Positions 1 through 63,333 are shown, counted from the whole stretch's first letter. The stretch: DNA of 63,333 bases, filler included, from Reclinomonas americana ATCC 50394 (GCA_048213135.1; 20 parts of 20 records of this genome joined end to end with filler, not necessarily neighbours in it), one strand, 5' to 3'. The notes: a model not told the origin generated them from the letters alone. Program-made: numbers and translations.

Positions 1-259
1 AGAAGAAGAAGAAGAAGAAGAACAAGAACAAGAACAAGAACAAGAACAAGAAGAAGTAGAAGAAGACGAAGAAGAAGAACAACAGCAAGAACAAGAACAA
101 GGAGAACAAGGAGAACAAGAAGAACGAGGAGAAGAAGAAAAAGGAGGAGAGGAGGGAAACACACAAGAGGACAGAGACGCACAAAGGGACAGGAAGAGAG
201 AGAGAGAGAGAGAGCAGTGAGTCTTCCATTCCTCAGGATCATGCGAAAATCTCCGCAAC

Positions 260-640
260 TGAGACCAGCAAAGTTGGCTGCGGAGACTCCACCTCCATTG
301 TCAAGCACCTCAATGCCATCCAAACCATAGTTGGTCAGCTTGATCTCTGAGAGAGAGAGAGAGAGTGAGTGTGAGAGAGTGAGAGTCAGTCAGTTCTCTC
401 TCTTTCTCTCCGCACCAACTCGTGTTGCTCCCGCATCTAATGCATTCTCCACGAGCTCCTTCACCGCAATCGGCAGTGTCACAATCACCTGAGAGAGAGA
501 GAGAGAGAGTGAGAGTGAGAAAACTCCGAGACTTTCCTCTCTCTCTTCTCTCTTTCTTTCTCAACTTGCGCGCTGCATAGTCGATGCACAGAGTCCTTGT
601 CTATAGGGCGGATGGTGGCCTCCTCGTGAGCGGAAGACAT
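260..640 (-). CDS. PMS2: MutL-family mismatch repair endonuclease PMS2/Pms1, first three exons (566-640, 416-488, 260-346); gene runs off the window start
   Basis: Spliced translation MSSAHEEATIRPIDKDSVHRLCSAQ|VIVTLPIAVKELVENALDAGATRV|EIKLTNYGLDGIEVLDNGGGVSAANFAGL has the GHKL ATPase motifs KELVENALDAGAT and DNGxG and the PMS2-type IxPIDxxSVHxICSxQV. Not in the ORF track because the exons are short. Confidence 0.92.
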
Positions 641-1139
641 GCTTCTCTGTCACAATGAAGAGGAGCAAATGTCGAAATGGCGGGAAACTGTGAAGTTCCC
701 GAGCTGTGTGAAGTTCGAGGCAGCACTCATAGAGAGGGGATTAGACAGTAAGAACAGTGATTCAAAGTGTGCAGTTGCGTTGGCCTTGATTTTTGTGGTC
801 AGAAAAGAGTCGACGTCGAAGTCGACGTTTCGAGTTGCAAAGGGTCAAAGGGCCATGTGAAACGGTCGCTGGGTGAAGTCAAGGGTCCAGAGAAGGGGCT
901 CACAAAGCCCAGAACTTCCTCTGGTCGTACGACGCCATGGAAAAGACCAAAATCCCTTGCAGCTACCCGATACAAGGGAGCACTTCAAAGATGACTGTTG
1001 GAGAGGAGATATTGCTGGTGTGCCAAGGTCATTGTCGGCAAGGGATTTGTGGACATTTGTCGCACTACTATTGCAATGTGGTGAATGGATTCCGCGTCTG
1101 CGTCTGTCTCCATATCAACAACTCCCTGTGTCGACTCAT

Positions 1140-2544
1140 TTACTTGAGATCCGTGGAGTTCTTGGCCTTGAACTTGCGATGGGAGCGCTCATGCGCCGTG
1201 TACAGCAGGTGCATGCCGTGCAGCGTGATCACGCGGTTGCCGACGGGCACCGCAAAGACGCATTCCTCTTTCGGGCACACTGCACATCGACAACAGTGAG
1301 AGCTGGATCAAGCACCACCATTCATCGTCGACCACACACACACACCCCACAGCACGTCGTCCTTGTCGATGATTTTGAAGGAGCGCTGCGTCTCCTGAAT
1401 CACAATGCCATGCACGCCCACATAACTCGGACAGCGACTCCGGGTGACTGTGTGTGGGGCGGATGAGTAGCACGCCCAAAAACCGACAACGAACGCAGAC
1501 CTCGCCCTCCCACCTGTCATCAGCGACCCATGGAAGTCGGCCTTGAGCATTCTCTGCTGCGCCGCAGCTGCCGGCCTACTCACCAACACAAATAATGGTA
1601 AGCTGCGACCTCCACCTCACGAGAGTGCCATCAAAAACAAACGCAACATGGTCACCGGCACCAGCGTGCCCACATACTGCTTCCACAGCGCATGCAGTGG
1701 CTCATACAGCGCATACTTTTGCGCCTCCTCCGGCACCTCAAACAACCGCAGCTGCTTGCGCTCCCGCGCGCTCATCAGCTTCTTGCGTCGCGCCAGCTTG
1801 GCGTGCATCGTCGGCTTCTCGCGCTTCGCCTGCCCGCAAGACATGAGCAAAAAAAAAACGCGCACACTGACTGTGCGTGTGTGTGTGTGACCTTTTGTTT
1901 CATCGCATCCTGCTCCGCCGTGCGTCCACGCAGCACCAGCAAGCGCTCTGCCAGCTTTGTGTCGACAATGGTGGTGGCGTCGGCACCGTGCACGCGACGC
2001 ACTGCGGCCTGACTGTCGACCGCCAAGTCGGCAATCAGCTCGGAGGCTTTGTGTGCGCTCACTGCGTGCACACCGCGCAATGAGTTGGTCCAGGCGGTGG
2101 CCGCTCCGTGGCGGAGAGTGTCGCGAAGGAACTGAAGGGTGAGCGAGTCGTTGCGAGAGGAGCGAGACTGTGAGGAGGGGAGAGAGTGAGTGAATGAGTG
2201 AGTGAGTGAGTGAGAGAGAGTGAGTGAGTGAGTGAGTGAGTGAGTGAGTGAGTGAGAGAGAGAGAGAGAGTGAGCGAGTGAGTGAGTGAGTGAGTGAGAG
2301 AGAGAGAGTAGAGTGAGTGAGTGAGTGAGTGAGTGAGTGAGTGAGTGAGTGAGCGAGTGAGTGAGTGAGAGAGAGAGCGAGTGAGCGAGTGCGTGAGTGA
2401 GTGAGTGAGTGAGTGAGAGGAGAAAGACACAAACCTTCAACAGTGATCCTGTTGGACCCTCAAACATCGACGCAGGCAACTTGGAGTACGTAGGGTGATC
2501 CAGTGTGTCACCTGTCGCACAATAGAGTGAGGCAAACACACACA

Positions 2545-2608
<64 letters not shown>

Positions 2609-2825
2609 CACACTCTTTCTCTCTCTCTCGTTCTCTCTCACCAACTCTTCTCTGCAGCACTGGTGTCGACTGTTGTTGTTGTTGTTGTTGTTGACTCTTT
2701 GCTCTCTTGAGTGGCGGTTCTCCACTTTCTCCAACTGGTGCATTGGAGGATGAGCTGCTGCTGCCTCCTCCTCCTCCTCCATATTGCTGCTCGAGAGCAT
2801 CAAGCGCGCGCTTCCTCAAAGCCAT
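1140..2825 (-). CDS. POP4: RNase P/MRP subunit p29 (POP4/RPP29), multi-exon
   Basis: Spliced motifs KYALYEPLHALWKQYV, MLKADFHGSLMTVTRSRCPSYVGVHGIVIQET and VCPKEECVF...RKFKAKNSTDLK*. ATG at 2825, TAA at 1140-1142. Confidence 0.92.
2176..2425. repeat. (GAGT)n/(GA)n microsatellite inside a POP4 intron
   Basis: Directly visible tetranucleotide/dinucleotide run of about 250 nt. It generates the SLTH-repeat pseudo-ORFs. Confidence 0.95.
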
Positions 2826-3283
2826 CGTCGTGACTGCAGGAGTCCTGTGCCTCGAAGTTGACAATCATTGCACTGCAACAGTCAACCAGTGAGTAGAAGG
2901 AGTGTTGCTAAAATGTACAGGTGTGCAGCAAGAGTGAGAGCTGTGATGCATCACACTGGGAGCGTGAGATCGCTGCGAAGTTGCAATATTGATCGCGAAG
3001 TTGGATGCCTTGGGAGTTGTCTCGTGAAGGCAAAGGTATCTTTGTGTAGGCGAGCACTTCTTACCTGCAGTCACCGTCCATGTGAGACTGGTGAGCGTTC
3101 TACGCGATCGACCATTCCAGCTCCGGATCTGAACCCTTGCTGCACTTTCCCTCCTCCCCAATCGCAGTACTTCGATGAAGTGTCACTATAGCTGTGCTTT
3201 CCTCCTTCTTGCTTTGCAGCAAGTTGTCCCCCGTCCCTGCAGAGTTGTCAATTTTTCCGAAGCAAGCGAGAGCAGAGAGAGAG

Positions 3284-5129
3284 ATGTCGAGCGTGCACGG
3301 CTCTGGCGCGGTGAGCTCCGCATCTGGCGATGGCGATCCCATGCAGGGTGACAAGGCGAGCGGAGTTACCGCTAATATCACTGTGGAGGACGACGCTGTG
3401 CAGCAGGTCAATGCATTGCCGACAGCGGAACCTCTTCTCGCGATCGACCGTGAAGGCAGACACGTCGTCCACATTGAGGTATCCTCGCCAACCCTCTCCT
3501 TCCCCACCATCTCTTTCTTGCCTCCTCTTGTATGCAGCTCTCCCTCGTTGCGCACATCCACTTTGCCGCTTACAGTACTGGTTGCCTGTTTCCGTCACAG
3601 GAATCCGCGGCCGGCGACGACCTTCCCCTCCGCACCTCCCTGCGAAGACCAACCGTATCCATCGGCAGTGCGCACTCTGCCTTTATCGCTGTGTCGTCGC
3701 TGGTGAGTGCGATCGCCCGTTGCGATCGCCTGCTTGCCGTTTCTGCAATCGTTTCCTTCCTTTCCAGTACGCAGCCGCAAGATTCTCTCTGTTCCTTCCG
3801 CTCACCCCCACCCACCTTTTTTGCACTACCATCACCGATGACCCCCATTTCTGTGCCTTTTCCCAGGCTCGTGTACACTGGAGTCCACGTCAACCCCTCT
3901 CAACGCGACAGCAGCACTCGGGCACGCGCGTCCATGTTTCGCAATCGTGCCATGCACTGCGCTGCGCGCACACACACACACACCCACTGGTTTCTCTCCT
4001 CCACAGTTGCTGGCTGCGGCAGGCGACGACGCTCCCTCTCCTGATCCGCGCCGATGCTCACCGGTGTTGGCCACCGGAAGCGTCCAGGTTCCTCTTTTCT
4101 GCTCACGGCAGCGAGTTGTCCATCTCATCACTGACTTCGACTGGCAGTCCACTCCCCCACTCAGCTCCGCCTCCAATCCACCGTCACCAGGCGCACTGGC
4201 GCACGTGCCGTTGCACATTGTGGAGTACACTGCCGACGCTGAAGCCGACATCATGGTGATTGTCGGTGATCGCGATGAGGCTCTCCGGCTCCAACAACGC
4301 CAACTGGGCGACGTCGACGCCGCGCTGGAAATGAGTGTGGTGGACCAGGAGCCGCTAACGCCATGCCAATGGTGTCGCTACTACTGGCGCAAGTGGGGAG
4401 GTCTGCACAACGTACCTGCGCAGCCGCTGCCGATTCTGTCCGAGCTGGCCATCTCCACCATTGGAATCGCCCTCTGCATGCTGGTGATTTCCATTATTTC
4501 GCATCGCGTGCTCTTGCTCCATCACGGAAACTACACGCTGCTGTTGGCGTTGCGTCCCTTTCTCCAGAGTCAGTAATCTGTGCGTGCGTAGCCTCACGAT
4601 CACTCGCCCAGCTCCTTTTGCTCCAGCATGGTCATGGTGTTGGTGGCCATGGCAGCGCCCTTCTCCCAGCCGCGCAACCTCGTCGGCGGACACTTGATTG
4701 GTGCCGTGGTGGGCCTCACGTGCCGAACCTTCTTCGATGAAGACAATCCGGACCACATGTGGCTGTCGGCCATGCTCAGCGTCACCGTCACCGCGTTTCT
4801 CATGCAGATTACATGTACGTGGCGCACCTTATAGTTGTGGCCCAACCGCTCACATGCTTCCCCCATGCAGCAACCGTGCATCCGCCAGGCTGCGGCATGG
4901 CACTCACGGGTTCCGTGGGAAGCACGTTTACGAAACTCGGCTTCCGGGCAGTGTATCTCCCGGTACTGGCCGGTGTCGGCATCATTCTGCTCTTCGCTCT
5001 CGTCTTCAACAACTTGAGCCCAAGGAGGAGGTATCCAAGTTGCGTCAACAAAAGAGGGAAAGAGAGTGTCGCCTCTGCTACGATCTGCCACTCACTGTCA
5101 ACTCGTCGAACGCAGTATACTGGTGGTGA
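3284..5129 (+). CDS. HPP-family integral membrane protein with a long N-terminal extension, multi-exon
   Basis: Spliced motifs LLLA|SFCSSMVMVLVAMAAPFSQPRNLVGGH, TVHPPGCGMAL and FNNLSPRRRYP|IYWW*, typical of HPP proteins. The exon structure of the N-terminal part is less certain. Confidence 0.88.
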
Positions 5130-5229
5130 TCAACTGTAAAATCTCAAGTCCCATTTCACTGCGACAACTCCATTCTTTCTCACTCTCATCCTTTTTTTCC
5201 TTCCTCAACTGCACACACCACGCACATTA

Positions 5230-6708
5230 TCATGTGCCGTACTTGAGCTGCGTCTCGCAAATACCCTCGACAATCTGGATGCGAACACACTTCAGTACCA
5301 TCGCTCTCACTCTCCTCCTACTCTCTGTGTGGTGGACGCAACGGTGAGATCCAGGAACTCGGCATCCAAGCATCGATCCGACGACGATCGCAGCACACGC
5401 GTAAGGAGATCGCGAATCGCGGCCGACCTGGAAACATGTCAAGCACTGCCCGCTTTGACGATCACACAACACACACACGCTCACCCATCCGGATCAATCA
5501 TCGAGCCCCACGTCAGCGACAAGTAGAAAATGTCGACCTGCATCTGCTGCAGCCCGTTGCGATCAAACGTCTGCGTGCGAACACACTCCAAGAATGACTT
5601 GGCTAGGCTCTTCAGCAGCTCGGTCATCACACTGGCGGACTCGAAGCGCGGCTGGTTGATCACAAAGGTGCGAGCCTCGGACGACAGCATGCGGTCCATG
5701 TCCATCTTCACGGCGTCCACGGCCAGGTGGCGTGGTCGGGCGGACGACGAGCCACCACTGCTCGACAAGATGCGAGCCACCGTGGCCGACGAGTTGGGGA
5801 AGAAGGCACTGACTTCGGCGCGCACGCTGTCGACCTCCTCGGCCAGCATGAGCACCACACGGCGAATGTCGCGTGGTGTGCGCATGCTGAGCCAGTTGCC
5901 AGTGTACACGGCCTTCTTGATCATGGCGGAGACGCGGCCGGAGGTGAGGCGCACGTAGTCCATCAGGTACTCCTGTGGCAAATAAGGAGAGGGAGTAAGT
6001 GAGAGGGAAAGGGAAAAAGGGGGGAAAAGAGTGGATGCGGACCGTGGCTGACTCGTCCAACGCGGCAGCAATGGTGGTGGGGCTGAAAATGCGGAACTGC
6101 GGGGGAGGGGGAGGGTGTGAGAAGTGGAGGACGAGAGATGGTAAGGTCGATGATTCATGCTCCGCCCATAGGTACCCGCCTCTCAACTCACGCATCAATT
6201 GTTGCCTTTATCGCAGGCCTATTATCATTTATTTCCCTTCCTCTTCTCTCTCTCTCACTCTCTCTCACTCTCTCTCACTCTCTCTCACTCTCTCTCACTC
6301 TCTCTCTCTCTGTATGTGTGTGTGTGTGTGTCTGTCTGTCTGTCTGCCTGTCTGTCTGTCTGTCTGTTTGTCTCTGCCTCTCCCTCTCTCGGCCTGTCTG
6401 TCTTCCATCTGTCTTTCGCTCTCTCCTCAGCTGCACCTCACTCCTCGCGGGCATTTCTGCTCTTACAGTGTAACTTCTTATTCACATACACGCTGCCATT
6501 CCCACTTCTTCTCTATTTTCTCTCTCTCTCTTGCTCGCTGTCCCCCCCTCCTCTCTCTCTCTCACGCACACACCACTCTCTCACACACTCTCTCTCCTCA
6601 CCGGAAGCACACTCCTCGCGGCCTCGCTACTCGTATCTCCTCTTACAAGCTGCGTGACTTCTCACACTGTCATGTGTCCCCTTCCTCTCTACTTCCTCTC
6701 TCTCTCTT

Positions 6709-6744
<36 letters not shown>

Positions 6745-8649
6745 TCGCTGTCTCCCCCTCCTCTCTCTCTCCCTGTTTCACGGCCTCGTTCACCACATTA
6801 GTCCTCTCTCACAAACTCAGTCACTTCTCATTCACAGAATAATCCTTTCAACTTATTCTTCCTCCCTCTCTCTCACTCTCTGTTTCTCTATCTCTATCTC
6901 TGTCTCCACCTCACCCCTCCTCCCAAATTACCCACGCACCTCCTCCGACACCTCCGGAATGTCCAACGTCGTCTGCAGGAAATCGACCAGCGGATTCAGT
7001 GTGTTCTCTCGCAAATCCTGCGCCAGCCGAGAAAACACAAGGAAGGTGACGGGCTCGGCGGCGTCATGCAGCGCAATCGCGTCGGCCACCGACAACTGCG
7101 ACGTTTGAAGATGGTGAGATAGGTGTGGAAAAGCGCTACCTGCGCAGCACACTTGACTCCGCAACTGGGTTGCACAGATGCGATGGTCGCATGATGGAGG
7201 CGAGGGACGAGTACACGAACGGCATGTGCCGTTGTGCGGCCTTGTTGATAAAGTGGTCGTTGGAGGAGGAGAGAAGCTGCGTAGGTGCAGGTGAGGATAA
7301 TGGTGCGCAGAGCCGAAATCTCCACAAACTCGACACACGCAACGTGGTAGCCGGTGAGGAACATTTGCACCTGCGAGGCCAGCAGCTCGGCGGCCTTGGC
7401 AATGTCGGGAATCGGGTCGACGTTCTTGCACGTCTCCACAATCCTGCGACACAAGTTAGTGCACACTCGTGTGAGATGAAGGCGGTGAGGCGACGAACGC
7501 AACTTTCTGATGCGCAAAATGTGGTCGCGCTCCAACAGCGTGAAGGTCAGCCGTGAGGCCTTTTCCACGGCCTTGCCGATAAAGCCGCTAAACTCCACCT
7601 CGAACTTGGGGGAAAGGGGAAAGGAGAATGAGAGGAGAGTCGTGATACGCGGTCGAGGAGACAGGCGAGGCAGTGGAAACCTTGGGTCGCAGTGCCGGCA
7701 GCGCGCCTTGCAGACTGCGTCGCAGTCCCGACACGCCGTGCACAAAGCGGTTGTAGTCCTCGAATTCGGGTGAGTAGAACGACGGGGTACCCTTGTCCTT
7801 GACGATGCGGCGCACGCCAACAAAGCCGAGGTTGAAGAGGTTTTCGAAAATGTGATTCGCCTCGTCTGTGAACTCGACCGCGTCGTGGTGCTCGCCACTC
7901 TGAAGAGGTGAAGGGAGGGGAAGGGGGTGGTAAGGGGAAGGGGGAGGAGGGAGGCCAAGGGAACAGAGAATGGAGATGGAAGGCAAAGGAGAGAGAAGCG
8001 GACAGCGTGCGTGCGAGCAAAGAGATGGAACAAACGAGGGGGTAGGACTGGGGAAACCGCGATAATTTAACCAACAACTCACCCTCCAGAACAGCTTGTC
8101 GCAGGTGGCGGCAATCTGCACCAGAGGTCCCAGCACATGCTGCACCAGCTCGTTGAGGTTGTCCTCGTAGGAGATGTCGTTTTTCGACTTGAATGCCTTG
8201 GCGGCCTGCGGGAATGGAGTGAGCAGAGGTGAGGGTGGATTCCTCCGCACCCACTCCCCACAAACCTGCTGCACCAGCGCCGAGCGACCGCGAATGTACG
8301 AGGCACACAGGGCGGCTGACGGCTCGCCCAATCGCAGCAGCAACTCCACGCAGTTGGAGGCCTCGGTCTCGTCGATGGTCTCCGTCAACTTGAACTGCAC
8401 CACACGCCTCGCAACGTGAGGAACGCATCACATAAAAAGAGAGAGCGGCCAAATGGTTCCGACCTTGATTTCATCGGCCAGCTCCGACACATACACCTGG
8501 CACTCTTGGTAAATGCGCGCAAACGACGCCTGGTCTCGGTGCTTCAGCAAGATGCCCTCGGCCATGGAGAAGTAGTCCACGGCCTGTCGGTACGCCTTCA
8601 GACGCAAGCAGTTCTTGAGACGGGAGGGCAGTTCGTACAGGAAACGGAT
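5230..8649 (-). CDS. VPS51: GARP/EARP subunit Vps51 (Ang2), 5'-partial, multi-exon
   Basis: IRFLYELPSRLKNCLRLKAYRQAVDYF; C-terminal KSFLECVRTQTFDRNGLQQMQVDIFYL and RCLDAEFLDLT|IVEGICE. TGA at 5230-5232. Confidence 0.9.
6240..6930. repeat. CT/CTCA/GTCT microsatellite-rich intronic region of VPS51 with small exons interspersed
   Basis: Low-complexity pyrimidine runs are visible. A short exon candidate lies at about 6602-6649 (LVRGDTSSEAARSVLP). Confidence 0.75.
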
Positions 8650-8714
8650 CTGCGCAACAACGAGAAAAAATGAGGCCATGCATCTCCATTGGTGGCAGCG
8701 GGGGGGAGAAACGG

Positions 8715-8814
8715 NNNNNNNNNNNNNNNNNNNNNNNNNNNNNNNNNNNNNNNNNNNNTTAATTAATTAANNNNNNNNNNNNNNNNNNNNNNNNNNNNNN
8801 NNNNNNNNNNNNNN
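8715..8814. other. Artificial contig linker N44-TTAATTAATTAA-N44, first of 19 (others start at about 13301, 15389, 17030, 19833, 21760, 24733, 27210, 30067, 34234, 39228, 41180, 44634, 48367, 52571, 55006, 56819, 58277, 60426)
   Basis: Identical spacer with stops in all six frames, embedded in N runs. Confidence 0.99.
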
Positions 8815-8851
8815 GAGAGAGGAGGAGGAGGAGGAGGAGAGAGAGGAGGGA

Positions 8852-8890
<39 letters not shown>

Positions 8891-8941
8891 AGAGACAAGA
8901 GGAGAAGCGACACACCGACCCTCAACAAAGCCTTCAGTTTT

Positions 8942-10027
8942 CTACAAGCGAAGACCGTCGTCGATAGAGCATCGATGAACAACGACCTCGGCATCCTCGA
9001 CCAAGAAGCAGCGCACCACGATCTCCACCAAGCACCGTGGATTCTCTTCGCCCTCTTCCTGCATCTCGTGCACCGCGCGCAAAGCCAACCGTGCAGCATC
9101 GAGTTCCTGTCGTGCGAGGCCAAGCGGCGTGGACCACACGCGAATGGCCTTGTCGCCTGCACTCACAATCCGCTGACCATCGGGAGTGATGGCGACAGAC
9201 TGCACTGTGTCAGAGTGCCCCTCCAACCGTAGCACTTCTTCGCCAGTCTCCAACGACCACACTCGCACCGTCCTGTCGTCGCTCCCACTCACCACGTGTA
9301 GACCATTGGGAGTGACAGCGACAAGGAAAACTGCCTTCGTGTGACCCACAAACCGTCGCACTTCTTCTCCTCTCGCCAGTGACCACACGCGCACGGTCTT
9401 GTCCCAACTCCCACTCACCACGTGCTGACCATCTGGCGTGACGACAACAGTGCTCACCGCCCATGTGTGTCCCTTCAGCCGTCGCACTTCTTCTCCTGTC
9501 GCCATCGACCACACACGCACTGTGAAGTCCTGGAAGACGCCGACGCCACTCACAACATGGTGACCATCGGGAGTGACGGCGACAGACCGCACCGAGTCCG
9601 TGTGTCCCTCCAATCGTCGCACCTCCTCTCCCGTCACCAACGACCACACACGCACTGTCTTGTCAACGCCGCCGCTGACGATGCGTTGTCCGTCTGGAGT
9701 GACGGCGACAGATAGCACCTGTGCAGTGTGCCCCTCAAACCGTCCCACCTCCTCTCTCGTCACCAGCGACCACACACACACTGTCGTATCAGCACTGCCG
9801 CTGACGATGTGATGTCCGTCTGGAGTGACGGCGACAGAGACCACCACGTCTGTGTGTCCCTCCAACCGTCGCACTTCCTCGCCACTTGCCAGTGACCACA
9901 CACGCACAGTTTTGTCACGACTGCCACTCACCACGAGCTGGCCGTCGGGCGTGATGGCGATGGACAACACCTCACTTGTGTGTCCGCTCCAGTACTTACA
10001 CACGAAAGACGGGCGAGGTGCAGACAT
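8942..10027 (-). CDS. WD40 array copy 1: intronless, 7 highly similar 42-aa WD repeats plus a conserved ~60-aa C-tail (A-type tail)
   Basis: MSAPRPSF..., then 7x GHTxxVxSVAVTPDGxxxVSGSxDxTVRVWSL, then LGLARQELD...ENPRCLVEIVVRCFL...RL*. Confidence 0.93.
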   Translation of the reverse strand: MSAPRPSFVCKYWSGHTSEVLSIAITPDGQLVVSGSRDKTVRVWSLASGEEVRRLEGHTDVVVSVAVTPDGHHIVSGSADTTVCVWSLVTREEVGRFEGHTAQVLSVAVTPDGQRIVSGGVDKTVRVWSLVTGEEVRRLEGHTDSVRSVAVTPDGHHVVSGVGVFQDFTVRVWSMATGEEVRRLKGHTWAVSTVVVTPDGQHVVSGSWDKTVRVWSLARGEEVRRFVGHTKAVFLVAVTPNGLHVVSGSDDRTVRVWSLETGEEVLRLEGHSDTVQSVAITPDGQRIVSAGDKAIRVWSTPLGLARQELDAARLALRAVHEMQEEGEENPRCLVEIVVRCFLVEDAEVVVHRCSIDDGLRL

Positions 10028-10239
10028 GGTGTTTGCGTGTGCGAAGAGATGAGAAGTGGGTTTCGTGGCACAAAATTTCATCTTCTCCGCCTCGAGCTCG
10101 TCGTGCCACCCACCAACAAAGACTGCTGCAGGAATGTTTACTGCTTATATCTAACAACTGACCTCACGGGGCTATCTTGAACAATGAGAATGCAGAGAAA
10201 GGAAGAGAAAACAAGCCCTCAACAAAGCCTTCAATTTTT

Positions 10240-11315
10240 CTACAAACGGAGGCTGTTGTCGGCGAAGCACCGATGAACAACGACCTCGGCATCCTCGACC
10301 AAGAAGCAGCGCAGTACAATCTCCGCCAAGCACCGTGGATCCTCTTCGTCCTCTTCTCGCATCGCCTGCACTGCCTGCATGGCCGACCGTGCAGCATCGA
10401 GTTCCTGTCGTGCGAGACCAAGCGGCGAGGACCACACACATACTGTCTCGTCGTCACCTGCACTCACGACGTGCTGACCGTCGGGAGTGATGGCGACAGA
10501 AGACAGCCATGAAGTGTGCCCCTCCAACCGTAGCACTTCCTCGCCACTCGCCAGTGACCACACGCGCACCGTCCTGTCGTCGCTCCCACTCACCACGCGC
10601 TGTCCATTGGAAGTGACGGCGACAGAGCAAACCTCCGACGTATGCCCTTCAAACTGGCTCACCTCTTCTCCACTCGCCAGTGACCACACGCACACAGTCT
10701 TGTCCCAACTCCCGCTCACCACATGCTGACCATCGGGCGTGATGGCAACAGCGTTCACTCCCCCGCGGTGACCCACCAGTTGTCGCACTTCTTCTCCTGT
10801 CACCAGCGACCACACACGCACTGTGCTGTCCAGGAAGCGGCCGCCGCCACTCACAACATGGTGACCATCGGGTGTGATGGCGACAGACAGCACCGAGTCT
10901 GTGTGGCCCATCAAGTGCAATTGTTCTCCCGTCACCAGCGACCACACACGCACTGTCTCATCAACGCTGCCACTAACGATGCGTTGTCCGTCGGGAGTGA
11001 CGGCAACAGAGCACACACCGTCAGTGTGTCCCTCCAATCGTCGTACTTCTTCTCCACTCGCCAGTGACCACACACGCACAGTGCAGTCATCACTTCCACT
11101 CACCACAAACTGACCATTAGGAGTGACGGCAACCGATCGCACCACGTCTGTGTGTCCCTCCAACCGTCGCACTTCCTCGCCACTTGCCAGTGACCACACA
11201 CGCACAGTTCTGCCATCACCACGTGCTGGCCGTCGGGAGTGATGGCGATGGACAACACCTCACTTGTGTGTCCGCTCCAGCACCTGCACACGAAAGACGG
11301 GCGAGGTGAAGACAT
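10240..11315 (-). pseudogene. WD40 array copy 2 (B-type tail), frameshifted in repeat 1
   Basis: ATG at 11315 (MSSPRPSF). 10 nt are missing near 11209-11217 relative to copy 1 (gtggtgatggcagaactgtg vs gtggtgagtggcagtcgtgacaaaactgtg). The downstream ORF 10240-11205 is intact. Confidence 0.8.
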
Positions 11316-11605
11316 GGTGTTTGCGTGCGTGTGCGAAGAGATGAGGGTGAGTTTGGCACAAAAATTCGTCTCCTTGACCACGTGCACTCTCCTCCTTCGA
11401 TTGACGGCATCAAGCCCACCAACCACTGCCACGTGACTATATTTACTGCTTACACATAACAAGTGACCTCAATGGGGCCATTCTGAGCAATAAGAACGGC
11501 GCGAGACAAGATAGAGGAGAGAAGCAGAGAGGGAGGGAGGGAGGGAGAGAGAGAAGAGACGAGAGGAGAAGCGACACAACGACCCTCAACAAAGCCTTCA
11601 GTTTT

Positions 11606-12694
11606 CTACAATTGCAGACGATCGTCGATAGAGCATCGATGAACAACGACCTCGGCATCCTCGACCAAGAAGCAGCGCACCACGATCTCCGCCAAGCACC
11701 GTGGGTTCTCTTCGCCCTCTTCCTGCATCTCGTGCACCGCGCGCAAAGCCGACCGTGTGGCATCCAGTTCCTGTCGTGCGAGGCCAAGCGGCGTGGACCA
11801 CACACGCACAGTCTTGTCGTCGCCTGCACTCACAATCCGCTGTCCATCGGGTGTGACGGCGACAGAACACACCCATCCAGTGTGCCCCTCCAACCGGTGC
11901 ACTTCCTCGCCAGTCGCCAGTGACCACACTCGCACTGTTTCATCGTGGCTCCCACTCACTACGCGCTGTCCATTGGGGATGACGGCAACTGAAGACACCG
12001 TCTTCGTGTGACCCACAATACGGCGCACCTCTTCTCCACTCGCCAGTGACCACACCCGAACAGTCATGTCTCCGCTTCCACTCACCACGTGCTGACCATC
12101 TGGCGTGACGACAACTGAGCTCACCAACCCAGTGTGCCCCTTCAGTCGTCGCACCTGCTTTCCAGTCGCCATCGACCACACACGCAATGTGAAGTCCTGG
12201 AAGCGGCCGCCGCCACTCACAGCATGCAGACAGTCAGGAGTGACAGCAACACACAGCACCGAGTCCGTGTGTCCCTCCATCAAGTGCAATTGTTCTCCCG
12301 TCACCAGCGACCACACTCGCACTGTGGTGTCCTCGCTCCCGCTCACAATGTGCTGGCCATCGAGAGCAACGGCAACAGAGGTCAACCCACCAGAGTGGCC
12401 CACAAACCGTTGCACTTCTTCTCCACTCTCCAGCGACCACACACGCACAGTGCGGTCTAAACCCCCACTGACGATGTGCAGTCCATCGGGAGCGACGGCG
12501 ACAGAGCGCGTCCCTCCAGTCAGCCCCGTCAACCGCCGCACCTCCTCCCCACTCCTCAAGCACCACACACGCACTGTGGTGTCGTCGCCCCCACTCACGA
12601 CGAACTGACCATCGGGAGTGACGGCGACAGAGCGCACCACATCAGTGTGTCCATGCAAGCACTTGCATACGAGAGATGGGCGAGGTGCAGACAT
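11606..12694 (-). CDS. WD40 array copy 3 (A-type tail)
   Basis: Complete intronless ORF with 7 WD repeats and the conserved tail. Confidence 0.93.
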   Translation of the reverse strand: MSAPRPSLVCKCLHGHTDVVRSVAVTPDGQFVVSGGDDTTVRVWCLRSGEEVRRLTGLTGGTRSVAVAPDGLHIVSGGLDRTVRVWSLESGEEVQRFVGHSGGLTSVAVALDGQHIVSGSEDTTVRVWSLVTGEQLHLMEGHTDSVLCVAVTPDCLHAVSGGGRFQDFTLRVWSMATGKQVRRLKGHTGLVSSVVVTPDGQHVVSGSGDMTVRVWSLASGEEVRRIVGHTKTVSSVAVIPNGQRVVSGSHDETVRVWSLATGEEVHRLEGHTGWVCSVAVTPDGQRIVSAGDDKTVRVWSTPLGLARQELDATRSALRAVHEMQEEGEENPRCLAEIVVRCFLVEDAEVVVHRCSIDDRLQL

Positions 12695-12894
12695 GGTGTT
12701 TGCGTGCGCGTGCGAAGAGAAGAGAAGTGGGTTTCGTTGACACAAATTTCATCATCTGTCGTGCCACCACCAACAAGACTGCTGCAGGAATGTTTACTGC
12801 TTACATCTAACAACTGACCTCACGGGGCTATCTTGGACAATGAGAATGCAGAGAAAGGAAGAGAAAACAAGCCCTCAACAAAGCCTTCACTTTT

Positions 12895-13300
12895 CTACAA
12901 ACGGAGGCTGTTGTCGGCGAAGCACCGATGAACGATGACAAAAGCATCCTCGACCAAGAAGCAGCGCAGCACAATCTCCACCAAGCACCGTGGATCCTCT
13001 TCGTCCTCTTCTTGCATCGCCTGCACTGCCTGCATGGCCGACCGTGCAGCATCCAGTTCCTGTCGTGCGAGGCCAAGCGGCGAGGTCCACTTCCGCATTG
13101 TGTTATCTCGACCCCCACTCACAATATGCTGTCCATCGGGAGTGATGACGACTGACGACACCACGCCAGTGTGTCCCTCCAACCGCCACACTTCCTCGCC
13201 ACTTGCCAGTGACCACACTCGCACCGTCTCATCACGGCTCCCACTCACCACGCGCTGTCCATCGGGAGTGATGGTAACAACCATCACTCCCCCGCGGTGA
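12895..13300 (-). CDS. WD40 array copy 4 (B-type tail), 5'-truncated by the gap
   Basis: Last two WD repeats plus tail EEDPRCLVEIVLRCFL...HRCFADNSLRL*. Confidence 0.88.
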
Positions 13301-13400
13301 NNNNNNNNNNNNNNNNNNNNNNNNNNNNNNNNNNNNNNNNNNNNTTAATTAATTAANNNNNNNNNNNNNNNNNNNNNNNNNNNNNNNNNNNNNNNNNNNN

Positions 13401-13627
13401 TACACAGCGCGGCGACTATCGGGAGTGACGGCGACAGCAATCACCCAGTCGGTGCGTCCCCCCAACCGTCGCACCTCCTCCCCACTCCCCAGTGACCACA
13501 CACGCACTCTCATGTCTTCACAGGCACTCACGATGAAGTGGCCGTCGGGTGTGACGGCGACAGAGTTCACCTCGTCGGTGTGTCCATGCAAGCACTTGCA
13601 CACGAAAGGCGGGCGAGGTGCAGACAT
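13401..13627 (-). CDS. WD40 array copy 5, 5' part only (could be the 5' end of copy 4 across the gap)
   Basis: MSAPRPPFVCKCLHGHTDEVNSVAVTPDG..., truncated by the gap. Confidence 0.85.
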
Positions 13628-13868
13628 GGTGTTCGCGAGAAGAGGAAAATGCAAGTTTGGCAAAAATTCATCATCGCCGCCTTCGTCTCTCTCCTTTGCC
13701 ACTCGCCTCCTTCGATTGCCCACCAACAACACTGCAGCAGGAATGTTTATAGTGCTTACAAATAACTCAAGGGGGCCATCTTGAGCCAGGAGAACGGCGC
13801 GAGACAAGATCCAGAGAAAGAGGGACAAGAGAAGTGACACAACGACCCTCAACAAAGCCTTCACTTTT

Positions 13869-14957
13869 CTACAACCGCAGACGATCGTCGATAGAGCATC
13901 GATAAACAACGACCTCGGCATCCTCGACCAAGAAGCAGCGCAGCACGATCTCCACCAAGCACCGTGGGTTTTCTTCACCCGCTTCTTGCATCTCGTGGAC
14001 CGCCTGCAAAGCCAACCGCGTGGCATCCAGTTCCTGCCGTGCGAGGCCAAGCGGCGAGGACCACACGCGAATGGTCTTGTCTCGACCCCCACTCACAATA
14101 TGCTGTCCATCGGGAGTGATGGCGACAGACAGCACTGTGTCAGAGTGCCCCTCCAACCGTAGCACTTCCTCGCCACTCACCAGTGACCACACGCGCACCG
14201 TCCTGTCGTCGCCCCCGCTCACCACGTGTCGACCATCAGGGGTGACGGCAACAGAGTACACTCTCGAAGTACGGCCCACGAACCGTCGCACCTCTTCTCC
14301 CGTCAGCAGTGACCACACCCGAACAGTCATGTCGTTACTTCCACTCACCACATGCTGACCATCGGGCGTTGCAGCAACGGAGCTCACTCCACCGCGGTGA
14401 CCCTTCAACCGTTGCACTTCTTCTCCAGTCCCCATCGACCACACACGTACTGTGTCGTCTGTGAAGACGCCGCCGCCACTCACAGCATGCAGACAGTCGG
14501 GAGTGACAGCAACACACAGCACCGAGTCTGTGTGGCCCTCCAGCCGATGCACCTCCTCTCCACCCTCCACTGACCACACTCGCAAGGTCATGTCAGCACT
14601 CCCGCTGACGATGCGTTGTCCGTCGGGAGTGATGGCGACAGAGCACACCCCATAAGTGTGACCCTCCAATCGTCGCACTTCTTCTCCACTCTGCAGTGAC
14701 CACACTCGCACGGCCTTATAGTCACCCCCACTCACAATGTGTTGTCCATCAGGAGTGACGGCGACAGCACACGCCAGCGAGGTGTGTCCTTCCAACCGTC
14801 GCACTTCCTCCCCACTCCTCATGCACCACACACGCACTGTGGTGTCATGACCGCCGCTCACTAGATGCTGACCGTCGGGAGTGACGGCGACTGAGCGCAC
14901 CACAGCAGTGTGTCCATGTAAGCACTTGCACGTGAGGGACGGGCGAGGTGGGGACAT
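13869..14957 (-). CDS. WD40 array copy 6
   Basis: Complete 362-aa intronless ORF, 7 WD repeats plus tail. Confidence 0.93.
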   Translation of the reverse strand: MSPPRPSLTCKCLHGHTAVVRSVAVTPDGQHLVSGGHDTTVRVWCMRSGEEVRRLEGHTSLACAVAVTPDGQHIVSGGDYKAVRVWSLQSGEEVRRLEGHTYGVCSVAITPDGQRIVSGSADMTLRVWSVEGGEEVHRLEGHTDSVLCVAVTPDCLHAVSGGGVFTDDTVRVWSMGTGEEVQRLKGHRGGVSSVAATPDGQHVVSGSNDMTVRVWSLLTGEEVRRFVGRTSRVYSVAVTPDGRHVVSGGDDRTVRVWSLVSGEEVLRLEGHSDTVLSVAITPDGQHIVSGGRDKTIRVWSSPLGLARQELDATRLALQAVHEMQEAGEENPRCLVEIVLRCFLVEDAEVVVYRCSIDDRLRL

Positions 14958-15159
14958 GGTGTTTGCGCGCTTGCAGAGAAGAGTGTGTGAGATAGTGGTT
15001 TCGTCAACAAAATTTCATCATCTCCGCCTCGCTGTGCCACGGCAGGAAACCCAGCAACAAGACAGCTGCCAGGAATGTTTACAGTGCTTACATTTAACGA
15101 GTGAACTCACGGGGCCATCTTGAGCAAGGAGAACGGCGCGAGACAAGATAGAGACAGAG

Positions 15160-15388
<229 letters not shown>

Positions 15389-15630
15389 NNNNNNNNNNNN
15401 NNNNNNNNNNNNNNNNNNNNNNNNNNNNNNNNTTAATTAATTAANNNNNNNNNNNNNNNNNNNNNNNNNNNNNNNNNNNNNNNNNNNNCGCGTAAGCGTA
15501 CGTACGTACGTACGACGTACGTAGTAGTAGAGAGAGAGAGAAGAGAGTAGAGTAGAGAGAGAAAGAGAAAGAGAGAGAGAGAGAGAGAGAAGAGACGAGA
15601 GGAGAGGAGAAGCGACACAACGACAGTTTT

Positions 15631-16719
15631 CTACAACCGAAGACCGTCGTCGATAGAGCACCGATAGACAACGACCTCGGCATCCTCGACCAAGAAGCAG
15701 CGCACCACAATCTCCGCCAAGCACCGTGGGTTCTCTTCGCCCTCTTCTTGCATCTCGTGCACTGCCTGCAAAGCCGACCGTGCAACATCGAGTTCCTGTC
15801 GTGCGAGGCCAAGCGGCGAGGACCACACACGCACAGTCTTGTCGTCGCCTGCACTCACAATCCGCTGCCCATCGGGAGTGATGGCGACAGACAGCACCGT
15901 GCCAGAGTGCCCCTCCAACCGTAGCACTTCTTCGCCACTCACCAGTGACCACACGTGCACTGTCTCATCGTTGCCCCCACTGACCACGCGCTGTCCATTG
16001 GGGGTGACGGCAACTGAATACACCGTCTTCGCATGACCCACAATACGGCGCACCTCTTCTCCACTCGCCAGTGACCACACGCGCACGGTCTTGTCCAAAC
16101 TCCCACTCACCACATGCTGACCATCGGGCGTGACGGCAACAGACCACACGGCGTAGGTGTGTCCCTTCAGCCGTCGCACTTCTTCTCCAGTCGCCATGGA
16201 CCACACACGCACTGTGAAGTCCTGCAACATGCCGCTGCCACTCACAACATGGTGGCCATCGGGTGTGATGGCGACACACAGCACCGTGCATAAATGGCCC
16301 TCAAACCGTCCCACCTCCTCTCCCGTCACCAGCGACCACACACGCACAGTCTCATCAGCGCTACCACTGACGATGTGCTGTCCGTCGGGAGTGACGGCAA
16401 CAGACCACACACCGTCAGTGTGTCCCTCCAATTGTCGCACTTCTTCTCCACCCTCCAATGACCACACACGCAATGTGCAGTCATCACTTCCACTCACCAC
16501 AAATCGACCATTAGGTGTGACGGCAACCGATCGCACCACGTCTGTGTGTCCCTCCAACCGTCGCACTTCCTGTCCACTCCTCATGCACCACACAAGCACA
16601 GTGTTGTCACGACTGCCACTCACCACGTGCTGGCCGTCGGGAGTAATGGCGATGGACAACACCTTACTTGTGTGTCCGCTCCAGCACCTACACACGAAAG
16701 ACGGGCGAGGTGAAGACAT
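15631..16719 (-). CDS. WD40 array copy 7
   Basis: Complete intronless ORF from MSSPRPSF, 7 WD repeats plus A-type tail. Confidence 0.93.
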   Translation of the reverse strand: MSSPRPSFVCRCWSGHTSKVLSIAITPDGQHVVSGSRDNTVLVWCMRSGQEVRRLEGHTDVVRSVAVTPNGRFVVSGSDDCTLRVWSLEGGEEVRQLEGHTDGVWSVAVTPDGQHIVSGSADETVRVWSLVTGEEVGRFEGHLCTVLCVAITPDGHHVVSGSGMLQDFTVRVWSMATGEEVRRLKGHTYAVWSVAVTPDGQHVVSGSLDKTVRVWSLASGEEVRRIVGHAKTVYSVAVTPNGQRVVSGGNDETVHVWSLVSGEEVLRLEGHSGTVLSVAITPDGQRIVSAGDDKTVRVWSSPLGLARQELDVARSALQAVHEMQEEGEENPRCLAEIVVRCFLVEDAEVVVYRCSIDDGLRL

Positions 16720-16951
16720 GGTGTTTGCGTGCACGGGCGAAGAGAAGAGATGAGTGTGAGTTTGGCACAAAAATTCCGTCGTCTCCTTGACCGTTCTCCT
16801 CCTTCGATTGACGGCATCAAGCCCACCAAACCACTGCCGCGTGACTATATTTACTGCTTACAGATAACAAGTGACCTCAAGGGGCCATCCTGAGCAATGA
16901 GACAAAATAGAGACAGAGAGACAGAGAGAAGCAGAGAGGGAGGGAGGGAGG

Positions 16952-17014
<63 letters not shown>

Positions 17015-17129
17015 GACACACCGACCTACNNNNNNNNNNNNNNNNNNNNNNNNNNNNNNNNNNNNNNNNNNNNTTAATTAATTAANNNNNNNNNNNNNNN
17101 NNNNNNNNNNNNNNNNNNNNNNNNNNNNN

Positions 17130-17394
17130 CCAGAGACCACACTCGCACTGTCTTGTCGCCGCTGCCACTGACGATGTGCTGTCCGTCTGGAGTGACGGCA
17201 ACCGACCGCACCAGGTCGGTGCGCCCCCCCAATCGTCGCACTACATCTCCACTCACCAGTGACCACACACGCACAGTCGTATCTTCACTGGCACTCACAA
17301 TGACGTGGCCATCGGGCGTGACGGCGACAGAGTTCACCTCGGCACTATGTCCATGCAAGCACTTGCATACGAGAGATGGGCGAGGTGCAGACAT
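17130..17394 (-). CDS. WD40 array copy 8, 5' part only
   Basis: MSAPRPSLVCKCLHGHSAEVNSVAVTPDG..., two repeats and then the gap. Confidence 0.87.
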
Positions 17395-17635
17395 GGTGTT
17401 TGCCTGCGCGTGCAAAGAGAAGAGAAGTGGGTTTCGTTCGGCACAAAAATTCATCCTCATTTTTGCGCATGCCATTCTCCTCGTTGGAGGACATCAAGCC
17501 AACCAACAACAATGCAGCAGTAATGTTTATAGTGCTTACAAATAACAAGTGAACTCAAGGGGCTATCTTGAACAATGGGAATGGCACAAGACAATCGAGA
17601 GATACAGAAAAACACGCCTCTCAACCACTGCCCTA

Positions 17636-18718
17636 TCAACTAAGGCTGTCGTCGGCGAAGCACCGACGCACAACGACCTCGGCATCCTCGACCAAGAAGC
17701 AGCGCACCACAATCTCCACCAAGCACCGTGGATCCCCTTCGCCCTCTTCTTGCATGTCGTGCACCGCGCGCAAAGCCGACCGTGCAGTATCGAGTTCCTG
17801 CCAGGCGAGGCCAAGCGGCGAGGACCACACACGCACTGTTCTGTCGCCTGCACTCACGATCCGCTGTCCATCGGGAGTGACGACGACAGACCTCACCCAT
17901 CCAGTGTGCCCCTCCAACCGGTACACTTCCTCGCCACTCGCAAGTGACCACACTCGCACCGTCCTGTCGCCGCCCCCACTCACCACGTGTTGACCATCAG
18001 GGGTGACGGCGACAGAGTTCACGCCCGAACTGTGACCCACAAACCGTCGCACCTCCTCTCCTGTCGTCAGTGACCACACCCGTACAGTCATGTCGTTACT
18101 TCCACTCACCACATGCTGACCATCGGGCGTGACGACAACAATGCTCACCGCCCATGGGTGTCCCTTCAGCCGTCGCACTTCTTCTCCAGTCCCCATCGAC
18201 CACACGCGCACTGTGAAGTCCTGCAAGATGCCGCTGCCACTCACAACATGGTGACCATCGGGTGTGATGGCGACAGACAGCACCAAGTCCGTGTGGCCCT
18301 CCAACCGTCGCACTTCCTGTCCAGTCGCCAGTGACCACACACGCACTGTCTTATCACCGCTGCCACTGACGATGTGTTGTCCGTCGGGAGCGATGGCGAC
18401 AGACCACACGTAGTCAGTGTGTCCCTCCAATCGTCGCACCTCCTCCCCACTCTCCAGCGACCACACACGCACTGTCTTGTCAAAGCCTCTGCTCACAATG
18501 TGGCGACCATCGGGAGTGACGGCGACAGAGCGCGTCCCTCCAATCTGCCCCGCCAACCGTCGCACTTCGTCCCCACTCATTACGCACCACACGCGCACAG
18601 TTTTGTCGTCACTGGCACTCACGATGAAGTGGCCATTGGGCGTGACGGCGACAGAGTTTATCACTCCAGTGTGTCCCAACAAGCACTTGCACGTGAGGGA
18701 CGGGCGAGGTGAGGACAT
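17636..18718 (-). CDS. WD40 array copy 9 (terminal copy)
   Basis: ATG at 18718 (MSSPRPSLTCKC) by homology with the other copies. 7 WD repeats plus tail ending RRCFADDSLS*. Confidence 0.92.
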   Translation of the reverse strand: MSSPRPSLTCKCLLGHTGVINSVAVTPNGHFIVSASDDKTVRVWCVMSGDEVRRLAGQIGGTRSVAVTPDGRHIVSRGFDKTVRVWSLESGEEVRRLEGHTDYVWSVAIAPDGQHIVSGSGDKTVRVWSLATGQEVRRLEGHTDLVLSVAITPDGHHVVSGSGILQDFTVRVWSMGTGEEVRRLKGHPWAVSIVVVTPDGQHVVSGSNDMTVRVWSLTTGEEVRRFVGHSSGVNSVAVTPDGQHVVSGGGDRTVRVWSLASGEEVYRLEGHTGWVRSVVVTPDGQRIVSAGDRTVRVWSSPLGLAWQELDTARSALRAVHDMQEEGEGDPRCLVEIVVRCFLVEDAEVVVRRCFADDSLS

Positions 18719-18913
18719 GGTGGTTGCATGCGCGGGCGAAGAGAGTGAGTGTGTGTGTGAGAGAGGGAGAGAGCAACACGCGCGTGACAGGATCCGCGAC
18801 AGGGGTTGTCCTATTCCGCTTCCCGCCAAAAACTTATCCGACGGAGAATCACACGCGCTCCTTCTTCCCTCTCCTCCCTGCCGCCCTTTTCCTCCTCCTC
18901 CCTTTCTCCTACC

Positions 18914-19810
18914 ATGATCTCCCCCAGCGCACCTTCCAACACACAACCAGCCTCGGTCATTGCGCACCATCACACCATCGCCGCACTCAGCGAAAACGCC
19001 GCCTCCAGCGCCCTCGCGCTCTCCATTCTCCGCGTGCCACACGCGCGCATCGAGACCGCCTCTCTCGCCACCACGGCCATGTCCGCGTGCGTGACATTGC
19101 CCGCGCCCAACATGGACAACCTTGTCGCCTTTGCCGACGCGCACAACACACTCCACGTGTGGCGCCTCTCCACTGACATTGACAAGTGCCGCCCTGTGTG
19201 CCACTCCCTGCGACCAATTGCTGCATCAGTCATTGGCCTGTCGATGAGCAACGACGGTCAAAGTGTGTACGTGGTCTCCAGTGACAAGCGCTCGTTCGAG
19301 CTGGCACGGTGGAATGTTCGTATTTTCGCAGCAGGAGGAAGGTTCCACAATGAATAAGCCGGAATGGACACAGACTGCGTTGGCGGCCTCGTCGGTGCTG
19401 GTCAACAAGACGGGCAAGTTTGTGTTTACGGGTTCGCCGACTGGCGAGGTGCAAGTGTGGCGTACGTCGGATGGAGGTCATGTGCGCACGAATCGTGGGA
19501 ATGCGGGCCAGGTGACGTGTCTGGCACTGGCGCAGGAAGGGACGCAGCTGGTGTCGGGATGCTCGCGATGTTTGCTGTGTGTGTATCGGGTGAAGGATGG
19601 GCAGTTGATGAATACGGTGACGACCGAGTCGCCGGTGCGCGCGGTGACGGTGGATGTGAATGGGGTGAATTTGGTGACGGGGCATGAGGATGGCAGTGTG
19701 CGGGTGTGGGATTATGCGAGGATGGCGCGTACGTTGGTGTTTGTGGGGCATGGTGGGCCGGTGACGAGGGTGGAGAGTCGGGGGGTGTATGCGGTGGCCT
19801 CGTCGTTTGG
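18914..19810 (+). CDS. Divergent WD40 protein transcribed head-to-head with the array; frame change near 19316-19331; 3'-partial
   Basis: Degenerate WD repeats NTLHVWRL, TGSPTGEVQVWRT, TGHEDGSVRVWDY, VGHGGPV. Split over two frames. Confidence 0.7.
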
Positions 19811-19932
19811 TGAGCGAGAAGGGGGAAGGGAGNNNNNNNNNNNNNNNNNNNNNNNNNNNNNNNNNNNNNNNNNNNNTTAATTAATTAANNNNNNNNNNNN
19901 NNNNNNNNNNNNNNNNNNNNNNNNNNNNNNNN

Positions 19933-21759
19933 TCGCAGAACAACTTCGTCGAGAGGCTGGAGTGTTGGCTCCAGAGCATGTCCGGCGGCAACGTCGAGTA
20001 GGCCATTGAACTTGAGCAGCACCGCAAACACGGCTCGCACTGCATCGTCCACTGCATCGGTTCCGTGCTGCGAAGAAAATAAAAAAATCAGAGACATAGC
20101 AAGCGACATGGCTGGAAGAGGAGGACTACCTTGGGAGATCTGTCGGGATCCGCAGCTTCCAGGGCGACCACACACTTTCCACCAAGGTCCTCACACTGCA
20201 ACAGTGCCGCGATAAATTCGTCCTGGTCTGTCTTGCGGTAGCCTGCAAATGGCGTCGAACGCTCGTGCTGGTTTTCATGTGCGTGCGTGAGGAAACGAAA
20301 AATACGCACATCTGAGCAGCTCGGGAACCGCACCAGCTCAGTCTCGAGACCATGGCGGAAATAGGCTGCATCCAACCACTTGCCGCACGTCAGCTCGTCA
20401 CTCGAGAGTGGCACCGACAACATGAGAAGCTTCACGACGCGACCACAAAGAGCGGCCATCATGCGCTCCAGTTCCGTAACCCAGCGCACACCACTGTTCG
20501 CTGGTCCCGCGGCATCGCGAGCACTGCACTCATTCGTCGAATGAGAGTTCACGGAGAGCTAAACACATACACCAGCAGGTACGCCGCACCGCTCCAGGCA
20601 TCGGAACAGCTGCAGCAGAGGATCCCAGAGAAGTTGCGCCACGTCGGCAGTGAGCGACGCGGTCAGCAGTCCGGCCACCAGCGGACGCAGGAGCACGCTG
20701 TGGAACGAAAAAATGTGTACGTGAGGAATACAGTCCTTCGCCCTGCTGAGCAACATCAGGTGGTACATGACGCACCCAACAAGCCCGTCCTTCAGGGGCG
20801 CCACATCGGCGACAGATGCCTCCAGCACCTCGGCCGATCGAGTGAACACGCTTAGTGCATGTGTCACCAGTGTGCCGGAGACGTCGAGAGGATCTGCTGC
20901 GTGGCTTGCCAGCCACACAGCCTGCGTGCTGCGTATGCTCATTCCAAGTTAGTCGTTGACTCGCAGTCGCCCGCAATCAAGACGTGCCGATCGACACGAA
21001 ACTGCGACAAGAGCAACAGCAATTGCTGCTGCACGTCGGCTGCCAGATGCTGGTGCGTCAAGTAGTCCGCCAGCTACCCCCCCGAAAACAACATCGTGAG
21101 CAACGAGAAAATGTTCTTTTTGAATGTGCGCTATGAGAGAAAGAAAGAGTACCGACACGGACGGCGACGCATTGGACAACGCCATTGCACCCGAGTAGCC
21201 TTCGAATTGTCGCAACAGGGCACGCAGTAGAAAGTCGTCCGATTCGCGACCAGAAGCGTCGGCGCCAGCAAGCAATCTGGAAAGAACACAATGAGCGCGC
21301 GTGAAGTAATGATAATCGTGGTGCAGAGGGGAGGGAGACACTCACCGGTACAGCGACTGCACACGATCAGACTGCGAGGGGAAAAAGAGAGGAAAGCCAG
21401 CCAACACTGCGTCCTTGGCTGCTGCCTTGCACTTGCTCCCGACACGCTCCACCGACGAGTCAATGATGCCGGTGCACACGTCAAGGAGCGCCACTCGCAC
21501 AGTCTTTTGTGTGCCGTCTACGTCGTTACAGTAAACATCTGACGGAGAGTGCGAACATTGCAAGCGGACCGCAAATACGAACCACGATCGACGACTGACT
21601 CGTCCAGTCCCACGTCAGACGCGAGGAGATTCAGCTCCGCCAATCGCGCCAGGTTCACGCTCAGCAACTGCAGACCCATGTGGAGACTGCAGCGGGCGAC
21701 CAAGTCGTCAACGCAACCAGCGCACTCTTGCAGCAGTCTGTATGTCTTGAGCGCTCGTG
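19933..21759 (-). CDS. Giant HECTD4/HERC-like E3 ligase, internal helical region (partial, multi-exon); probably continues the gene at 21860-24706
   Basis: Motifs ELTCGKWLDAAYFRHGLE and VDDAVRAVFAVLLKFNGL recall helical segments of HERC2/HECTD4-like giants. No HECT domain is visible. Confidence 0.5.
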
Positions 21760-21859
21760 NNNNNNNNNNNNNNNNNNNNNNNNNNNNNNNNNNNNNNNNN
21801 NNNTTAATTAATTAANNNNNNNNNNNNNNNNNNNNNNNNNNNNNNNNNNNNNNNNNNNN

Positions 21860-24706
21860 ATGATCGGCAGTACGCAGCTGGCGTCGTCGGCATCCGTGTA
21901 GGACAGTGGGAAATCGCTGGCCACCCACATGTCGTCGGTTTCGAACGAGGCCAGCACGCCACCCGTGACCGAATTATAAATATGACACCCGCAACCCTCT
22001 CGCAGTGGAGCGTGGCTGTGTGTCACCCGCCCAAGTGAGTGAACGGGCATGCAAGCCAATCAAAAAAGCACATCTTCGCAACATGACGAGGTTGTCGTGC
22101 TTGCCGGTAAGTGGTCGTCGATAGTCGCGCGCAATCTGCGCACTTGTGCGGGCACAGGTCCACACACGAACCTGCGCCACCATTACATCAACATCTCCAC
22201 CAAATGATCGAGTGAGAGAAGAGTCAGCGTCGGCAACTCACCTCGCACAACAGGCCACAAAAGTCAAAAGAATCGTGACCACCGATGAACATGGCGGCAG
22301 TGGAGCGCGGAGGCTCTGGTCCAACTTGTGAAGCCACCAGGCGGCCGTTGCGGTACAGACGCAGTCCACCGCTCTCGTAGGTGGCCGCCAGATGGACCCA
22401 CCGAGTGAAGTCGCCTGGCGGTACCAGGTACGTCGCATACAGCTCCTCCGTGCGCACAAAGTAGCGACCGTCCGAAATTCCAATCTGCATGTCTTGATCG
22501 TTGCCGCGTGACAGAATCCAGTAATGGAAGCCACGCGTTGCCGCCAGCACTGGAGACATTTTGATCCAGGCTGGCAAGACAAAAAAACAATCCGCAGTGT
22601 CAACACCCCGTAACCTGCGTGCGTGCGAGCCAGGTACACGTGCACATACCCTCCATCGTGTGATGCGCATCGGTGGTCACTGGCGTGTTGCAGACGAGAT
22701 CCCACAACAGTGCTCCACATCGAAAGGCTCGCGTTGGGCGCACTGCGCACCGCTGTTGAGTCTGCTGACAGAGGAAAGCAGAGAACCGCATGCAACGCAA
22801 AGAACGCACAGGCTGGCTGCATGCCACTGAGTGTGACGGCTCCGACGCATTTCAGGCCCTGCTCAGGGTCAAACTTGAGAAGCTGGTCCTTGATCGGCTC
22901 GGCGTCGACAAACTCGCCCTGTGCGTGCACCGTCGACTGTCGTGGCGTTGTGCACCCACAGTTCAGTAACACCAACACTCACTGCTCGCAGACACAAAAA
23001 GTCCACTCACCTCGGAGACTCTCGAACGCCGGCGAGGGGAGCGAGACCGACGTTCGAATGACGGCGTCGAGGAACTGGACGAGGAGGAGCCATTGGAACC
23101 CGAGGAGGAGGATGATCGTGACGAAGCGTGCGATGCCGAAGCCACATCTTCGTCGTCGTCCTCAGGGCCATCTTCGCCACTGCGCTCATCAATGTCATCC
23201 ACACTGTGTTCCTCGTCAGCAACTCCGCCACCATCTTCATCTCTGTCATTTGATGCAGACGCCGAATTCAGTCCTCCGTCTTCCACTTCGGGAGAAGCAG
23301 CAGCAGGAGCAGCTGCGTCAACAACAATGGCCGCTACCGGTTCGTTCTCCGCGACCGCATCAGCTGTGCGAGGAAAGCACAGTGTCGGCGCGGACGCACG
23401 CGTAGAGAAGAGAGAGAGTGAGACAAGACGCGTACCGTCTGTCTTGCGACTCTCGAGAACATACAAGAAGCGCCCGTCGGAGAAGATGCGTGATGGAGTG
23501 GCCTGCATCATAACACCAGTGAGAACGCCGATCAATGCGCATTAACGTGCGATCGCAGCGGTGCGACGCAACCGCAGCGGCTGGTACCAGGCCGGCAGCG
23601 CTGTTGTCGGCACATACGAATGATCCGCTGCCGTCGGCACGAACCTCGCCCAACACCTACCACGCAGTGAGAAACGAATAATAGATTCGCAGTGTCGATG
23701 CCCCACTCACCTCCAACGACGACGCGTCGAGAACAAGCAGACATACGCCACTCGGTAGTGAAGGCGATCGGTAGTACAGTCGCGCACCGACCAGAGCGAG
23801 AGAGCCTTGCTCGTGTCCACGACCCACCGCAGCGTTTGTGGCCACCACAGAGCCGGCGCCGTAGCTCCCAAGACCCGACCCAATTTTGACTGTATCCATA
23901 TGAGACACGGTGAGGAGAAACACAGGCATGTACACAATGGAGCGACTAACGCCACACGAACCCAGTCCCAACGAGCTCTCGACGACAAAAATGCAATCGA
24001 CACCGGCAACCAAATCCAAAATGCGCTCATACACAATGCCCACGGCAGTCGGCACCTTCCACGTGCCCCTCACATTCTCCAACACCGGGTACGAGAGTCG
24101 CTCCGCCGGCGCAGTGATCTGCGTCTCCAGCCATGCATGTGAGCAACACGCCATTACACACAGTGAGGGCCTCCTCCCCAACCTGATGCAAGTTTGCGAA
24201 TCGTGCCAATGCCGACGGAGGCGCTCCAGGCTGCTGCTGCTGCTGCTGCTCCTGCTGCTGCCGAAGCAGGTACAGCACCAAGTGCAGCAGGTGCACCAGC
24301 GAGCCACGCACCACCGCCAGATGCGCCAGCACACCCAATGCCGGTTTCGCCACGGGATCCTGCGCGTCGTTCTGCACCAGCGGCAACAGAAACTGCAGCA
24401 AGTCACTCATCACATGGCGCCACACACGGCCACCAGGCAGCGCCGGATCATCCGCCAACGCCAACGGATGCACAGCCGCCAGCTGCGCCTCGAGAGCCGT
24501 CAACACAGCCACCGCCAGTTGCGGAACCACCGAATGTCGCAGTCCCTCCAGCAGCGCCAACACCATGGCGAATCCGGCCTGCACCCCGACCTCCACCGAC
24601 ACGTTGCCATCCTGTGCGCTGCCGTATGCACGCGCGAGGATCTCGGAGAGAGTCGACTTGGCCGCACTCAGCGTCTGCGCGAGTGTGAGCTCGAACCCGA
24701 GCACAC
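21860..24706 (-). CDS. Giant HECTD4/HERC1/PHR-like E3 ligase N-terminal region containing a LamG/concanavalin-like domain (partial, multi-exon)
   Basis: ALGVLAHLAVVRGSLVHLL and KIGSGLGSYGAGSVVATN...GSLALVGARLYYRS match the N-terminal motifs of these ligases. LamG motif RWVHLAATYESGGLRLYRNG...MFIGG at about 22240-22570. Confidence 0.6.
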
Positions 24707-24832
24707 ACAGAGTTGTCTTTTTTGCATGCCCANNNNNNNNNNNNNNNNNNNNNNNNNNNNNNNNNNNNNNNNNNNNTTAATTAATTAANNNNNNNNNNNN
24801 NNNNNNNNNNNNNNNNNNNNNNNNNNNNNNNN

Positions 24833-25842
24833 AGCCACACACGTGCAGGAACCGTCGCCAGTGGCACCGTCGCTGCAGGTGCCTTCGTTCTGACACGCAC
24901 ATTGGCCTGCGTAGCAAAGGAGACAACAAAAAAAAAGATGTAGCGAATTAAGTTAATGAGAAAGAGAGTGAAAGAGAGAAAGTGAGTGAACGTGAGTGAA
25001 AGAGTGTCATAAGAGTGGGAAGTGAGTGAAAGAGTGAGAAGAGTGAAAGAAGAGTGAGTAGAGTGCGTAAAAGAGTGTCAAAGAGCGAGAAATGAGTGGA
25101 AGGGTGAGAAAACAAGAAACAGGAGAAAAGAGTGAAACAGAGTGAAACATTGAGAAAATGGCAAGATGAGTGAGAAAAGTGAGGGGAAAGAGTGAGCAGA
25201 GTGCGTGCGAGAGCGAGATAATACACAGGCGGACAGGAGTTGGTGGGGGTGGTCGGAAAAACTCACCAGTGCAGTCGGCGCCAAAGTAGCCCGCACTGCA
25301 TGTGCACTTGTCGCTAGTACCGGCAGAGCCCATGGGGTTGCAGGTGCCAGCAGGCAGCATGGTGGTCATGTCGATGGTGGTGACGTTGCTGCGAGTTTCG
25401 CACATTGTGAGGAAAGATTCGAAGGTGCGGGGAGGCACGCACACATATGCACACACAAACCAGTCAGTGTCGGCGTTGCAGCCGCAGTCGCTGCCAGTCT
25501 GAGGGGCCGTGCAATCCGCTGTGTGTGTGTGAGAGAGAGAAAGAGAGTGAGTTGGGCGCGTCGACATGTCTTGTGCGGGAGAAATGAGGCAACAAGACAC
25601 ACACGACGACAAGCTGAATGTGAACCGCGCGCGTGGAATAAGAGATGAGGATGGAAGAGAGAGAACAAGAAAGAAAGAGAGAGAGACACACACACACACA
25701 CGCAAAAAGGATAAAAACTATGTGCGCGTGGCCTCGAGCTCTTGCTTCCTTTGCACTCACCGTGCGCCTGGTTGCTGGAGCAGGCGAGCACGAGCAGCAG
25801 CGCGGCGAGCGCGATGAAGAGAGAGGAGGTGTTCGAGTGCAT
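24833..25842 (-). CDS. Secreted/surface EGF-like repeat protein, 3'-partial
   Basis: Signal peptide MHSNTSSLFIALAALLLVLAC. Cys-rich CTCSAGYFGADCT|GQCACQNEGTCSDGATGDGSCTC. Confidence 0.8.
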
Positions 25843-26245
25843 CGATGTTGCCTTGGCTCACACGGGCGAAGGAGATGAATGAATGAAGTTTTTCCGATGT
25901 TCCAAAAATGGTGGCAAGACTTTTTCGGTGCGGACCCGTCGATCCGCAGTCCATCCTGTAGAAACAAAGAGTGCCACATGCGCTGCGGGCGTAGTCTGCG
26001 GCCAACAGAACGCGCCACAGAGTGCTGAAGCTGCGATCGCGATGACTTTTTGCGAAATTGTGCCCCACGGAGATCAAGTTTGGTGGCGTTGACACACCGT
26101 GCGCCGCGACCTCACGCCGCAGTGCGCGCTGCGAGTCAGTCAACTGACATCATGCGCGAGGCACCGAGCATCTTCGTTCGCCCGAGAGAGGGACAGGCAC
26201 GCTCGCGCATATGCATTCGATATTCGCACTGTCCACTCTCTCATC

Positions 26246-27511
26246 ATGCGCGCCTTCACCACCGCTCTCCTTCTCCTGCTCATCCTTGCACTTGTCGCCG
26301 CCCGTGGCGTGGCGGCAAGCGACGAGCACGACATGACGGCTCATGAATACGAAGGTTTCGTCACCGCTGCGGCTCTGTCTGATTTTTTCGCTGCGTCCGC
26401 TGTGAGCGCTCAGGCCGCAGCGCACGCCCGACATCTGTATCTGTGTGTGTCTCTCTCCCTCCCTCTCCCTCTCCCTCCCTCCCTCCCTCCGCATCCTGTT
26501 GGTGTGCTGAATCTACGTACTTTTGATGCCGCGAATCTGATGGTTTATTCTGGTCCGCAGTGCGTGTGTGTGCGCAGCGGTGGATCGCACCGCCACAGGC
26601 ACATGGCTGTACTATGTCTTGTCTCTCTGCGCTCCTCCTTTTGTATGTGACGGGGGCGCTCGTCTTAAGTGGCCATTTCACGGTCCATGTTCTGCGGTCA
26701 CGATCGCACACGTACACGCGCGCCATCATCTCTGTGAGACACGGCATGTCTTCGCTCGTGTGCTTCGTCCCTCGCATTCACAGTCTTTCCATGAGTCACT
26801 TTCCGCCGTTTTTTTGAGTCGGCGGACACACTCTGCCGTGCGCACTCTGTATGGTTCTCTTTAATTATCCCGCGTGGAATCACACCACATCCTCTCTGTT
26901 TCCTGGCGGGCCGTGAGAAGACGACTGACCCACTCATATATTCTTCATTGATGAATCGCAGGCGAGGAGCCGACAGCAGCAAGTTCTCGGACACCGCTGG
27001 CCACTGCCACTTCAAACCCACCTCCTTACGGCGCGTTTTCCACCGATCGCGGTGGTGTCTTGTCGCTGCCGCCGCCTCAAGCGTACATTGGTATCAACGA
27101 GATCGAAATTCACGCTCACCTGGACAGAGTGTGCAAGCCCACCGGTGTGGTGAACGACTATGTGTGGCCAGCGACCAGCTCCCGCGGCTCGAAGCCATCC
27201 GTGATCAATNNNNNNNNNNNNNNNNNNNNNNNNNNNNNNNNNNNNNNNNNNNNTTAATTAATTAANNNNNNNNNNNNNNNNNNNNNNNNNNNNNNNNNNN
27301 NNNNNNNNNGGCACCGGCCGTGGCCCTACGTTGCATGCATCGCGCAGGTGAAGGGCGCCGACGCTGGTGTTTATGTGTGTTTTGTTTTTCAACACCAACG
27401 ACAATTCATTTGTTTTTGGTGTATGGATCAGTGAAAGTTCTTATTTTTTGTTCACTGCCATACAAGCAGGATGACCAAGTCCAGCGTTATGAACGCAAAC
27501 GCCTGTCTTGA
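26246..27511 (+). CDS. Secreted hypothetical protein, multi-exon, spans a gap
   Basis: Signal peptide MRAFTTALLLLLILALVAARGVAA. Exon at about 26962-27209 (YIGINEIEIHAHLDRVC). Probable last exon DDQVQRYERKRLS* ends at 27511. Confidence 0.5.
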
Positions 27512-28321
27512 ACGGCAGCTCGCTTGGTTTTCTTGCGTTCGAATTCGCTCGAGGAGAAAACAACACTGCATTCACCACATGCCCCTTCTTGAACACATCG
27601 AGAACTGCGATATCTACCACGGCGTATTACAGCGTGATTGAGCCACTCATAGACACTCAGAGTTTTCTGAGGTCCTCCCGAGCACGCGATGCATTTGATG
27701 GCTCCAGTTTTTCGAAAACAGGAGACGTATGTGTCGACGAGAAACGCACCATGCATGCCGATGCATGGCATGATCGCCCACGACGAGGAACTGTCAACAC
27801 GGAGAGTGGTGGTCCCACACACCGTCCACTCGCAGCAGACGTCGACAGTGACTTTCATTGGCGCGAAGTCAGATTCATGCATATATCAATGTACATGTTT
27901 TCACCGGTACCCCTCCTGGTCTTCTGAGAACGCCTACATTGCTTTTTCTGAATTTACACAGTAGCCCAGCAAAGCGCCTACCAGATGACCTCTGGCACAA
28001 CATCAGCGCTTCGGTCAAAGGGGTCGGCACGACGACAACAAAATGTAACGTCGACGTCCGGTCACATGCGTGATTCTCCCCCGCGGAAGGTCGCCGCGCT
28101 GATTCACAAACAGCACTCTGCAGCTCGTTCTGTGGGCCACACAATGAGCCCCTACGGCGCACGCAAGCAGACGACGCTGAAGCAGCTCCACATTTGGAAA
28201 TCACATTCGAAGCAATACGGCATCAATCACGAAGATGCGCGGCGTCGTCGATTTGATTCACCCAGTGACCGATCAAGAACCGCACACACACACAACACAC
28301 ACGCACGCCGAGCAGGCCAAC

Positions 28322-29858
28322 ATGAACCAGCCAGAAGAGCGGCTGAGCGCCCGCATGCGCGCACTGCTCGCAGTGCTGCGAGCGGTGCTGCCCGAGCTGC
28401 ACGGCTACCCCTCTGCCGCCGTGCTCGCCAGAGTTCGTGCCGCACTTGGTGAGTGCCCAAAAACACCACGCACACTCTCGCTGCCCACTCTCACACACAC
28501 ACACATGCGCGCACAGATGAGATACAACCCGGGGACGTCAACCTCGCCGCGCTTGCGGCTCACGCGGCAGGCACTGGCGAGTGCGGCATCCACTACGAGC
28601 ACATCGCCTCAGAGACCCACCGCCCCTCGCCGCCTCTTCGGCCCTCTATCCCCAACGAGTCAGTCTCCATGATGGACGACGAGAGCGGTGGCGGCAGCGC
28701 AGCAACAGCAGTGTGTGCGATGCTAGTCGACGATGACGACGAGAGCGTCCCCAGGAAAGATGCAGCATCTGCGCGCGTGGATTCGCTGTCGTCAGCTGCA
28801 AGGATAAGTGTTCGTGGAGAGGGCATGGATGAGGGAGGGACGATGGGATCACCAGTGGCGCGGGACGGGGAGTCTGCCGCACGCTGCAGCTCTGGAGATG
28901 GCTATGGATTCAGCGTGGGCTTGTTTGTGTTGGGCATGCATGCGGCAATTCCATTGGTGAGTGTGTACATGTGCATGTGTGTGAGCGTGGAGAGAGGGAG
29001 AGAGAGAGAGAGAGCAGCCTGATGCAGTCCACCGGCAATGTTGGGTTTGCTGATTGCGAAAAGCGTGCAATCTTGACGCTCCCTACGTTGGCTTTGTGTG
29101 AATGATACACTGTGTGCACACGCTTAGCGCGTCTCTCCTTTTGTTGTCTTTCTCTCTCTCTCTCTCTCTGTCTGTTTTCTTTCCGGTGTGAACATACAGG
29201 GTGAGTCGCGTGCGCACTTTTTTGTTGTTGTTGTTGTGTATCATAATATGCCATTATATGTGTGTGCGGGCTCATCGCAGCACGCAATGCATCAGTGTGT
29301 TTTCTGTATGTGTAGCCAGTGCGTGTGTGTGTGTGCATATGTGTATGTGACTTGCGCAAGTGTGCGCGTGTGTGTGTGTGTGTGCTGTTTGTGCGAGCCG
29401 AATGATTGCCTTTTCTTTCCTATTGAGCTGTGTGTGTGAGAGGAGACACGCACTGTTGCTATATGCACTGCGAGAGAGGGAGTGGGTGGAGTGAGTGTGC
29501 CTTTTTGCGTGAGGCAGATGCGAGTGCGCATGAAGCATCTTGTTGTTGTTACGTTATTCGCACATTTTGTTCTCTCTGTCATGAGCGTGTGGGTGCACCC
29601 GGCTGCTTTTCCTTGCCGCATCTTGCGTTCGATCGCACGTCCTCTGTGCTTTTGCTTGGCACTATACACCATCTCCTCTCGCGAGTCCTGTTTGTGGAGT
29701 GAGCAGACAGCGAGAGAGAGCGGTGGGTTCGCGTTCGCTGACCTTTTTCCCCATTTTGTTCTCTCGATAGCATAATCATCCCCAAATGGCAGTCCTCTCC
29801 CGCCTCTTGGTCGGTAGGATTCACGTGACGGCATTTGACTGGGTGGATGTAACATCAG
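28322..29858 (+). CDS. ADO: Cysteamine dioxygenase / plant cysteine oxidase (PCO_ADO) family, exons 28322-28448, 28517-28956, 29771-29858; 3'-partial
   Basis: L|DEIQPGDVNL, IHYEHI and FSVGLFVLGMHAAIPL|HNHPQMAVLSRLLVGRIHVTAFDWV (HxHP iron-binding motif). Confidence 0.88.
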
Positions 29859-30228
29859 GTGCGTGTATGTGTATGTCCAGGTGTGCGCGGGCGCGCGCAT
29901 CCGATTCTTTTCTGGTTTCTTTCTCTCCATGTTTCTCTCTCCCAGTTTTCTTCACAAATTCGCCTTCCTCGCCCCTCTCTTCTTGCTGTCGCTTCTCCCC
30001 CCCCCCCCCCTTCCCTTCGCCCTCCTTCCCTTCTCTGTCTCAGTCGCCCCCCTGTGTCTGCTGTTTNNNNNNNNNNNNNNNNNNNNNNNNNNNNNNNNNN
30101 NNNNNNNNNNTTAATTAATTAANNNNNNNNNNNNNNNNNNNNNNNNNNNNNNNNNNNNNNNNNNNNCAACAACCACACACACACACACACACAAGAGTCT
30201 ACAAACAAATATGTAAAGGCGCGCAGCT

Positions 30229-33192
30229 TCAAGTGCCCGCCGGTGAAAAGAGCGGCTGTGAAGGTGGCGGTGCTTGCGGCGCCTGATCGGTCGACGTGCC
30301 ACGCGGTTGCAACTGACTCAGGTACTGCCGTGTGAACTGCTGTGTACTGCTGCTGCTACCGCTCGATGCACTCTCGCTGTCACGCCCTCGATGTGAGGCC
30401 GCCGCAGCGGCACCATCCCATGGCGACATGGATGGAGCGGGTGCGTCGCGTGCTGCGCCAGCACCAAACCTAAGCTGGGTCGCTTCCTGCGGTGGCGACA
30501 GGGAGGACTCGCGGTGCGGATGATCGACGGCGCCCTGGAAGTAACTCGACGGACGAGTGTCGTCAGTGGCCGACGCCAGTGCCCCGAATGGTGCGCCCTG
30601 TTACGTCCGCACGATAGAGAGTGAGCGACACACACGCACACACACACATGCTTCGACGAGTCACTGTCAAACACACCGGTGGTTTCGAGGCAGAGTCGAA
30701 TCCACGGTAGTTGCTCGACGAGCCGGCACGCAGAACGCTCATATCCGAAGTGCCTACGCGACATGGTTGCTGTTCAGCGCTACCTGATTGCACACACACA
30801 TGCCACACATGCGTCACTCTCACCAATGTCAGAACGCTTGCTGATAAGGGAGACGCTGGGAGTGCCCGCATGACTGCCGAGGGTGCCACTGCTGCCGCCA
30901 CTGCTGCTGCCACCACCACCGATACCCGCATACGAGACGCTCTTGTGAGTGGCGGAGGCGGACGCCGTGAGTGCTCCCGAGCTACCACCAAATTTGGTGC
31001 GTGGCACGTGCGTCTGCAGTGCATGGGTGAGTGCGAGTGTCGAGCACAACGTCAAACCAATGCACGCACACCCACCGTATCATGTGACTGCTCCATGGTG
31101 AATTCGCGTGTGGTGATCATGTGCTTGTTTTGTTGCCGGCTCAAGTGTTGCAGCGCTGCACGCCACGCGTCTCGCGTCAGCAAAATCACCCATGGCCCCC
31201 TCTCTACCTTTTCCCCAACAATACACACCTTGCTCCGACTGCGTCAACCGCTCCTCGGCCTCCTTGAGCAGGTTGGTGCGCATGGTGAGCTCGTCTTGCA
31301 GCTTCTCAATGTCGCGGTCCTTCCAGCTGGACGCTTGCTTCAGCGAGTCCAGCTGCTGCGCGAGACTGGCGTGTTGCGCCTTCAAGTCGTCAATCTGGCT
31401 CTCCTGCCGCTCAATCACGGTCTTCTTCAGCGTGATCTTGTCACGGCGTGCGCGCAGCTCCGCCTGCAGCTTCTGGATAATGTCGTTGCCACGGCGGATC
31501 TCGTTCGACGACTCGCGCAGCTTCTCCTCCAACGCGTGCACATTCGTGCGCAGCATCACTATGGTCTCCTCCAGCGTCGATTTTTGCTCGTCTGTCTGAC
31601 GCGACAGTGCCGCCGTCTTCACCACCAAGTCCTCCTTGTCGAGCACCTGCTGCTCCAGCGCACTCACTGTTGCGCACACGTACATCGTGAGTGACCACAT
31701 GCACCTCAAGAGTACAAGCGCACACACACACAAACCTCGCACGCGCAATTCGCCAATCGTCTTTTCGTGCTCGTGCCGCAGGGTGTCGAGACTGGTGTTC
31801 TGGCTGCGCAGCTTGGCAATGCTGGCGCGGTTGTCTTCCACCTCACTACCGCGGCGCGCATGATTAAGTGTGTGTGGGGGAGAAAAAAGAGAAACGACAC
31901 ACTCCTATTCGGCACACACCGTTCCGACACATCCAGCTTGGCGCCGAGTTCACGACACCGAGCCTCCAGATCCACATTCGCCGTGTACAGCTCCTGCTTG
32001 GTGGTGCGCACGCTCTCGAGATCATGGCGCAGCCGACCGGCTTCCTCACTGAATCGTCGCTGCATGTCCTCGCGTTCCTGCTTGGCCGACGCCTGTGCGT
32101 CGGTCAACTGTCGCAGCGCGTCTGCGCGAAGTGAGTTGACCTCGGCGGCGTGCTGTGTCCTCGTCTCAGCCGTTTCCTGCGCGCACACCCATTCTTAGTG
32201 ACTGCAGAGAGCGGGCATCGGTGCGACCGAGACACACACACACACACCTGCTCGTGATCACGCAGAATGCGATCTAATCTGTCTCGCGCCTCACGCAGCT
32301 CCGCCTCCAGCGTGTGAATGCGCGACGACGATCCATTGTCCAGCGTCTCCAGCTCCTGGTGCGTGTTGAGATACTGATTTTTGAAGTACGCCAGCTGCTC
32401 GGCCATGTGCGCCTGAATCGCTGCATCGTTGCCGTGGCGAAAGTTGAGAATGAGGTGATCCAGATGCTTGAACTGATTGCTCTCAATGATACGCAGGGTC
32501 ACTTTCTGCGCGTCGAGCAGCAGTAGCGCCTGGAATCTGCGCGCGCGGGGTCAGCCACGTCCATGGCAAGTGTCATTCACCGAAATAAAAACAAACCTCG
32601 GCTGCTCCTGAGCATCCGATCGCACACACGACTCGATCAGCTCGAGAAAGTTGGCGGGGAACCGATGAAACTCGACCAGCAGACTCTGCTGCGCCTTCAA
32701 CACCTTGAACTCCTCCTCACTGAGCGCCAACAAGTACACAATGTACGGATCGTCGTCGTTGGTGATCTGCATGTTCAACACCGTCTGCGCATACGAGCCT
32801 GCACACACACACATAGGTCAGCGTCTGGTGGCCGCAGGTGGCGAGCGGATCGACTCACCAGCAGCCTGTCGCCTGACACGAATGGTCAGCCGCTCAATGC
32901 GATCCTCGCGATCCGCCTGCCGCAACCACACCGGCAAGCGACGCTCAAACTCATCCACTGCGCCCTCTCCCGCTGCCGCAGCCGCCGCAGCCGCCGCCGC
33001 ACTCGCATGCCCGCCTCCAGACGACAAGAGCGACGACGCCGACGACGAGGAGAGCACGAGCGGTGACGCCACTTTCGCCTGGTGTCGATGCGGTTGCGAG
33101 CTCATGGGCGATGACAGCGGTGCCGCCCGCGTGAGCAAACTGCCATGCGGGTACGCATTAGACGCTGCTGATGGTGCCGCCGCTGCCGCCAT
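30229..33192 (-). CDS. SASS6: Centriole cartwheel protein SAS-6, multi-exon
   Basis: Head domain ITNDDDPYIVYLLALSEEEFKVLKAQQSLLVEFHRFPANFLELIESC and LRIIESNQFKHLDHLILNFRHGND, followed by a long coiled coil and a low-complexity tail. Confidence 0.93.
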
Positions 33193-33901
33193 GTGTTGCG
33201 TTGCCAAGAATGCGCGCGAAAAACCAAAAAAACGGGTCACCGTCACCAGCAGAACGGAAATCCCTCGTAAGTGGAGGTAACCCTTTCTGCACTGCCAATC
33301 CACCCCCACCCCGGTGTAATAATCGCGTAATTCCTTGGGCTCGGCGACTGCTTATTTTCTCGCAAAAGTCGTGTATGTCGTCGCGCGCGGGGCGAGTCAT
33401 TGTTGCAGGATTTGTTGGCTTTGTCGTGGTTTCATTGGTGGCCACTGCTGGTCTGTCGCGTCTCGCGCCACAGCGGAGAAGAGAAGTTGCGAAGGACGTT
33501 CACGAGTGAGTGAGTGAGTGAGAGGAATTTATATGCACTGACTCTCCGCCAGATTCTGTTGAGCAAGCCGCTTGATCCCGAATGGAAGCCACAGACGCCA
33601 CCGGGAAGCGCTCGGGGTCCAGCGCCGGCGGATCGATAGAAGAGAAGAGAAGAGTTGCGTCTCTCCTCGTCTCATCATCAACAATCATCTCCGCGGAGTG
33701 TGCTGCTTGCTGACGCACATGCAAACGCGCAGTGTGGCGATGATAATCATGACGGGCAGCACCGGTGCAAGAGTCGAGTGCGTGCTCTTCTGCACGGGAT
33801 GTCGCAGCTGGCCACCATTGCGCGACAGTCGTGGTCGTCGTCGTCATCGCCGAGCAAGTGAACTATAGACATTATCATCGTACATTATGTTTCCTTCGCC
33901 A

Positions 33902-34233
33902 CTACCACTTTTGCAGCAGCGCCACGGCTAATGTGAGCACGGAGCGCGCGGGTGTGACGGGAGGTAGTGGATTCGTGGTGGGTGGACAGGGGCTGGTGGC
34001 TGGAGGCACGCGAATGTCGTAGTGGCGAGCGATGAGGACGACGCCGCAGACGGCGGAGACACCGCCAAACAGGTCGATCCACCACATCGGCACCGGCGCG
34101 GTGTGATCGCCGACCAGCGATCGTGTGAGGAACATAATGTCGGCTGTGGCGCGCATGAGAGAACGAGGAGGAGGAGGAGGAGGCGACGAAGAGGACAGGT
34201 ACGTGTTGCACGTACCGACAAAGGGCGCAGCTG
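33902..34233 (-). CDS. 3' end of a membrane transporter, CRT-like/DMT-type last helices
   Basis: AAPFV|ADIMFLTRSLVGDHTAPVPMWWIDLFGGVSAVCGVVLIARHYD resembles the final two helices of CRT-like transporters. Confidence 0.4.
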
Positions 34234-34393
34234 NNNNNNNNNNNNNNNNNNNNNNNNNNNNNNNNNNNNNNNNNNNNTTAATTAATTAANNNNNNNNNNN
34301 NNNNNNNNNNNNNNNNNNNNNNNNNNNNNNNNNTACGAGTGTTTCTGTTGTGGCTTGTGTGTTTCTTTTTGTGACCGTGTGCGACGACTGCAG

Positions 34394-37300
34394 GTGACCC
34401 GGAGATTATCTTTGAGGGTCTTGTGCACTTTCTGCGTGACAAATCTTCCAGTCGGTCCCGGAAACAAGTCACCTACCCGCTACAGACCATGCTGCTGGTC
34501 CTCTGTCCCGACATTCTCTCGCACGTGGTTCTCGCGCTCAAGACGTCAGGAACCAGTGGCGCCAATCAGCTGTTTGTTGCGTCTCCCTTCTCTTTCCCTT
34601 CTCTCTCTCTTTCTACTGATCAACGGCGCGCACTGCAGGTGGACTTCTTCACCGATCTTCGCCAGTCGCTCACGTCGCGTGATCGTGCGCGCACGGAGCT
34701 CGCTGTGCGCGCCTACGTCGATCTCTTCCGTGTCTCCACGTTCGGGTCGAAGACGGACGTGTCGGCACTCCGACTGTTGGTGCCCGATGTGCAGAATCCA
34801 CTCCTTGTGCGTTCTCCTGCACGCCGTCTCGCGCACAGCCTCACTCTTACTCACCCAGTGCAACACAGGAAAAAGTTCTATCGTCGCCACCGGGCACTGT
34901 GGATCCGCGTGTCATGGTGGAGCTGATTGTCAGCTTGTTCCGTCTGAATCCACGTCATGTGACCTCCTACGTGTTCCCGCTGTGCATGGCGGACTCGGCG
35001 GACATGGCCCTCAAATCGGCCTTGATCACCTCGCTGCGCATTCTGTCGACGGAGGAGACACGATACCCGTGGTGGCCGAGACTAGACATTACGTACCGCT
35101 TCGTGGCCAAGTCGCTGCGCAATCTTTTGCAGGTGCTGCTGATAATTCGCGAATGGGTTTGCTCGCTTTCGACACTCACGCGCTGGAGGGGCTGGTCGGT
35201 CTTGCAGGAGCTGTTGAACAAACTGGAGACGGAGACGAATGCGTCTGCGCAGTCGCAACTTATCGACAACATTGCTGGTTTGCTCTTCCTGGTGACCACC
35301 AATCCGGAGCTCGTTCTGGATGTTGAGTGCGCTCTTTTTTTGATTTGAAAACTGTAACGAGGTGCTGAGAGAGTGAGGCTGTATCGCAGGATCCAAACGA
35401 CGAAGGAGCGTCATTGTCGTTGCTGTTCCGAAACATCTGCCGTTGCTTGAACCCGGTGCGAAGAAAACCATCTCGTTGTGCCGGTGCGCCTAGGTTGCTG
35501 ACGACGATTTTTGTGTTGGTATCCCTTGCTGTTTGCAGACCGTGGCCGGTGGTCCCGTGTCGAACTCGTCTAGCATTGTTCCCGCACGGAAGGGCTCCGG
35601 TTCGTCGGTGGCCTCCACGATGGCGAGTCGTGCCGGTGCCTCCAACGTGCAGTCCATCCTCATGGGCGCGACGGCTCCGGGACTCGCCGTGTCCGGTCGC
35701 CATCCGTCGCACTCGCACTCGTCGCCCTCGTCCAGTGGTGCCGAGTCGAGTGGCAGTGGGTCTACGTTGCGTGTGTGTGCCGCTCTTCCCGTTCTCGCGC
35801 CGCTGTGTGTTGTTCGCCGCTCATTGTGACTGCAGTGAGTCGTCAAGTGGCGACGGTGCAGAGCGCTTCCAAAAAGATAACACGTGGAATGCGTTGCGCC
35901 GCACAGCATGCGCTGCACTCCGGCAGCTCTTCCGCCTCGAGTGGGTGTGTCGGTGGGCACGTTTTGTAGAGCCGGGCAGTCAGGAATCATCGTCTCCGCC
36001 TGCCGACGGTGCTGGTGAGGTGTCGGCGGCCAGTGGCTCTGGTGATGCTGCTGCTGGCGAGCCAGCGACACCGGTGACTCCCGATGTCGCCAATGAGAGG
36101 CGCTTTGGCCCGGCGACCAACATGTTGCAGCCGAGCGACGCGACCGCCAAGATATTCATCGACAACTTGTGAGTCGTTCGTCTGTGTGTCAGTGTGCGTG
36201 TGTGTGTGTGTGCTTGTTGCACTCATCATGGGACACGCGATGCAGTTGTCTGGTACTGTCGGCGTGCAGCCGCTACCTGGTCACCGACGAGTCGATCGCG
36301 GTGCTTGAACTGCTGAAGGACTTGCTGCAGGAGCAGAACCGCTTTTACATGCTGTACAAGGTGCGCAGAATGAGTGGAGCCTTGCCATATGAGCTAGCTG
36401 GCTAAACAGTTACTGGATTGTGGTAGGATATTTTCACGGCGGAGATGGTGGGTGGGCGGAAGCGGATGCAGGCCAACGAGGCCATTGAGGCGTCGCTGTT
36501 GGTGATGTTGTCACGCATTGAGGAACCGCTGTGGGCACGGGTGCGTGCGTGTGCCCTTGACACAAATGGTCTCTTCGCACGACTCACACGAGTACGACGG
36601 TTTGTGTGTGTTGGCCAGGCTGCTCAATGCATCGGTCTGTGCTGCGATCAAGTGGAGATTCTGGCGGAGCTGGAGAACATCTCGTCTGGGTTTGTGGTCA
36701 ACTTTGGTGTGTATCACGACGTTGCAAGGGTGATTCGCAATACCGGCAGTTGCGTGCATGCGTCCGTGAAGAACGCAATGTGGATACCGAGTGTAACACC
36801 GCAACACCTATGCCCTGTGCAGACCTGGCTGACCAAGAAGCCGAAATTCGACGGGCTGTGCAGCACATGGATCGCTTCTCGCAGGGGTTTGTCGACGTAC
36901 CCGTTAGGCGACGGTGTATTTGTTGGAGCTCATCTTGTGATGCTTCCCCCACCCAACAGGAGCTTCAGTGCGTTTTGTGAGATCTACCTGCGCTGGAAAC
37001 TGACGACAGATATGATGACGGATCGCGCGTCGCGAGCAAGTGCACGTTCGCGAGAGCGGGTCTGTTTGGCACGCACATGCATACGTGACAGTAGTTGGTT
37101 ATTTACGTCGACGTCGGTAGGTTGATTCGCTGTCTCGTCGCGCATCTGTGGTGCGTCTGGAGGAAGCCGATGAAGCGCAGAGATCCCAACTGGTGAGCCG
37201 TACAGGACATTAGAGATTGATAGTCGTGTGTCCCGACTCATCCCCCTTGGGCAACAGGTGACAGCCACATGGCGCAAGTACATGAGCTTTGTGTGCGCTC

Positions 37301-40300
37301 TCGGCGGCGTCAATCTGTCTCGTTTCGGCAAGGAAGGTTGGTCGCTTTTGTGTCTTGAATAATGGCTACTTGCGCTCACCCGCGGTTGCACTTGTGCCCG
37401 CCCAGGTCGTGATGGACGGAGCGAAACGCGGGAGGCCATGTCCTTCTTGGACGAGGTGTTCCGCGCACTCTTCCGTCTGCTTACTTTCCCCGACTACATG
37501 ATCCAAGACACCACGCGCTATCACATTGCCGCCGATTTCAACTCGTCGCTGCTTCGTTGCGTTTGTTGTACCTCCTCTGTTGTCCCCCTCCCCTCTCTAT
37601 TGTTCGTTGCTCACGTTTTGTTGTTGGCCACCCACCCGCGCAGCGCATCTTTTCAGCGAGATTCAGACGCAGCTGCAGGGCTTTTGGGGCTCGGCCGGCG
37701 AGTTGATTTTAACCGACGAAAAGTCGCTGTTTGTGGGCGAAGTGATTTCCATCATCAAGCAGATTCTGGAGCGTGCCGATGTGAGTCGCGCGTTTTTTCT
37801 CACGCCTCACGCTCTCTGGCGACGCTGACCTCGTGCACTGCAGAATGGAGAGATCGAAGCTCTGCCCGACATGGATCAACTGGTGCTGTTGCTGGCGCGC
37901 TTCACGTCGCAGACAGTCGTCAACAAGGCCACAGTGCGCATGAAGCGTGATTTTTGTGCACTGGTGGAGGTGTGTCGCTCTCGCTCGCGTGCGTGTATGT
38001 TGTTGTGTTCTCATGGATATTCATTGATCACTGCATGTGCGCCTCCTCATGTGCAGCTGCTGTTGCGAGCCAAGGACGACGTTGTTGTCAACATGTCTGG
38101 TCAACACCAATTCCGCAACACGCTGCTGCAGCAAATTGCTGAATGGACTCTGGATTTCCACAGAGTTGCGCACACACTTATACTTGTTGTTTACCGCGCT
38201 CCGTCTTCTCACACGCGATGGCAGAGAGCGCAACTGCAGCGCTCTCAGGTGACCGCGGCCTCCAGTGGCGACGACGTGGCCAGCGAAGAAGGCCAGCAGG
38301 TGCGACTGCTGGAGGAACTCGATGTGTCGTGTATGCGTGCGATCAGTGCGCTGCTGTACGGTCACAAGTTCTTCAAGCCACCCTCCGAGCACGGCGTCGG
38401 TGTCGACACAATTCTCGGGACTTCATCGGGGTCGTCAACTGCCGCTGCGCGTCGCGTTGGTTTGTCACTCACCCATGCGAAAATGAGCACAGTTAGTGTG
38501 TCTGACCGCCATGTGCGCGTGTACGGTGCAGGGGGTGCAGGCGAGGGCGACAGCCGTGGTGTCACCTCCACTGAGTTCTTCAAGTATTTCACTTTCCTGT
38601 CGCGCTACCTGAGTCGTGCCAAGGAGGAGGTCTGGTTCACCAGTGACTCGCAGTGCCTTGTTTATCATCAGTCTCATCACTTTTTGTCTCTCCATCTCTC
38701 TCACGCAGATGGACTCGATGAGAAATCTGCGCGAAGCGACGGTGCAAGCGCTCACCAATCTGCTGAAGAGCAACATTGCGCATGCGCTCGTCGACTTTAT
38801 GAAGATGGCGTACTACGGCGACGAGCAGACGCGAACGGCATTTTTGGATGTGTTGACGACTGCCTTGCAAGAGGGAAGTGTGGGCTACGATGCGGTGGAG
38901 GAGGCCGCCACCGTGGAAGAGTCCAAGTACGGCAAGTTTGTGGAACTCATGTTGGACAGCGAGTATGCGCTGGTGTTTGCACTGGCCGAGTGTGTCAGCA
39001 TCAACGATGCGGACGAAAGTTGCGACCTCACGCACGCATACCGAGCCCTACACTCGCTGATTGTCATCCATCCCTTGTCCATCCCCTGCAGTGTGCATCA
39101 GCGTCATGCGCATCTGCCACTTTGTCGATGAGGCAATCCAGCTGCTCAAAGTCTTTATCGCACGTGAAGTGACTTCGACATGTTGCGTCGTCGTCTGCAT
39201 CTTCTCTCCCTCCTTTCGTCACCCCTGNNNNNNNNNNNNNNNNNNNNNNNNNNNNNNNNNNNNNNNNNNNNTTAATTAATTAANNNNNNNNNNNNNNNNN
39301 NNNNNNNNNNNNNNNNNNNNNNNNNNNTTCCGTGACTGCTGTATTGGTGCCAGTTTGTTATTATTTTTCTTGCTCACTCATCATCACCTGCGGTGCAGAG
39401 TGTTCCGGGTGATTTGCTGCGAACTGCAGCGGGCAGTGGAGGACAAGTTCCCGAGCTCAGCTCCGCGTGGTTCTGTTGTCGACAAGCATGTGCGTGTTTT
39501 TATTGTCGCATAGAATCCATGTCTTGTAGTACTTACTCGTGGCGATGCAGGAGGTCCGCCACATTGTGGTCGGCGGTTTCCTCTTCCTGCGCTTCTTCTG
39601 CCCGGCTATCGTGGCACCTGACAATTACGGACTGTTGGATGGTAAGTTATCCCGATGCCGTTCTCCTGTCTTTTCAGTCGTCCCACGCCGCTTTTTTCTC
39701 TCGTGAAGATTTCCCCTCCATCAGCGCCCGCCGATTCCTCATGCTGATCACCAAGATTTTGCAAAACCTGGCCAACGGCGTCATGTTTGGCAAGAAGGAG
39801 GACTTTATGATGGTGGCGAACGAGTTCCTGGCTGTCAACCTGAGCCGCACGCGGCACTTCTTTGACGAGATCTCGGTGTGTGTGTTTTGTGCATGTGTCC
39901 CTCTTCGCACGATGTTACTCATTCACATGTTTCATTTTTGCGGGCGGCAGACTGTGACTGTGTCAGTGTCGGAAGAAGAAGGCTTCATGATGGCCGTCAA
40001 TCCACTGGCCGGTGGCTCCCTCCAAGTTGCGCACTCTTTCCTTTATACGTGTTCTGTTGTTCGTGATTTGCTCACACGTGTGTTCGTGCAGTCACCCAAT
40101 CACGGATTGTCCTCGGCACCACCCGCCATCAAGGTGCGCTGAATTTTGTTGCCACGCACTTTATTGCACACGAGTAGCTTTGCTCACTGTTGGTGGTGTG
40201 CTGCAGCGACAACGAATCAACATGGTGGTCAGCGACAAGCTGCACGACGATGCCGAGGTGATTCACCGACAGATTGTGGAGCACTCGAAAGTTGCGTTGC

Positions 40301-42794
40301 GGTGTGTCGCAGGGGTGGGCTGGGCGCCGCTTGATCTCATGGTCGCGTTTCGTATGATGCGCAGGAGGTCGATGCGATTCTGTCGCGCAACGATTCGCAG
40401 ACTTCGTTCCTGTCTGCCTCGCCTTCGCCACCGGTGCTCACTCGACGTCTGTCCGTCTCTGCCGGCCTAATATCTCCACCGGCAGGCGGCGGCCCCAATG
40501 ATGGCACGCAGCAAAAGACAGCGGTACAGTAGCACCAGAGCTTTCCTTTGTTACTTTCCTGTGGTTGAAGGTGGATGTGGCTGTTTGCAGGCACCTTTGC
40601 GTCTGGTCGAGCGCCTGTCGCTCATTCTGACCGAACTGGGGCCACCAAAGAAGAAGAGGCGGCAGCAACGCGGTAGCAGCATTTCGTCGACTGGAGCGTA
40701 CACGACTCTTGCCTTTGAAGAATGTGCGAGTGCACTCAGTGTTTGTTCCCTGTGTGCATTGAGTAGCTCATTGTTGTTGGATGCGCACAGTCTTGACCCG
40801 CAACTCGACCCGCGACGTCTCCGAAATCGAGAACCGGCGTGTGTTCTACCGACACGGTGTGACACGGCAGGGAGCTCCTGTATTCTACTACATTGCTCGT
40901 CGATTCCAGGCCAAGCGCGACGATCTCAATGTGCTCTTGTTGCATGTTCTCAAGGTATGTAGGGCTTTCTTTCAGCCCTCTTACGTCGATGAATGTTCGT
41001 TCCCTCATGTTTGTTTGCTTCTCTGCGCAGACCATGCAAGAGGAATTCACCCAGCCGTACACGGTGGTCATTGATTCGCTGCACCATTCGGAGGAGAGCG
41101 ACCTGCCAATCGGCATTCTCAGTCGTCTACTGTTCTTGCTGCCGCCCGGAGCCAAGGGCAACTTGAAGGAAGTCATTGTNNNNNNNNNNNNNNNNNNNNN
41201 NNNNNNNNNNNNNNNNNNNNNNNTTAATTAATTAANNNNNNNNNNNNNNNNNNNNNNNNNNNNNNNNNNNNNNNNNNNNCTCTGTCCGGGATGCTGTGGT
41301 GCGTTGCACCATCAAAGTTGGCATTCGCCGCATTGCAGTATCTGACCTCCTCGTTATCTTGTGCATTGTGGGGGAGTAGAATCACCAGCTGTGTGCTGCT
41401 GTGATGGTGGCGTTCAACAGGATCTGTCCATTCTTGTCCGACAGCCAACTGCGAGTGGTGCGTACGAAGAGGAAAGCTGTCTGCGCCGTGCGATTGCATG
41501 CTCTGCTCCCTTCTCACGCGAGTGATTTCCAGTTGTTTTCTCTGGCGGTGTCGGTGTTGCCGTTCAGCCGACCTTCAGTGTACACAGCAGTGGTAACACT
41601 GCTCGGCACTATTCTGTCTGTGGCCGAGAACCTGCCGTCGTACCGTGGTGTGTATGTCTTGCTGCTTGCGGCTGCGCGACCGGCGGCACATCATTCTCAC
41701 CTTTCCTTGTCCTTGTTCTTGTGCGTCGCAGAGTCCACCAGCCTCGAGGACTTCCTCTACATGTCGATGTACATGGCGCAGTTTGAGGAACTGGTTGAGC
41801 TCAACTTCAGCAGCAGTTTCTCGTTCTCCTTGGCAGCCACTCTCTTGCGGGTTTGTGCATGTGTGTGTGCGCAGGGGAAGAAATGGAGAGCGCTTATCCT
41901 GCTGTGTGTACCAGGGCCTCACACAGTCGTCGACACGTCTGGAGACGGAGAGACTGCTGGTGTCATTGCTGACCATGAGTGTCACCAAGTCCGGTGCTGT
42001 GTATGGCGATGTGCTCGGATTCGTCACCGTCCTGTTGCCGTTCCTGTCGTCGGCCACGGAAAACGCTCTGATCAAGTTGCGCTCGTGCACGTTCCACGTC
42101 TCTCTCTCACTCACTACTCCCGTACTCACACAATGGCGCACAGACTGGGCATCGCCACGGGACAGGCATCGCTTTGCCTTTCACGCGATTTCATGTCGGC
42201 TGTGTTTGTGGATTCGCAGTCGTGCTCACTGTTCGCGGTTCACCTGCTCGAGGCTGTGGCTCGTTGCGTACTGCGTTTTGTGAGTTGGATACATGCGTGG
42301 CTCCTCCATGCTCATTCGTCTGTCGGTCGCAGACTCGCCAGTGGAGGACAGCAAGGTGGTGATTTACAACACGCTCACTCACGCCGTACAGCAGTGCCCC
42401 GAGCTATTCAAGCCTGTCCTTCCGTACATTCTTCGGCACGCGACCGAGCACTTCCGCGAAACCACTGACCGGTCGTCGGTGAGCGACGCCACCATGGGAC
42501 TCATCCAGGCCGTGGTGATGTCCAGTACTGGTGCGCAGGATCGTAGCGCTCTCGATGCACGCGCACTGCTGGCCTCGAGCGGTTGCTCGGGCGTCCTGCA
42601 ACTTCAATCCACTGCGGTATGTGCCACCTTGTGCAAATTCGGCGTGCGTGAGTTCTCTGTCACTGATGATGCTGATGATGATGGGTTTGCAGACGTTGCG
42701 TGCGGAAAAGATAACACAGCTGCGAGAGCATGCCGTGGAGCTGGCCGGAATATTCCTGGACCCGGCTGCCGCCAGCGACGTCATAGTTCGCTAG
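34394..42794 (+). CDS. NF1: Neurofibromin (RasGAP + Sec14-PH), 5'-partial, many exons, spans two gaps
   Basis: YPLQTMLLVLCPDI; WRKYMSFVCALGGV; FRNTLLQQIAEW; RasGAP signature GGFLFLRFFCPAIVAP and ITKILQNLAN; FEEFLTRN...VFYRHGVTRQGAPVFYYIARRF; LNFSSSFSFSLAATLLR. TAG at 42792-42794. Confidence 0.95.
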
Positions 42795-42953
42795 ACTTTG
42801 TAATCGCGACCAACCAAACAAGTGTATCTTCTGTTTTGCGTAGCCGGCGTGGGGGCGTCGTTAGAACAAAAAGATAACGAAGCTTTGAAGGACAACCTTC
42901 CGAATTCCCGCCATTTTTTCGCGCCCACAGCAGTCCTCGTCGCATCGGAGCAA

Positions 42954-44633
42954 ATGCGTGCCTCCCTGTTGCTGTTGGTGGCAGTGGTAGCCGTCATTGT
43001 GTGTACACAGTCGGTGGTGGCCGTGCACTACACACCCATCACGCCCGTGTCGGAGGTGTTCACTGACCTTGCACTGGCAAATGGGTGGCCAGTGGCCAAT
43101 GTGCAGCCATTCGTCACGGCACTGAGTGAGCAGGCAAGTCTCTCGCTCTTGTGTGGCATTCGCGTGTGCACGTGTGTGACACTTACATGGGGCCACACAG
43201 TTTGTTGTGCAACTGCGTGATTTGGTCTCCAACTGGGACGTGGTCACATCCGTGGTCAAGCCGGTGCAAGTGCAACGAGCACTGCAGCGACATGTGGCAG
43301 AGAACAAGGTCTCTCTCTTTCGTTTCTCACACACTCGCACACACGCGCTGACATGCAAAATGCAAACAGGTGCTTGTCATCGATGGAGAAATGGTGGAGA
43401 CGTGGCCGCAGTGGGAATCGCTCAAGGTGCTCAAGGATGCCCAGGTAACGTTGCATGTGTGTCGTCGACTTGGTCAGCAGCACGAGGCGCTCCTCTCAAC
43501 TGCGTTGCGCAGAATCCACCCGACTTGTTCCTGACGACCATCAAGACCAGCCCACCCTTCATGCTGGCGTTGCAGGCCAACGAGGGCGTCAACCTGGTGC
43601 GTTGGGGCGTTCCCGTAGTTGCCTGTGTATCGATGAGTGCTCTGTGCACTGACAGGGAGATGGTGGGATGCAGTTGACGGCCGCGGCTGGACTGTGGGCA
43701 CAGACAGAGACGGCGATCTTCCATCGCATCTTCTCCAAGCACTGCAGGGCACCGCGAGCGCCCGGCGCCAAGCCGCCACTGGTGCTGGACATTGGAGTGC
43801 GTTGCTTGCGTGGAGTCTCTCGCTGTAAACTTCCGCTCACCGTTTGTTGTGCAGGCGTTTGTGGGCTACTTTGGCACCATGGCCGCCGTGTACGGCTGCC
43901 GTGTGTACTTTTTCGAGGCCAACCCACAGCTGCATCCGGTCATTCGCCTGTCGCTGGAGCTGAATGGCGTCTCGCACCTGTGCACCATCTTTGAGAACGT
44001 GGTCACCGACAAGAGCGGCGTGACGTACGGCCTGCTGCCGATGGAGGACATTATGTCGATGCGTGTGATGCCGGTGCCCGGCGGCAACGTCACCTCCATT
44101 GCCGTTGGTGATGTGGTTCACGAGGACGTAGTGGCGGCCAAGATTGACGTGGAGGGACACGAATATGGCGTGTTCCGCGGCATGGAGCAGCTGTTCCGCA
44201 ACCACCGCGTGCACAACATGGTGGTGGAGGTCAAGGAGGTTCGTAGACCCTTCCTTCCCTCCTCTGTCTGCCTCTTGTGTCACATCTGTGCTGCAGATCC
44301 CCGAGTCGGACCACAGCCGCAAGGTGAAGTTGGAGTGGTTGTGGTCGCACTTTGAGCGTCAAGGCTCCACTCGCGCAGTCAACTGGCGAGAGCAGTACTA
44401 TACCAAGGTTCGTACCATCCAATCGACGCATGACGTCTTCTTCGTCATTGGCTCACTCGCATGGCTACGTGCGTCGGCGGCTAGGTTCCCGAGAAATTCA
44501 ACCTGGATCCGCGCAATCAATGCAATGTGCGTTCTTCTCCCCGGTGCGCCAGTGGCATGTGTGATTGTGTCAACTGAGGGGCTTGATGCCATGCAGATGT
44601 GCGAAATCGACCGCTCATGGACCACGCTGACTC
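42954..44633 (+). CDS. FkbM-family (Methyltransf_21) SAM-dependent methyltransferase with signal peptide, 3'-partial
   Basis: VLDIG|AFVGYF, YFFEANP and KIDVEGHEYGVFRGM. N-terminal MRASLLLLVAVVAVIVC. Confidence 0.9.
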
Positions 44634-44733
44634 NNNNNNNNNNNNNNNNNNNNNNNNNNNNNNNNNNNNNNNNNNNNTTAATTAATTAANNNNNNNNNNN
44701 NNNNNNNNNNNNNNNNNNNNNNNNNNNNNNNNN

Positions 44734-46795
44734 GGGCACGAATCTCGGGCTTGAGTCGAGCCCACACCACCATGTACTGGGCCTGCTGCGCCTGCTTGAA
44801 CCTGCATGGTATCAGCGATGAGTGCACGTCTCTCACACAAGTTTCAGCGGTCGCGCGCACCACTGGGCAATAGGAGTCTGTTCGCACAAGCACAGACAAA
44901 CAGCGCATGAGGGACATGAGATACGGTGCATGAAACAGATCAACGACGAACCCGGATGACACCACTGCAAGCACGCATAAAGAAAAAGCACAAAACAAGT
45001 CAATCTACAGCGACAAGCACGATACACAGCGGCAGACTGGCACGAACTCTGCAACACAATAAGTTAGCACATGCACAGAGACACAAACAACGGTTTCATC
45101 ACGAGACGCAACATGGCGGTGGCCAGTATGCCTGTTGCATCTCACACAATCAGTACGCTGAGCAACAAAAGTGGGTGCGGCGAAGAAACGCACCTTGCCA
45201 AAGGGATCCAAGTCGGTGCTCTGCACAGACACAACTCGCGGAGTTGGACGCTGACGAATCTCGTCGACACCCTAAATTCACTCACCTCGCACACGTACTT
45301 GACGCCGTCAATCACCAGCACCATGGCAGTGTGTCCTGCAACGAAGCGTGAGAACCAGATCGACAACATCGACAATAGGTAGTCGAAGCTGTCTCACCAA
45401 ACACGCCGCCTGTAACGTATGCATGTGAGATATTCAAGCGACAGTGACGACATATGTGCACACACACACGCACCAGCGTTCCACATGATCACGGGGTCGA
45501 GACCGTCCAGGCGAGTGATGCCGAGGTAGTCGCCAGACTGCGTCGCGCAGAACAGACGCACAAAGGTGAGCGACAGAGCGAGGTCTTCACTTATACTGCC
45601 TGCCTGCACATGAAACCGAAACTTGGAACTGGTCGAAAGGAATGTTGAGCATGCCCTGGCTGCGTGGGTTGAACACCAGGCCGGCCTTCTCGCGCAGGAA
45701 AGCAATGTTGTCCTTGGGCATATTGCGGCCGGTGAACAGGCGGAAGGTATCCTATTCAGGCGTGCATGAGAGAGAGGAAGGTGATACACAGACGGCGAAT
45801 GACGCACCCAAGCGTCGACCACGGTGCCGAGAATGCCGTCGGGGAAATTGAAGATTTGCAGACCACTCTGCGCACACGGGTGCACAAACGTAAGCGCAGG
45901 GAGGGCAGAGGAGCTCGCACACCACCACGACACCACAAACCTGCAGCACCCAAGCCTTCTCGCCGTCCTTCCAGCTGCCGCCAGTCACTGCGACAAGAAC
46001 AAATGAGCTTGTCCAACAAATGATGCAGAGAATGCACTCGCTCCCAGTACCGTGCTTCTCGCCGTGCGTGAACACATTGTGCACGTGCGCGTGCTCCGGA
46101 GTCGCCAGGAGGTACAGCTGAGAGAGGCGTCAAACACACACGCGCGATACACTCCGGGAAAACCACAGGAGACACACGCAACATCGTCGCAAGTAAGAGT
46201 GCGCGGATGTGCGGCGACATGCGTGAGCTTCCATCCATCGTCCGTCACCGTCAGCGTCGCGTTGTTCTGCGCAAAGCACGGCGCACTCCACGACACAGTG
46301 GCGCTCTAATGCAAGGGAAAAAAGAAAAGCAAGTCAACAAATCGATACACACACAATCACAATCACACACGCACGCAACGACAACAGCCGCGGCCTTGAA
46401 CTGCGGCACCCACGACCAGTACGGCGACGGATCCTTGCCCAGCGTGTCGCTCTCCGAGGCCACAGAGGCGCGTTCCCACAGCGGCACTCGCTCCGAGTCA
46501 TCAATCTACGAGACACTGTGCATGAGCGGCATTGGAAAGCCGACCTGAATGCTGACTGCACACTCACCGGAGTAATGCGCACAGTGCCATCATCCATCAC
46601 CTCCGTGCGCTGAAACTCAGCAAGCACCGCCTCTCGACGACGACGCACAAGCACACTCATATCCTCCTCCGCCTCCGCCTCCATGCCGACATTCACTCGC
46701 AGCGACGACGATGCATCTGCATGCTGCGTGCAGGCGACCAAAACCACAGCAAACAGCACCACAAACAGCAGCAAAAGCCCGCCTGCGCGCTGCAT
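44734..46795 (-). CDS. Secreted uncharacterised protein of a plant/ciliate/amoebal family with a permuted NlpC/P60-like GD...H...E pattern; microexon-rich; 3'-partial
   Basis: Spliced: signal peptide; SWSAPCFAQN; CDD|LYLLATP; NIAFLREKAG; Q|SGDYLGITRLDGLDPVIMWNA|GGVF|GHTAMVLVIDGVKYVCE|STDLDPFGK|AYWPPP|Y|GVIR|TPIAQW|FKQAQQAQYMVVWARLKPEIRA. Confidence 0.75.
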
Positions 46796-46908
46796 GATTC
46801 GTTTGCAAAGACAGTGATAAAACGGGACTTTGATGGGACGTCGTCGAAGTGTTTGCGTGTGTTGTCTCTTCATTGCTTGTGTGTGTGAGAGTCGGTGTTT
46901 CCTTTGAC

Positions 46909-48357
46909 ATGGATCCGCGGGCTTCGCCACTGTCGCCGGCGCAAGTGTTTGGTGGTGGCGTGGACACAGGCTCCTGGGCTGATGAGAGTTTCGCGCGTGC
47001 CTGCCTTCTCACTCTCTTCTTTTTCTGTCTTGCACGCACGTGTGTGTGCGCGTCTCTGCTGGTCAAGCGTGCTGCATCGTCGCCTTCTGTGTTCTCTGTC
47101 TCGCTGTGTCGCCAAAAGTGGGTGTGTGACATTGTGTGATGGCGCGCGCGCGCAGGTTTCGACACATGGTCGGGCGATGGGCACAGTTGCGTCTGTTGCC
47201 TCTCTGTCAACAAGTGCGCTTGAAGCCAGCGCATTTGGCCATTGACTTGCATGTGTGTGTGTGTGTGTGCAAAAAAGGTATCGAGGATCACCCGTATGCT
47301 CGACCGCGCAAGACGCGATACTCGGGAAGCTGGGCCGATGAAGTCGAAGCCGACATTGGTCCGTGAGAGAGTGCGGGGGAGAGCGATGCATGGGATACTC
47401 TCCTTTTGTGCTCATCTGTGTGCCAGGCAATCTCGAGGACTTGTCTTCGCCGGGGCAGGATGATGAGATGCCGCTGCAGCATGTGTGGACGCTGTGGTTT
47501 GATCAGCAGCAGCATCGTGGCATGTCACAGCAGGAGTACGCGCAGGAGCTGGAGAGGTTTCTGTCGGCGCTCTCTTGTTCGCCAGCTCCACGGTGACATC
47601 GCCTCATATCGCCCCGTTCTCTGGCAGAATTGGATCGTTTTCCACCATCTCCGAATTCTGGCGCTACTGGAGTCAGCTGGATGTGGCCGAGCTGCCGTAC
47701 CTGTCCAACTTTCGTGTGTTCAAGTCCGACATTCATCCCTCGTGGGAGGACCCGCAGAACGCCAACGGAGGCCGATGGGTCTGCGTGTGTTTCCGACCGA
47801 TCTCTCATCTCGCAAATAAGAGAGTTGACCCTGTTCCCGCAATGCTGGGCAGATCCTGAAACTTCCGCGTCACCTGCGCGGCGTCGTATGGGAGAAGGCC
47901 ATTATGGGCATGGTGGCGGAGGGATTCCAGAGCGTGCAGGACTTGGTGAGGGGAGCAAGACCACTTCCAACTTGGTCGCATGGGACTTATTGTGTTCTTC
48001 CCTCGTTAGTGTGGTGTGGTGTTCTCTTGCCGTGCACACTTGGACTTTGTGGCGTTCTGGAGCGCCTCGGTGGCCGCGCCGGATGTTGCGCATGCATTTG
48101 CGCGTGAGATTATTACGTATCTCGGTCTCGACTCGCTGCAGTACCAGATTGAGTACCAGACGCACGCAGTTGCGTCGTGCAATTCTATCACTCGTTTTAA
48201 AAGCACACAAACTGAGTTGGCTGACGTCGTTTTCTGTCACAGGATGCCAAGGCCAACGTGGGAACCACCAACCCCCCGGCCACGAAGAAGGCCCTGGAGG
48301 TGGCCCCGATTGCGGAACCGGGCTGGGAAGTGCAGCGTCCACGTCACCAGGAAAAGG
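46909..48357 (+). CDS. eIF4E-family cap-binding protein with N- and C-terminal extensions
   Basis: MPLQHVWTLWFD, IGSFSTISEFWRYW, FKSDIHPSWEDPQNANGGRW, CGVVFSCR and YQTHA|D. The frame is still open at the gap. Confidence 0.92.
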
Positions 48358-48466
48358 TGTGGATTGNNNNNNNNNNNNNNNNNNNNNNNNNNNNNNNNNN
48401 NNNNNNNNNNTTAATTAATTAANNNNNNNNNNNNNNNNNNNNNNNNNNNNNNNNNNNNNNNNNNNN

Positions 48467-51067
48467 GAGGGCGCCGTTGAGAAGAAGAAGCCGGCGTGGA
48501 GCACGCCGCCGCTCATTGAGCCAGCGACGACAAGCACTGCTGTGACGGCACCGCCACCACACCTGACTGCGCCGGCGCCGCCCGCACAGCTACCACAGAC
48601 GCAACCGCAACCTCCTGCTGTAGTCATGAATGTGCCGGTTCCACCGACTGCATCGGATGCGCAGCGTCCACCACAGCCTCCTCGCCGTGCTCCTGATGAA
48701 CGCACTCAGAATCCGTCATCCGCCAAGGACGCTGGAGGCAGTGGCGAAAAGAGGCCACCGTCCACTCGTCGACGACACGAAGGAGGTGAGGGAAATGCGC
48801 CGGCGGGAGGAGGCGAAGGCCGCAGCCGAGCTGGCAGTGGCAGTGGCAGTGGCGGTGGTGGCGGCACGGCACAGCCAGCGAACGATAATGCACGTAAGAA
48901 GCAGTCTGGCCGAGGCCCGAATAGGAGCCGCGGCAACAGCATTGAGAAGCGCGCTGCGTCACCGGAGAGCCACTCGTCGGAGGCCAGTCGCGCCTCCACT
49001 CACTCGGGTTCGGCCAGCACCGCGAACAGTGCTTCGACAGGCACGTCGGCGTCTGCACCCGCGCCGACAAAGAGGTTTGTTTGCATCGCATTCCTGCTTG
49101 TTGGTCTTTCGCTGCTCGGTATCTCACTATCGCTTGGCAGTGGCAGCTCCAAGTGCGTATTGACAATGCGAGAGAGTGCGACCGCGTGTAACTAACTCAC
49201 CGATGTTTGTTTCGGCAGATCCCTCAATGCACCTACACCGACCGCATCAGATCGCAAGCCGTCGCCTTCTCGCCCCGCAGGAGCGCCGGGGGCTGCGGCT
49301 GCGGAATCTGGGGGCCACGGCAGTGCGTGATTGCTTGCACCATCGCTTTTCATCCTGCTTCATGGCCTGACTGTGTCCATTTCGCTAGGTGGTGGACGGA
49401 AACGCAGCAATAGTCGCCGGAAAGACAACACGACATCGACCGACCCGTCACCGCGCAGTTGCGAAGCAGACATAGACGCAAGGAGGTAGACATGGCGATC
49501 TGAGTTCGTATCTTTTCGTGGGTCTACCCTGCAGCGTCGACGTCTCCAATGCGGTCGTCGGCCCCGGGAAGACGGCGGTCGAACAGTGGCAAGAAGAAGA
49601 CCACCGAAACAGTCGTTACCACCACGCTCGTGACCACTGACAAGCAGGTGTCGGCCGATGGTGTCGTCACGGAGGTGCACCACCATCATCACCATCACCA
49701 CCACCATCACCACCACGTGGTTGTGAGCCCAGGCACGTCACCGTCGCTTGATGCACATTCGGCCTCGAGTGCCGAGCATGTACCGGCATTGACTGCCGAG
49801 CAAATCGGCGGATTGGAGGATCTCATTAGTGGTGCGTCACCGCGCGCCATCGCTCCCCTTCTTGTCATGTTATTTCACCCTGTTCTTCTTCCTCTTCTTC
49901 TTCTTCTTCTTCTCGTCGTGCAGGTGCCACAGACGACAAGAAACAGAAACCGAGGTCGCGCCGGCAGAGTGGTGGGGAGCGCAAGTTGCCAAAGCCGGAG
50001 GGCTTGAGCATTCCTGTGCCAGCAACCAATGCGTCTTCCGTGGCTCCGGCAGGCGGCAATGCGCCTGTGGGTGCCACGGAGACGACACAGAAGAATCGCT
50101 CACGACGCAACAGCAGCAAGAAGGGTGGGGCGGACGCGGCCGCCGATTCCACGGCAGTGACAGCCACAGCGCCGCAGTCAGCGCCCTCGTCTGCACCTCC
50201 CACTGGCGCCAGTGCTGCGGCGGAGGATGCCGAAGCAGCGGCAGCTAGTCGACGCAAGCGAAGTGCCAAGCCCAGCGACAAAGTGTTGCGTTGATTCACA
50301 CTTTTTCAGTGGCATGTGAGGTGTGACGGACTGACCGATCACGCAGTTCGGAGTGGACAAGTACGGGCGACGAATCGCACGCCGTTCCATTCACTGTCGA
50401 CGCCACATCGCTGAGCAGTTGCGTGTGTTTTGTGTGTGTGTGTGCGCGTGCGCGTGTATTTGGATGGCTATTGACTGAGTTGCGCACAGAGCTTCCGCCT
50501 TCTACGGCTGCTGTGTTGGCGTTGCGCGCTGGCATACAAGGTTCCGGTGCCGCGGCTCCACAGCCGATGTCCGCCTCTCAGTCCTCGGCAGCTCCGCCTC
50601 CACAGCCTTCTTCTGCAGCACCACCGGCAACAGCTTCTCGTGGGCCATCGTCTGACGCCACCGAGTCGCAAGTTATGAAGCGAAAAGTCAGCAGCAAGCC
50701 GAAGGTGCGTCGTGTGTGCTGTGGCGTGACACGAAGCATTGTTGCATCTGCTGACCTGTTGGCGGAGCAGGCACCAAAGGCCGCAGGCGCCAGTGGCTCC
50801 TCGTCGGGCTCCACCAACGGCACAGAACAACACGGTCACGACTCGGACTCGGATGTGGAGGTTGTCGAGAGCGTGGTGGACGAGCTCAACATGGGCGAGA
50901 AGGTGATCTCTGACCGACAGTGTTGTTGTGTGTGCACGGGTCCACCTGACACCGCGCCATTGCAGGTGTCACTGAATATCCTCAAGGCATCGATTGTGTT
51001 GCTGATCGTCGGTCTACTGTACCTGCTGCTCACTAGCGGACAGTCGCGGTCACGACTGCGCTCTTGA
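48467..51067 (+). CDS. Long S/A/P/R-rich low-complexity region with poly-His and a C-terminal transmembrane helix; probably the continuation of the eIF4E-family gene
   Basis: Exon chain is open from the segment start to ILKASIVLLIVGLLYLLLTSGQSRSRLRS*. AATAAA at 51111-51116. Confidence 0.7.
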
Positions 51068-51226
51068 AGTGGCGGCGGACTGGGGCACGATTGGTCCGTG
51101 ACTGTGTTGCAATAAAAATGAAGCGCTCAATACAATCCACTGTTTCACTGTCGCGACTCCGAGCGCCATTGTGGCCCATCGGTCGCGCGTCAGCAACAGG
51201 ATCGAAAAAAGATACGATAAAACAGT

Positions 51227-53279
51227 TCATCTCCTCCTAGCCGATAACCGGGGGCTGACAGACGTGCGTCGCATCGCAGGCGACGACGACCGACGACCGG
51301 ACAGTGGTGGCATCTCAAAGTCGAGCGTCTGCTCGGGACCGTGAGCGCGTGTACGCTACCAGCGCAAGAAAACTTGCGGGGGGAGACGCAACTCGAAGCA
51401 GCAGATCAATGTCGGTGACGAGTGCACGCAAGCGAGACACTTGAACGCCATGCACCGTCTTGTCTTGGTCCACCGACTGCAAAAGTCGGACGAGGCGCGC
51501 GCGAAAGTCGACCAGCTGTGCAGCGTGCGAAGAACAAGAGTTGGGATGATCACCCACCACACTGACTGTTTTTTGCAAGTACCTTGCGAATGTTGGACTT
51601 TTGCGTGGCCAGCACCTTGCGAATGTCGGCATTCTCCTCCGACAGCTGGCGCAGCTCTTCTCCAAGCAGCTTGTTGGCCTGCAATATCACCAGTAAGGCA
51701 TACATGCAGAGAAGCAAAAGAAACGCGTGCGACGTGACAAGAACCTTTTCCAGTCGCGAGACGTGTTCCTCCACGTTCCGATTGACGCTTCGCGAGCGAC
51801 CACGACGCTTTCTGTGTCATCGCCAGTCGTGAGACCTCTTTCACGCAGATGAAAAAATCGTGTCTCATGGTCACTCACCGACGACAACCAGCGCGTCCTG
51901 AACCAGAGATAGCGGGCACTCGAATGGAGGGCACTCCGTCGTCGAGACCGCTGCCACTGCCGGGCACGTGTGCCTCGGCGAGTGGCGGTGAGCGAGAGCG
52001 TGACTGAGTGCGTCCTGCACGCTCGGTCTTGCGAGAAGCAGGCTTGGTGGGCGGTTGTGCAGGCACCGACCGTCCAGTGGACGGGCGTCGATGTGCAGTT
52101 GGCGGTCGTGCTGACAGTGGCTTGCGCTCGCGATCTGCCGACACTGATCGACGAGAACGCCGAGTGGATGCTGACTGAGACGAGGGTGCGGTCGTCGAGC
52201 GGGACTGGGACGAAGGCAGCGGGCTGGGCGACGATCGCTGTCTCCGATGGCCAGGTCGACCGGTGCGGGCGTACGGGGAGCGCCGGCCCTCAACGGGAAC
52301 GGTGTGTGCCAGACGCGCCGCCGACTGCAGCTGGTCCACGGTGGCCGCGATTTCGCGGTACAGATCCGCCGCGTTCTCCTGATCGCCGTCACTGGTGGTG
52401 TACCGATGCATACTGCATGTGCAGACACACAGATGCCGAAGCGTAAGTCACAACACACTGCAACACGATCCACCCGCAAACACGCACTCTCGCGACAGCA
52501 GGTCCGAGTCGGTGCCCGTCGGATCTGAAACCACGAACGAGTTGGACAGCTGGACGGCGGCACGTAGATCNNNNNNNNNNNNNNNNNNNNNNNNNNNNNN
52601 NNNNNNNNNNNNNNTTAATTAATTAANNNNNNNNNNNNNNNNNNNNNNNNNNNNNNNNNNNNNNNNNNNNACACAGTCAGTGGCACGCACAGTCAGTCAG
52701 TCAGTGCCTCCACGGCAGAGAGAGAGAGAGAGGGAGGGGACACAACTGTGTGGCTGGAGCAAAGCTAGTCGGTCGTCGCTGTTGTTGCTGCTGGTGCTGT
52801 TGTTGAGTGGCAGTAAAGATTGTCTGTGCTGCGCTCTCACTGCCTCCACTCTCCGACAGAGAGATGGCGACACCGAGCTTGGCAGAGAGCTCCTTGACGC
52901 GTTGCCGCAGCACGTCGATCTTTTTTTCAAAGTGAGACAAGTGAGAGATTGACAGGAGAGTGTCCAGCCAGGGGAGATACCTCTCTCATGCGCTCCTCGC
53001 GTTCCTCAGACGGCAGCTCCGAGAGCGCACTGCTCAGCGATGAGCTGTAGCCGCCGCCAATGCCCTGCCCGAAACGAGCATTATTCTCTCGCACAATGCA
53101 TGAATAATCGCACGATCACACACACTAACCGTTGCTCCACCTCCTCCCCCTCCTGCTTGTGCTGCTCCTCCTGTCTGTGGTGCACCACGCGGATTGGCGA
53201 GTCCATCACGAAAGAAGTTGAGAAAGCCGGCCACGTCAGTGTCGGAGAGCGAAGAGAGACTGTGTCGCCTCTCTGTCAT
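51227..53279 (-). CDS. Hypothetical coiled-coil/low-complexity protein, multi-exon, spans a gap
   Basis: MTERRHSLSSLSDTDVAGFLNFFRDG; IDVLRQRVKELSAKL; ANKLLGEELRQLSEENADIRKVL; LVDFRARLVRLLQSV. GT-AG introns keep the frame. Confidence 0.55.
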
Positions 53280-53671
53280 ATTTTTCGATTTCACAGCAAC
53301 GACCGTTACAGACGCCTGTTCCGTAAAAACAGACTTGAGTCTTCCCGTCTACGCCCCATTCTGTTGTCCTCTGTGCCGCGCTCGTTGTTCGTGTTCCTCG
53401 CTTATGCCTGCTCTAGATCTCGTGTCCCAGACAGTTCTGATTTTCTGTTCCCCCACACTTGTGTGTCACTTGACTTGGATACGAGTGAGGCCAACAATTC
53501 CCTTTCTGAGTGCATTCGAGCGCTGGCCTCGTAGACTCACAGTTTCTCGCGTTTCCACATACCTTGTATGCCAACTTATTCATGTGCAACTGCGCACATT
53601 TATACACAAACTCACCAAACACAAAAAATGATATCTCTCTCTCTCACACACACACACGCTCTGTTCGTTGT

Positions 53672-54909
53672 CTACGAGTAGAAGTTGTTGCGGTTGGAGC
53701 TGCCGATCCGACGCGACAACTCGTTACTGAAGTGCCAGTTGCCGAGCAGATCCTCCAGTCGAATGTGCATGCGATACTTCCAGTAGTGGTACCGATTCGC
53801 TGGGTTGTTGATCTGCTCGCTCTGTGGCGATGGGTGGCGCAGACGTTCGTCACACGCCAGCAGGTCTTGCAGCGGGAAAATGGCCCACATGGACGGCGAC
53901 TGCAAGTGCTGCATGAGAACTCGCTCGGCGACCCACGTCTCGCAGAAGAAGGGCGCGTCGCCGGGGAAACCGAGAATCGAGTTGAAGTAGCGCTGTGACC
54001 GCGCACGATCCTCCTCCCACCACGCTCGCAGTGGCGACGTGTCGTGACTGGAGGTGGTGGCCACTGTGCGGTACGGGTACGTCCACGGCTCGTCGAACTC
54101 CTTCTTGGCGTCGGCCGGCATGCGTTGCACACGCAGACCGAGAATGCCCAAGTCGCTCAGTACCGGAGCGACGCACTTGGGTACCAAGCCGAGATCTTCG
54201 GCGCACACCAGCATCTCTGCAATGAAACAATAAAACAGTGAGCAACAATCACACGCACCACCAAGCTGCTGCAACAAACAACAAAAAAAAACGCAACTGG
54301 AGGCGCGGCGCATCATTGACGTGCGCTCGAATCCCACCTGACCCCACAGATCCTCTTGTCGCTCGAAAAAGTACGAGATACACAGACGGTACAACTCGCG
54401 CTTCCAGTCGGCCGACAGCTCTCCGTACTTGGCGGTCTTCCACAGGGCAAAGCGCGGGTAGAATGCATCGCGGTTTTCGCGATCCTTGTACAGGCACACG
54501 TTGTTGAACACGTTGACGTAGATGCAGCGGCAGGTCTCCGGTGAGAGGCCACTCTTCTCCACAGCACGCTCCGTGCTGAACTCGGGCTTCAGGAATAGCA
54601 CTGTGGCATCGTGCTCCACAAACAGTGGTGGCGCGGCGCCGGCAGACGAAGACGAAGAGGACGATGAAGCCGAACCATCGGCACTGCCAGCTGCGGCTGC
54701 GGCGGCGTCGGAAGCAGACGAGCCACCGGCAGCTGACGACGATGAGGAAGAGGTGGTCGAGGCCGGCGGTGCCACAAACAAGAGATCCCGCACCACAGCG
54801 GCCTCCGTGTCGCCCAACAGGTGTCGCAAGAGGCCAAGTCGAATCGAGGGCACTGCACGCACAAAACATGAGAGAATGCACCGTGAGTTATCGGGCCAGG
54901 ACCAAGAGC

Positions 54910-55004
<95 letters not shown>

Positions 55005-56324
55005 CNNNNNNNNNNNNNNNNNNNNNNNNNNNNNNNNNNNNNNNNNNNNTTAATTAATTAANNNNNNNNNNNNNNNNNNNNNNNNNNNNNNNNNNNNNNN
55101 NNNNNAATGGCGGAGCCGGCGCCGCGGAACGTCAGCGCGCCGAGGTTGTTGGGGAAGCGGAAAGGCGTGGTCTGCATGGCGATCTTGCGGCACGGCGCGC
55201 CGCCACCGGGAGCCGCCAAGTCCGCGTCCAGCACGCGATCCTCGCCGGCCTCCCACATGCGCTCACGACCCTCGTTATCGATCAGCACAAACTTGTATCG
55301 CACCGGCAGCTCATCGCGCGCCACCTGGAAGCGCGTGGTCCACTGGAACACCGCCGCGGCGTCCGCCTGCTGCTCACACACCATCGGTACTGCACGAGCG
55401 AGATCCCACTCGCCGAGTGCCCGCGACGAGCCGATCAGCACCACCGAATCGGTGGGTGCCACGCGCCACGCCTCCACGCGCACCTCGACCTCGGTGACAC
55501 TCGGATCCCAGTCGGCCGACGGCACATCGGCCAGCGACGGTCTCAGCGGCACCGCGTCGGCCTCGCGTCGGAAGAGCACTCCTCGGAAGGCCGCACTCGA
55601 CACAATGCCCTGATCGACACTTGCCGCCGCTCGCCACAGATCCACGCTGCCCAAATGAAGCAACCGATCGTGCTCTGCGCTGTGCAGCAGCGGAAGCACA
55701 AGTTCTCTGCGCAGACACGACGACGACATCAGTGCGACATGTCGCTCACAAAACGAACTTGCACTTCAACGTTGCGGGTAGTGCGATGCGTGAGGAGACC
55801 AGAGAATGCGTGTGTGTCGCGCGGGAAAGAAGGGGATGGGAAGAGAGAGCGAGTGGAAGATTGCATGAGCGGCTCTCTGCATCACAAAAGTGCGAGAGGC
55901 GCACACAAAGGCAAACAGAGCAGTCTGTGTGCGTGTGTCTGTGTGTGTACACAAGAGCAAAGACAAGTCACTCACCGCACACCGGTCTCGGCCTTGATCG
56001 AGTTGGAGATGTGTGGGTTGTACACAACGTATTTGAAGCGCAACAGTGCCGACGAGTGGCGATGCTTGTCGTCGGCGATCGAAGTCAGTCGCGCTGTGCC
56101 CTCCCAGCACCCGTCGCGGTATCGCAGTTGGAAGCCGTTGGTGTGCTCCCAAGAGCCAAGCGACTCCTGCGTGTGTGTGCGAGAAGGAGAGAGAGAGAGA
56201 GTGAGTGCATGATTGACTAATGCGGTGGTGGTGTGGAGCGGCACGCAACATCACTGCCGACGACAAAGCACAGCTCGCCAAAGGCCGCTGGCACCTCGCT
56301 CACACGAAAGCTGACGCGAACCAT
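53672..56324 (-). CDS. DPE2: 4-alpha-glucanotransferase DPE2 (two CBM20 + GH77), middle missing in the gap
   Basis: CBM20 motifs VVGSD|ESLGSW...FKYVV and LIGSSRALGEWD...RYKFV...WEAGEDR; FRGAGSAI; MLVCAEDLGLVP, GLRVQRMP, SSHDTSPLRAWWEED and INNPANRYHYWKYRMH. Confidence 0.95.
54913..55003. repeat. (CA)n microsatellite in a DPE2 intron
   Basis: Directly visible. Confidence 0.95.
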
Positions 56325-56932
56325 CACGAAGAGGGAGAGAGAGAGCAGGTTGCTTCTGCTCTTGAGTTGCGTGAAATTGGTTGAATGACGGAGAGTCGCT
56401 GCAGCAGTTGTCAATGTCGAGATTGGCGAATCCCGGAATCTGTCACTCTCTCTCTTTTGTAGTCGCTCTGGCTCTTGTTTGAGTCAAGAGGATCGTAGGC
56501 AGGGAGAGTGTGGGGTTTGCGGAGTGAGGGGCGACCGGGAAACGTCAAGTGTTGCAGTTGGAGGTGAGTGCTGCAGTCGACTTTTTTTTCTTGTTTTTTT
56601 GGTGCAGTGCGTGCCGCATACGATCACACACACACACACACTCTCTCTCTCTTTCCTTCAACGGGAGCCACAGGAATGACAGCAACAAGAGCGATTGCTG
56701 CGGTACAAGTCATGCACTGTCATGCACTGTCATGCATGCACTGTCATGCATGCACGGTGCACCGATCTTGTCATGTTTGCGTGCGATTGCCTTTTGTCAC
56801 CGAACTCACACACACACANNNNNNNNNNNNNNNNNNNNNNNNNNNNNNNNNNNNNNNNNNNNTTAATTAATTAANNNNNNNNNNNNNNNNNNNNNNNNNN
56901 NNNNNNNNNNNNNNNNNNCTTTCGTTCTACCG

Positions 56933-56990
<58 letters not shown>

Positions 56991-57262
56991 AACACACACA
57001 CACACACGCACACACACACACACGCACACACACAACTCACACATACACAACGCACTTGCGCACACACAGTCTCAGACGATAGCCTCATCGGGTGCGTTTG
57101 CAAGAGAGAGTGCTTGCAGAGTACTTTGTGCAACTCCACAGAGTCAACAAGCCAACAAGTGTGAAGCAGGGCACAAAGTGAGAGAGGCACCTCACAATGA
57201 TCATGCGTTGTGCGTGGGGTTTGTTGCTTCACGCAGGACTCACAAGCGTGTGTGTGTGCGTG

Positions 57263-57295
<33 letters not shown>

Positions 57296-57869
57296 GTGTG
57301 TGTTGGACAGTCGCTCGCTCGCTGTTGATTGTCCACTCTCACATAATTCGCAAGGTCGTGCGCGTTGATTGGTGAGTCCCCACACTCTCTCGACGGTCGT
57401 CCTAGCGTGTGTGGTGTCTTTCTGGCACGCAGGACTATTCATTTCTGGAGAAGAGTGTCGGCTAGTGTGTCCGTGTATGGTGGTGTGCATGGCATGTGCA
57501 TGTGCGGTACACACACGCACACTCCCGCTCCTGTGCACAGTGTTCATGTCGTGTTTCACGAGTGCTGGTGTATATGCACACGCTTTGGCTTCTTTGTCTC
57601 GCACAAGCTCCTCTTTGCGTGTGTGTGGAGTGTGTCGTGAGTGGGAGCCACATGTGGACTCGTCTTGGCGGCCACGCCCATTCTCTGCGATTTCTTCACC
57701 GTCTCCACTCGTGCACGACGTGTGTGCTTCTTGAGAAAAGAGGGGGGGGGGCTGGCCTCCAGAGTTGGGGCAGAGAGAAAAGCGCGGGCTGTGTGGGCAT
57801 CGACATGACCATCACACAGTGCCCCTCACCACCTCTCCACCCTCCCCCATCCTGCCACACAGATCAGGA

Positions 57870-58276
57870 ATGTCCGGACACGAGGAACAGGCAGTCGTCT
57901 ACGCCGCTCTGATGCTGGCTGATGATGGAGTCGCCGTGACTGTTGCGTCTTCTTCACTGCACACACGCACACAGTCTACACAACACGCACGAGACGGGGC
58001 TTGTTTGTGACGGCGTGGTTGTTGTTGGATTCGTCACGAGACCTGATTTGGTGCCCTCTACACACACACAGCCCGACAAGCTGAAGGCTGTGCTCGATGC
58101 GGCTGGCATCAAGGTGCAGGCTTTCTGGCTCTCGGTGATCTCAAAGTACTTTGACGGCAAGAACGTGGGTGACCTGGTCGGCGGTGTCGCCGGTGAGTGA
58201 CGTGCAGCACATAAGAGTGAGAGCGATGAGTAGTTGCTAATGTTCGTGTTCTCTTTTCTCTTTTACAGCCGCACCA
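57870..58276 (+). CDS. RPLP1: 60S acidic ribosomal protein P1, 3'-partial (exons 57870-57941, 58072-58192, 58269-)
   Basis: MSGHEEQAVVYAALMLADDGVAVT|PDKLKAVLDAAGIKVQAFWLSVISKYFDGKNVGDLV. Confidence 0.92.
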
Positions 58277-58376
58277 NNNNNNNNNNNNNNNNNNNNNNNN
58301 NNNNNNNNNNNNNNNNNNNNTTAATTAATTAANNNNNNNNNNNNNNNNNNNNNNNNNNNNNNNNNNNNNNNNNNNN

Positions 58377-60330
58377 GGAATGCTTCGTTGCGGGCCATCC
58401 GGCAGCGCGCCGGTAGCGTGCAATGCCCTGTGGAGGCATGCACGGAGCTGGTCCCTCCCAAGACACTCAAGGTTTGTCTGTGTGCGTGTTCGAGCACGGC
58501 TATGCGGCGTTGCCTCATTGTTGCCTTCGTGTCGCAGGAGGAGGTGCTGAGCGAGGCCGAGTACACGGACTTGGTGGACGGCCCGATCCAGGCCAAGTTG
58601 GAGGAGGGTGGCGAGTTGGTGAGCTGCCCACGATGCCGTGCGCCATTTGAACGAGTGGCCGCGTCTGGTGCAGCTGCTGGAGGCGCCCCGCAGGTGTGTC
58701 ACTTTCGGTGCTTGCGGCGCTGTGCAGTCGTATATTCACGTGGCTCTCCATGCAGGCCGGTGGACCGAAAATGTCGGCCGAGGCGCAAGAACATCAGGCC
58801 AATTACCGCTTCCGCTGCCGCAAGTGCGCCTCTGTGTTTTGCGCCAGCTGCAAGGAGATTCCGTACCACGTTGGCTACACCTGCAGTGGAGTTTCGTTTT
58901 TTTTTGTCACGTGCCCCTGGTGCGCACACGTTGTGGAATGTTGACGAATGATTCTGATGGTGCAGTGGGTGGAGTACAAGAACTCGCGCGCATGCCGCTT
59001 CTGCGAGACCCAGCTGAACGAGCGCAACACGTGCGTGGATCCAGTGGAGGACTGTTGCGTGTCTGACTGTGTGCATATACGTATATTTGTTATGTGTGCT
59101 CGTCTCATATACTGTTGTTGCATTGCAGATGCCGACATTCCGCCGGGACTGCTCGATGTGTGCACCGATCCTGGCTGTGTCGAAAAGCGCGCGCGGAGCT
59201 GCGAAAAGCTGCTGGACTGCGGTCACCCGTGCTGTGGAATTCGGGGCGAGGAGGAGTGTTTGGGATGTTTGCGTTGCGAGGCACCGGATGGTAGCTGCGT
59301 CGGCGACGAGTACTGTGTGATTTGTGGGTACGAGCCGCTAAAGGTTGGTCTACATTTTTTTCGCTAGTGCCTTCTCAAGACAGCGCATGGGGTGACTCAC
59401 TGTTCGCGTATCGTGTGATCTTTCTTGCAGCTGGCGCCGTGCATAAGACTGAGCTGCAATCACGTGCTGCACTACCACTGTGTGCTCGAGCAGCTGCAGC
59501 GGAGTTACCCTGGTCCTTCGATTACGTTCGGATACATGCTGTGCCCGCACTGCAAGCGGATGTTCAACCACCCGGCACTGGCGGAGGCCATGCGCGATCC
59601 GCTCCTTCTGTACCGAGTGCGTTTTTGTGGCTTGCTGTTGTTTTCTCCCCTCGCGGTGTCGCCATCTTGCCTCCTCACCGTGGTGGTGTGGCGCAGACGG
59701 TGGAGGCTCGCGTGTTGGATCGACTGGAGCGTGAGGGTGAATCGAATCACTTTCACATTGTGGATCCGTCGGGCAAGTTCCACAACGATCCACTCGGCTT
59801 TGCTTTGCATCGCTACGCCTACTATCGGTGCTCCAAGTGCAAGGTGAGGAACGTAGCAGCTGCTGTGCTCCGTCTCCATTCGTGCGCTCACTCCCAGCAC
59901 CTGCAGGACCCATACTTTGGCGGTCGGCGTGAATGCGAGCAAGTGGCCGATCAGCGGCCCGTCAATCCCGACGACTTGGTGTGCCCGACGTGCTCGAGTG
60001 TCGGGCTGGAGACGTGCGCGCGCCACGGCAAGGACTACTTGCAGCACAAGTGCAAGTTCTGCTGCAACGTGGCCAGCTTCTTCTGCTGGGGCACGACGCA
60101 CTTTTGCGAAAAGTGCCACAAGCGACAAGAGGATGGCGACTATCTCACACGCTACAAGGTGAGCACCGCAGCAGCGGCTTGTGTGGTTCTGCATCCTCAC
60201 TTCTTCTTTGTTCACGTTGCAGCGCGAAGACCTGCCACGCTGTCCGGGACCTGGGCACTGCAAGTTTGCGCCGCACCCACCAAGTGGCGAGGAATTCGCA
60301 GTCGGCTGCGCATTGTGTATCGATCGCTGA
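58377..60330 (+). CDS. MYCBP2/PHR-type RING-Cys-relay (RCR) E3 ligase module preceded by IBR-like and B-box-like zinc fingers; 5'-partial
   Basis: RING CVICGYEPLK|LAPCIRLSCNHVLHYHC...ITFGYMLCPHCK; YAYYRCSKCK|DPYFGGRREC; KCKFCCNVASFFCWGTTHFCEKCH; HPPSGEEFAVGCALC. TGA at 60328-60330. Confidence 0.9.
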
Positions 60331-60558
60331 GGAGAATGTGCGGGGAGTGCGTGGAAAAAGCTTCTCTATGTATTCTATCCCTCGCTGCTCTCCTCTCTAT
60401 CTCTGTTGTTGTTTTCTCGTGGGCANNNNNNNNNNNNNNNNNNNNNNNNNNNNNNNNNNNNNNNNNNNNTTAATTAATTAANNNNNNNNNNNNNNNNNNN
60501 NNNNNNNNNNNNNNNNNNNNNNNNNACCTCGCACGCCGCCACTCGTGTTGTCTCACTC

Positions 60559-60600
<42 letters not shown>

Positions 60601-60611
60601 TGTGGCACTCA

Positions 60612-61644
60612 GTTTTTCGGCCGGAGCCACATGTATGGCGGCCCCACGTGCGGTGTGTTACCCGTATGTCTCGTTGCCGAAGAGTAAGAACCACTCATCG
60701 TGTGCTTGTTGCAGGCAAGGACTGCGACTACAATTTTGATCCCGAGGGAGTTGCGTGCGGTTGACGTGCCGAATCATGTCGTGGTGTGCGTGTGTCTGAC
60801 ATGTGTGCACAGCTGATGGGCGATTTTACTGCGCTGTTGTCCCTCTTCCTGGGCCTCCATGTGGGCCGTGTGTGCCGCGAGTGCACCACCATCAAGGAGC
60901 GCATCTTGCAGTGGGTGCCCTTCGGTGTCTTTTGGGTGACCCTCGGTACGTGCACCTCGCACGAGTATCGTGTGACTCAGACGATCTCACCCACCCACCC
61001 ACCGCCGCTCGCTCGCCGCACACAGGCATTGTTTTGCACGTGACGGGCGCGATCCCATGGAACAAGAAGTTACGCTCACTGACGCCTCTGCTGCCTTCCT
61101 GCGTGTTCTCACTCTTTTCGTGGTGCATCAGTCTGTGGTCCTTCTCGTACACGGTATTCATGGGCGGCGCCGATACGCTGTTCGTCACACTCGTCTACGT
61201 CCTTGTCGACGTGCTCAAGTGGAGCTGGCTCATCAAGCCGTGGATCATGATGGTAAGCAAGCATCGTGTGGTGTGGTGAGGGGAGGAGGAGGAGGAGAAG
61301 CGTACCCACGTAGAACTCGCTTTTTTGTGGTGTGTGCCACGACCATGCAGGGCATGAATGCCATCATTCTGTTGCGTGCAGTCGCGTACTGAGTGTGCAT
61401 GCCTATGTTTCTGACAACTCTCCCCGCGCACAGCTACATCGGCTCCGAGGTTGTTCCCAATCTGCTGTCGATGGTCTACTACGGCGATCCATGCAACCCG
61501 TTCTACGTCTGGTTCGGCACCAACGCCTTCAACAATCCCATGGGCCGCGACTGGGGCGGCGCCATGTTCGGCCTCTTTAATGCGCTCGTGTGGGTCTCTG
61601 TCGGCGCCATTCTCTACTGGAGAAAGATCTTTATTAAGTTGTAA
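60612..61644 (+). CDS. HGSNAT: Heparan-alpha-glucosaminide N-acetyltransferase-like membrane protein, 5'-partial
   Basis: FDPEG|LMGDFTALLSLFLGLHVGR, IPWNKKL, M|GMNAIIL|YIGSE and LYWRKIFIKL*. Confidence 0.88.
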
Positions 61645-61744
61645 GCGTGCACACACAAAAAGCGACGACGGGCATGCGCAGTGAACGTCGTTGTCGTCAC
61701 AAAGTCCCGTTGTGTGTGCGCAACAAAACAGACCACTCCACGCA

Positions 61745-63333
61745 ATGTGGATTCTCGCGTGGTTCAGTCAGTTCTGGGTGCTATGCATCAAGCACTTTTG
61801 CGTGTGGGTGGGTTCCTTGTGCTGCTGATGCACACGCACTCTTTCTCTCTCACAATGTCTGACTTATTCTTTCTGCGGGGTCGGAGTAGACACGCAGCCT
61901 GAAAGTGACACTGGCGCACCTCATAGCCCCCGTCTTCATCATCTTCCTCATCTTCCTGATGCAAAAGGTGCGTGTGTGTGTGTGTGTGTTGACACAAAAG
62001 ATCAATGATGAGAATGCCAACACACACTGCTATTGCAAGATCAATCCCACGCGCGGTGCACAAGTCGACTCGGTGACTCCGGCCGACATTGGCACTCTGC
62101 AACAGTGCAAAGTTGCGTTGTCTCTCGCCGCCTGCTGACTTGGCGGGTGACACAGCAAGTAAAGTAAGTACCACGTGCAGGAGGCCAACTGCGTGACAGT
62201 GGCCTATGCGCCCGACGGCGACGCAAGAGTGACAGACACGATGCACTGGCTGCAGCAGGTCACTGGACTGACCGTGGCGGAGCGCAGACGCAGTCAGGCG
62301 CTCGATGGTGCGTGGTTTTTGTGTGTTGTATCAGTGTGTGTGTGCTTGTCGCGGAGCCCCGACGAATGAGTGTTGCAGATCCGACTCCGCGAGGCCTCGT
62401 CGGCTTCTCCAGTGAGACCGAGTTGAAAGACTTTATGAAGTTGTGTATGTGTGTGTGTGTGTGTGGAAGTGCTCCGGCGTGTACTCACCGTGGTCGACTA
62501 CATGCACAGAAAGAACCAGGGGCCGACCTATGTTGGTGAGTGCATGTGTGAATCGTCTCTGTCATTATGTGGCAGTTTAACATCTTTCTTGTCTCCGTGT
62601 ACGTGTGTGGTGCAGGCCTGCTGTTCTCGTGGGTCATGGAGTTGCCGGTGGTCACCTCCGTCTTCAATGTCACGAACGACCGCACGCCACAGGCATTTGT
62701 GTCGCTTGCCGAGGCGCACATTCTCAAGTACAGCCAAAACAACGTGTGCAACGCCGGTGCGTCGCCTGCTTTCAATCTTCATCTGTGCTACCGCTCATTG
62801 TGCTGGCTGTGACAGCTCCTGGCAACTGCCGCATATCGCTGCACGTGGAGGGCTTCCCGGAGATTGACGCGAGACCTATTGATCGCGATAGTTGCGCTGC
62901 GCACGCCCCTCATCGCTCGTGGCTCTTTTTCCGTGACTTACTGTTCGTATGTGTGTGTGCAGTTGTTGCAAAGGGTGGCGCGGGTTGGTTCATCACCGCG
63001 CCCATGTTCAGTCTGGTGCTGATTCTTCACATGGTTCGTTACCGTTTACCGCACGCTGCTTCCCACTCTGCCTCCTCACCCACTCACACTTGCGCGTGAG
63101 ACAGGTGGTTGCCGAGAAGCAAAGCGGGCTGCGACAGGGGTTGGCCATGATGGGACTTTTGGTGTGTATTTGGGTGAAGCCCTATCTTATTGTTGTCATT
63201 TGTTCTCACGTCACGTGCCCTGCTCTCGGCGACACAATTCAGGATGGCCCCATGTGGTCCACGTGGTTGTTGTTTGGCTCCTTTATCGGAGTCCTCGGTC
63301 AGTTTTTCTCACAATCACGTGTGTGTGTGTTTG
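61745..63333 (+). CDS. ABC transporter subfamily A, N-terminal part
   Basis: QFWVLCIKHFCVW|TRSLKVTLAHLIAPVFIIFL; CVTVAYAP; VVAEKQSGLRQGLAMMGLL|DGPMWSTW (ABCA ExExxLRxxMxxMGL motif). Confidence 0.88.

Follow-up and report, generated by a model that had tools for sequence, protein, structure and literature searches.

The 63-kb window analysed here, the whole stretch of DNA studied, comes from Reclinomonas americana ATCC 50394 and is intron-rich eukaryotic sequence. Pfam searches with 369 single open frames and 46 exon pieces named few exons. Among the genes recognised are those for an RNase P/MRP p29 protein, an HPP-family protein, a neurofibromin-like protein, a protein with an eIF4E-like domain, a GH77 (DPE2-like) enzyme with a CBM20 part and ribosomal protein P1; a cysteine-rich E3-like gene and a membrane-protein gene (putative HGSNAT) were also modelled. 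PDB sequence searches gave no match for the last exon of the eIF4E-like domain or for the cysteine-rich open frame. The exons of the putative HGSNAT gene matched nothing in Pfam or the PDB, and an 83-aa exon of it, compared with representative proteins, found one unrelated repetitive protein only. Rfam at gathering thresholds gave no matches, and no snRNA, in the whole window.

Gene models and scoring of sites

All introns reported here are predicted from gene models of this one window (Table 1). In the equal-prior models, GTNNGT and GTTNNGT donors were weighted alike, so that the GTT motif had no edge over GTNNGT; a second setting additionally allowed GTTGCG[A/C/G]. Gene finding by codon usage that accepted every GT as a donor proved too noisy for fixing junctions and was rejected. 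Most donor statistics compare 24 short introns of the GTT class with 68 ordinary donors, of which 28 weak donors formed a subset for comparison. A frame-offset test assigned sites to class 0 when the exon, by its reading frame, ends immediately 5' of GTT; of 40 GTTG[CA]GT sites, two simple repeats were left out, 16 were not evaluable and 22 were scored. A motif-blind flank statistic, T, had low power, with 9 of 37 GTTGCGT sites above the 95th percentile of the null; the filter for T-runs removed the verified site at 54297, and 60750, with an upstream exon of only about 12 codons in the gene model, failed.

Table 1. Predicted introns with GTT-type donors in the window. Equal-prior, equal-prior parse; both, both parses; extended, parse allowing GTTGCG[ACG]; offset, class in the frame-offset test; T, flank statistic.
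Position	Strand	Donor	Length (nt)	Phase	Gene or region	Basis and remarks
1576..1647	-	GTTGCGT	72		RNase P/MRP p29	Hand-built, models skip; ends TAG
3719..3774	+	GTTGCGA	56			Extended
4549..4626	+	GTTGCGT	78	2	HPP family	WAM and equal-prior parses; frame hand-checked
5275..5342	-	GTTGCGT	68	0		Both; offset 0
7096..7165	-	GTTGCGG	70			Extended
7277..7343	-	GTTGCGT	67	0		Equal-prior; T 17.9, above null 95th percentile
7444..7503	-	GTTGCGT	60	2		Equal-prior; top T 28.4; offset 0
20929..21002	-	GTTTCGT	74			Equal-prior only; rare variant, model only
22016..22082	-	GTTGCGA	67			Extended
23503..23572	-	GTTGCGT	70			Equal-prior; offset 0; sole G at -1
34576..34638	+	GTTGCGT	63	0	Neurofibromin-like	Both
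35322..35389	+	GTTGAGT	68		Neurofibromin-like region	Both; offset 0; sole GAG variant used
35766..35979	+	GTTGCGT	214		Neurofibromin-like region	Equal-prior; offset 1; modelled, doubtful
35893..35979	+	GTTGCGC	87		Neurofibromin-like region	Extended
36749..36822	+	GTTGCGT	74	1	Neurofibromin-like region	Equal-prior; offset 2
37556..37643	+	GTTGCGT	88	1	Neurofibromin-like region	Both; T 27.6
38165..38248	+	GTTGCGC	84		Neurofibromin-like region	Extended
39019..39091	+	GTTGCGA	73	1	Neurofibromin-like region	Hand-built, not chosen by models
40291..40364	+	GTTGCGT	74	0	Neurofibromin-like region	Equal-prior; offset 0
42076..42143	+	GTTGCGC	68			Extended
42263..42332	+	GTTGCGT	70	1		Both; offset 0
45049..45112	-	GTTGCGT	64			Intron-like; CTAAC branch-like motif, CAG end; acceptor score 7.8
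46118..46182	-	GTTGCGT	65	0		Both; offset 0
48169..48242	+	GTTGCGT	74	0	eIF4E-like domain end	Both; T 26.4
50285..50346	+	GTTGCGT	62	2		Both; offset 0
50521..50618	+	GTTGCGC	98			Extended
54217..54297	-	GTTGCGT	81	1	GH77 (DPE2-like)	Homology-exact
56167..56249	-	GTTGCGT	83	0	GH77 (DPE2-like), CBM20 part	Both
57942..58071	+	GTTGCGT	130	0	Ribosomal protein P1	Homology-exact
58891..58965	+	GTTTCGT	75			Both; rare variant
59054..59128	+	GTTGCGT	75	1	Cysteine-rich E3-like	Both; T 18.4; offset 0
60750..60812	+	GTTGCGT	63	0	Membrane protein (putative HGSNAT)	Both
61371..61433	+	GTTGCGT	63	2	Membrane protein (putative HGSNAT)	Both; T 17.0; offset 0
62112..62180	+	GTTGCGT	69	0		Equal-prior; offset 0
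62440..62509	+	GTTGTGT	70			Equal-prior only; modelled, doubtful
62891..62962	+	GTTGCGC	72			Extended

Abundance of the motif and share of introns

GTTNNGT occurs 116 times on the two strands, and GTTGCGT alone accounts for 37 copies (23 on the plus strand, 14 on the minus strand), where 15.2 would be expected from an order-1 and 14.6 from an order-3 Markov model. It is 2–4 times commoner than its single-base neighbours. In the equal-prior parse, 21 of the 37 copies serve as donors, and GTTNNGT donors open 25 of 141 introns (18%); the looser setting gave 31 of 180, and with GTTGCG[ACG] added the class reached 33 of 147 (22%). GTTGCGT was the top donor heptamer (5/110) in a parse blind to donor sequence and ranked second (15/184) in an unsupervised parse. 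An earlier note on this DNA had described a major class of GTTNNGT donors. The motif is present and in excess, and its rank as a major intron class is borne out within the window, but the manual tally of 35–40 introns was somewhat high.

The class is, furthermore, narrower than first proposed. GTTGCG, with T preferred but not strictly required at +7, essentially defines it: GCG follows GTT in 20 of the 24 short introns, and the GTTGCG core is found in 28 of 33 once the extended set is included. At the corresponding positions, ordinary donors are more diverse (GTGCGT in 15/68; p = 1.7e-7 for class against ordinary); their core is GTGCG, and GTGCGA and GTGCGC also occur among them. GTTGAGT, GTTTCGT and GTTGTGT had been counted as members, yet none of the three is enriched (GTTGAGT, 3 observed against 8.5–12 expected), and they open only one, two and one of the 24 short introns, respectively.

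The earlier note listed 18 coordinates at which protein motifs or frame were held to fix the donor. Fourteen of these serve as donors in the equal-prior parse, and the rest were not chosen. At 565 on the minus strand the sequence is GTTGAGA, which has no GT at +6/+7. GT is likewise absent from +6/+7 at 39019 on the plus strand (GTTGCGA); the models skip this intron, but it fits by hand, its removal joining the upstream frame to an open frame that reaches the donor at 39182. The sites at 5039 (plus) and 45112 (minus) look intron-like but were passed over by the model, the latter because the flanking open frames are short.

Position of the cut

Two junctions are residue-exact by homology. In the GH77 gene, once 54217..54297 is removed, the protein aligns without gaps to an HMM of 45 homologues; the spliced form scores 391.6 bits, against 385.7 with GTT kept, which brings in an in-frame stop, and 370.1 unspliced. 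In the ribosomal protein P1 gene, residues 4–24 of the upstream exon correspond to residues 4–24 of chain 2lbf_A (a weak match, E 0.93), and residues 2–39 of the downstream exon to residues 26–63, with no residue missing or extra. The intron in the CBM20 part points the same way (16.5 bits spliced against 11.8 with GTT kept at 56249).

Elsewhere, the exon after the 4549 intron begins at position 45 of Pfam TM_HPP, the exons upstream of 48169 match Pfam IF4E and, by hand, the phase 2 donor at 1647 on the minus strand joins the frame bearing positions 12–47 of Pfam p29. The 34576 intron is flanked by a PDB neurofibromin match that is weak and gapped (E 0.14) and agrees with removal without being residue-exact. 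In the same region, the donor at 35766 gives way to 35893 once GTTGCG[ACG] is allowed, 36749 is uncertain because of its offset class, and 37556 has an alternative 5 nt downstream, a GTTTGT donor that is out of frame. The doubtful 62440 donor is surrounded by GT-rich sequence, and ordinary donors in frame with it lie at distances of 9 and 15 nt.

The frame-offset test gave 17 sites in class 0, two in class 1 and three in class 2 (p = 3e-5), whereas control motifs were spread at about one third each (GCNNGT 90/104/101 and TGNNGT 90/99/111 for classes 0/1/2). Together with the two homology-exact junctions, this supports the placement of the donor before GTT that the earlier note had proposed; by reading frame and homology, the predicted exon/intron cut is directly before GTT. 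Compared with the organism's preferred donor, G|GTGCG(T), a cut immediately 5' of GT leaves the TGCG(T) core one base further inside the intron. All 24 class introns begin with GT by model construction and all end in CAG; a branch-like CTNAY motif lies within the last 45 nt of 20, and their median length is 70 nt (71 nt for ordinary introns). In termini, frame restoration, branch-like motif and length, the modelled class introns match U2-type GT-AG introns. On these models, GTTGCG(T) is probably a true 5' splice site in R. americana, one used often by its ordinary short GT-AG introns.

Bases at the exon end and at +3

The exon side of the class donors differs from that of ordinary donors. G stands at -1 in only one of 24 class introns, compared with 36 of 68 ordinary and 19 of 28 weak donors (Fisher p = 1.7e-5), in agreement with the earlier statement that an exon-final G almost never occurs and that 23572 on the minus strand is the exception. 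A is found there in 10 of 24 (18.6% in exons; p = 0.0075), and for all 37 GTTGCGT sites the preceding base is G in three and A in 14. When the exon-side bases were scored against the profile of ordinary donors, the slid profile (log-likelihood -99.7) beat the aligned one (-113.6) by 13.9 log units but exon background (-103.5) by only 3.8. The proposal that the whole MAG|GTRRGT consensus is slid by one base holds for the lost G preference and the better fit of the slid profile, but it goes too far, since neither class nor ordinary donors show more than a weak preference at -2 and -3.

The base at +3 is specific. With GT at +6/+7, sites with T at +3 were used in 23 of 116 cases, those with G in 9 of 289, with C in 5 of 137 and with A in 2 of 40; T alone exceeded the rate of a control with GT at +7/+8 (20/706).

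Recognition by U1

Could U1 read these donors one base further into the intron than the cut? U1 snRNA would then pair in a register shifted by one base: the intron G at +1 would occupy the slot normally held by the exon G at -1, U+3 would take the slot of U+2, U+2 itself would be mismatched, and GCG(U) would pair as in ordinary donors. U6, U5 and Prp8, acting later, would direct the cut to the sole available GU, which lies one base 5' of where U1 pairing would place the junction. As one pair is lost, the remaining core would have to be the best possible, which would explain the near-single sequence of the class. We regard this reading, a genuine GTTGCG(T) donor seen by U1 in a shifted register, as about evenly balanced between true and false. 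The scarcity of exon-final G argues for it and against a bulged U and, with the fit of the slid profile and the restriction to T at +3, shifted pairing is favoured over bulged pairing on these sequence patterns. Some observations count against this reading. If ordinary donors had simply been slid, the class should be much less uniform than it is; G at -1 is rarer than predicted from G at -2 in ordinary donors (20/68), and five of the 22 evaluable sites fall in offset classes 1 or 2. When the U1 5' end is taken as canonical, 14 of 24 introns pair best in the shifted of the three registers; its mean duplex energy is only -0.10 kcal/mol, compared with +0.65 for the bulged and +0.79 for the canonical register, and with -4.83 for ordinary donors, although the U1 of this organism may differ. 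With energies near zero in every register, standard U1 pairing alone does not explain the class.

That near-zero pairing also speaks for an alternative that we consider unlikely, in which GUUGCG(U) is paired directly, without a shift, either by a second U1 variant dedicated to the class or by a U1 5' end peculiar to the lineage; an additional base facing U+3, or G/C replacing the two pseudouridines, could achieve this. It would suit the near-invariance of the class and its strong preference for C at +5, where A would pair better with standard U1, and a separate RNA could bring its own exon-side preference, matching A rather than G at -1. On the other hand, both donor types mix within genes (six class and 14 ordinary in the neurofibromin-like gene), and a shift would account, with no new RNA, for a class core that is simply GTGCG with a T added. 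A bulge, in which U1 keeps its normal register and one U of +2/+3 loops out, seems to us rather improbable. Formally, GU-U-GCGU is an ordinary GUGCGU with an extra U, and a bulge +2/+3 register is described in humans by Roca et al. 2012, as summarised in PMC4856993, where 68 sites were predicted and 54 kept of 201,541. In that register, however, exon position -1 remains opposite U1, and the preference for G seen in ordinary donors should therefore be retained, but it is missing here; the aligned profile is also the poorer fit, the bulge is the best register in just two of 24 introns with the canonical U1 end, and an extra base should need no specificity, yet only T is effective at +3.

Least probable of all, and very improbable in our view, is that the class is an artefact, either because the real donors are nearby conventional GT sites or a GC start with GTT kept as a valine codon, or because GTTGCGT is a motif of another kind. 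Retention of GTT is indeed frame-neutral and creates a stop in only one of 24 introns, at several class sites an ordinary GTNNGT follows 5 nt later in a different frame, and the gene models are imperfect (one training run reached 363 introns and was discarded). Nevertheless, the P1 exons abut at chain residues 24/25 with nothing extra, keeping GTT costs score in both parts of the GH77 gene and adds a stop at 54297, few sites leave offset class 0, and an in-frame ordinary donor lies within 15 nt of just one of 24 class introns. Nor do the introns form a repeat family, as their bodies are dissimilar: an all-against-all blastn of the interiors of 120 short introns, a search for an introner-like family, gave two pairs of 16–18 nt, both of low complexity.

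Shifted recognition would have a wider corollary, which we put forward tentatively and hold somewhat less probable than not: in R. americana, recognition by U1 and choice of the cut site may be routinely uncoupled at roughly a fifth of introns, and the near-invariant GUUGCG would predict a change specific to the lineage, either a U1 5' end with G/C at the positions of the two pseudouridines of other eukaryotes, which would let GCG pair perfectly, or a second U1 dedicated to the class.

Relation to known donor types

Non-canonical U1 registers are known solely from rare human exceptions, which were proven site by site with suppressor U1s. Shifted-register human 5' splice sites were described by Roca and Krainer 2009 and re-tested in Tan et al. 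2016 (PMC4856993); in the latter account, all validated non-canonical registers together make up 1.5% of 201,541 sites and the shifted type a handful. As described there, the human shifted sites resemble what is proposed for the class in that cutting takes place at a GU one base 5' of the junction that the best U1 pairing implies, the intron G at +1 takes the slot of exon -1, and later steps, not U1, fix the cut. They differ in being rare in that account, whereas the class makes up 18–22% of the predicted introns in the window; here, moreover, the class is essentially one sequence, GTTGCG(T), with negligible predicted pairing to the standard U1 5' end. The human bulge +2/+3 sites, as summarised in the same source, are like the class in that GU-U-core is an ordinary donor with an extra U; the exon-side G preference expected of them is missing here. 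The class is probably a variant of a known rare mechanism; in the open full-text literature, searched non-exhaustively, we found no report of an abundant GTTGCG/GUUGCG donor class.

U12-type introns offer a looser comparison, as they too form a second, sharply defined donor class beside ordinary introns in the same genes. The U12 donor motif is RTATCCTY, which is unrelated to GTTGCG, and a U12 origin was rejected; in length, CAG acceptor and branch-like motif the class agrees with the window's ordinary introns.

About one fifth of the predicted introns start with GTTGCG, a donor very rare in humans, and R. americana may therefore be a natural system for studying cut-site choice. If the reading is true, a single shifted donor serving many introns would provide thousands of natural test cases genome-wide; these would inform the questions of what fixes the cut site once U1 has left and of the amount of pairing that U1 requires, and would tell whether the 5' ends of snRNAs evolve together with donor classes. 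Junctions of this class will be mis-called by gene finders that were trained on GTNNGT-type donors, and in the present analysis, too, several class junctions were read through or misplaced by our own models.

A GTTGCG Class of 5′ Splice Sites

Counted on both strands of the window, GTTNNGT occurs 116 times and GTTGCGT 37 times, compared with ~15 copies of the latter expected under an order-1 or order-3 Markov model. GTTGCGT also outnumbers every single-base neighbour counted (e.g., GTTGCGA 13 copies, GTTGCGC 20, GTTGCGG 15, GTCGCGT 17, GTGGCGT 21 and GTTGCCT 9). The earlier note had proposed an abundant class of donors shifted by one base, with GTTGCGT, GTTGAGT and GTTTCGT among its forms. The observation holds and goes beyond chance; the class is nevertheless narrower than proposed, comprising essentially one sequence, GTTGCG followed by T in preference to other bases, which opens roughly 25–33 predicted introns of the window. 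The further variants were not in excess (GTTGAGT, 3 copies vs. 8.5–12 expected; GTTGTGT, 19 vs. 17–31; GTTTCGT, 9 vs. 6–8).

Gene structures were predicted with a small Viterbi finder that combined codon log-odds, phase tracking, an acceptor matrix and a length prior. When any GT was allowed as a donor, the parse was noisy and GTTGCGT was already the top donor heptamer (5/110), with GT at +6/+7 in 6 of the 26 donors that start with GTT compared with 116 of all 1463 GTT sites (p = 0.016). An unsupervised first-order donor model gave 184 introns, among which GTTGCGT (15) came second to a GT-repeat heptamer (16). In an equal-prior parse, the same fixed score was given to ordinary GTNNGT donors and to GTTNNGT donors (the class), while other, weak GT donors were penalised; it returned 141 introns (83 ordinary, 25 class and 33 weak), 120 of them no longer than 130 nt (68, 24 and 28, respectively), and a looser setting returned 180 (112, 31 and 37), these shares being rough because they come from our own imperfect gene models of a single window. 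The 24 short class introns began with GTTGCGT (20), GTTTCGT (2), GTTGAGT (1) or GTTGTGT (1).

In the equal-prior parse, 21 of the 37 GTTGCGT copies served as donors, 8 lay in the sense strand of genes but were unused, 1 was antisense and 7 fell outside the models. Unused copies at 45112 (−), 1647 (−) and 5039 (+) looked intron-like on inspection, and the site at 39182 (+) starts with a donor-like sequence but is interrupted by a contig join. When GTTGCG[ACG] was allowed on the same terms, 8 further donors were gained from 48 sites vs. 12 from 430 single-substitution controls, and the class rose to 33 of 147 introns. Of two individual donors named previously, that at 39019 (+) does open a 73-nt in-frame intron when traced by hand, but reads GTTGCGA rather than GTTGCGT; that at 565 (−) reads GTTGAGA, has no GT at +6/+7 and lies outside the GTTGCG class.

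With the same prior and among short introns, sites with GT at +6/+7 were used in 23/116 cases when +3 was T, compared with 9/289 for G, 5/137 for C and 2/40 for A, and control sites with GT at +7/+8 were used in 20/706. The class thus does not extend to any donor with one extra base after GT. GCG occupies +4 to +6 in 20 of the 24 class introns, making the class nearly one sequence, whereas ordinary donors are diverse at the matching slots (GTGTGT 17, GTGCGT 15, GTGAGT 9, GTTTGT 6, GTTCGT 5, GTATGT 5; p = 1.7 × 10⁻⁷). The median intron length is 70 nt for the class and 71 nt for ordinary introns; all 24 class introns end at a CAG acceptor, 20 contain CTNAY close to the 3′ end, and the two kinds of donor are found together within genes. 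An introner family was rejected as the source, as the intron bodies share no similarity.

Position of the Cut

The cut was placed by four lines of evidence, none of which relies on the donor sequence beyond GT. In a frame-offset test, the best upstream coding frame was set against an independently chosen best acceptor and downstream frame, and the linking donor position was read off modulo 3. Of the 40 GTTG[CA]GT sites, 2 were simple repeats and were passed over, 16 could not be evaluated, and 22 gave a result: 17 placed the cut directly before the G of GTT, with 2 and 3 in the other two offset classes (p = 3 × 10⁻⁵). Controls were flat (GCNNGT 90/104/101, TGNNGT 90/99/111), and the peak moved as expected when the anchor was moved by one base. 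For most of these sites, this rules out cleavage 3′ of the G as well as at the downstream GT.

Protein homology was applied to individual junctions. Scored with an HMM from 45 full-length homologues, the GH77 junction of the DPE2-like gene gave a gapless match once 54217–54297 was removed, with the split codon encoding the consensus lysine (spliced, 391.6 bits; with GTT retained, 385.7 bits and an added stop; unspliced, 370.1 bits). At 56249, the junction in CBM20 scored 16.5 bits spliced vs. 11.8 bits with GTT kept. For ribosomal protein P1, the upstream exon matches 2lbf_A over residues 4–24 of both (weak alone, E = 0.93), and residues 2–39 of the downstream exon match residues 26–63 of that chain; the two exons therefore meet at 24|25 without an additional residue. 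An in-frame ordinary GTNNGT lies within 15 nt of only 1 of the 24 class introns.

Exon Side and U1 Pairing

The base at −1 is A in 10 of the 24 class introns, T in 8, C in 5 and G in 1, compared with G in 36/68 ordinary donors (Fisher p = 1.7 × 10⁻⁵ for G). G precedes 45 of 203 other GTTG occurrences in predicted exons (p = 0.019), so its depletion at −1 cannot be put down to a general shortage of GGTTG, and the 8 GTTGCG[ACG] donors likewise lack it. This lost preference is the robust exon-side signal. The earlier suggestion of a one-base slide of the entire exon consensus hangs on weak positions, with class bases −3 to −1 scoring −113.6 aligned and −99.7 slid under the ordinary profile vs. 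−103.5 for exon background. Weak donors, all without T at +6 (e.g., GTGCGA, GTGCGC, GTGAGG), have G at −1 more often still, in 19/28; in this organism, weak pairing on the intron side may thus be offset by pairing on the exon side.

Could U1 pair with the class donors one base out of register? In such pairing, G+1 would occupy the slot of −1, which would explain why −1 lacks G; the excess of A there, the requirement for T at +3 and a class core identical to the ordinary core GTGCG would follow as well. Alternatively, a U at +2/+3 might be bulged out and the normal register kept. With a bulge, however, −1 would still face U1 and its G preference would be expected to stay, yet it is absent; nor need T at +3 be demanded, yet only T is used above the control rate. 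On this indirect evidence, the shifted register is the best available reading and is preferred to the bulge.

Two observations are at odds with a mere shift on a standard U1. With the canonical U1 5′ end as printed in the available text of PMC4856993, mean duplex energies for the class were near zero (shift −0.10, bulge +0.65 and canonical register +0.79 kcal/mol), compared with −4.83 kcal/mol for ordinary donors, and C is strongly preferred over A at +5. Together, these misfits suggest one of three candidates: the organism's U1 may differ at the two central positions, there may be a second U1, or a later factor may read GCG. G at −1 is also rarer in the class than the slid model predicts.

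In the available text of PMC4856993, validated noncanonical registers make up 1.5% of 201,541 human donors, with 54–68 sites of the +2/+3 bulge type, and that of PMC13326754, on tunicates, raises a shifted register only as a possibility. Full-text searches of the open-access literature turned up no account in which GTTGCG donors form an abundant class.

Other Features of the Window

Features of the window and their coordinates
Feature	Position	Strand	Observation
Intron-like stretch	490–565	−	76 nt, CT-rich, CAG end
Long microsatellites	2160–2420, 2530–2610 and elsewhere		(GAGT)n, (GT)n/(CA)n, (GA)n
Donor	3479	+	Reads GTATCCTC
WD40-repeat tandem array	8945–19225	−	At least 6 closely related open frames of 339–529 codons, each matching many beta-propeller families
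N blocks (examples)	8715–8814, 39228–39327, 55006–55105		44 N + 12-base spacer + 44 N
DPE2-like 4-alpha-glucanotransferase gene	53675–56324	−	Only family HMM positions 95–254 and 624–913 matched; 255–623 (first half of GH77) without counterpart
Cysteine-rich gene	58502–60160	+	RING-like spacing, weak Pfam zf-RING_2 match

The window is intron-dense eukaryotic sequence of ~55% G+C interrupted by 19 N blocks. Ten of the 12 spacer bases were seen, TTAATTAATT; if continued, this pattern would give stops in all frames, so the blocks read as contig joins; the window would then consist of ~20 contigs of 1.4–4.5 kb in a row, with genes cut at the joins. The microsatellites push up unfiltered counts of GTGAGT and GTGTGT and give rise to false donor candidates. 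Our gene models merged the WD40 array into two very large genes, certainly an error. No Rfam family reached threshold in the window.

The donor at 3479 resembles a minor-spliceosome (U12-type) donor; no convincing U12 branch motif was seen downstream. No PDB match was found for the cysteine-rich gene, which is reminiscent of relay-type E3 ligases. The break in the DPE2-like gene coincides with the join at 55006–55105, so a gap in the sequence is the probable cause, not truncation of the gene. Its GH77 exon has 968 relatives, the best being 63–64% identical and the nearest named ones, from dictyostelids, ~60% identical.

Follow-up and report, generated by a model that had tools for sequence, protein, structure and literature searches.

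One-nucleotide exons lying between spliceosomal introns are described for two genes only in the parts of the literature searched, Arabidopsis APC11 and Fusarium CYP621A. The constitutive 1-nt exon of Arabidopsis thaliana APC11 was demonstrated in both Arabidopsis and rice, with cDNA and with GFP fusions, and in the sections of the article covered here its authors argue for intron definition, with the two introns taken out in sequence ('recursive' removal) (Guo & Liu, 2015; PMC4674806). The same article cites a 9-nt exon of potato invertase, for which the downstream intron is removed first, and its Discussion treats the ratchet points of recursive splicing, 0-nt exons of the form AG|GT (PMC4674806). 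MEPDB, in the part covered here, cites APC11 as its only 1-nt case. In Fusarium CYP621A an apparent intron of 139 nt, where the species median is 56 nt, carries AG-N-GT in its interior; the resulting 1-nt exon is conserved in 20 orthologues, an intronless relative was checked and SRA reads confirm it, and its authors call it the second example, at least in the sections covered here (Nelson & Syed, 2026; PMC12940212). A single-base-pair exon has also been described in the placozoan mitochondrial cox1 gene (PMC5436844).

The candidate considered here is an A at position 45048, minus strand, which, judging from the genomic sequence, is probably a constitutive one-nucleotide exon. We regard this as the best explanation because of the anatomy of the splice sites, the lengths of the introns and the profile homology found on either side, which calls for a net gain of one base. 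The window, i.e. the whole 63,333-base stretch of DNA that was analysed, consists of 20 contigs (1.4–8.7 kb) joined by N44-TTAATTAATTAA-N44 linkers. The locus lies on the contig 44734–48366, a 3.6-kb unplaced piece of this linker-joined bin, and the gene, which encodes a predicted hydrolase, is cut off by the contig end: it starts with the ATG at 46795, is read on the minus strand and has at least 16 exons before it runs into the end at 44734. The exons are 228, 126, 123, 67, 47, 60, 129, 64, 12, 50, 27, 19, 1, 13, 17 and at least 68 nt long, and the introns, all of the GT-AG type, 62, 74, 65, 63, 73, 56, 85, 64, 62, 65, 62, 64, 83, 74 and 59 nt. This amounts to one intron per ~70 coding nt, with eight introns within the last ~210 coding nt. 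The features discussed below are the following.

45623..46795, minus strand: exons E1–E7 (228, 126, 123, 67, 47, 60 and 129 nt); hydrophobic N-terminus and N-terminal region
45474..45537, minus strand: exon E8, 64 nt, SGDYLGITRLDGLDPVIMWNA; start of the Peptidase_C92-like domain, its GD aligning with the invariant G24-D25
45398..45409, minus strand: exon E9, a 12-nt microexon encoding GGVF, with GT-AG introns of 64 nt and 62 nt on either side
45286..45335, minus strand: exon E10, 50 nt, GHTAMVLVIDGVKYVCE; contains the His and Glu of the family, equivalent to the invariant H49 and E64 (alignment A1)
45194..45220, minus strand: exon E11, 27 nt, STDLDPFGK; donor score 9.7, acceptor score 10.6
45113..45131, minus strand: exon E12, 19 nt, AYWPPP and the T of the Tyr codon; acceptor score 8.2
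45049..45112, minus strand: intron I12, 64 nt; GTTGCGT donor, TTGCAG acceptor
45063..45067, minus strand: branch-point-like motif CTAAC of I12, its A 15 nt from the 3' splice site
45048, minus strand: candidate one-nucleotide exon, A, the putative middle base of the Tyr codon T|A|T
44965..45047, minus strand: intron I13, 83 nt; GTTCGT donor (as in the I14 donor), TTGCAG acceptor
44999..45003, minus strand: branch-point-like motif TTGAC of I13, its A 35 nt from the 3' end and followed by a T-rich tract
44952..44964, minus strand: exon E14, 13 nt, T of the Tyr codon and GVIR; VIR in frame is worth ~3 bits in the profile
44861..44877, minus strand: exon E15, 17 nt, TPIAQ plus W; TP..W aligns with the family TPL..W
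44734..44801, minus strand: exon E16, FKQAQQAQYMVVWARLKPEIRA, cut by the contig end; aligns with the family GKYVVKRL region

The surroundings of the lone base read ...CCACCGCCAT|GTTGCGT...CTAAC...TTGCAG|A|GTTCGT...TTGAC...TTGCAG|TGGTGTCATCCGG|GTTCGT..., so that two complete introns of normal size, each with a branch-point motif of its own, abut a single A. The earlier note had described this base as lying between introns of 64 and 83 nt, each with its own branch-point-like motif and acceptor, and we reproduced all of its coordinates and strings, with CTAAC at 15 nt, TTGAC at 35 nt and TTGCAG at both acceptors. Its list of neighbouring exons of 12, 13 and 17 nt was equally reproducible and can be extended by the 19-nt exon E12. 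A YTNAY motif is found 10–39 nt from the 3' end in 14 of the 15 introns of the gene. Intron I13 has a second branch candidate, TTTAT, 13 nt from its 3' end, and its arrangement of TTGAC and a T-tract is shared by intron I2, where the distance is 28 nt.

A comparison of intron lengths was based on 18 reference introns, 13 uncontested ones from the hydrolase gene and five from the neighbouring gene on the plus strand (47270–48366). The latter encodes eIF4E: three of its exons match PF01652 colinearly (profile positions 1–24, 27–77 and 111–152; best E-value 7e-15), and its introns, of 68, 71, 74, 64 and 74 nt, all have a branch motif. All 18 reference introns, sampled from this one contig, fall between 56 and 85 nt (mean 67.5, sd 7.0). 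A merged I12+A+I13 intron would measure 148 nt, more than 11 sd from that mean, and is far out of range because every other intron on the contig is 56–85 nt long.

Position weight matrices with the sites in question held out gave I12 a donor score of 1.9 and an acceptor score of 11.1, and I13 a donor score of 4.8 and an acceptor score of 5.9. Validated sites scored 1.7–10.6 (donors) and 3.4–11.3 (acceptors) in training and −2.6 to 9.6 and −1.0 to 9.4, respectively, in leave-one-out runs, and all four held-out sites fall within the range of validated sites. Only one training acceptor (11.3) scored higher than that of I12. The low score of the I12 donor was counted against the one-nucleotide exon; the same heptamer, GTTGCGT, serves as donor in three other validated introns (I2, I3 and eIF4E intron 5) and is enriched in the window, where it occurs 37 times against 15.3 expected, a count reached in none of 100 shuffles. 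No kinship of I12–I14 other than in composition, by tandem duplication or as introners, was detected in pairwise comparison, the scores of 18–26 being inside the shuffled null (mean 12.5, maximum 29).

The host gene bears a likeness, which was recognised and then tested, to the permuted papain-like hydrolases YiiX and YaeF. Relatives gathered for this purpose comprised at least 120 YiiX-like proteins among those listed, 80 loci from named genomes, PF05708 matches from 5 + 251 + 251 genomes and 101 proteins seeded from an Acidobacteriota member, and two hidden Markov models (HMMs) were built locally from PF05708 relatives, one of 150 domains and the other of 251 sequences. In a one-subject BLASTP search, E. 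coli YiiX (b3937) aligned with the spliced model across exons E10–E16, spanning the junction, at 25.4 bits and an E-value of 8e-4, with 15 identities in 55 positions. The spliced model scored 17.8 bits with the 150-domain HMM and 16.9 bits with the 251-sequence HMM over the first ~73–83 profile positions; these are scores of local HMMs, and the Pfam gathering threshold of 27 bits belongs to Pfam's own model. Shuffling the same residues 2000 times gave no score above 4.3 bits. The HMM alignment runs in the order GD motif, His, Glu, V..TP..W and Y.V: the SGD, GHT and VCES of the gene align with the invariant G24-D25, H49 and E64, which puts the N-terminal motifs in family order, and VIRTPIAQW...YMVVWARL aligns with the V..TPL..W and Y.V.R segment of the family (~9–12 bits). 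By these alignments, the part of the predicted domain encoded on the contig corresponds to the N-terminal half of Peptidase_C92 (PF05708). The half that carries the catalytic Cys of the family (YCSE motif, C128 of YiiX) falls past the contig end at 44734. The encoded protein is probably secreted; its N-terminus is hydrophobic, and the N-terminal region, an orphan, is followed by the YiiX-like hydrolase domain.

Pfam searches with eight single exons gave nothing meaningful since such exons are too short. No relatives of the first ~260 residues were found in a word-based search with E7, in an exhaustive phmmer search with E7 or in a metagenome scan with the E4-intron-E5 read-through. The sole match of phmmer over 1.84 billion proteins, P0121, was rejected as a tandem-repeat junk ORF, and the metagenome scan matched 592 pattern stretches with no relatives among them. 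Sequence searches of the PDB with E8 and with the ORF that holds E10 returned either nothing or chance matches at E 0.7, and the ESM Atlas searched with E7 gave noise only, below 0.9. Nor was an orthologue of the host gene found in the E7 and E4–E5 searches, or a paralogue in the window. In the bacterial relatives the E12–E14 loop is either absent or its place is taken by an insertion unrelated to it. A subfamily with the loop ES-NANESYFGDPNPG-V was likened to ES-TDLDPFGKAYWPPPYG-V of the host gene and then set aside; its HMM gives 2.8 bits overall and about zero for the domain, so that the likeness is an analogy only and not evidence.

With the A included, the proposed reading is AYWPPPYGVIRTPIAQWFKQAQQAQYMVVWARLKPEIRA, in which the Tyr codon would be assembled from three exons, as the earlier note had it. 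Its statement that skipping the A shifts the frame was confirmed as well, yet the shifted reading stays open up to the contig end at 44734. The two frames, upstream (GD...H...E, E8–E10) and downstream (V..TP..W...Y.V, E14–E16), belong to one domain and are offset by one base. With no or two extra bases instead of one, the scores drop to 5.5–5.6 and 7.6–7.9 bits for the two local HMMs, respectively, and the profile alignment ends at the Glu; exons E15–E16 (TPIAQWFKQAQQAQYMVVWARL) are credited with 9–12 bits in the proposed frame because of this drop. With an HMM confined to enterobacterial YiiX, the reading with the A scored 6.3 bits and the one without it 2.1, which is too weak to be of use. 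A net gain of one base is needed, on the predicted translation, by the profile homology on both sides. The comparison with homologues called for in the earlier note was fruitful to this extent, but orthologues of the host gene did not turn up; and of the family pattern that it had cited, V..TP...W....Y.V does match Peptidase_C92, whereas the pattern as written was not found and its YWP is no part of the profile's features.

The profile says less about where the extra base belongs. The score stays at 16.3–19.1 bits wherever an N is inserted ahead of the E14 Val codon, and insertion after that codon costs ~3 bits. Since the profile is indifferent to the place of the extra base within this span, the homology would be explained just as well by the loss of 1 nt from E12 in the assembly. 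Around the E12 donor, both E14 sites and the E15 acceptor, no canonical GT, GC or AG that lies 1–2 bases away would restore the frame. As a frame test for E12, codon usage was uninformative, with no frame standing out. The 11 codons of E12+A+E14 were compared with 300 in-frame windows taken from the gene itself and have a mean log2 RSCU of 0.01 against 0.28 and a GC3 of 0.55 against 0.76; a synonymous-codon score as low was found in 3.7% of these windows when training was on seven other ORFs, and in 0% when training was self-biased. Many of these bases fall inside splice-site consensus positions. The atypical codon usage is a weak caveat against the one-nucleotide exon.

The bare motif is no commoner than chance would have it. 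In a scan of the kind suggested in the earlier note, run within the window, YAG-N-GTKSGT occurs six times, against 5.73 expected, and at least six occurrences were seen in 45 of 100 shuffles. A strong acceptor with a donor 1 nt further on occurs twice in the window (both strands) and not at all in the reversed control. Among the seven sites examined, only 45048 has the full context of a strong acceptor, a branch motif, a donor 64 nt upstream and an acceptor 83 nt downstream. The other strong acceptor with a donor at +1, at 62335 (plus strand), has neither a branch motif nor a downstream acceptor.

The designation of 45048 as a single-nucleotide exon agrees with the splice anatomy, the intron lengths and the net gain of one base, but homology does not place the base and an in-frame skip of E12+A+E14 exists. 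Three other explanations have to be weighed against it. The gene may contain a sequence error or be a broken copy: a base would be missing in E12 or E14, by an assembly or base-calling deletion or by a frameshift in a dead or allelic copy, 45112–44965 would be one undivided intron of 148 nt, with a functionless AG-A-GT in its interior. The position of the locus in a bin of 20 small linker-joined contigs speaks for such an error, as do the indifference of the profile to the place of the base upstream of the E14 Val codon, the absence of stops from the reading without the A and the slightly atypical codon usage of E12–E14. Three unlikely things would, however, have to come together, namely an indel within ~32 nt, a 148-nt intron on a contig where 18 of 18 others have 56–85 nt, and a chance combination of acceptor, branch site and donor that yields two introns of normal size. 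A 1-nt split of equal quality arose in just 15 of 200,000 simulated 148-nt introns of intron-like composition (any frame-restoring microexon up to 19 nt, in 252 of the same 200,000). Moreover, the remaining 15 exons of the gene are open and every splice site is canonical. We consider a damaged or misread sequence unlikely.

The second alternative concerns the whole block of E12+A+E14, which may lie outside the main mRNA, with E11 joined to E15 (...VCESTDLDPFGK-TPIAQW...), or be an alternative cassette. Such a join is in frame because the block measures 19 + 1 + 13 = 33 nt; the E11-to-E15 path is free of stops and scores 23.7 bits with the bacterial profile, as against 19.6 for the full model. 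The family loop at this place has 3–5 residues in 142 of 150 members, the join would space DPFGK and TP just as GPVKY and TP are spaced in the family, and by codon usage the 33 nt look like the intron null when compared by a crude log-likelihood measure. Against this stands the length of the intron that would result, 316 nt, which exceeds the mean of the 18 validated introns by more than 35 sd, and its interior, which contains three acceptors (8.1–9.8), each with a donor within 1–19 nt and at normal intron spacing. Tiling by four normal introns, as seen in the E11–E15 region, was possible in one of 100,000 random 316-nt introns, and under intron-definition splicing the internal sites would be used. 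Furthermore, 8 of the 150 family members carry insertions of 10–13 residues in the loop at the same place. Omission of the block from the main transcript thus strikes us as rather improbable. There is least to be said for some other splice path, i.e. a different stop-free, frame-consistent combination that involves intron retention or weaker sites, such as a 5-nt exon AGTTC with a donor at 45043 or the use of an acceptor at 45004. An enumeration of stop-free, frame-consistent paths from E10 to E15, using sites at least as good as the weakest training sites, found 544 with introns of 40–450 nt and 37 with introns of 50–90 nt, and the acceptor at 45004 is a sixth strong one (score 8.6). Among the 37 paths with introns in the normal range, however, the one-nucleotide-exon model has the top summed splice score, 80.2, the next reaching 76.0. 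The other paths keep sequence that is bounded by strong sites or shorten the conserved E10, and the acceptor at 45004 would imply a 43-nt intron with no branch motif, below all 18 validated introns. A path of this kind appears very improbable.

If the A is indeed an exon, splicing would be expected to proceed by intron definition, each 56–85-nt intron being recognised as a unit; exon length would then presumably have no lower limit. U1 bound to the I13 donor (AGA|GTTCGT) would overlap with the 3' splice-site factors at the AG of I12 (TTGCAG|A), so that I12 and I13 are probably removed one after the other. Either order of removal would lead to CCAT-A-TGG and the codon TAT (Tyr), and a usable site would remain in each case: ATA|GTTCGT if I12 goes first and TTGCAG|AT if I13 does. 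The layout itself probably arose by dense intron gain; with eight introns in the last ~210 coding nt, two introns 1 nt apart are not a priori unlikely. It is an even question whether intron definition and dense intron gain together account for the loop exons of 27, 19, 1, 13 and 17 nt, with all of them constitutive, and whether such exons recur and are missed by annotation pipelines.

Were the one-nucleotide exon real, it would be the third spliceosomal one described, in a gene family without a link to APC11 or CYP621A, and would suggest that this layout comes about wherever short introns lie densely and are each defined as a unit. The locus would also offer a natural substrate for studying the order in which two abutting introns are removed. 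Gene finders that forbid very short exons would mis-frame such genes; in the present case, a predictor that merges I12 and I13 would truncate or frameshift the host gene. Should the assembly be in error or the block be skipped, the finding would be ordinary.

Among the known systems, E. coli YiiX and its PF05708 relatives share with the host gene the order GD, H, E, V..TP..W and Y.V.R, but the latter is eukaryotic and intron-rich, has an N-terminal extension of ~260 residues without relatives and carries an insertion of 13–16 residues in the loop after the Glu. The placozoan cox1 exon is organellar, with introns that are self-splicing or trans-spliced, whereas the introns around 45048 are spliceosomal. 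Ratchet points serve very long introns, and not a single nucleotide of them stays in the mRNA; they resemble the layout described here in having an acceptor nearly beside a donor and a stepwise removal, and differ from it in that 45048 would keep one nucleotide and both of its introns are short. The CYP621A exon was detected by the same reasoning from an overlong intron, and the likeness to it, as far as its description is covered here, extends to an apparent intron more than twice the median length, to the middle position of the base in its codon and to a phase that is incompatible without the base; the CYP621A codon is part of a conserved motif (PKG), whereas the codon at 45048 lies in a lineage-specific loop and is known from sequence alone. 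With APC11, to judge from the portions of the article considered, the locus shares a single nucleotide between two canonical spliceosomal introns, loss of the frame without it and, as we infer, the mechanism of splicing. The two cases differ in gene family and lineage, and in that the APC11 exon has been shown in transcripts whereas the exon at 45048 is predicted from the genome.

The contig at 44734-48366, which carries the minus-strand YiiX-like hydrolase gene, also encodes eIF4E on the plus strand, in a gene that is cut by the contig end and whose five introns measure 68, 71, 74, 64 and 74 nt. The donor of the fifth is GTTGCGT, which begins 4 of the 20 introns of this contig, GTTCGT beginning another 2; across the window GTTGCGT occurs 37 times vs. 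15.3 expected. This heptamer, in which intron position +3 is a T, is a repeatedly used variant of the 5' splice site.

47270-48366, plus strand, eIF4E gene (PF01652, colinear matches on three exons)
48169-48175, plus strand, GTTGCGT
45106-45112, minus strand, GTTGCGT
46176-46182, minus strand, GTTGCGT
46373-46379, minus strand, GTTGCGT
45941-46117, minus strand, stretch with intron 4 (63 nt) of the hydrolase gene model

Intron 4 has a length divisible by three and contains no in-frame stop, so that its retention would maintain the open frame.

At 62335 (plus strand), a strong acceptor, a single base and a donor-like site follow in a row (..TGTATCAG|T|GTGTGTGTG..). Neither a branch motif nor a downstream acceptor at intron distance was found for this site, and the arrangement is therefore probably a GT-repeat artefact. 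A second candidate microexon, of 14 nt, lies at 32859-32872 (minus strand, inside 32785-32931) between predicted introns of 59 nt and 60-74 nt; it was called solely by splice-site matrices for which the hydrolase gene served as training set.

The window (1-63333) is a bin of unplaced contigs, 20 in number and 1.4-8.7 kb each, separated by spacers of the form N44-TTAATTAATTAA-N44, a six-frame stop linker; contigs that adjoin here are therefore not necessarily linked. Long ORFs (200-529 aa) on six separate contigs (8945-19832) all encode WD40 beta-propellers and appear to form a multi-copy family left unplaced by the assembler. The glycoside hydrolase and starch-binding parts listed here, on adjacent contigs, may be fragments of a single gene.

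43678-44352, plus strand, ORF encoding an FkbM-type methyltransferase domain (PF05050, E 2.4e-10)
53675-55003, minus strand, C-terminal part of glycoside hydrolase 77 (4-alpha-glucanotransferase)
55106-55765, minus strand, CBM20 starch-binding domain

Among the bacterial Peptidase_C92 relatives gathered for local profiles, one subfamily (L134, L136, L137; P0122-P0134), from Acidobacteriota, ∼ 300 aa long and with an N-terminal extension, has in one loop a conserved insertion, ES-NANESYFGDPNPG-V, in exactly the position that TDLDPFGKAYWPPPYG occupies in the eukaryotic hydrolase gene.
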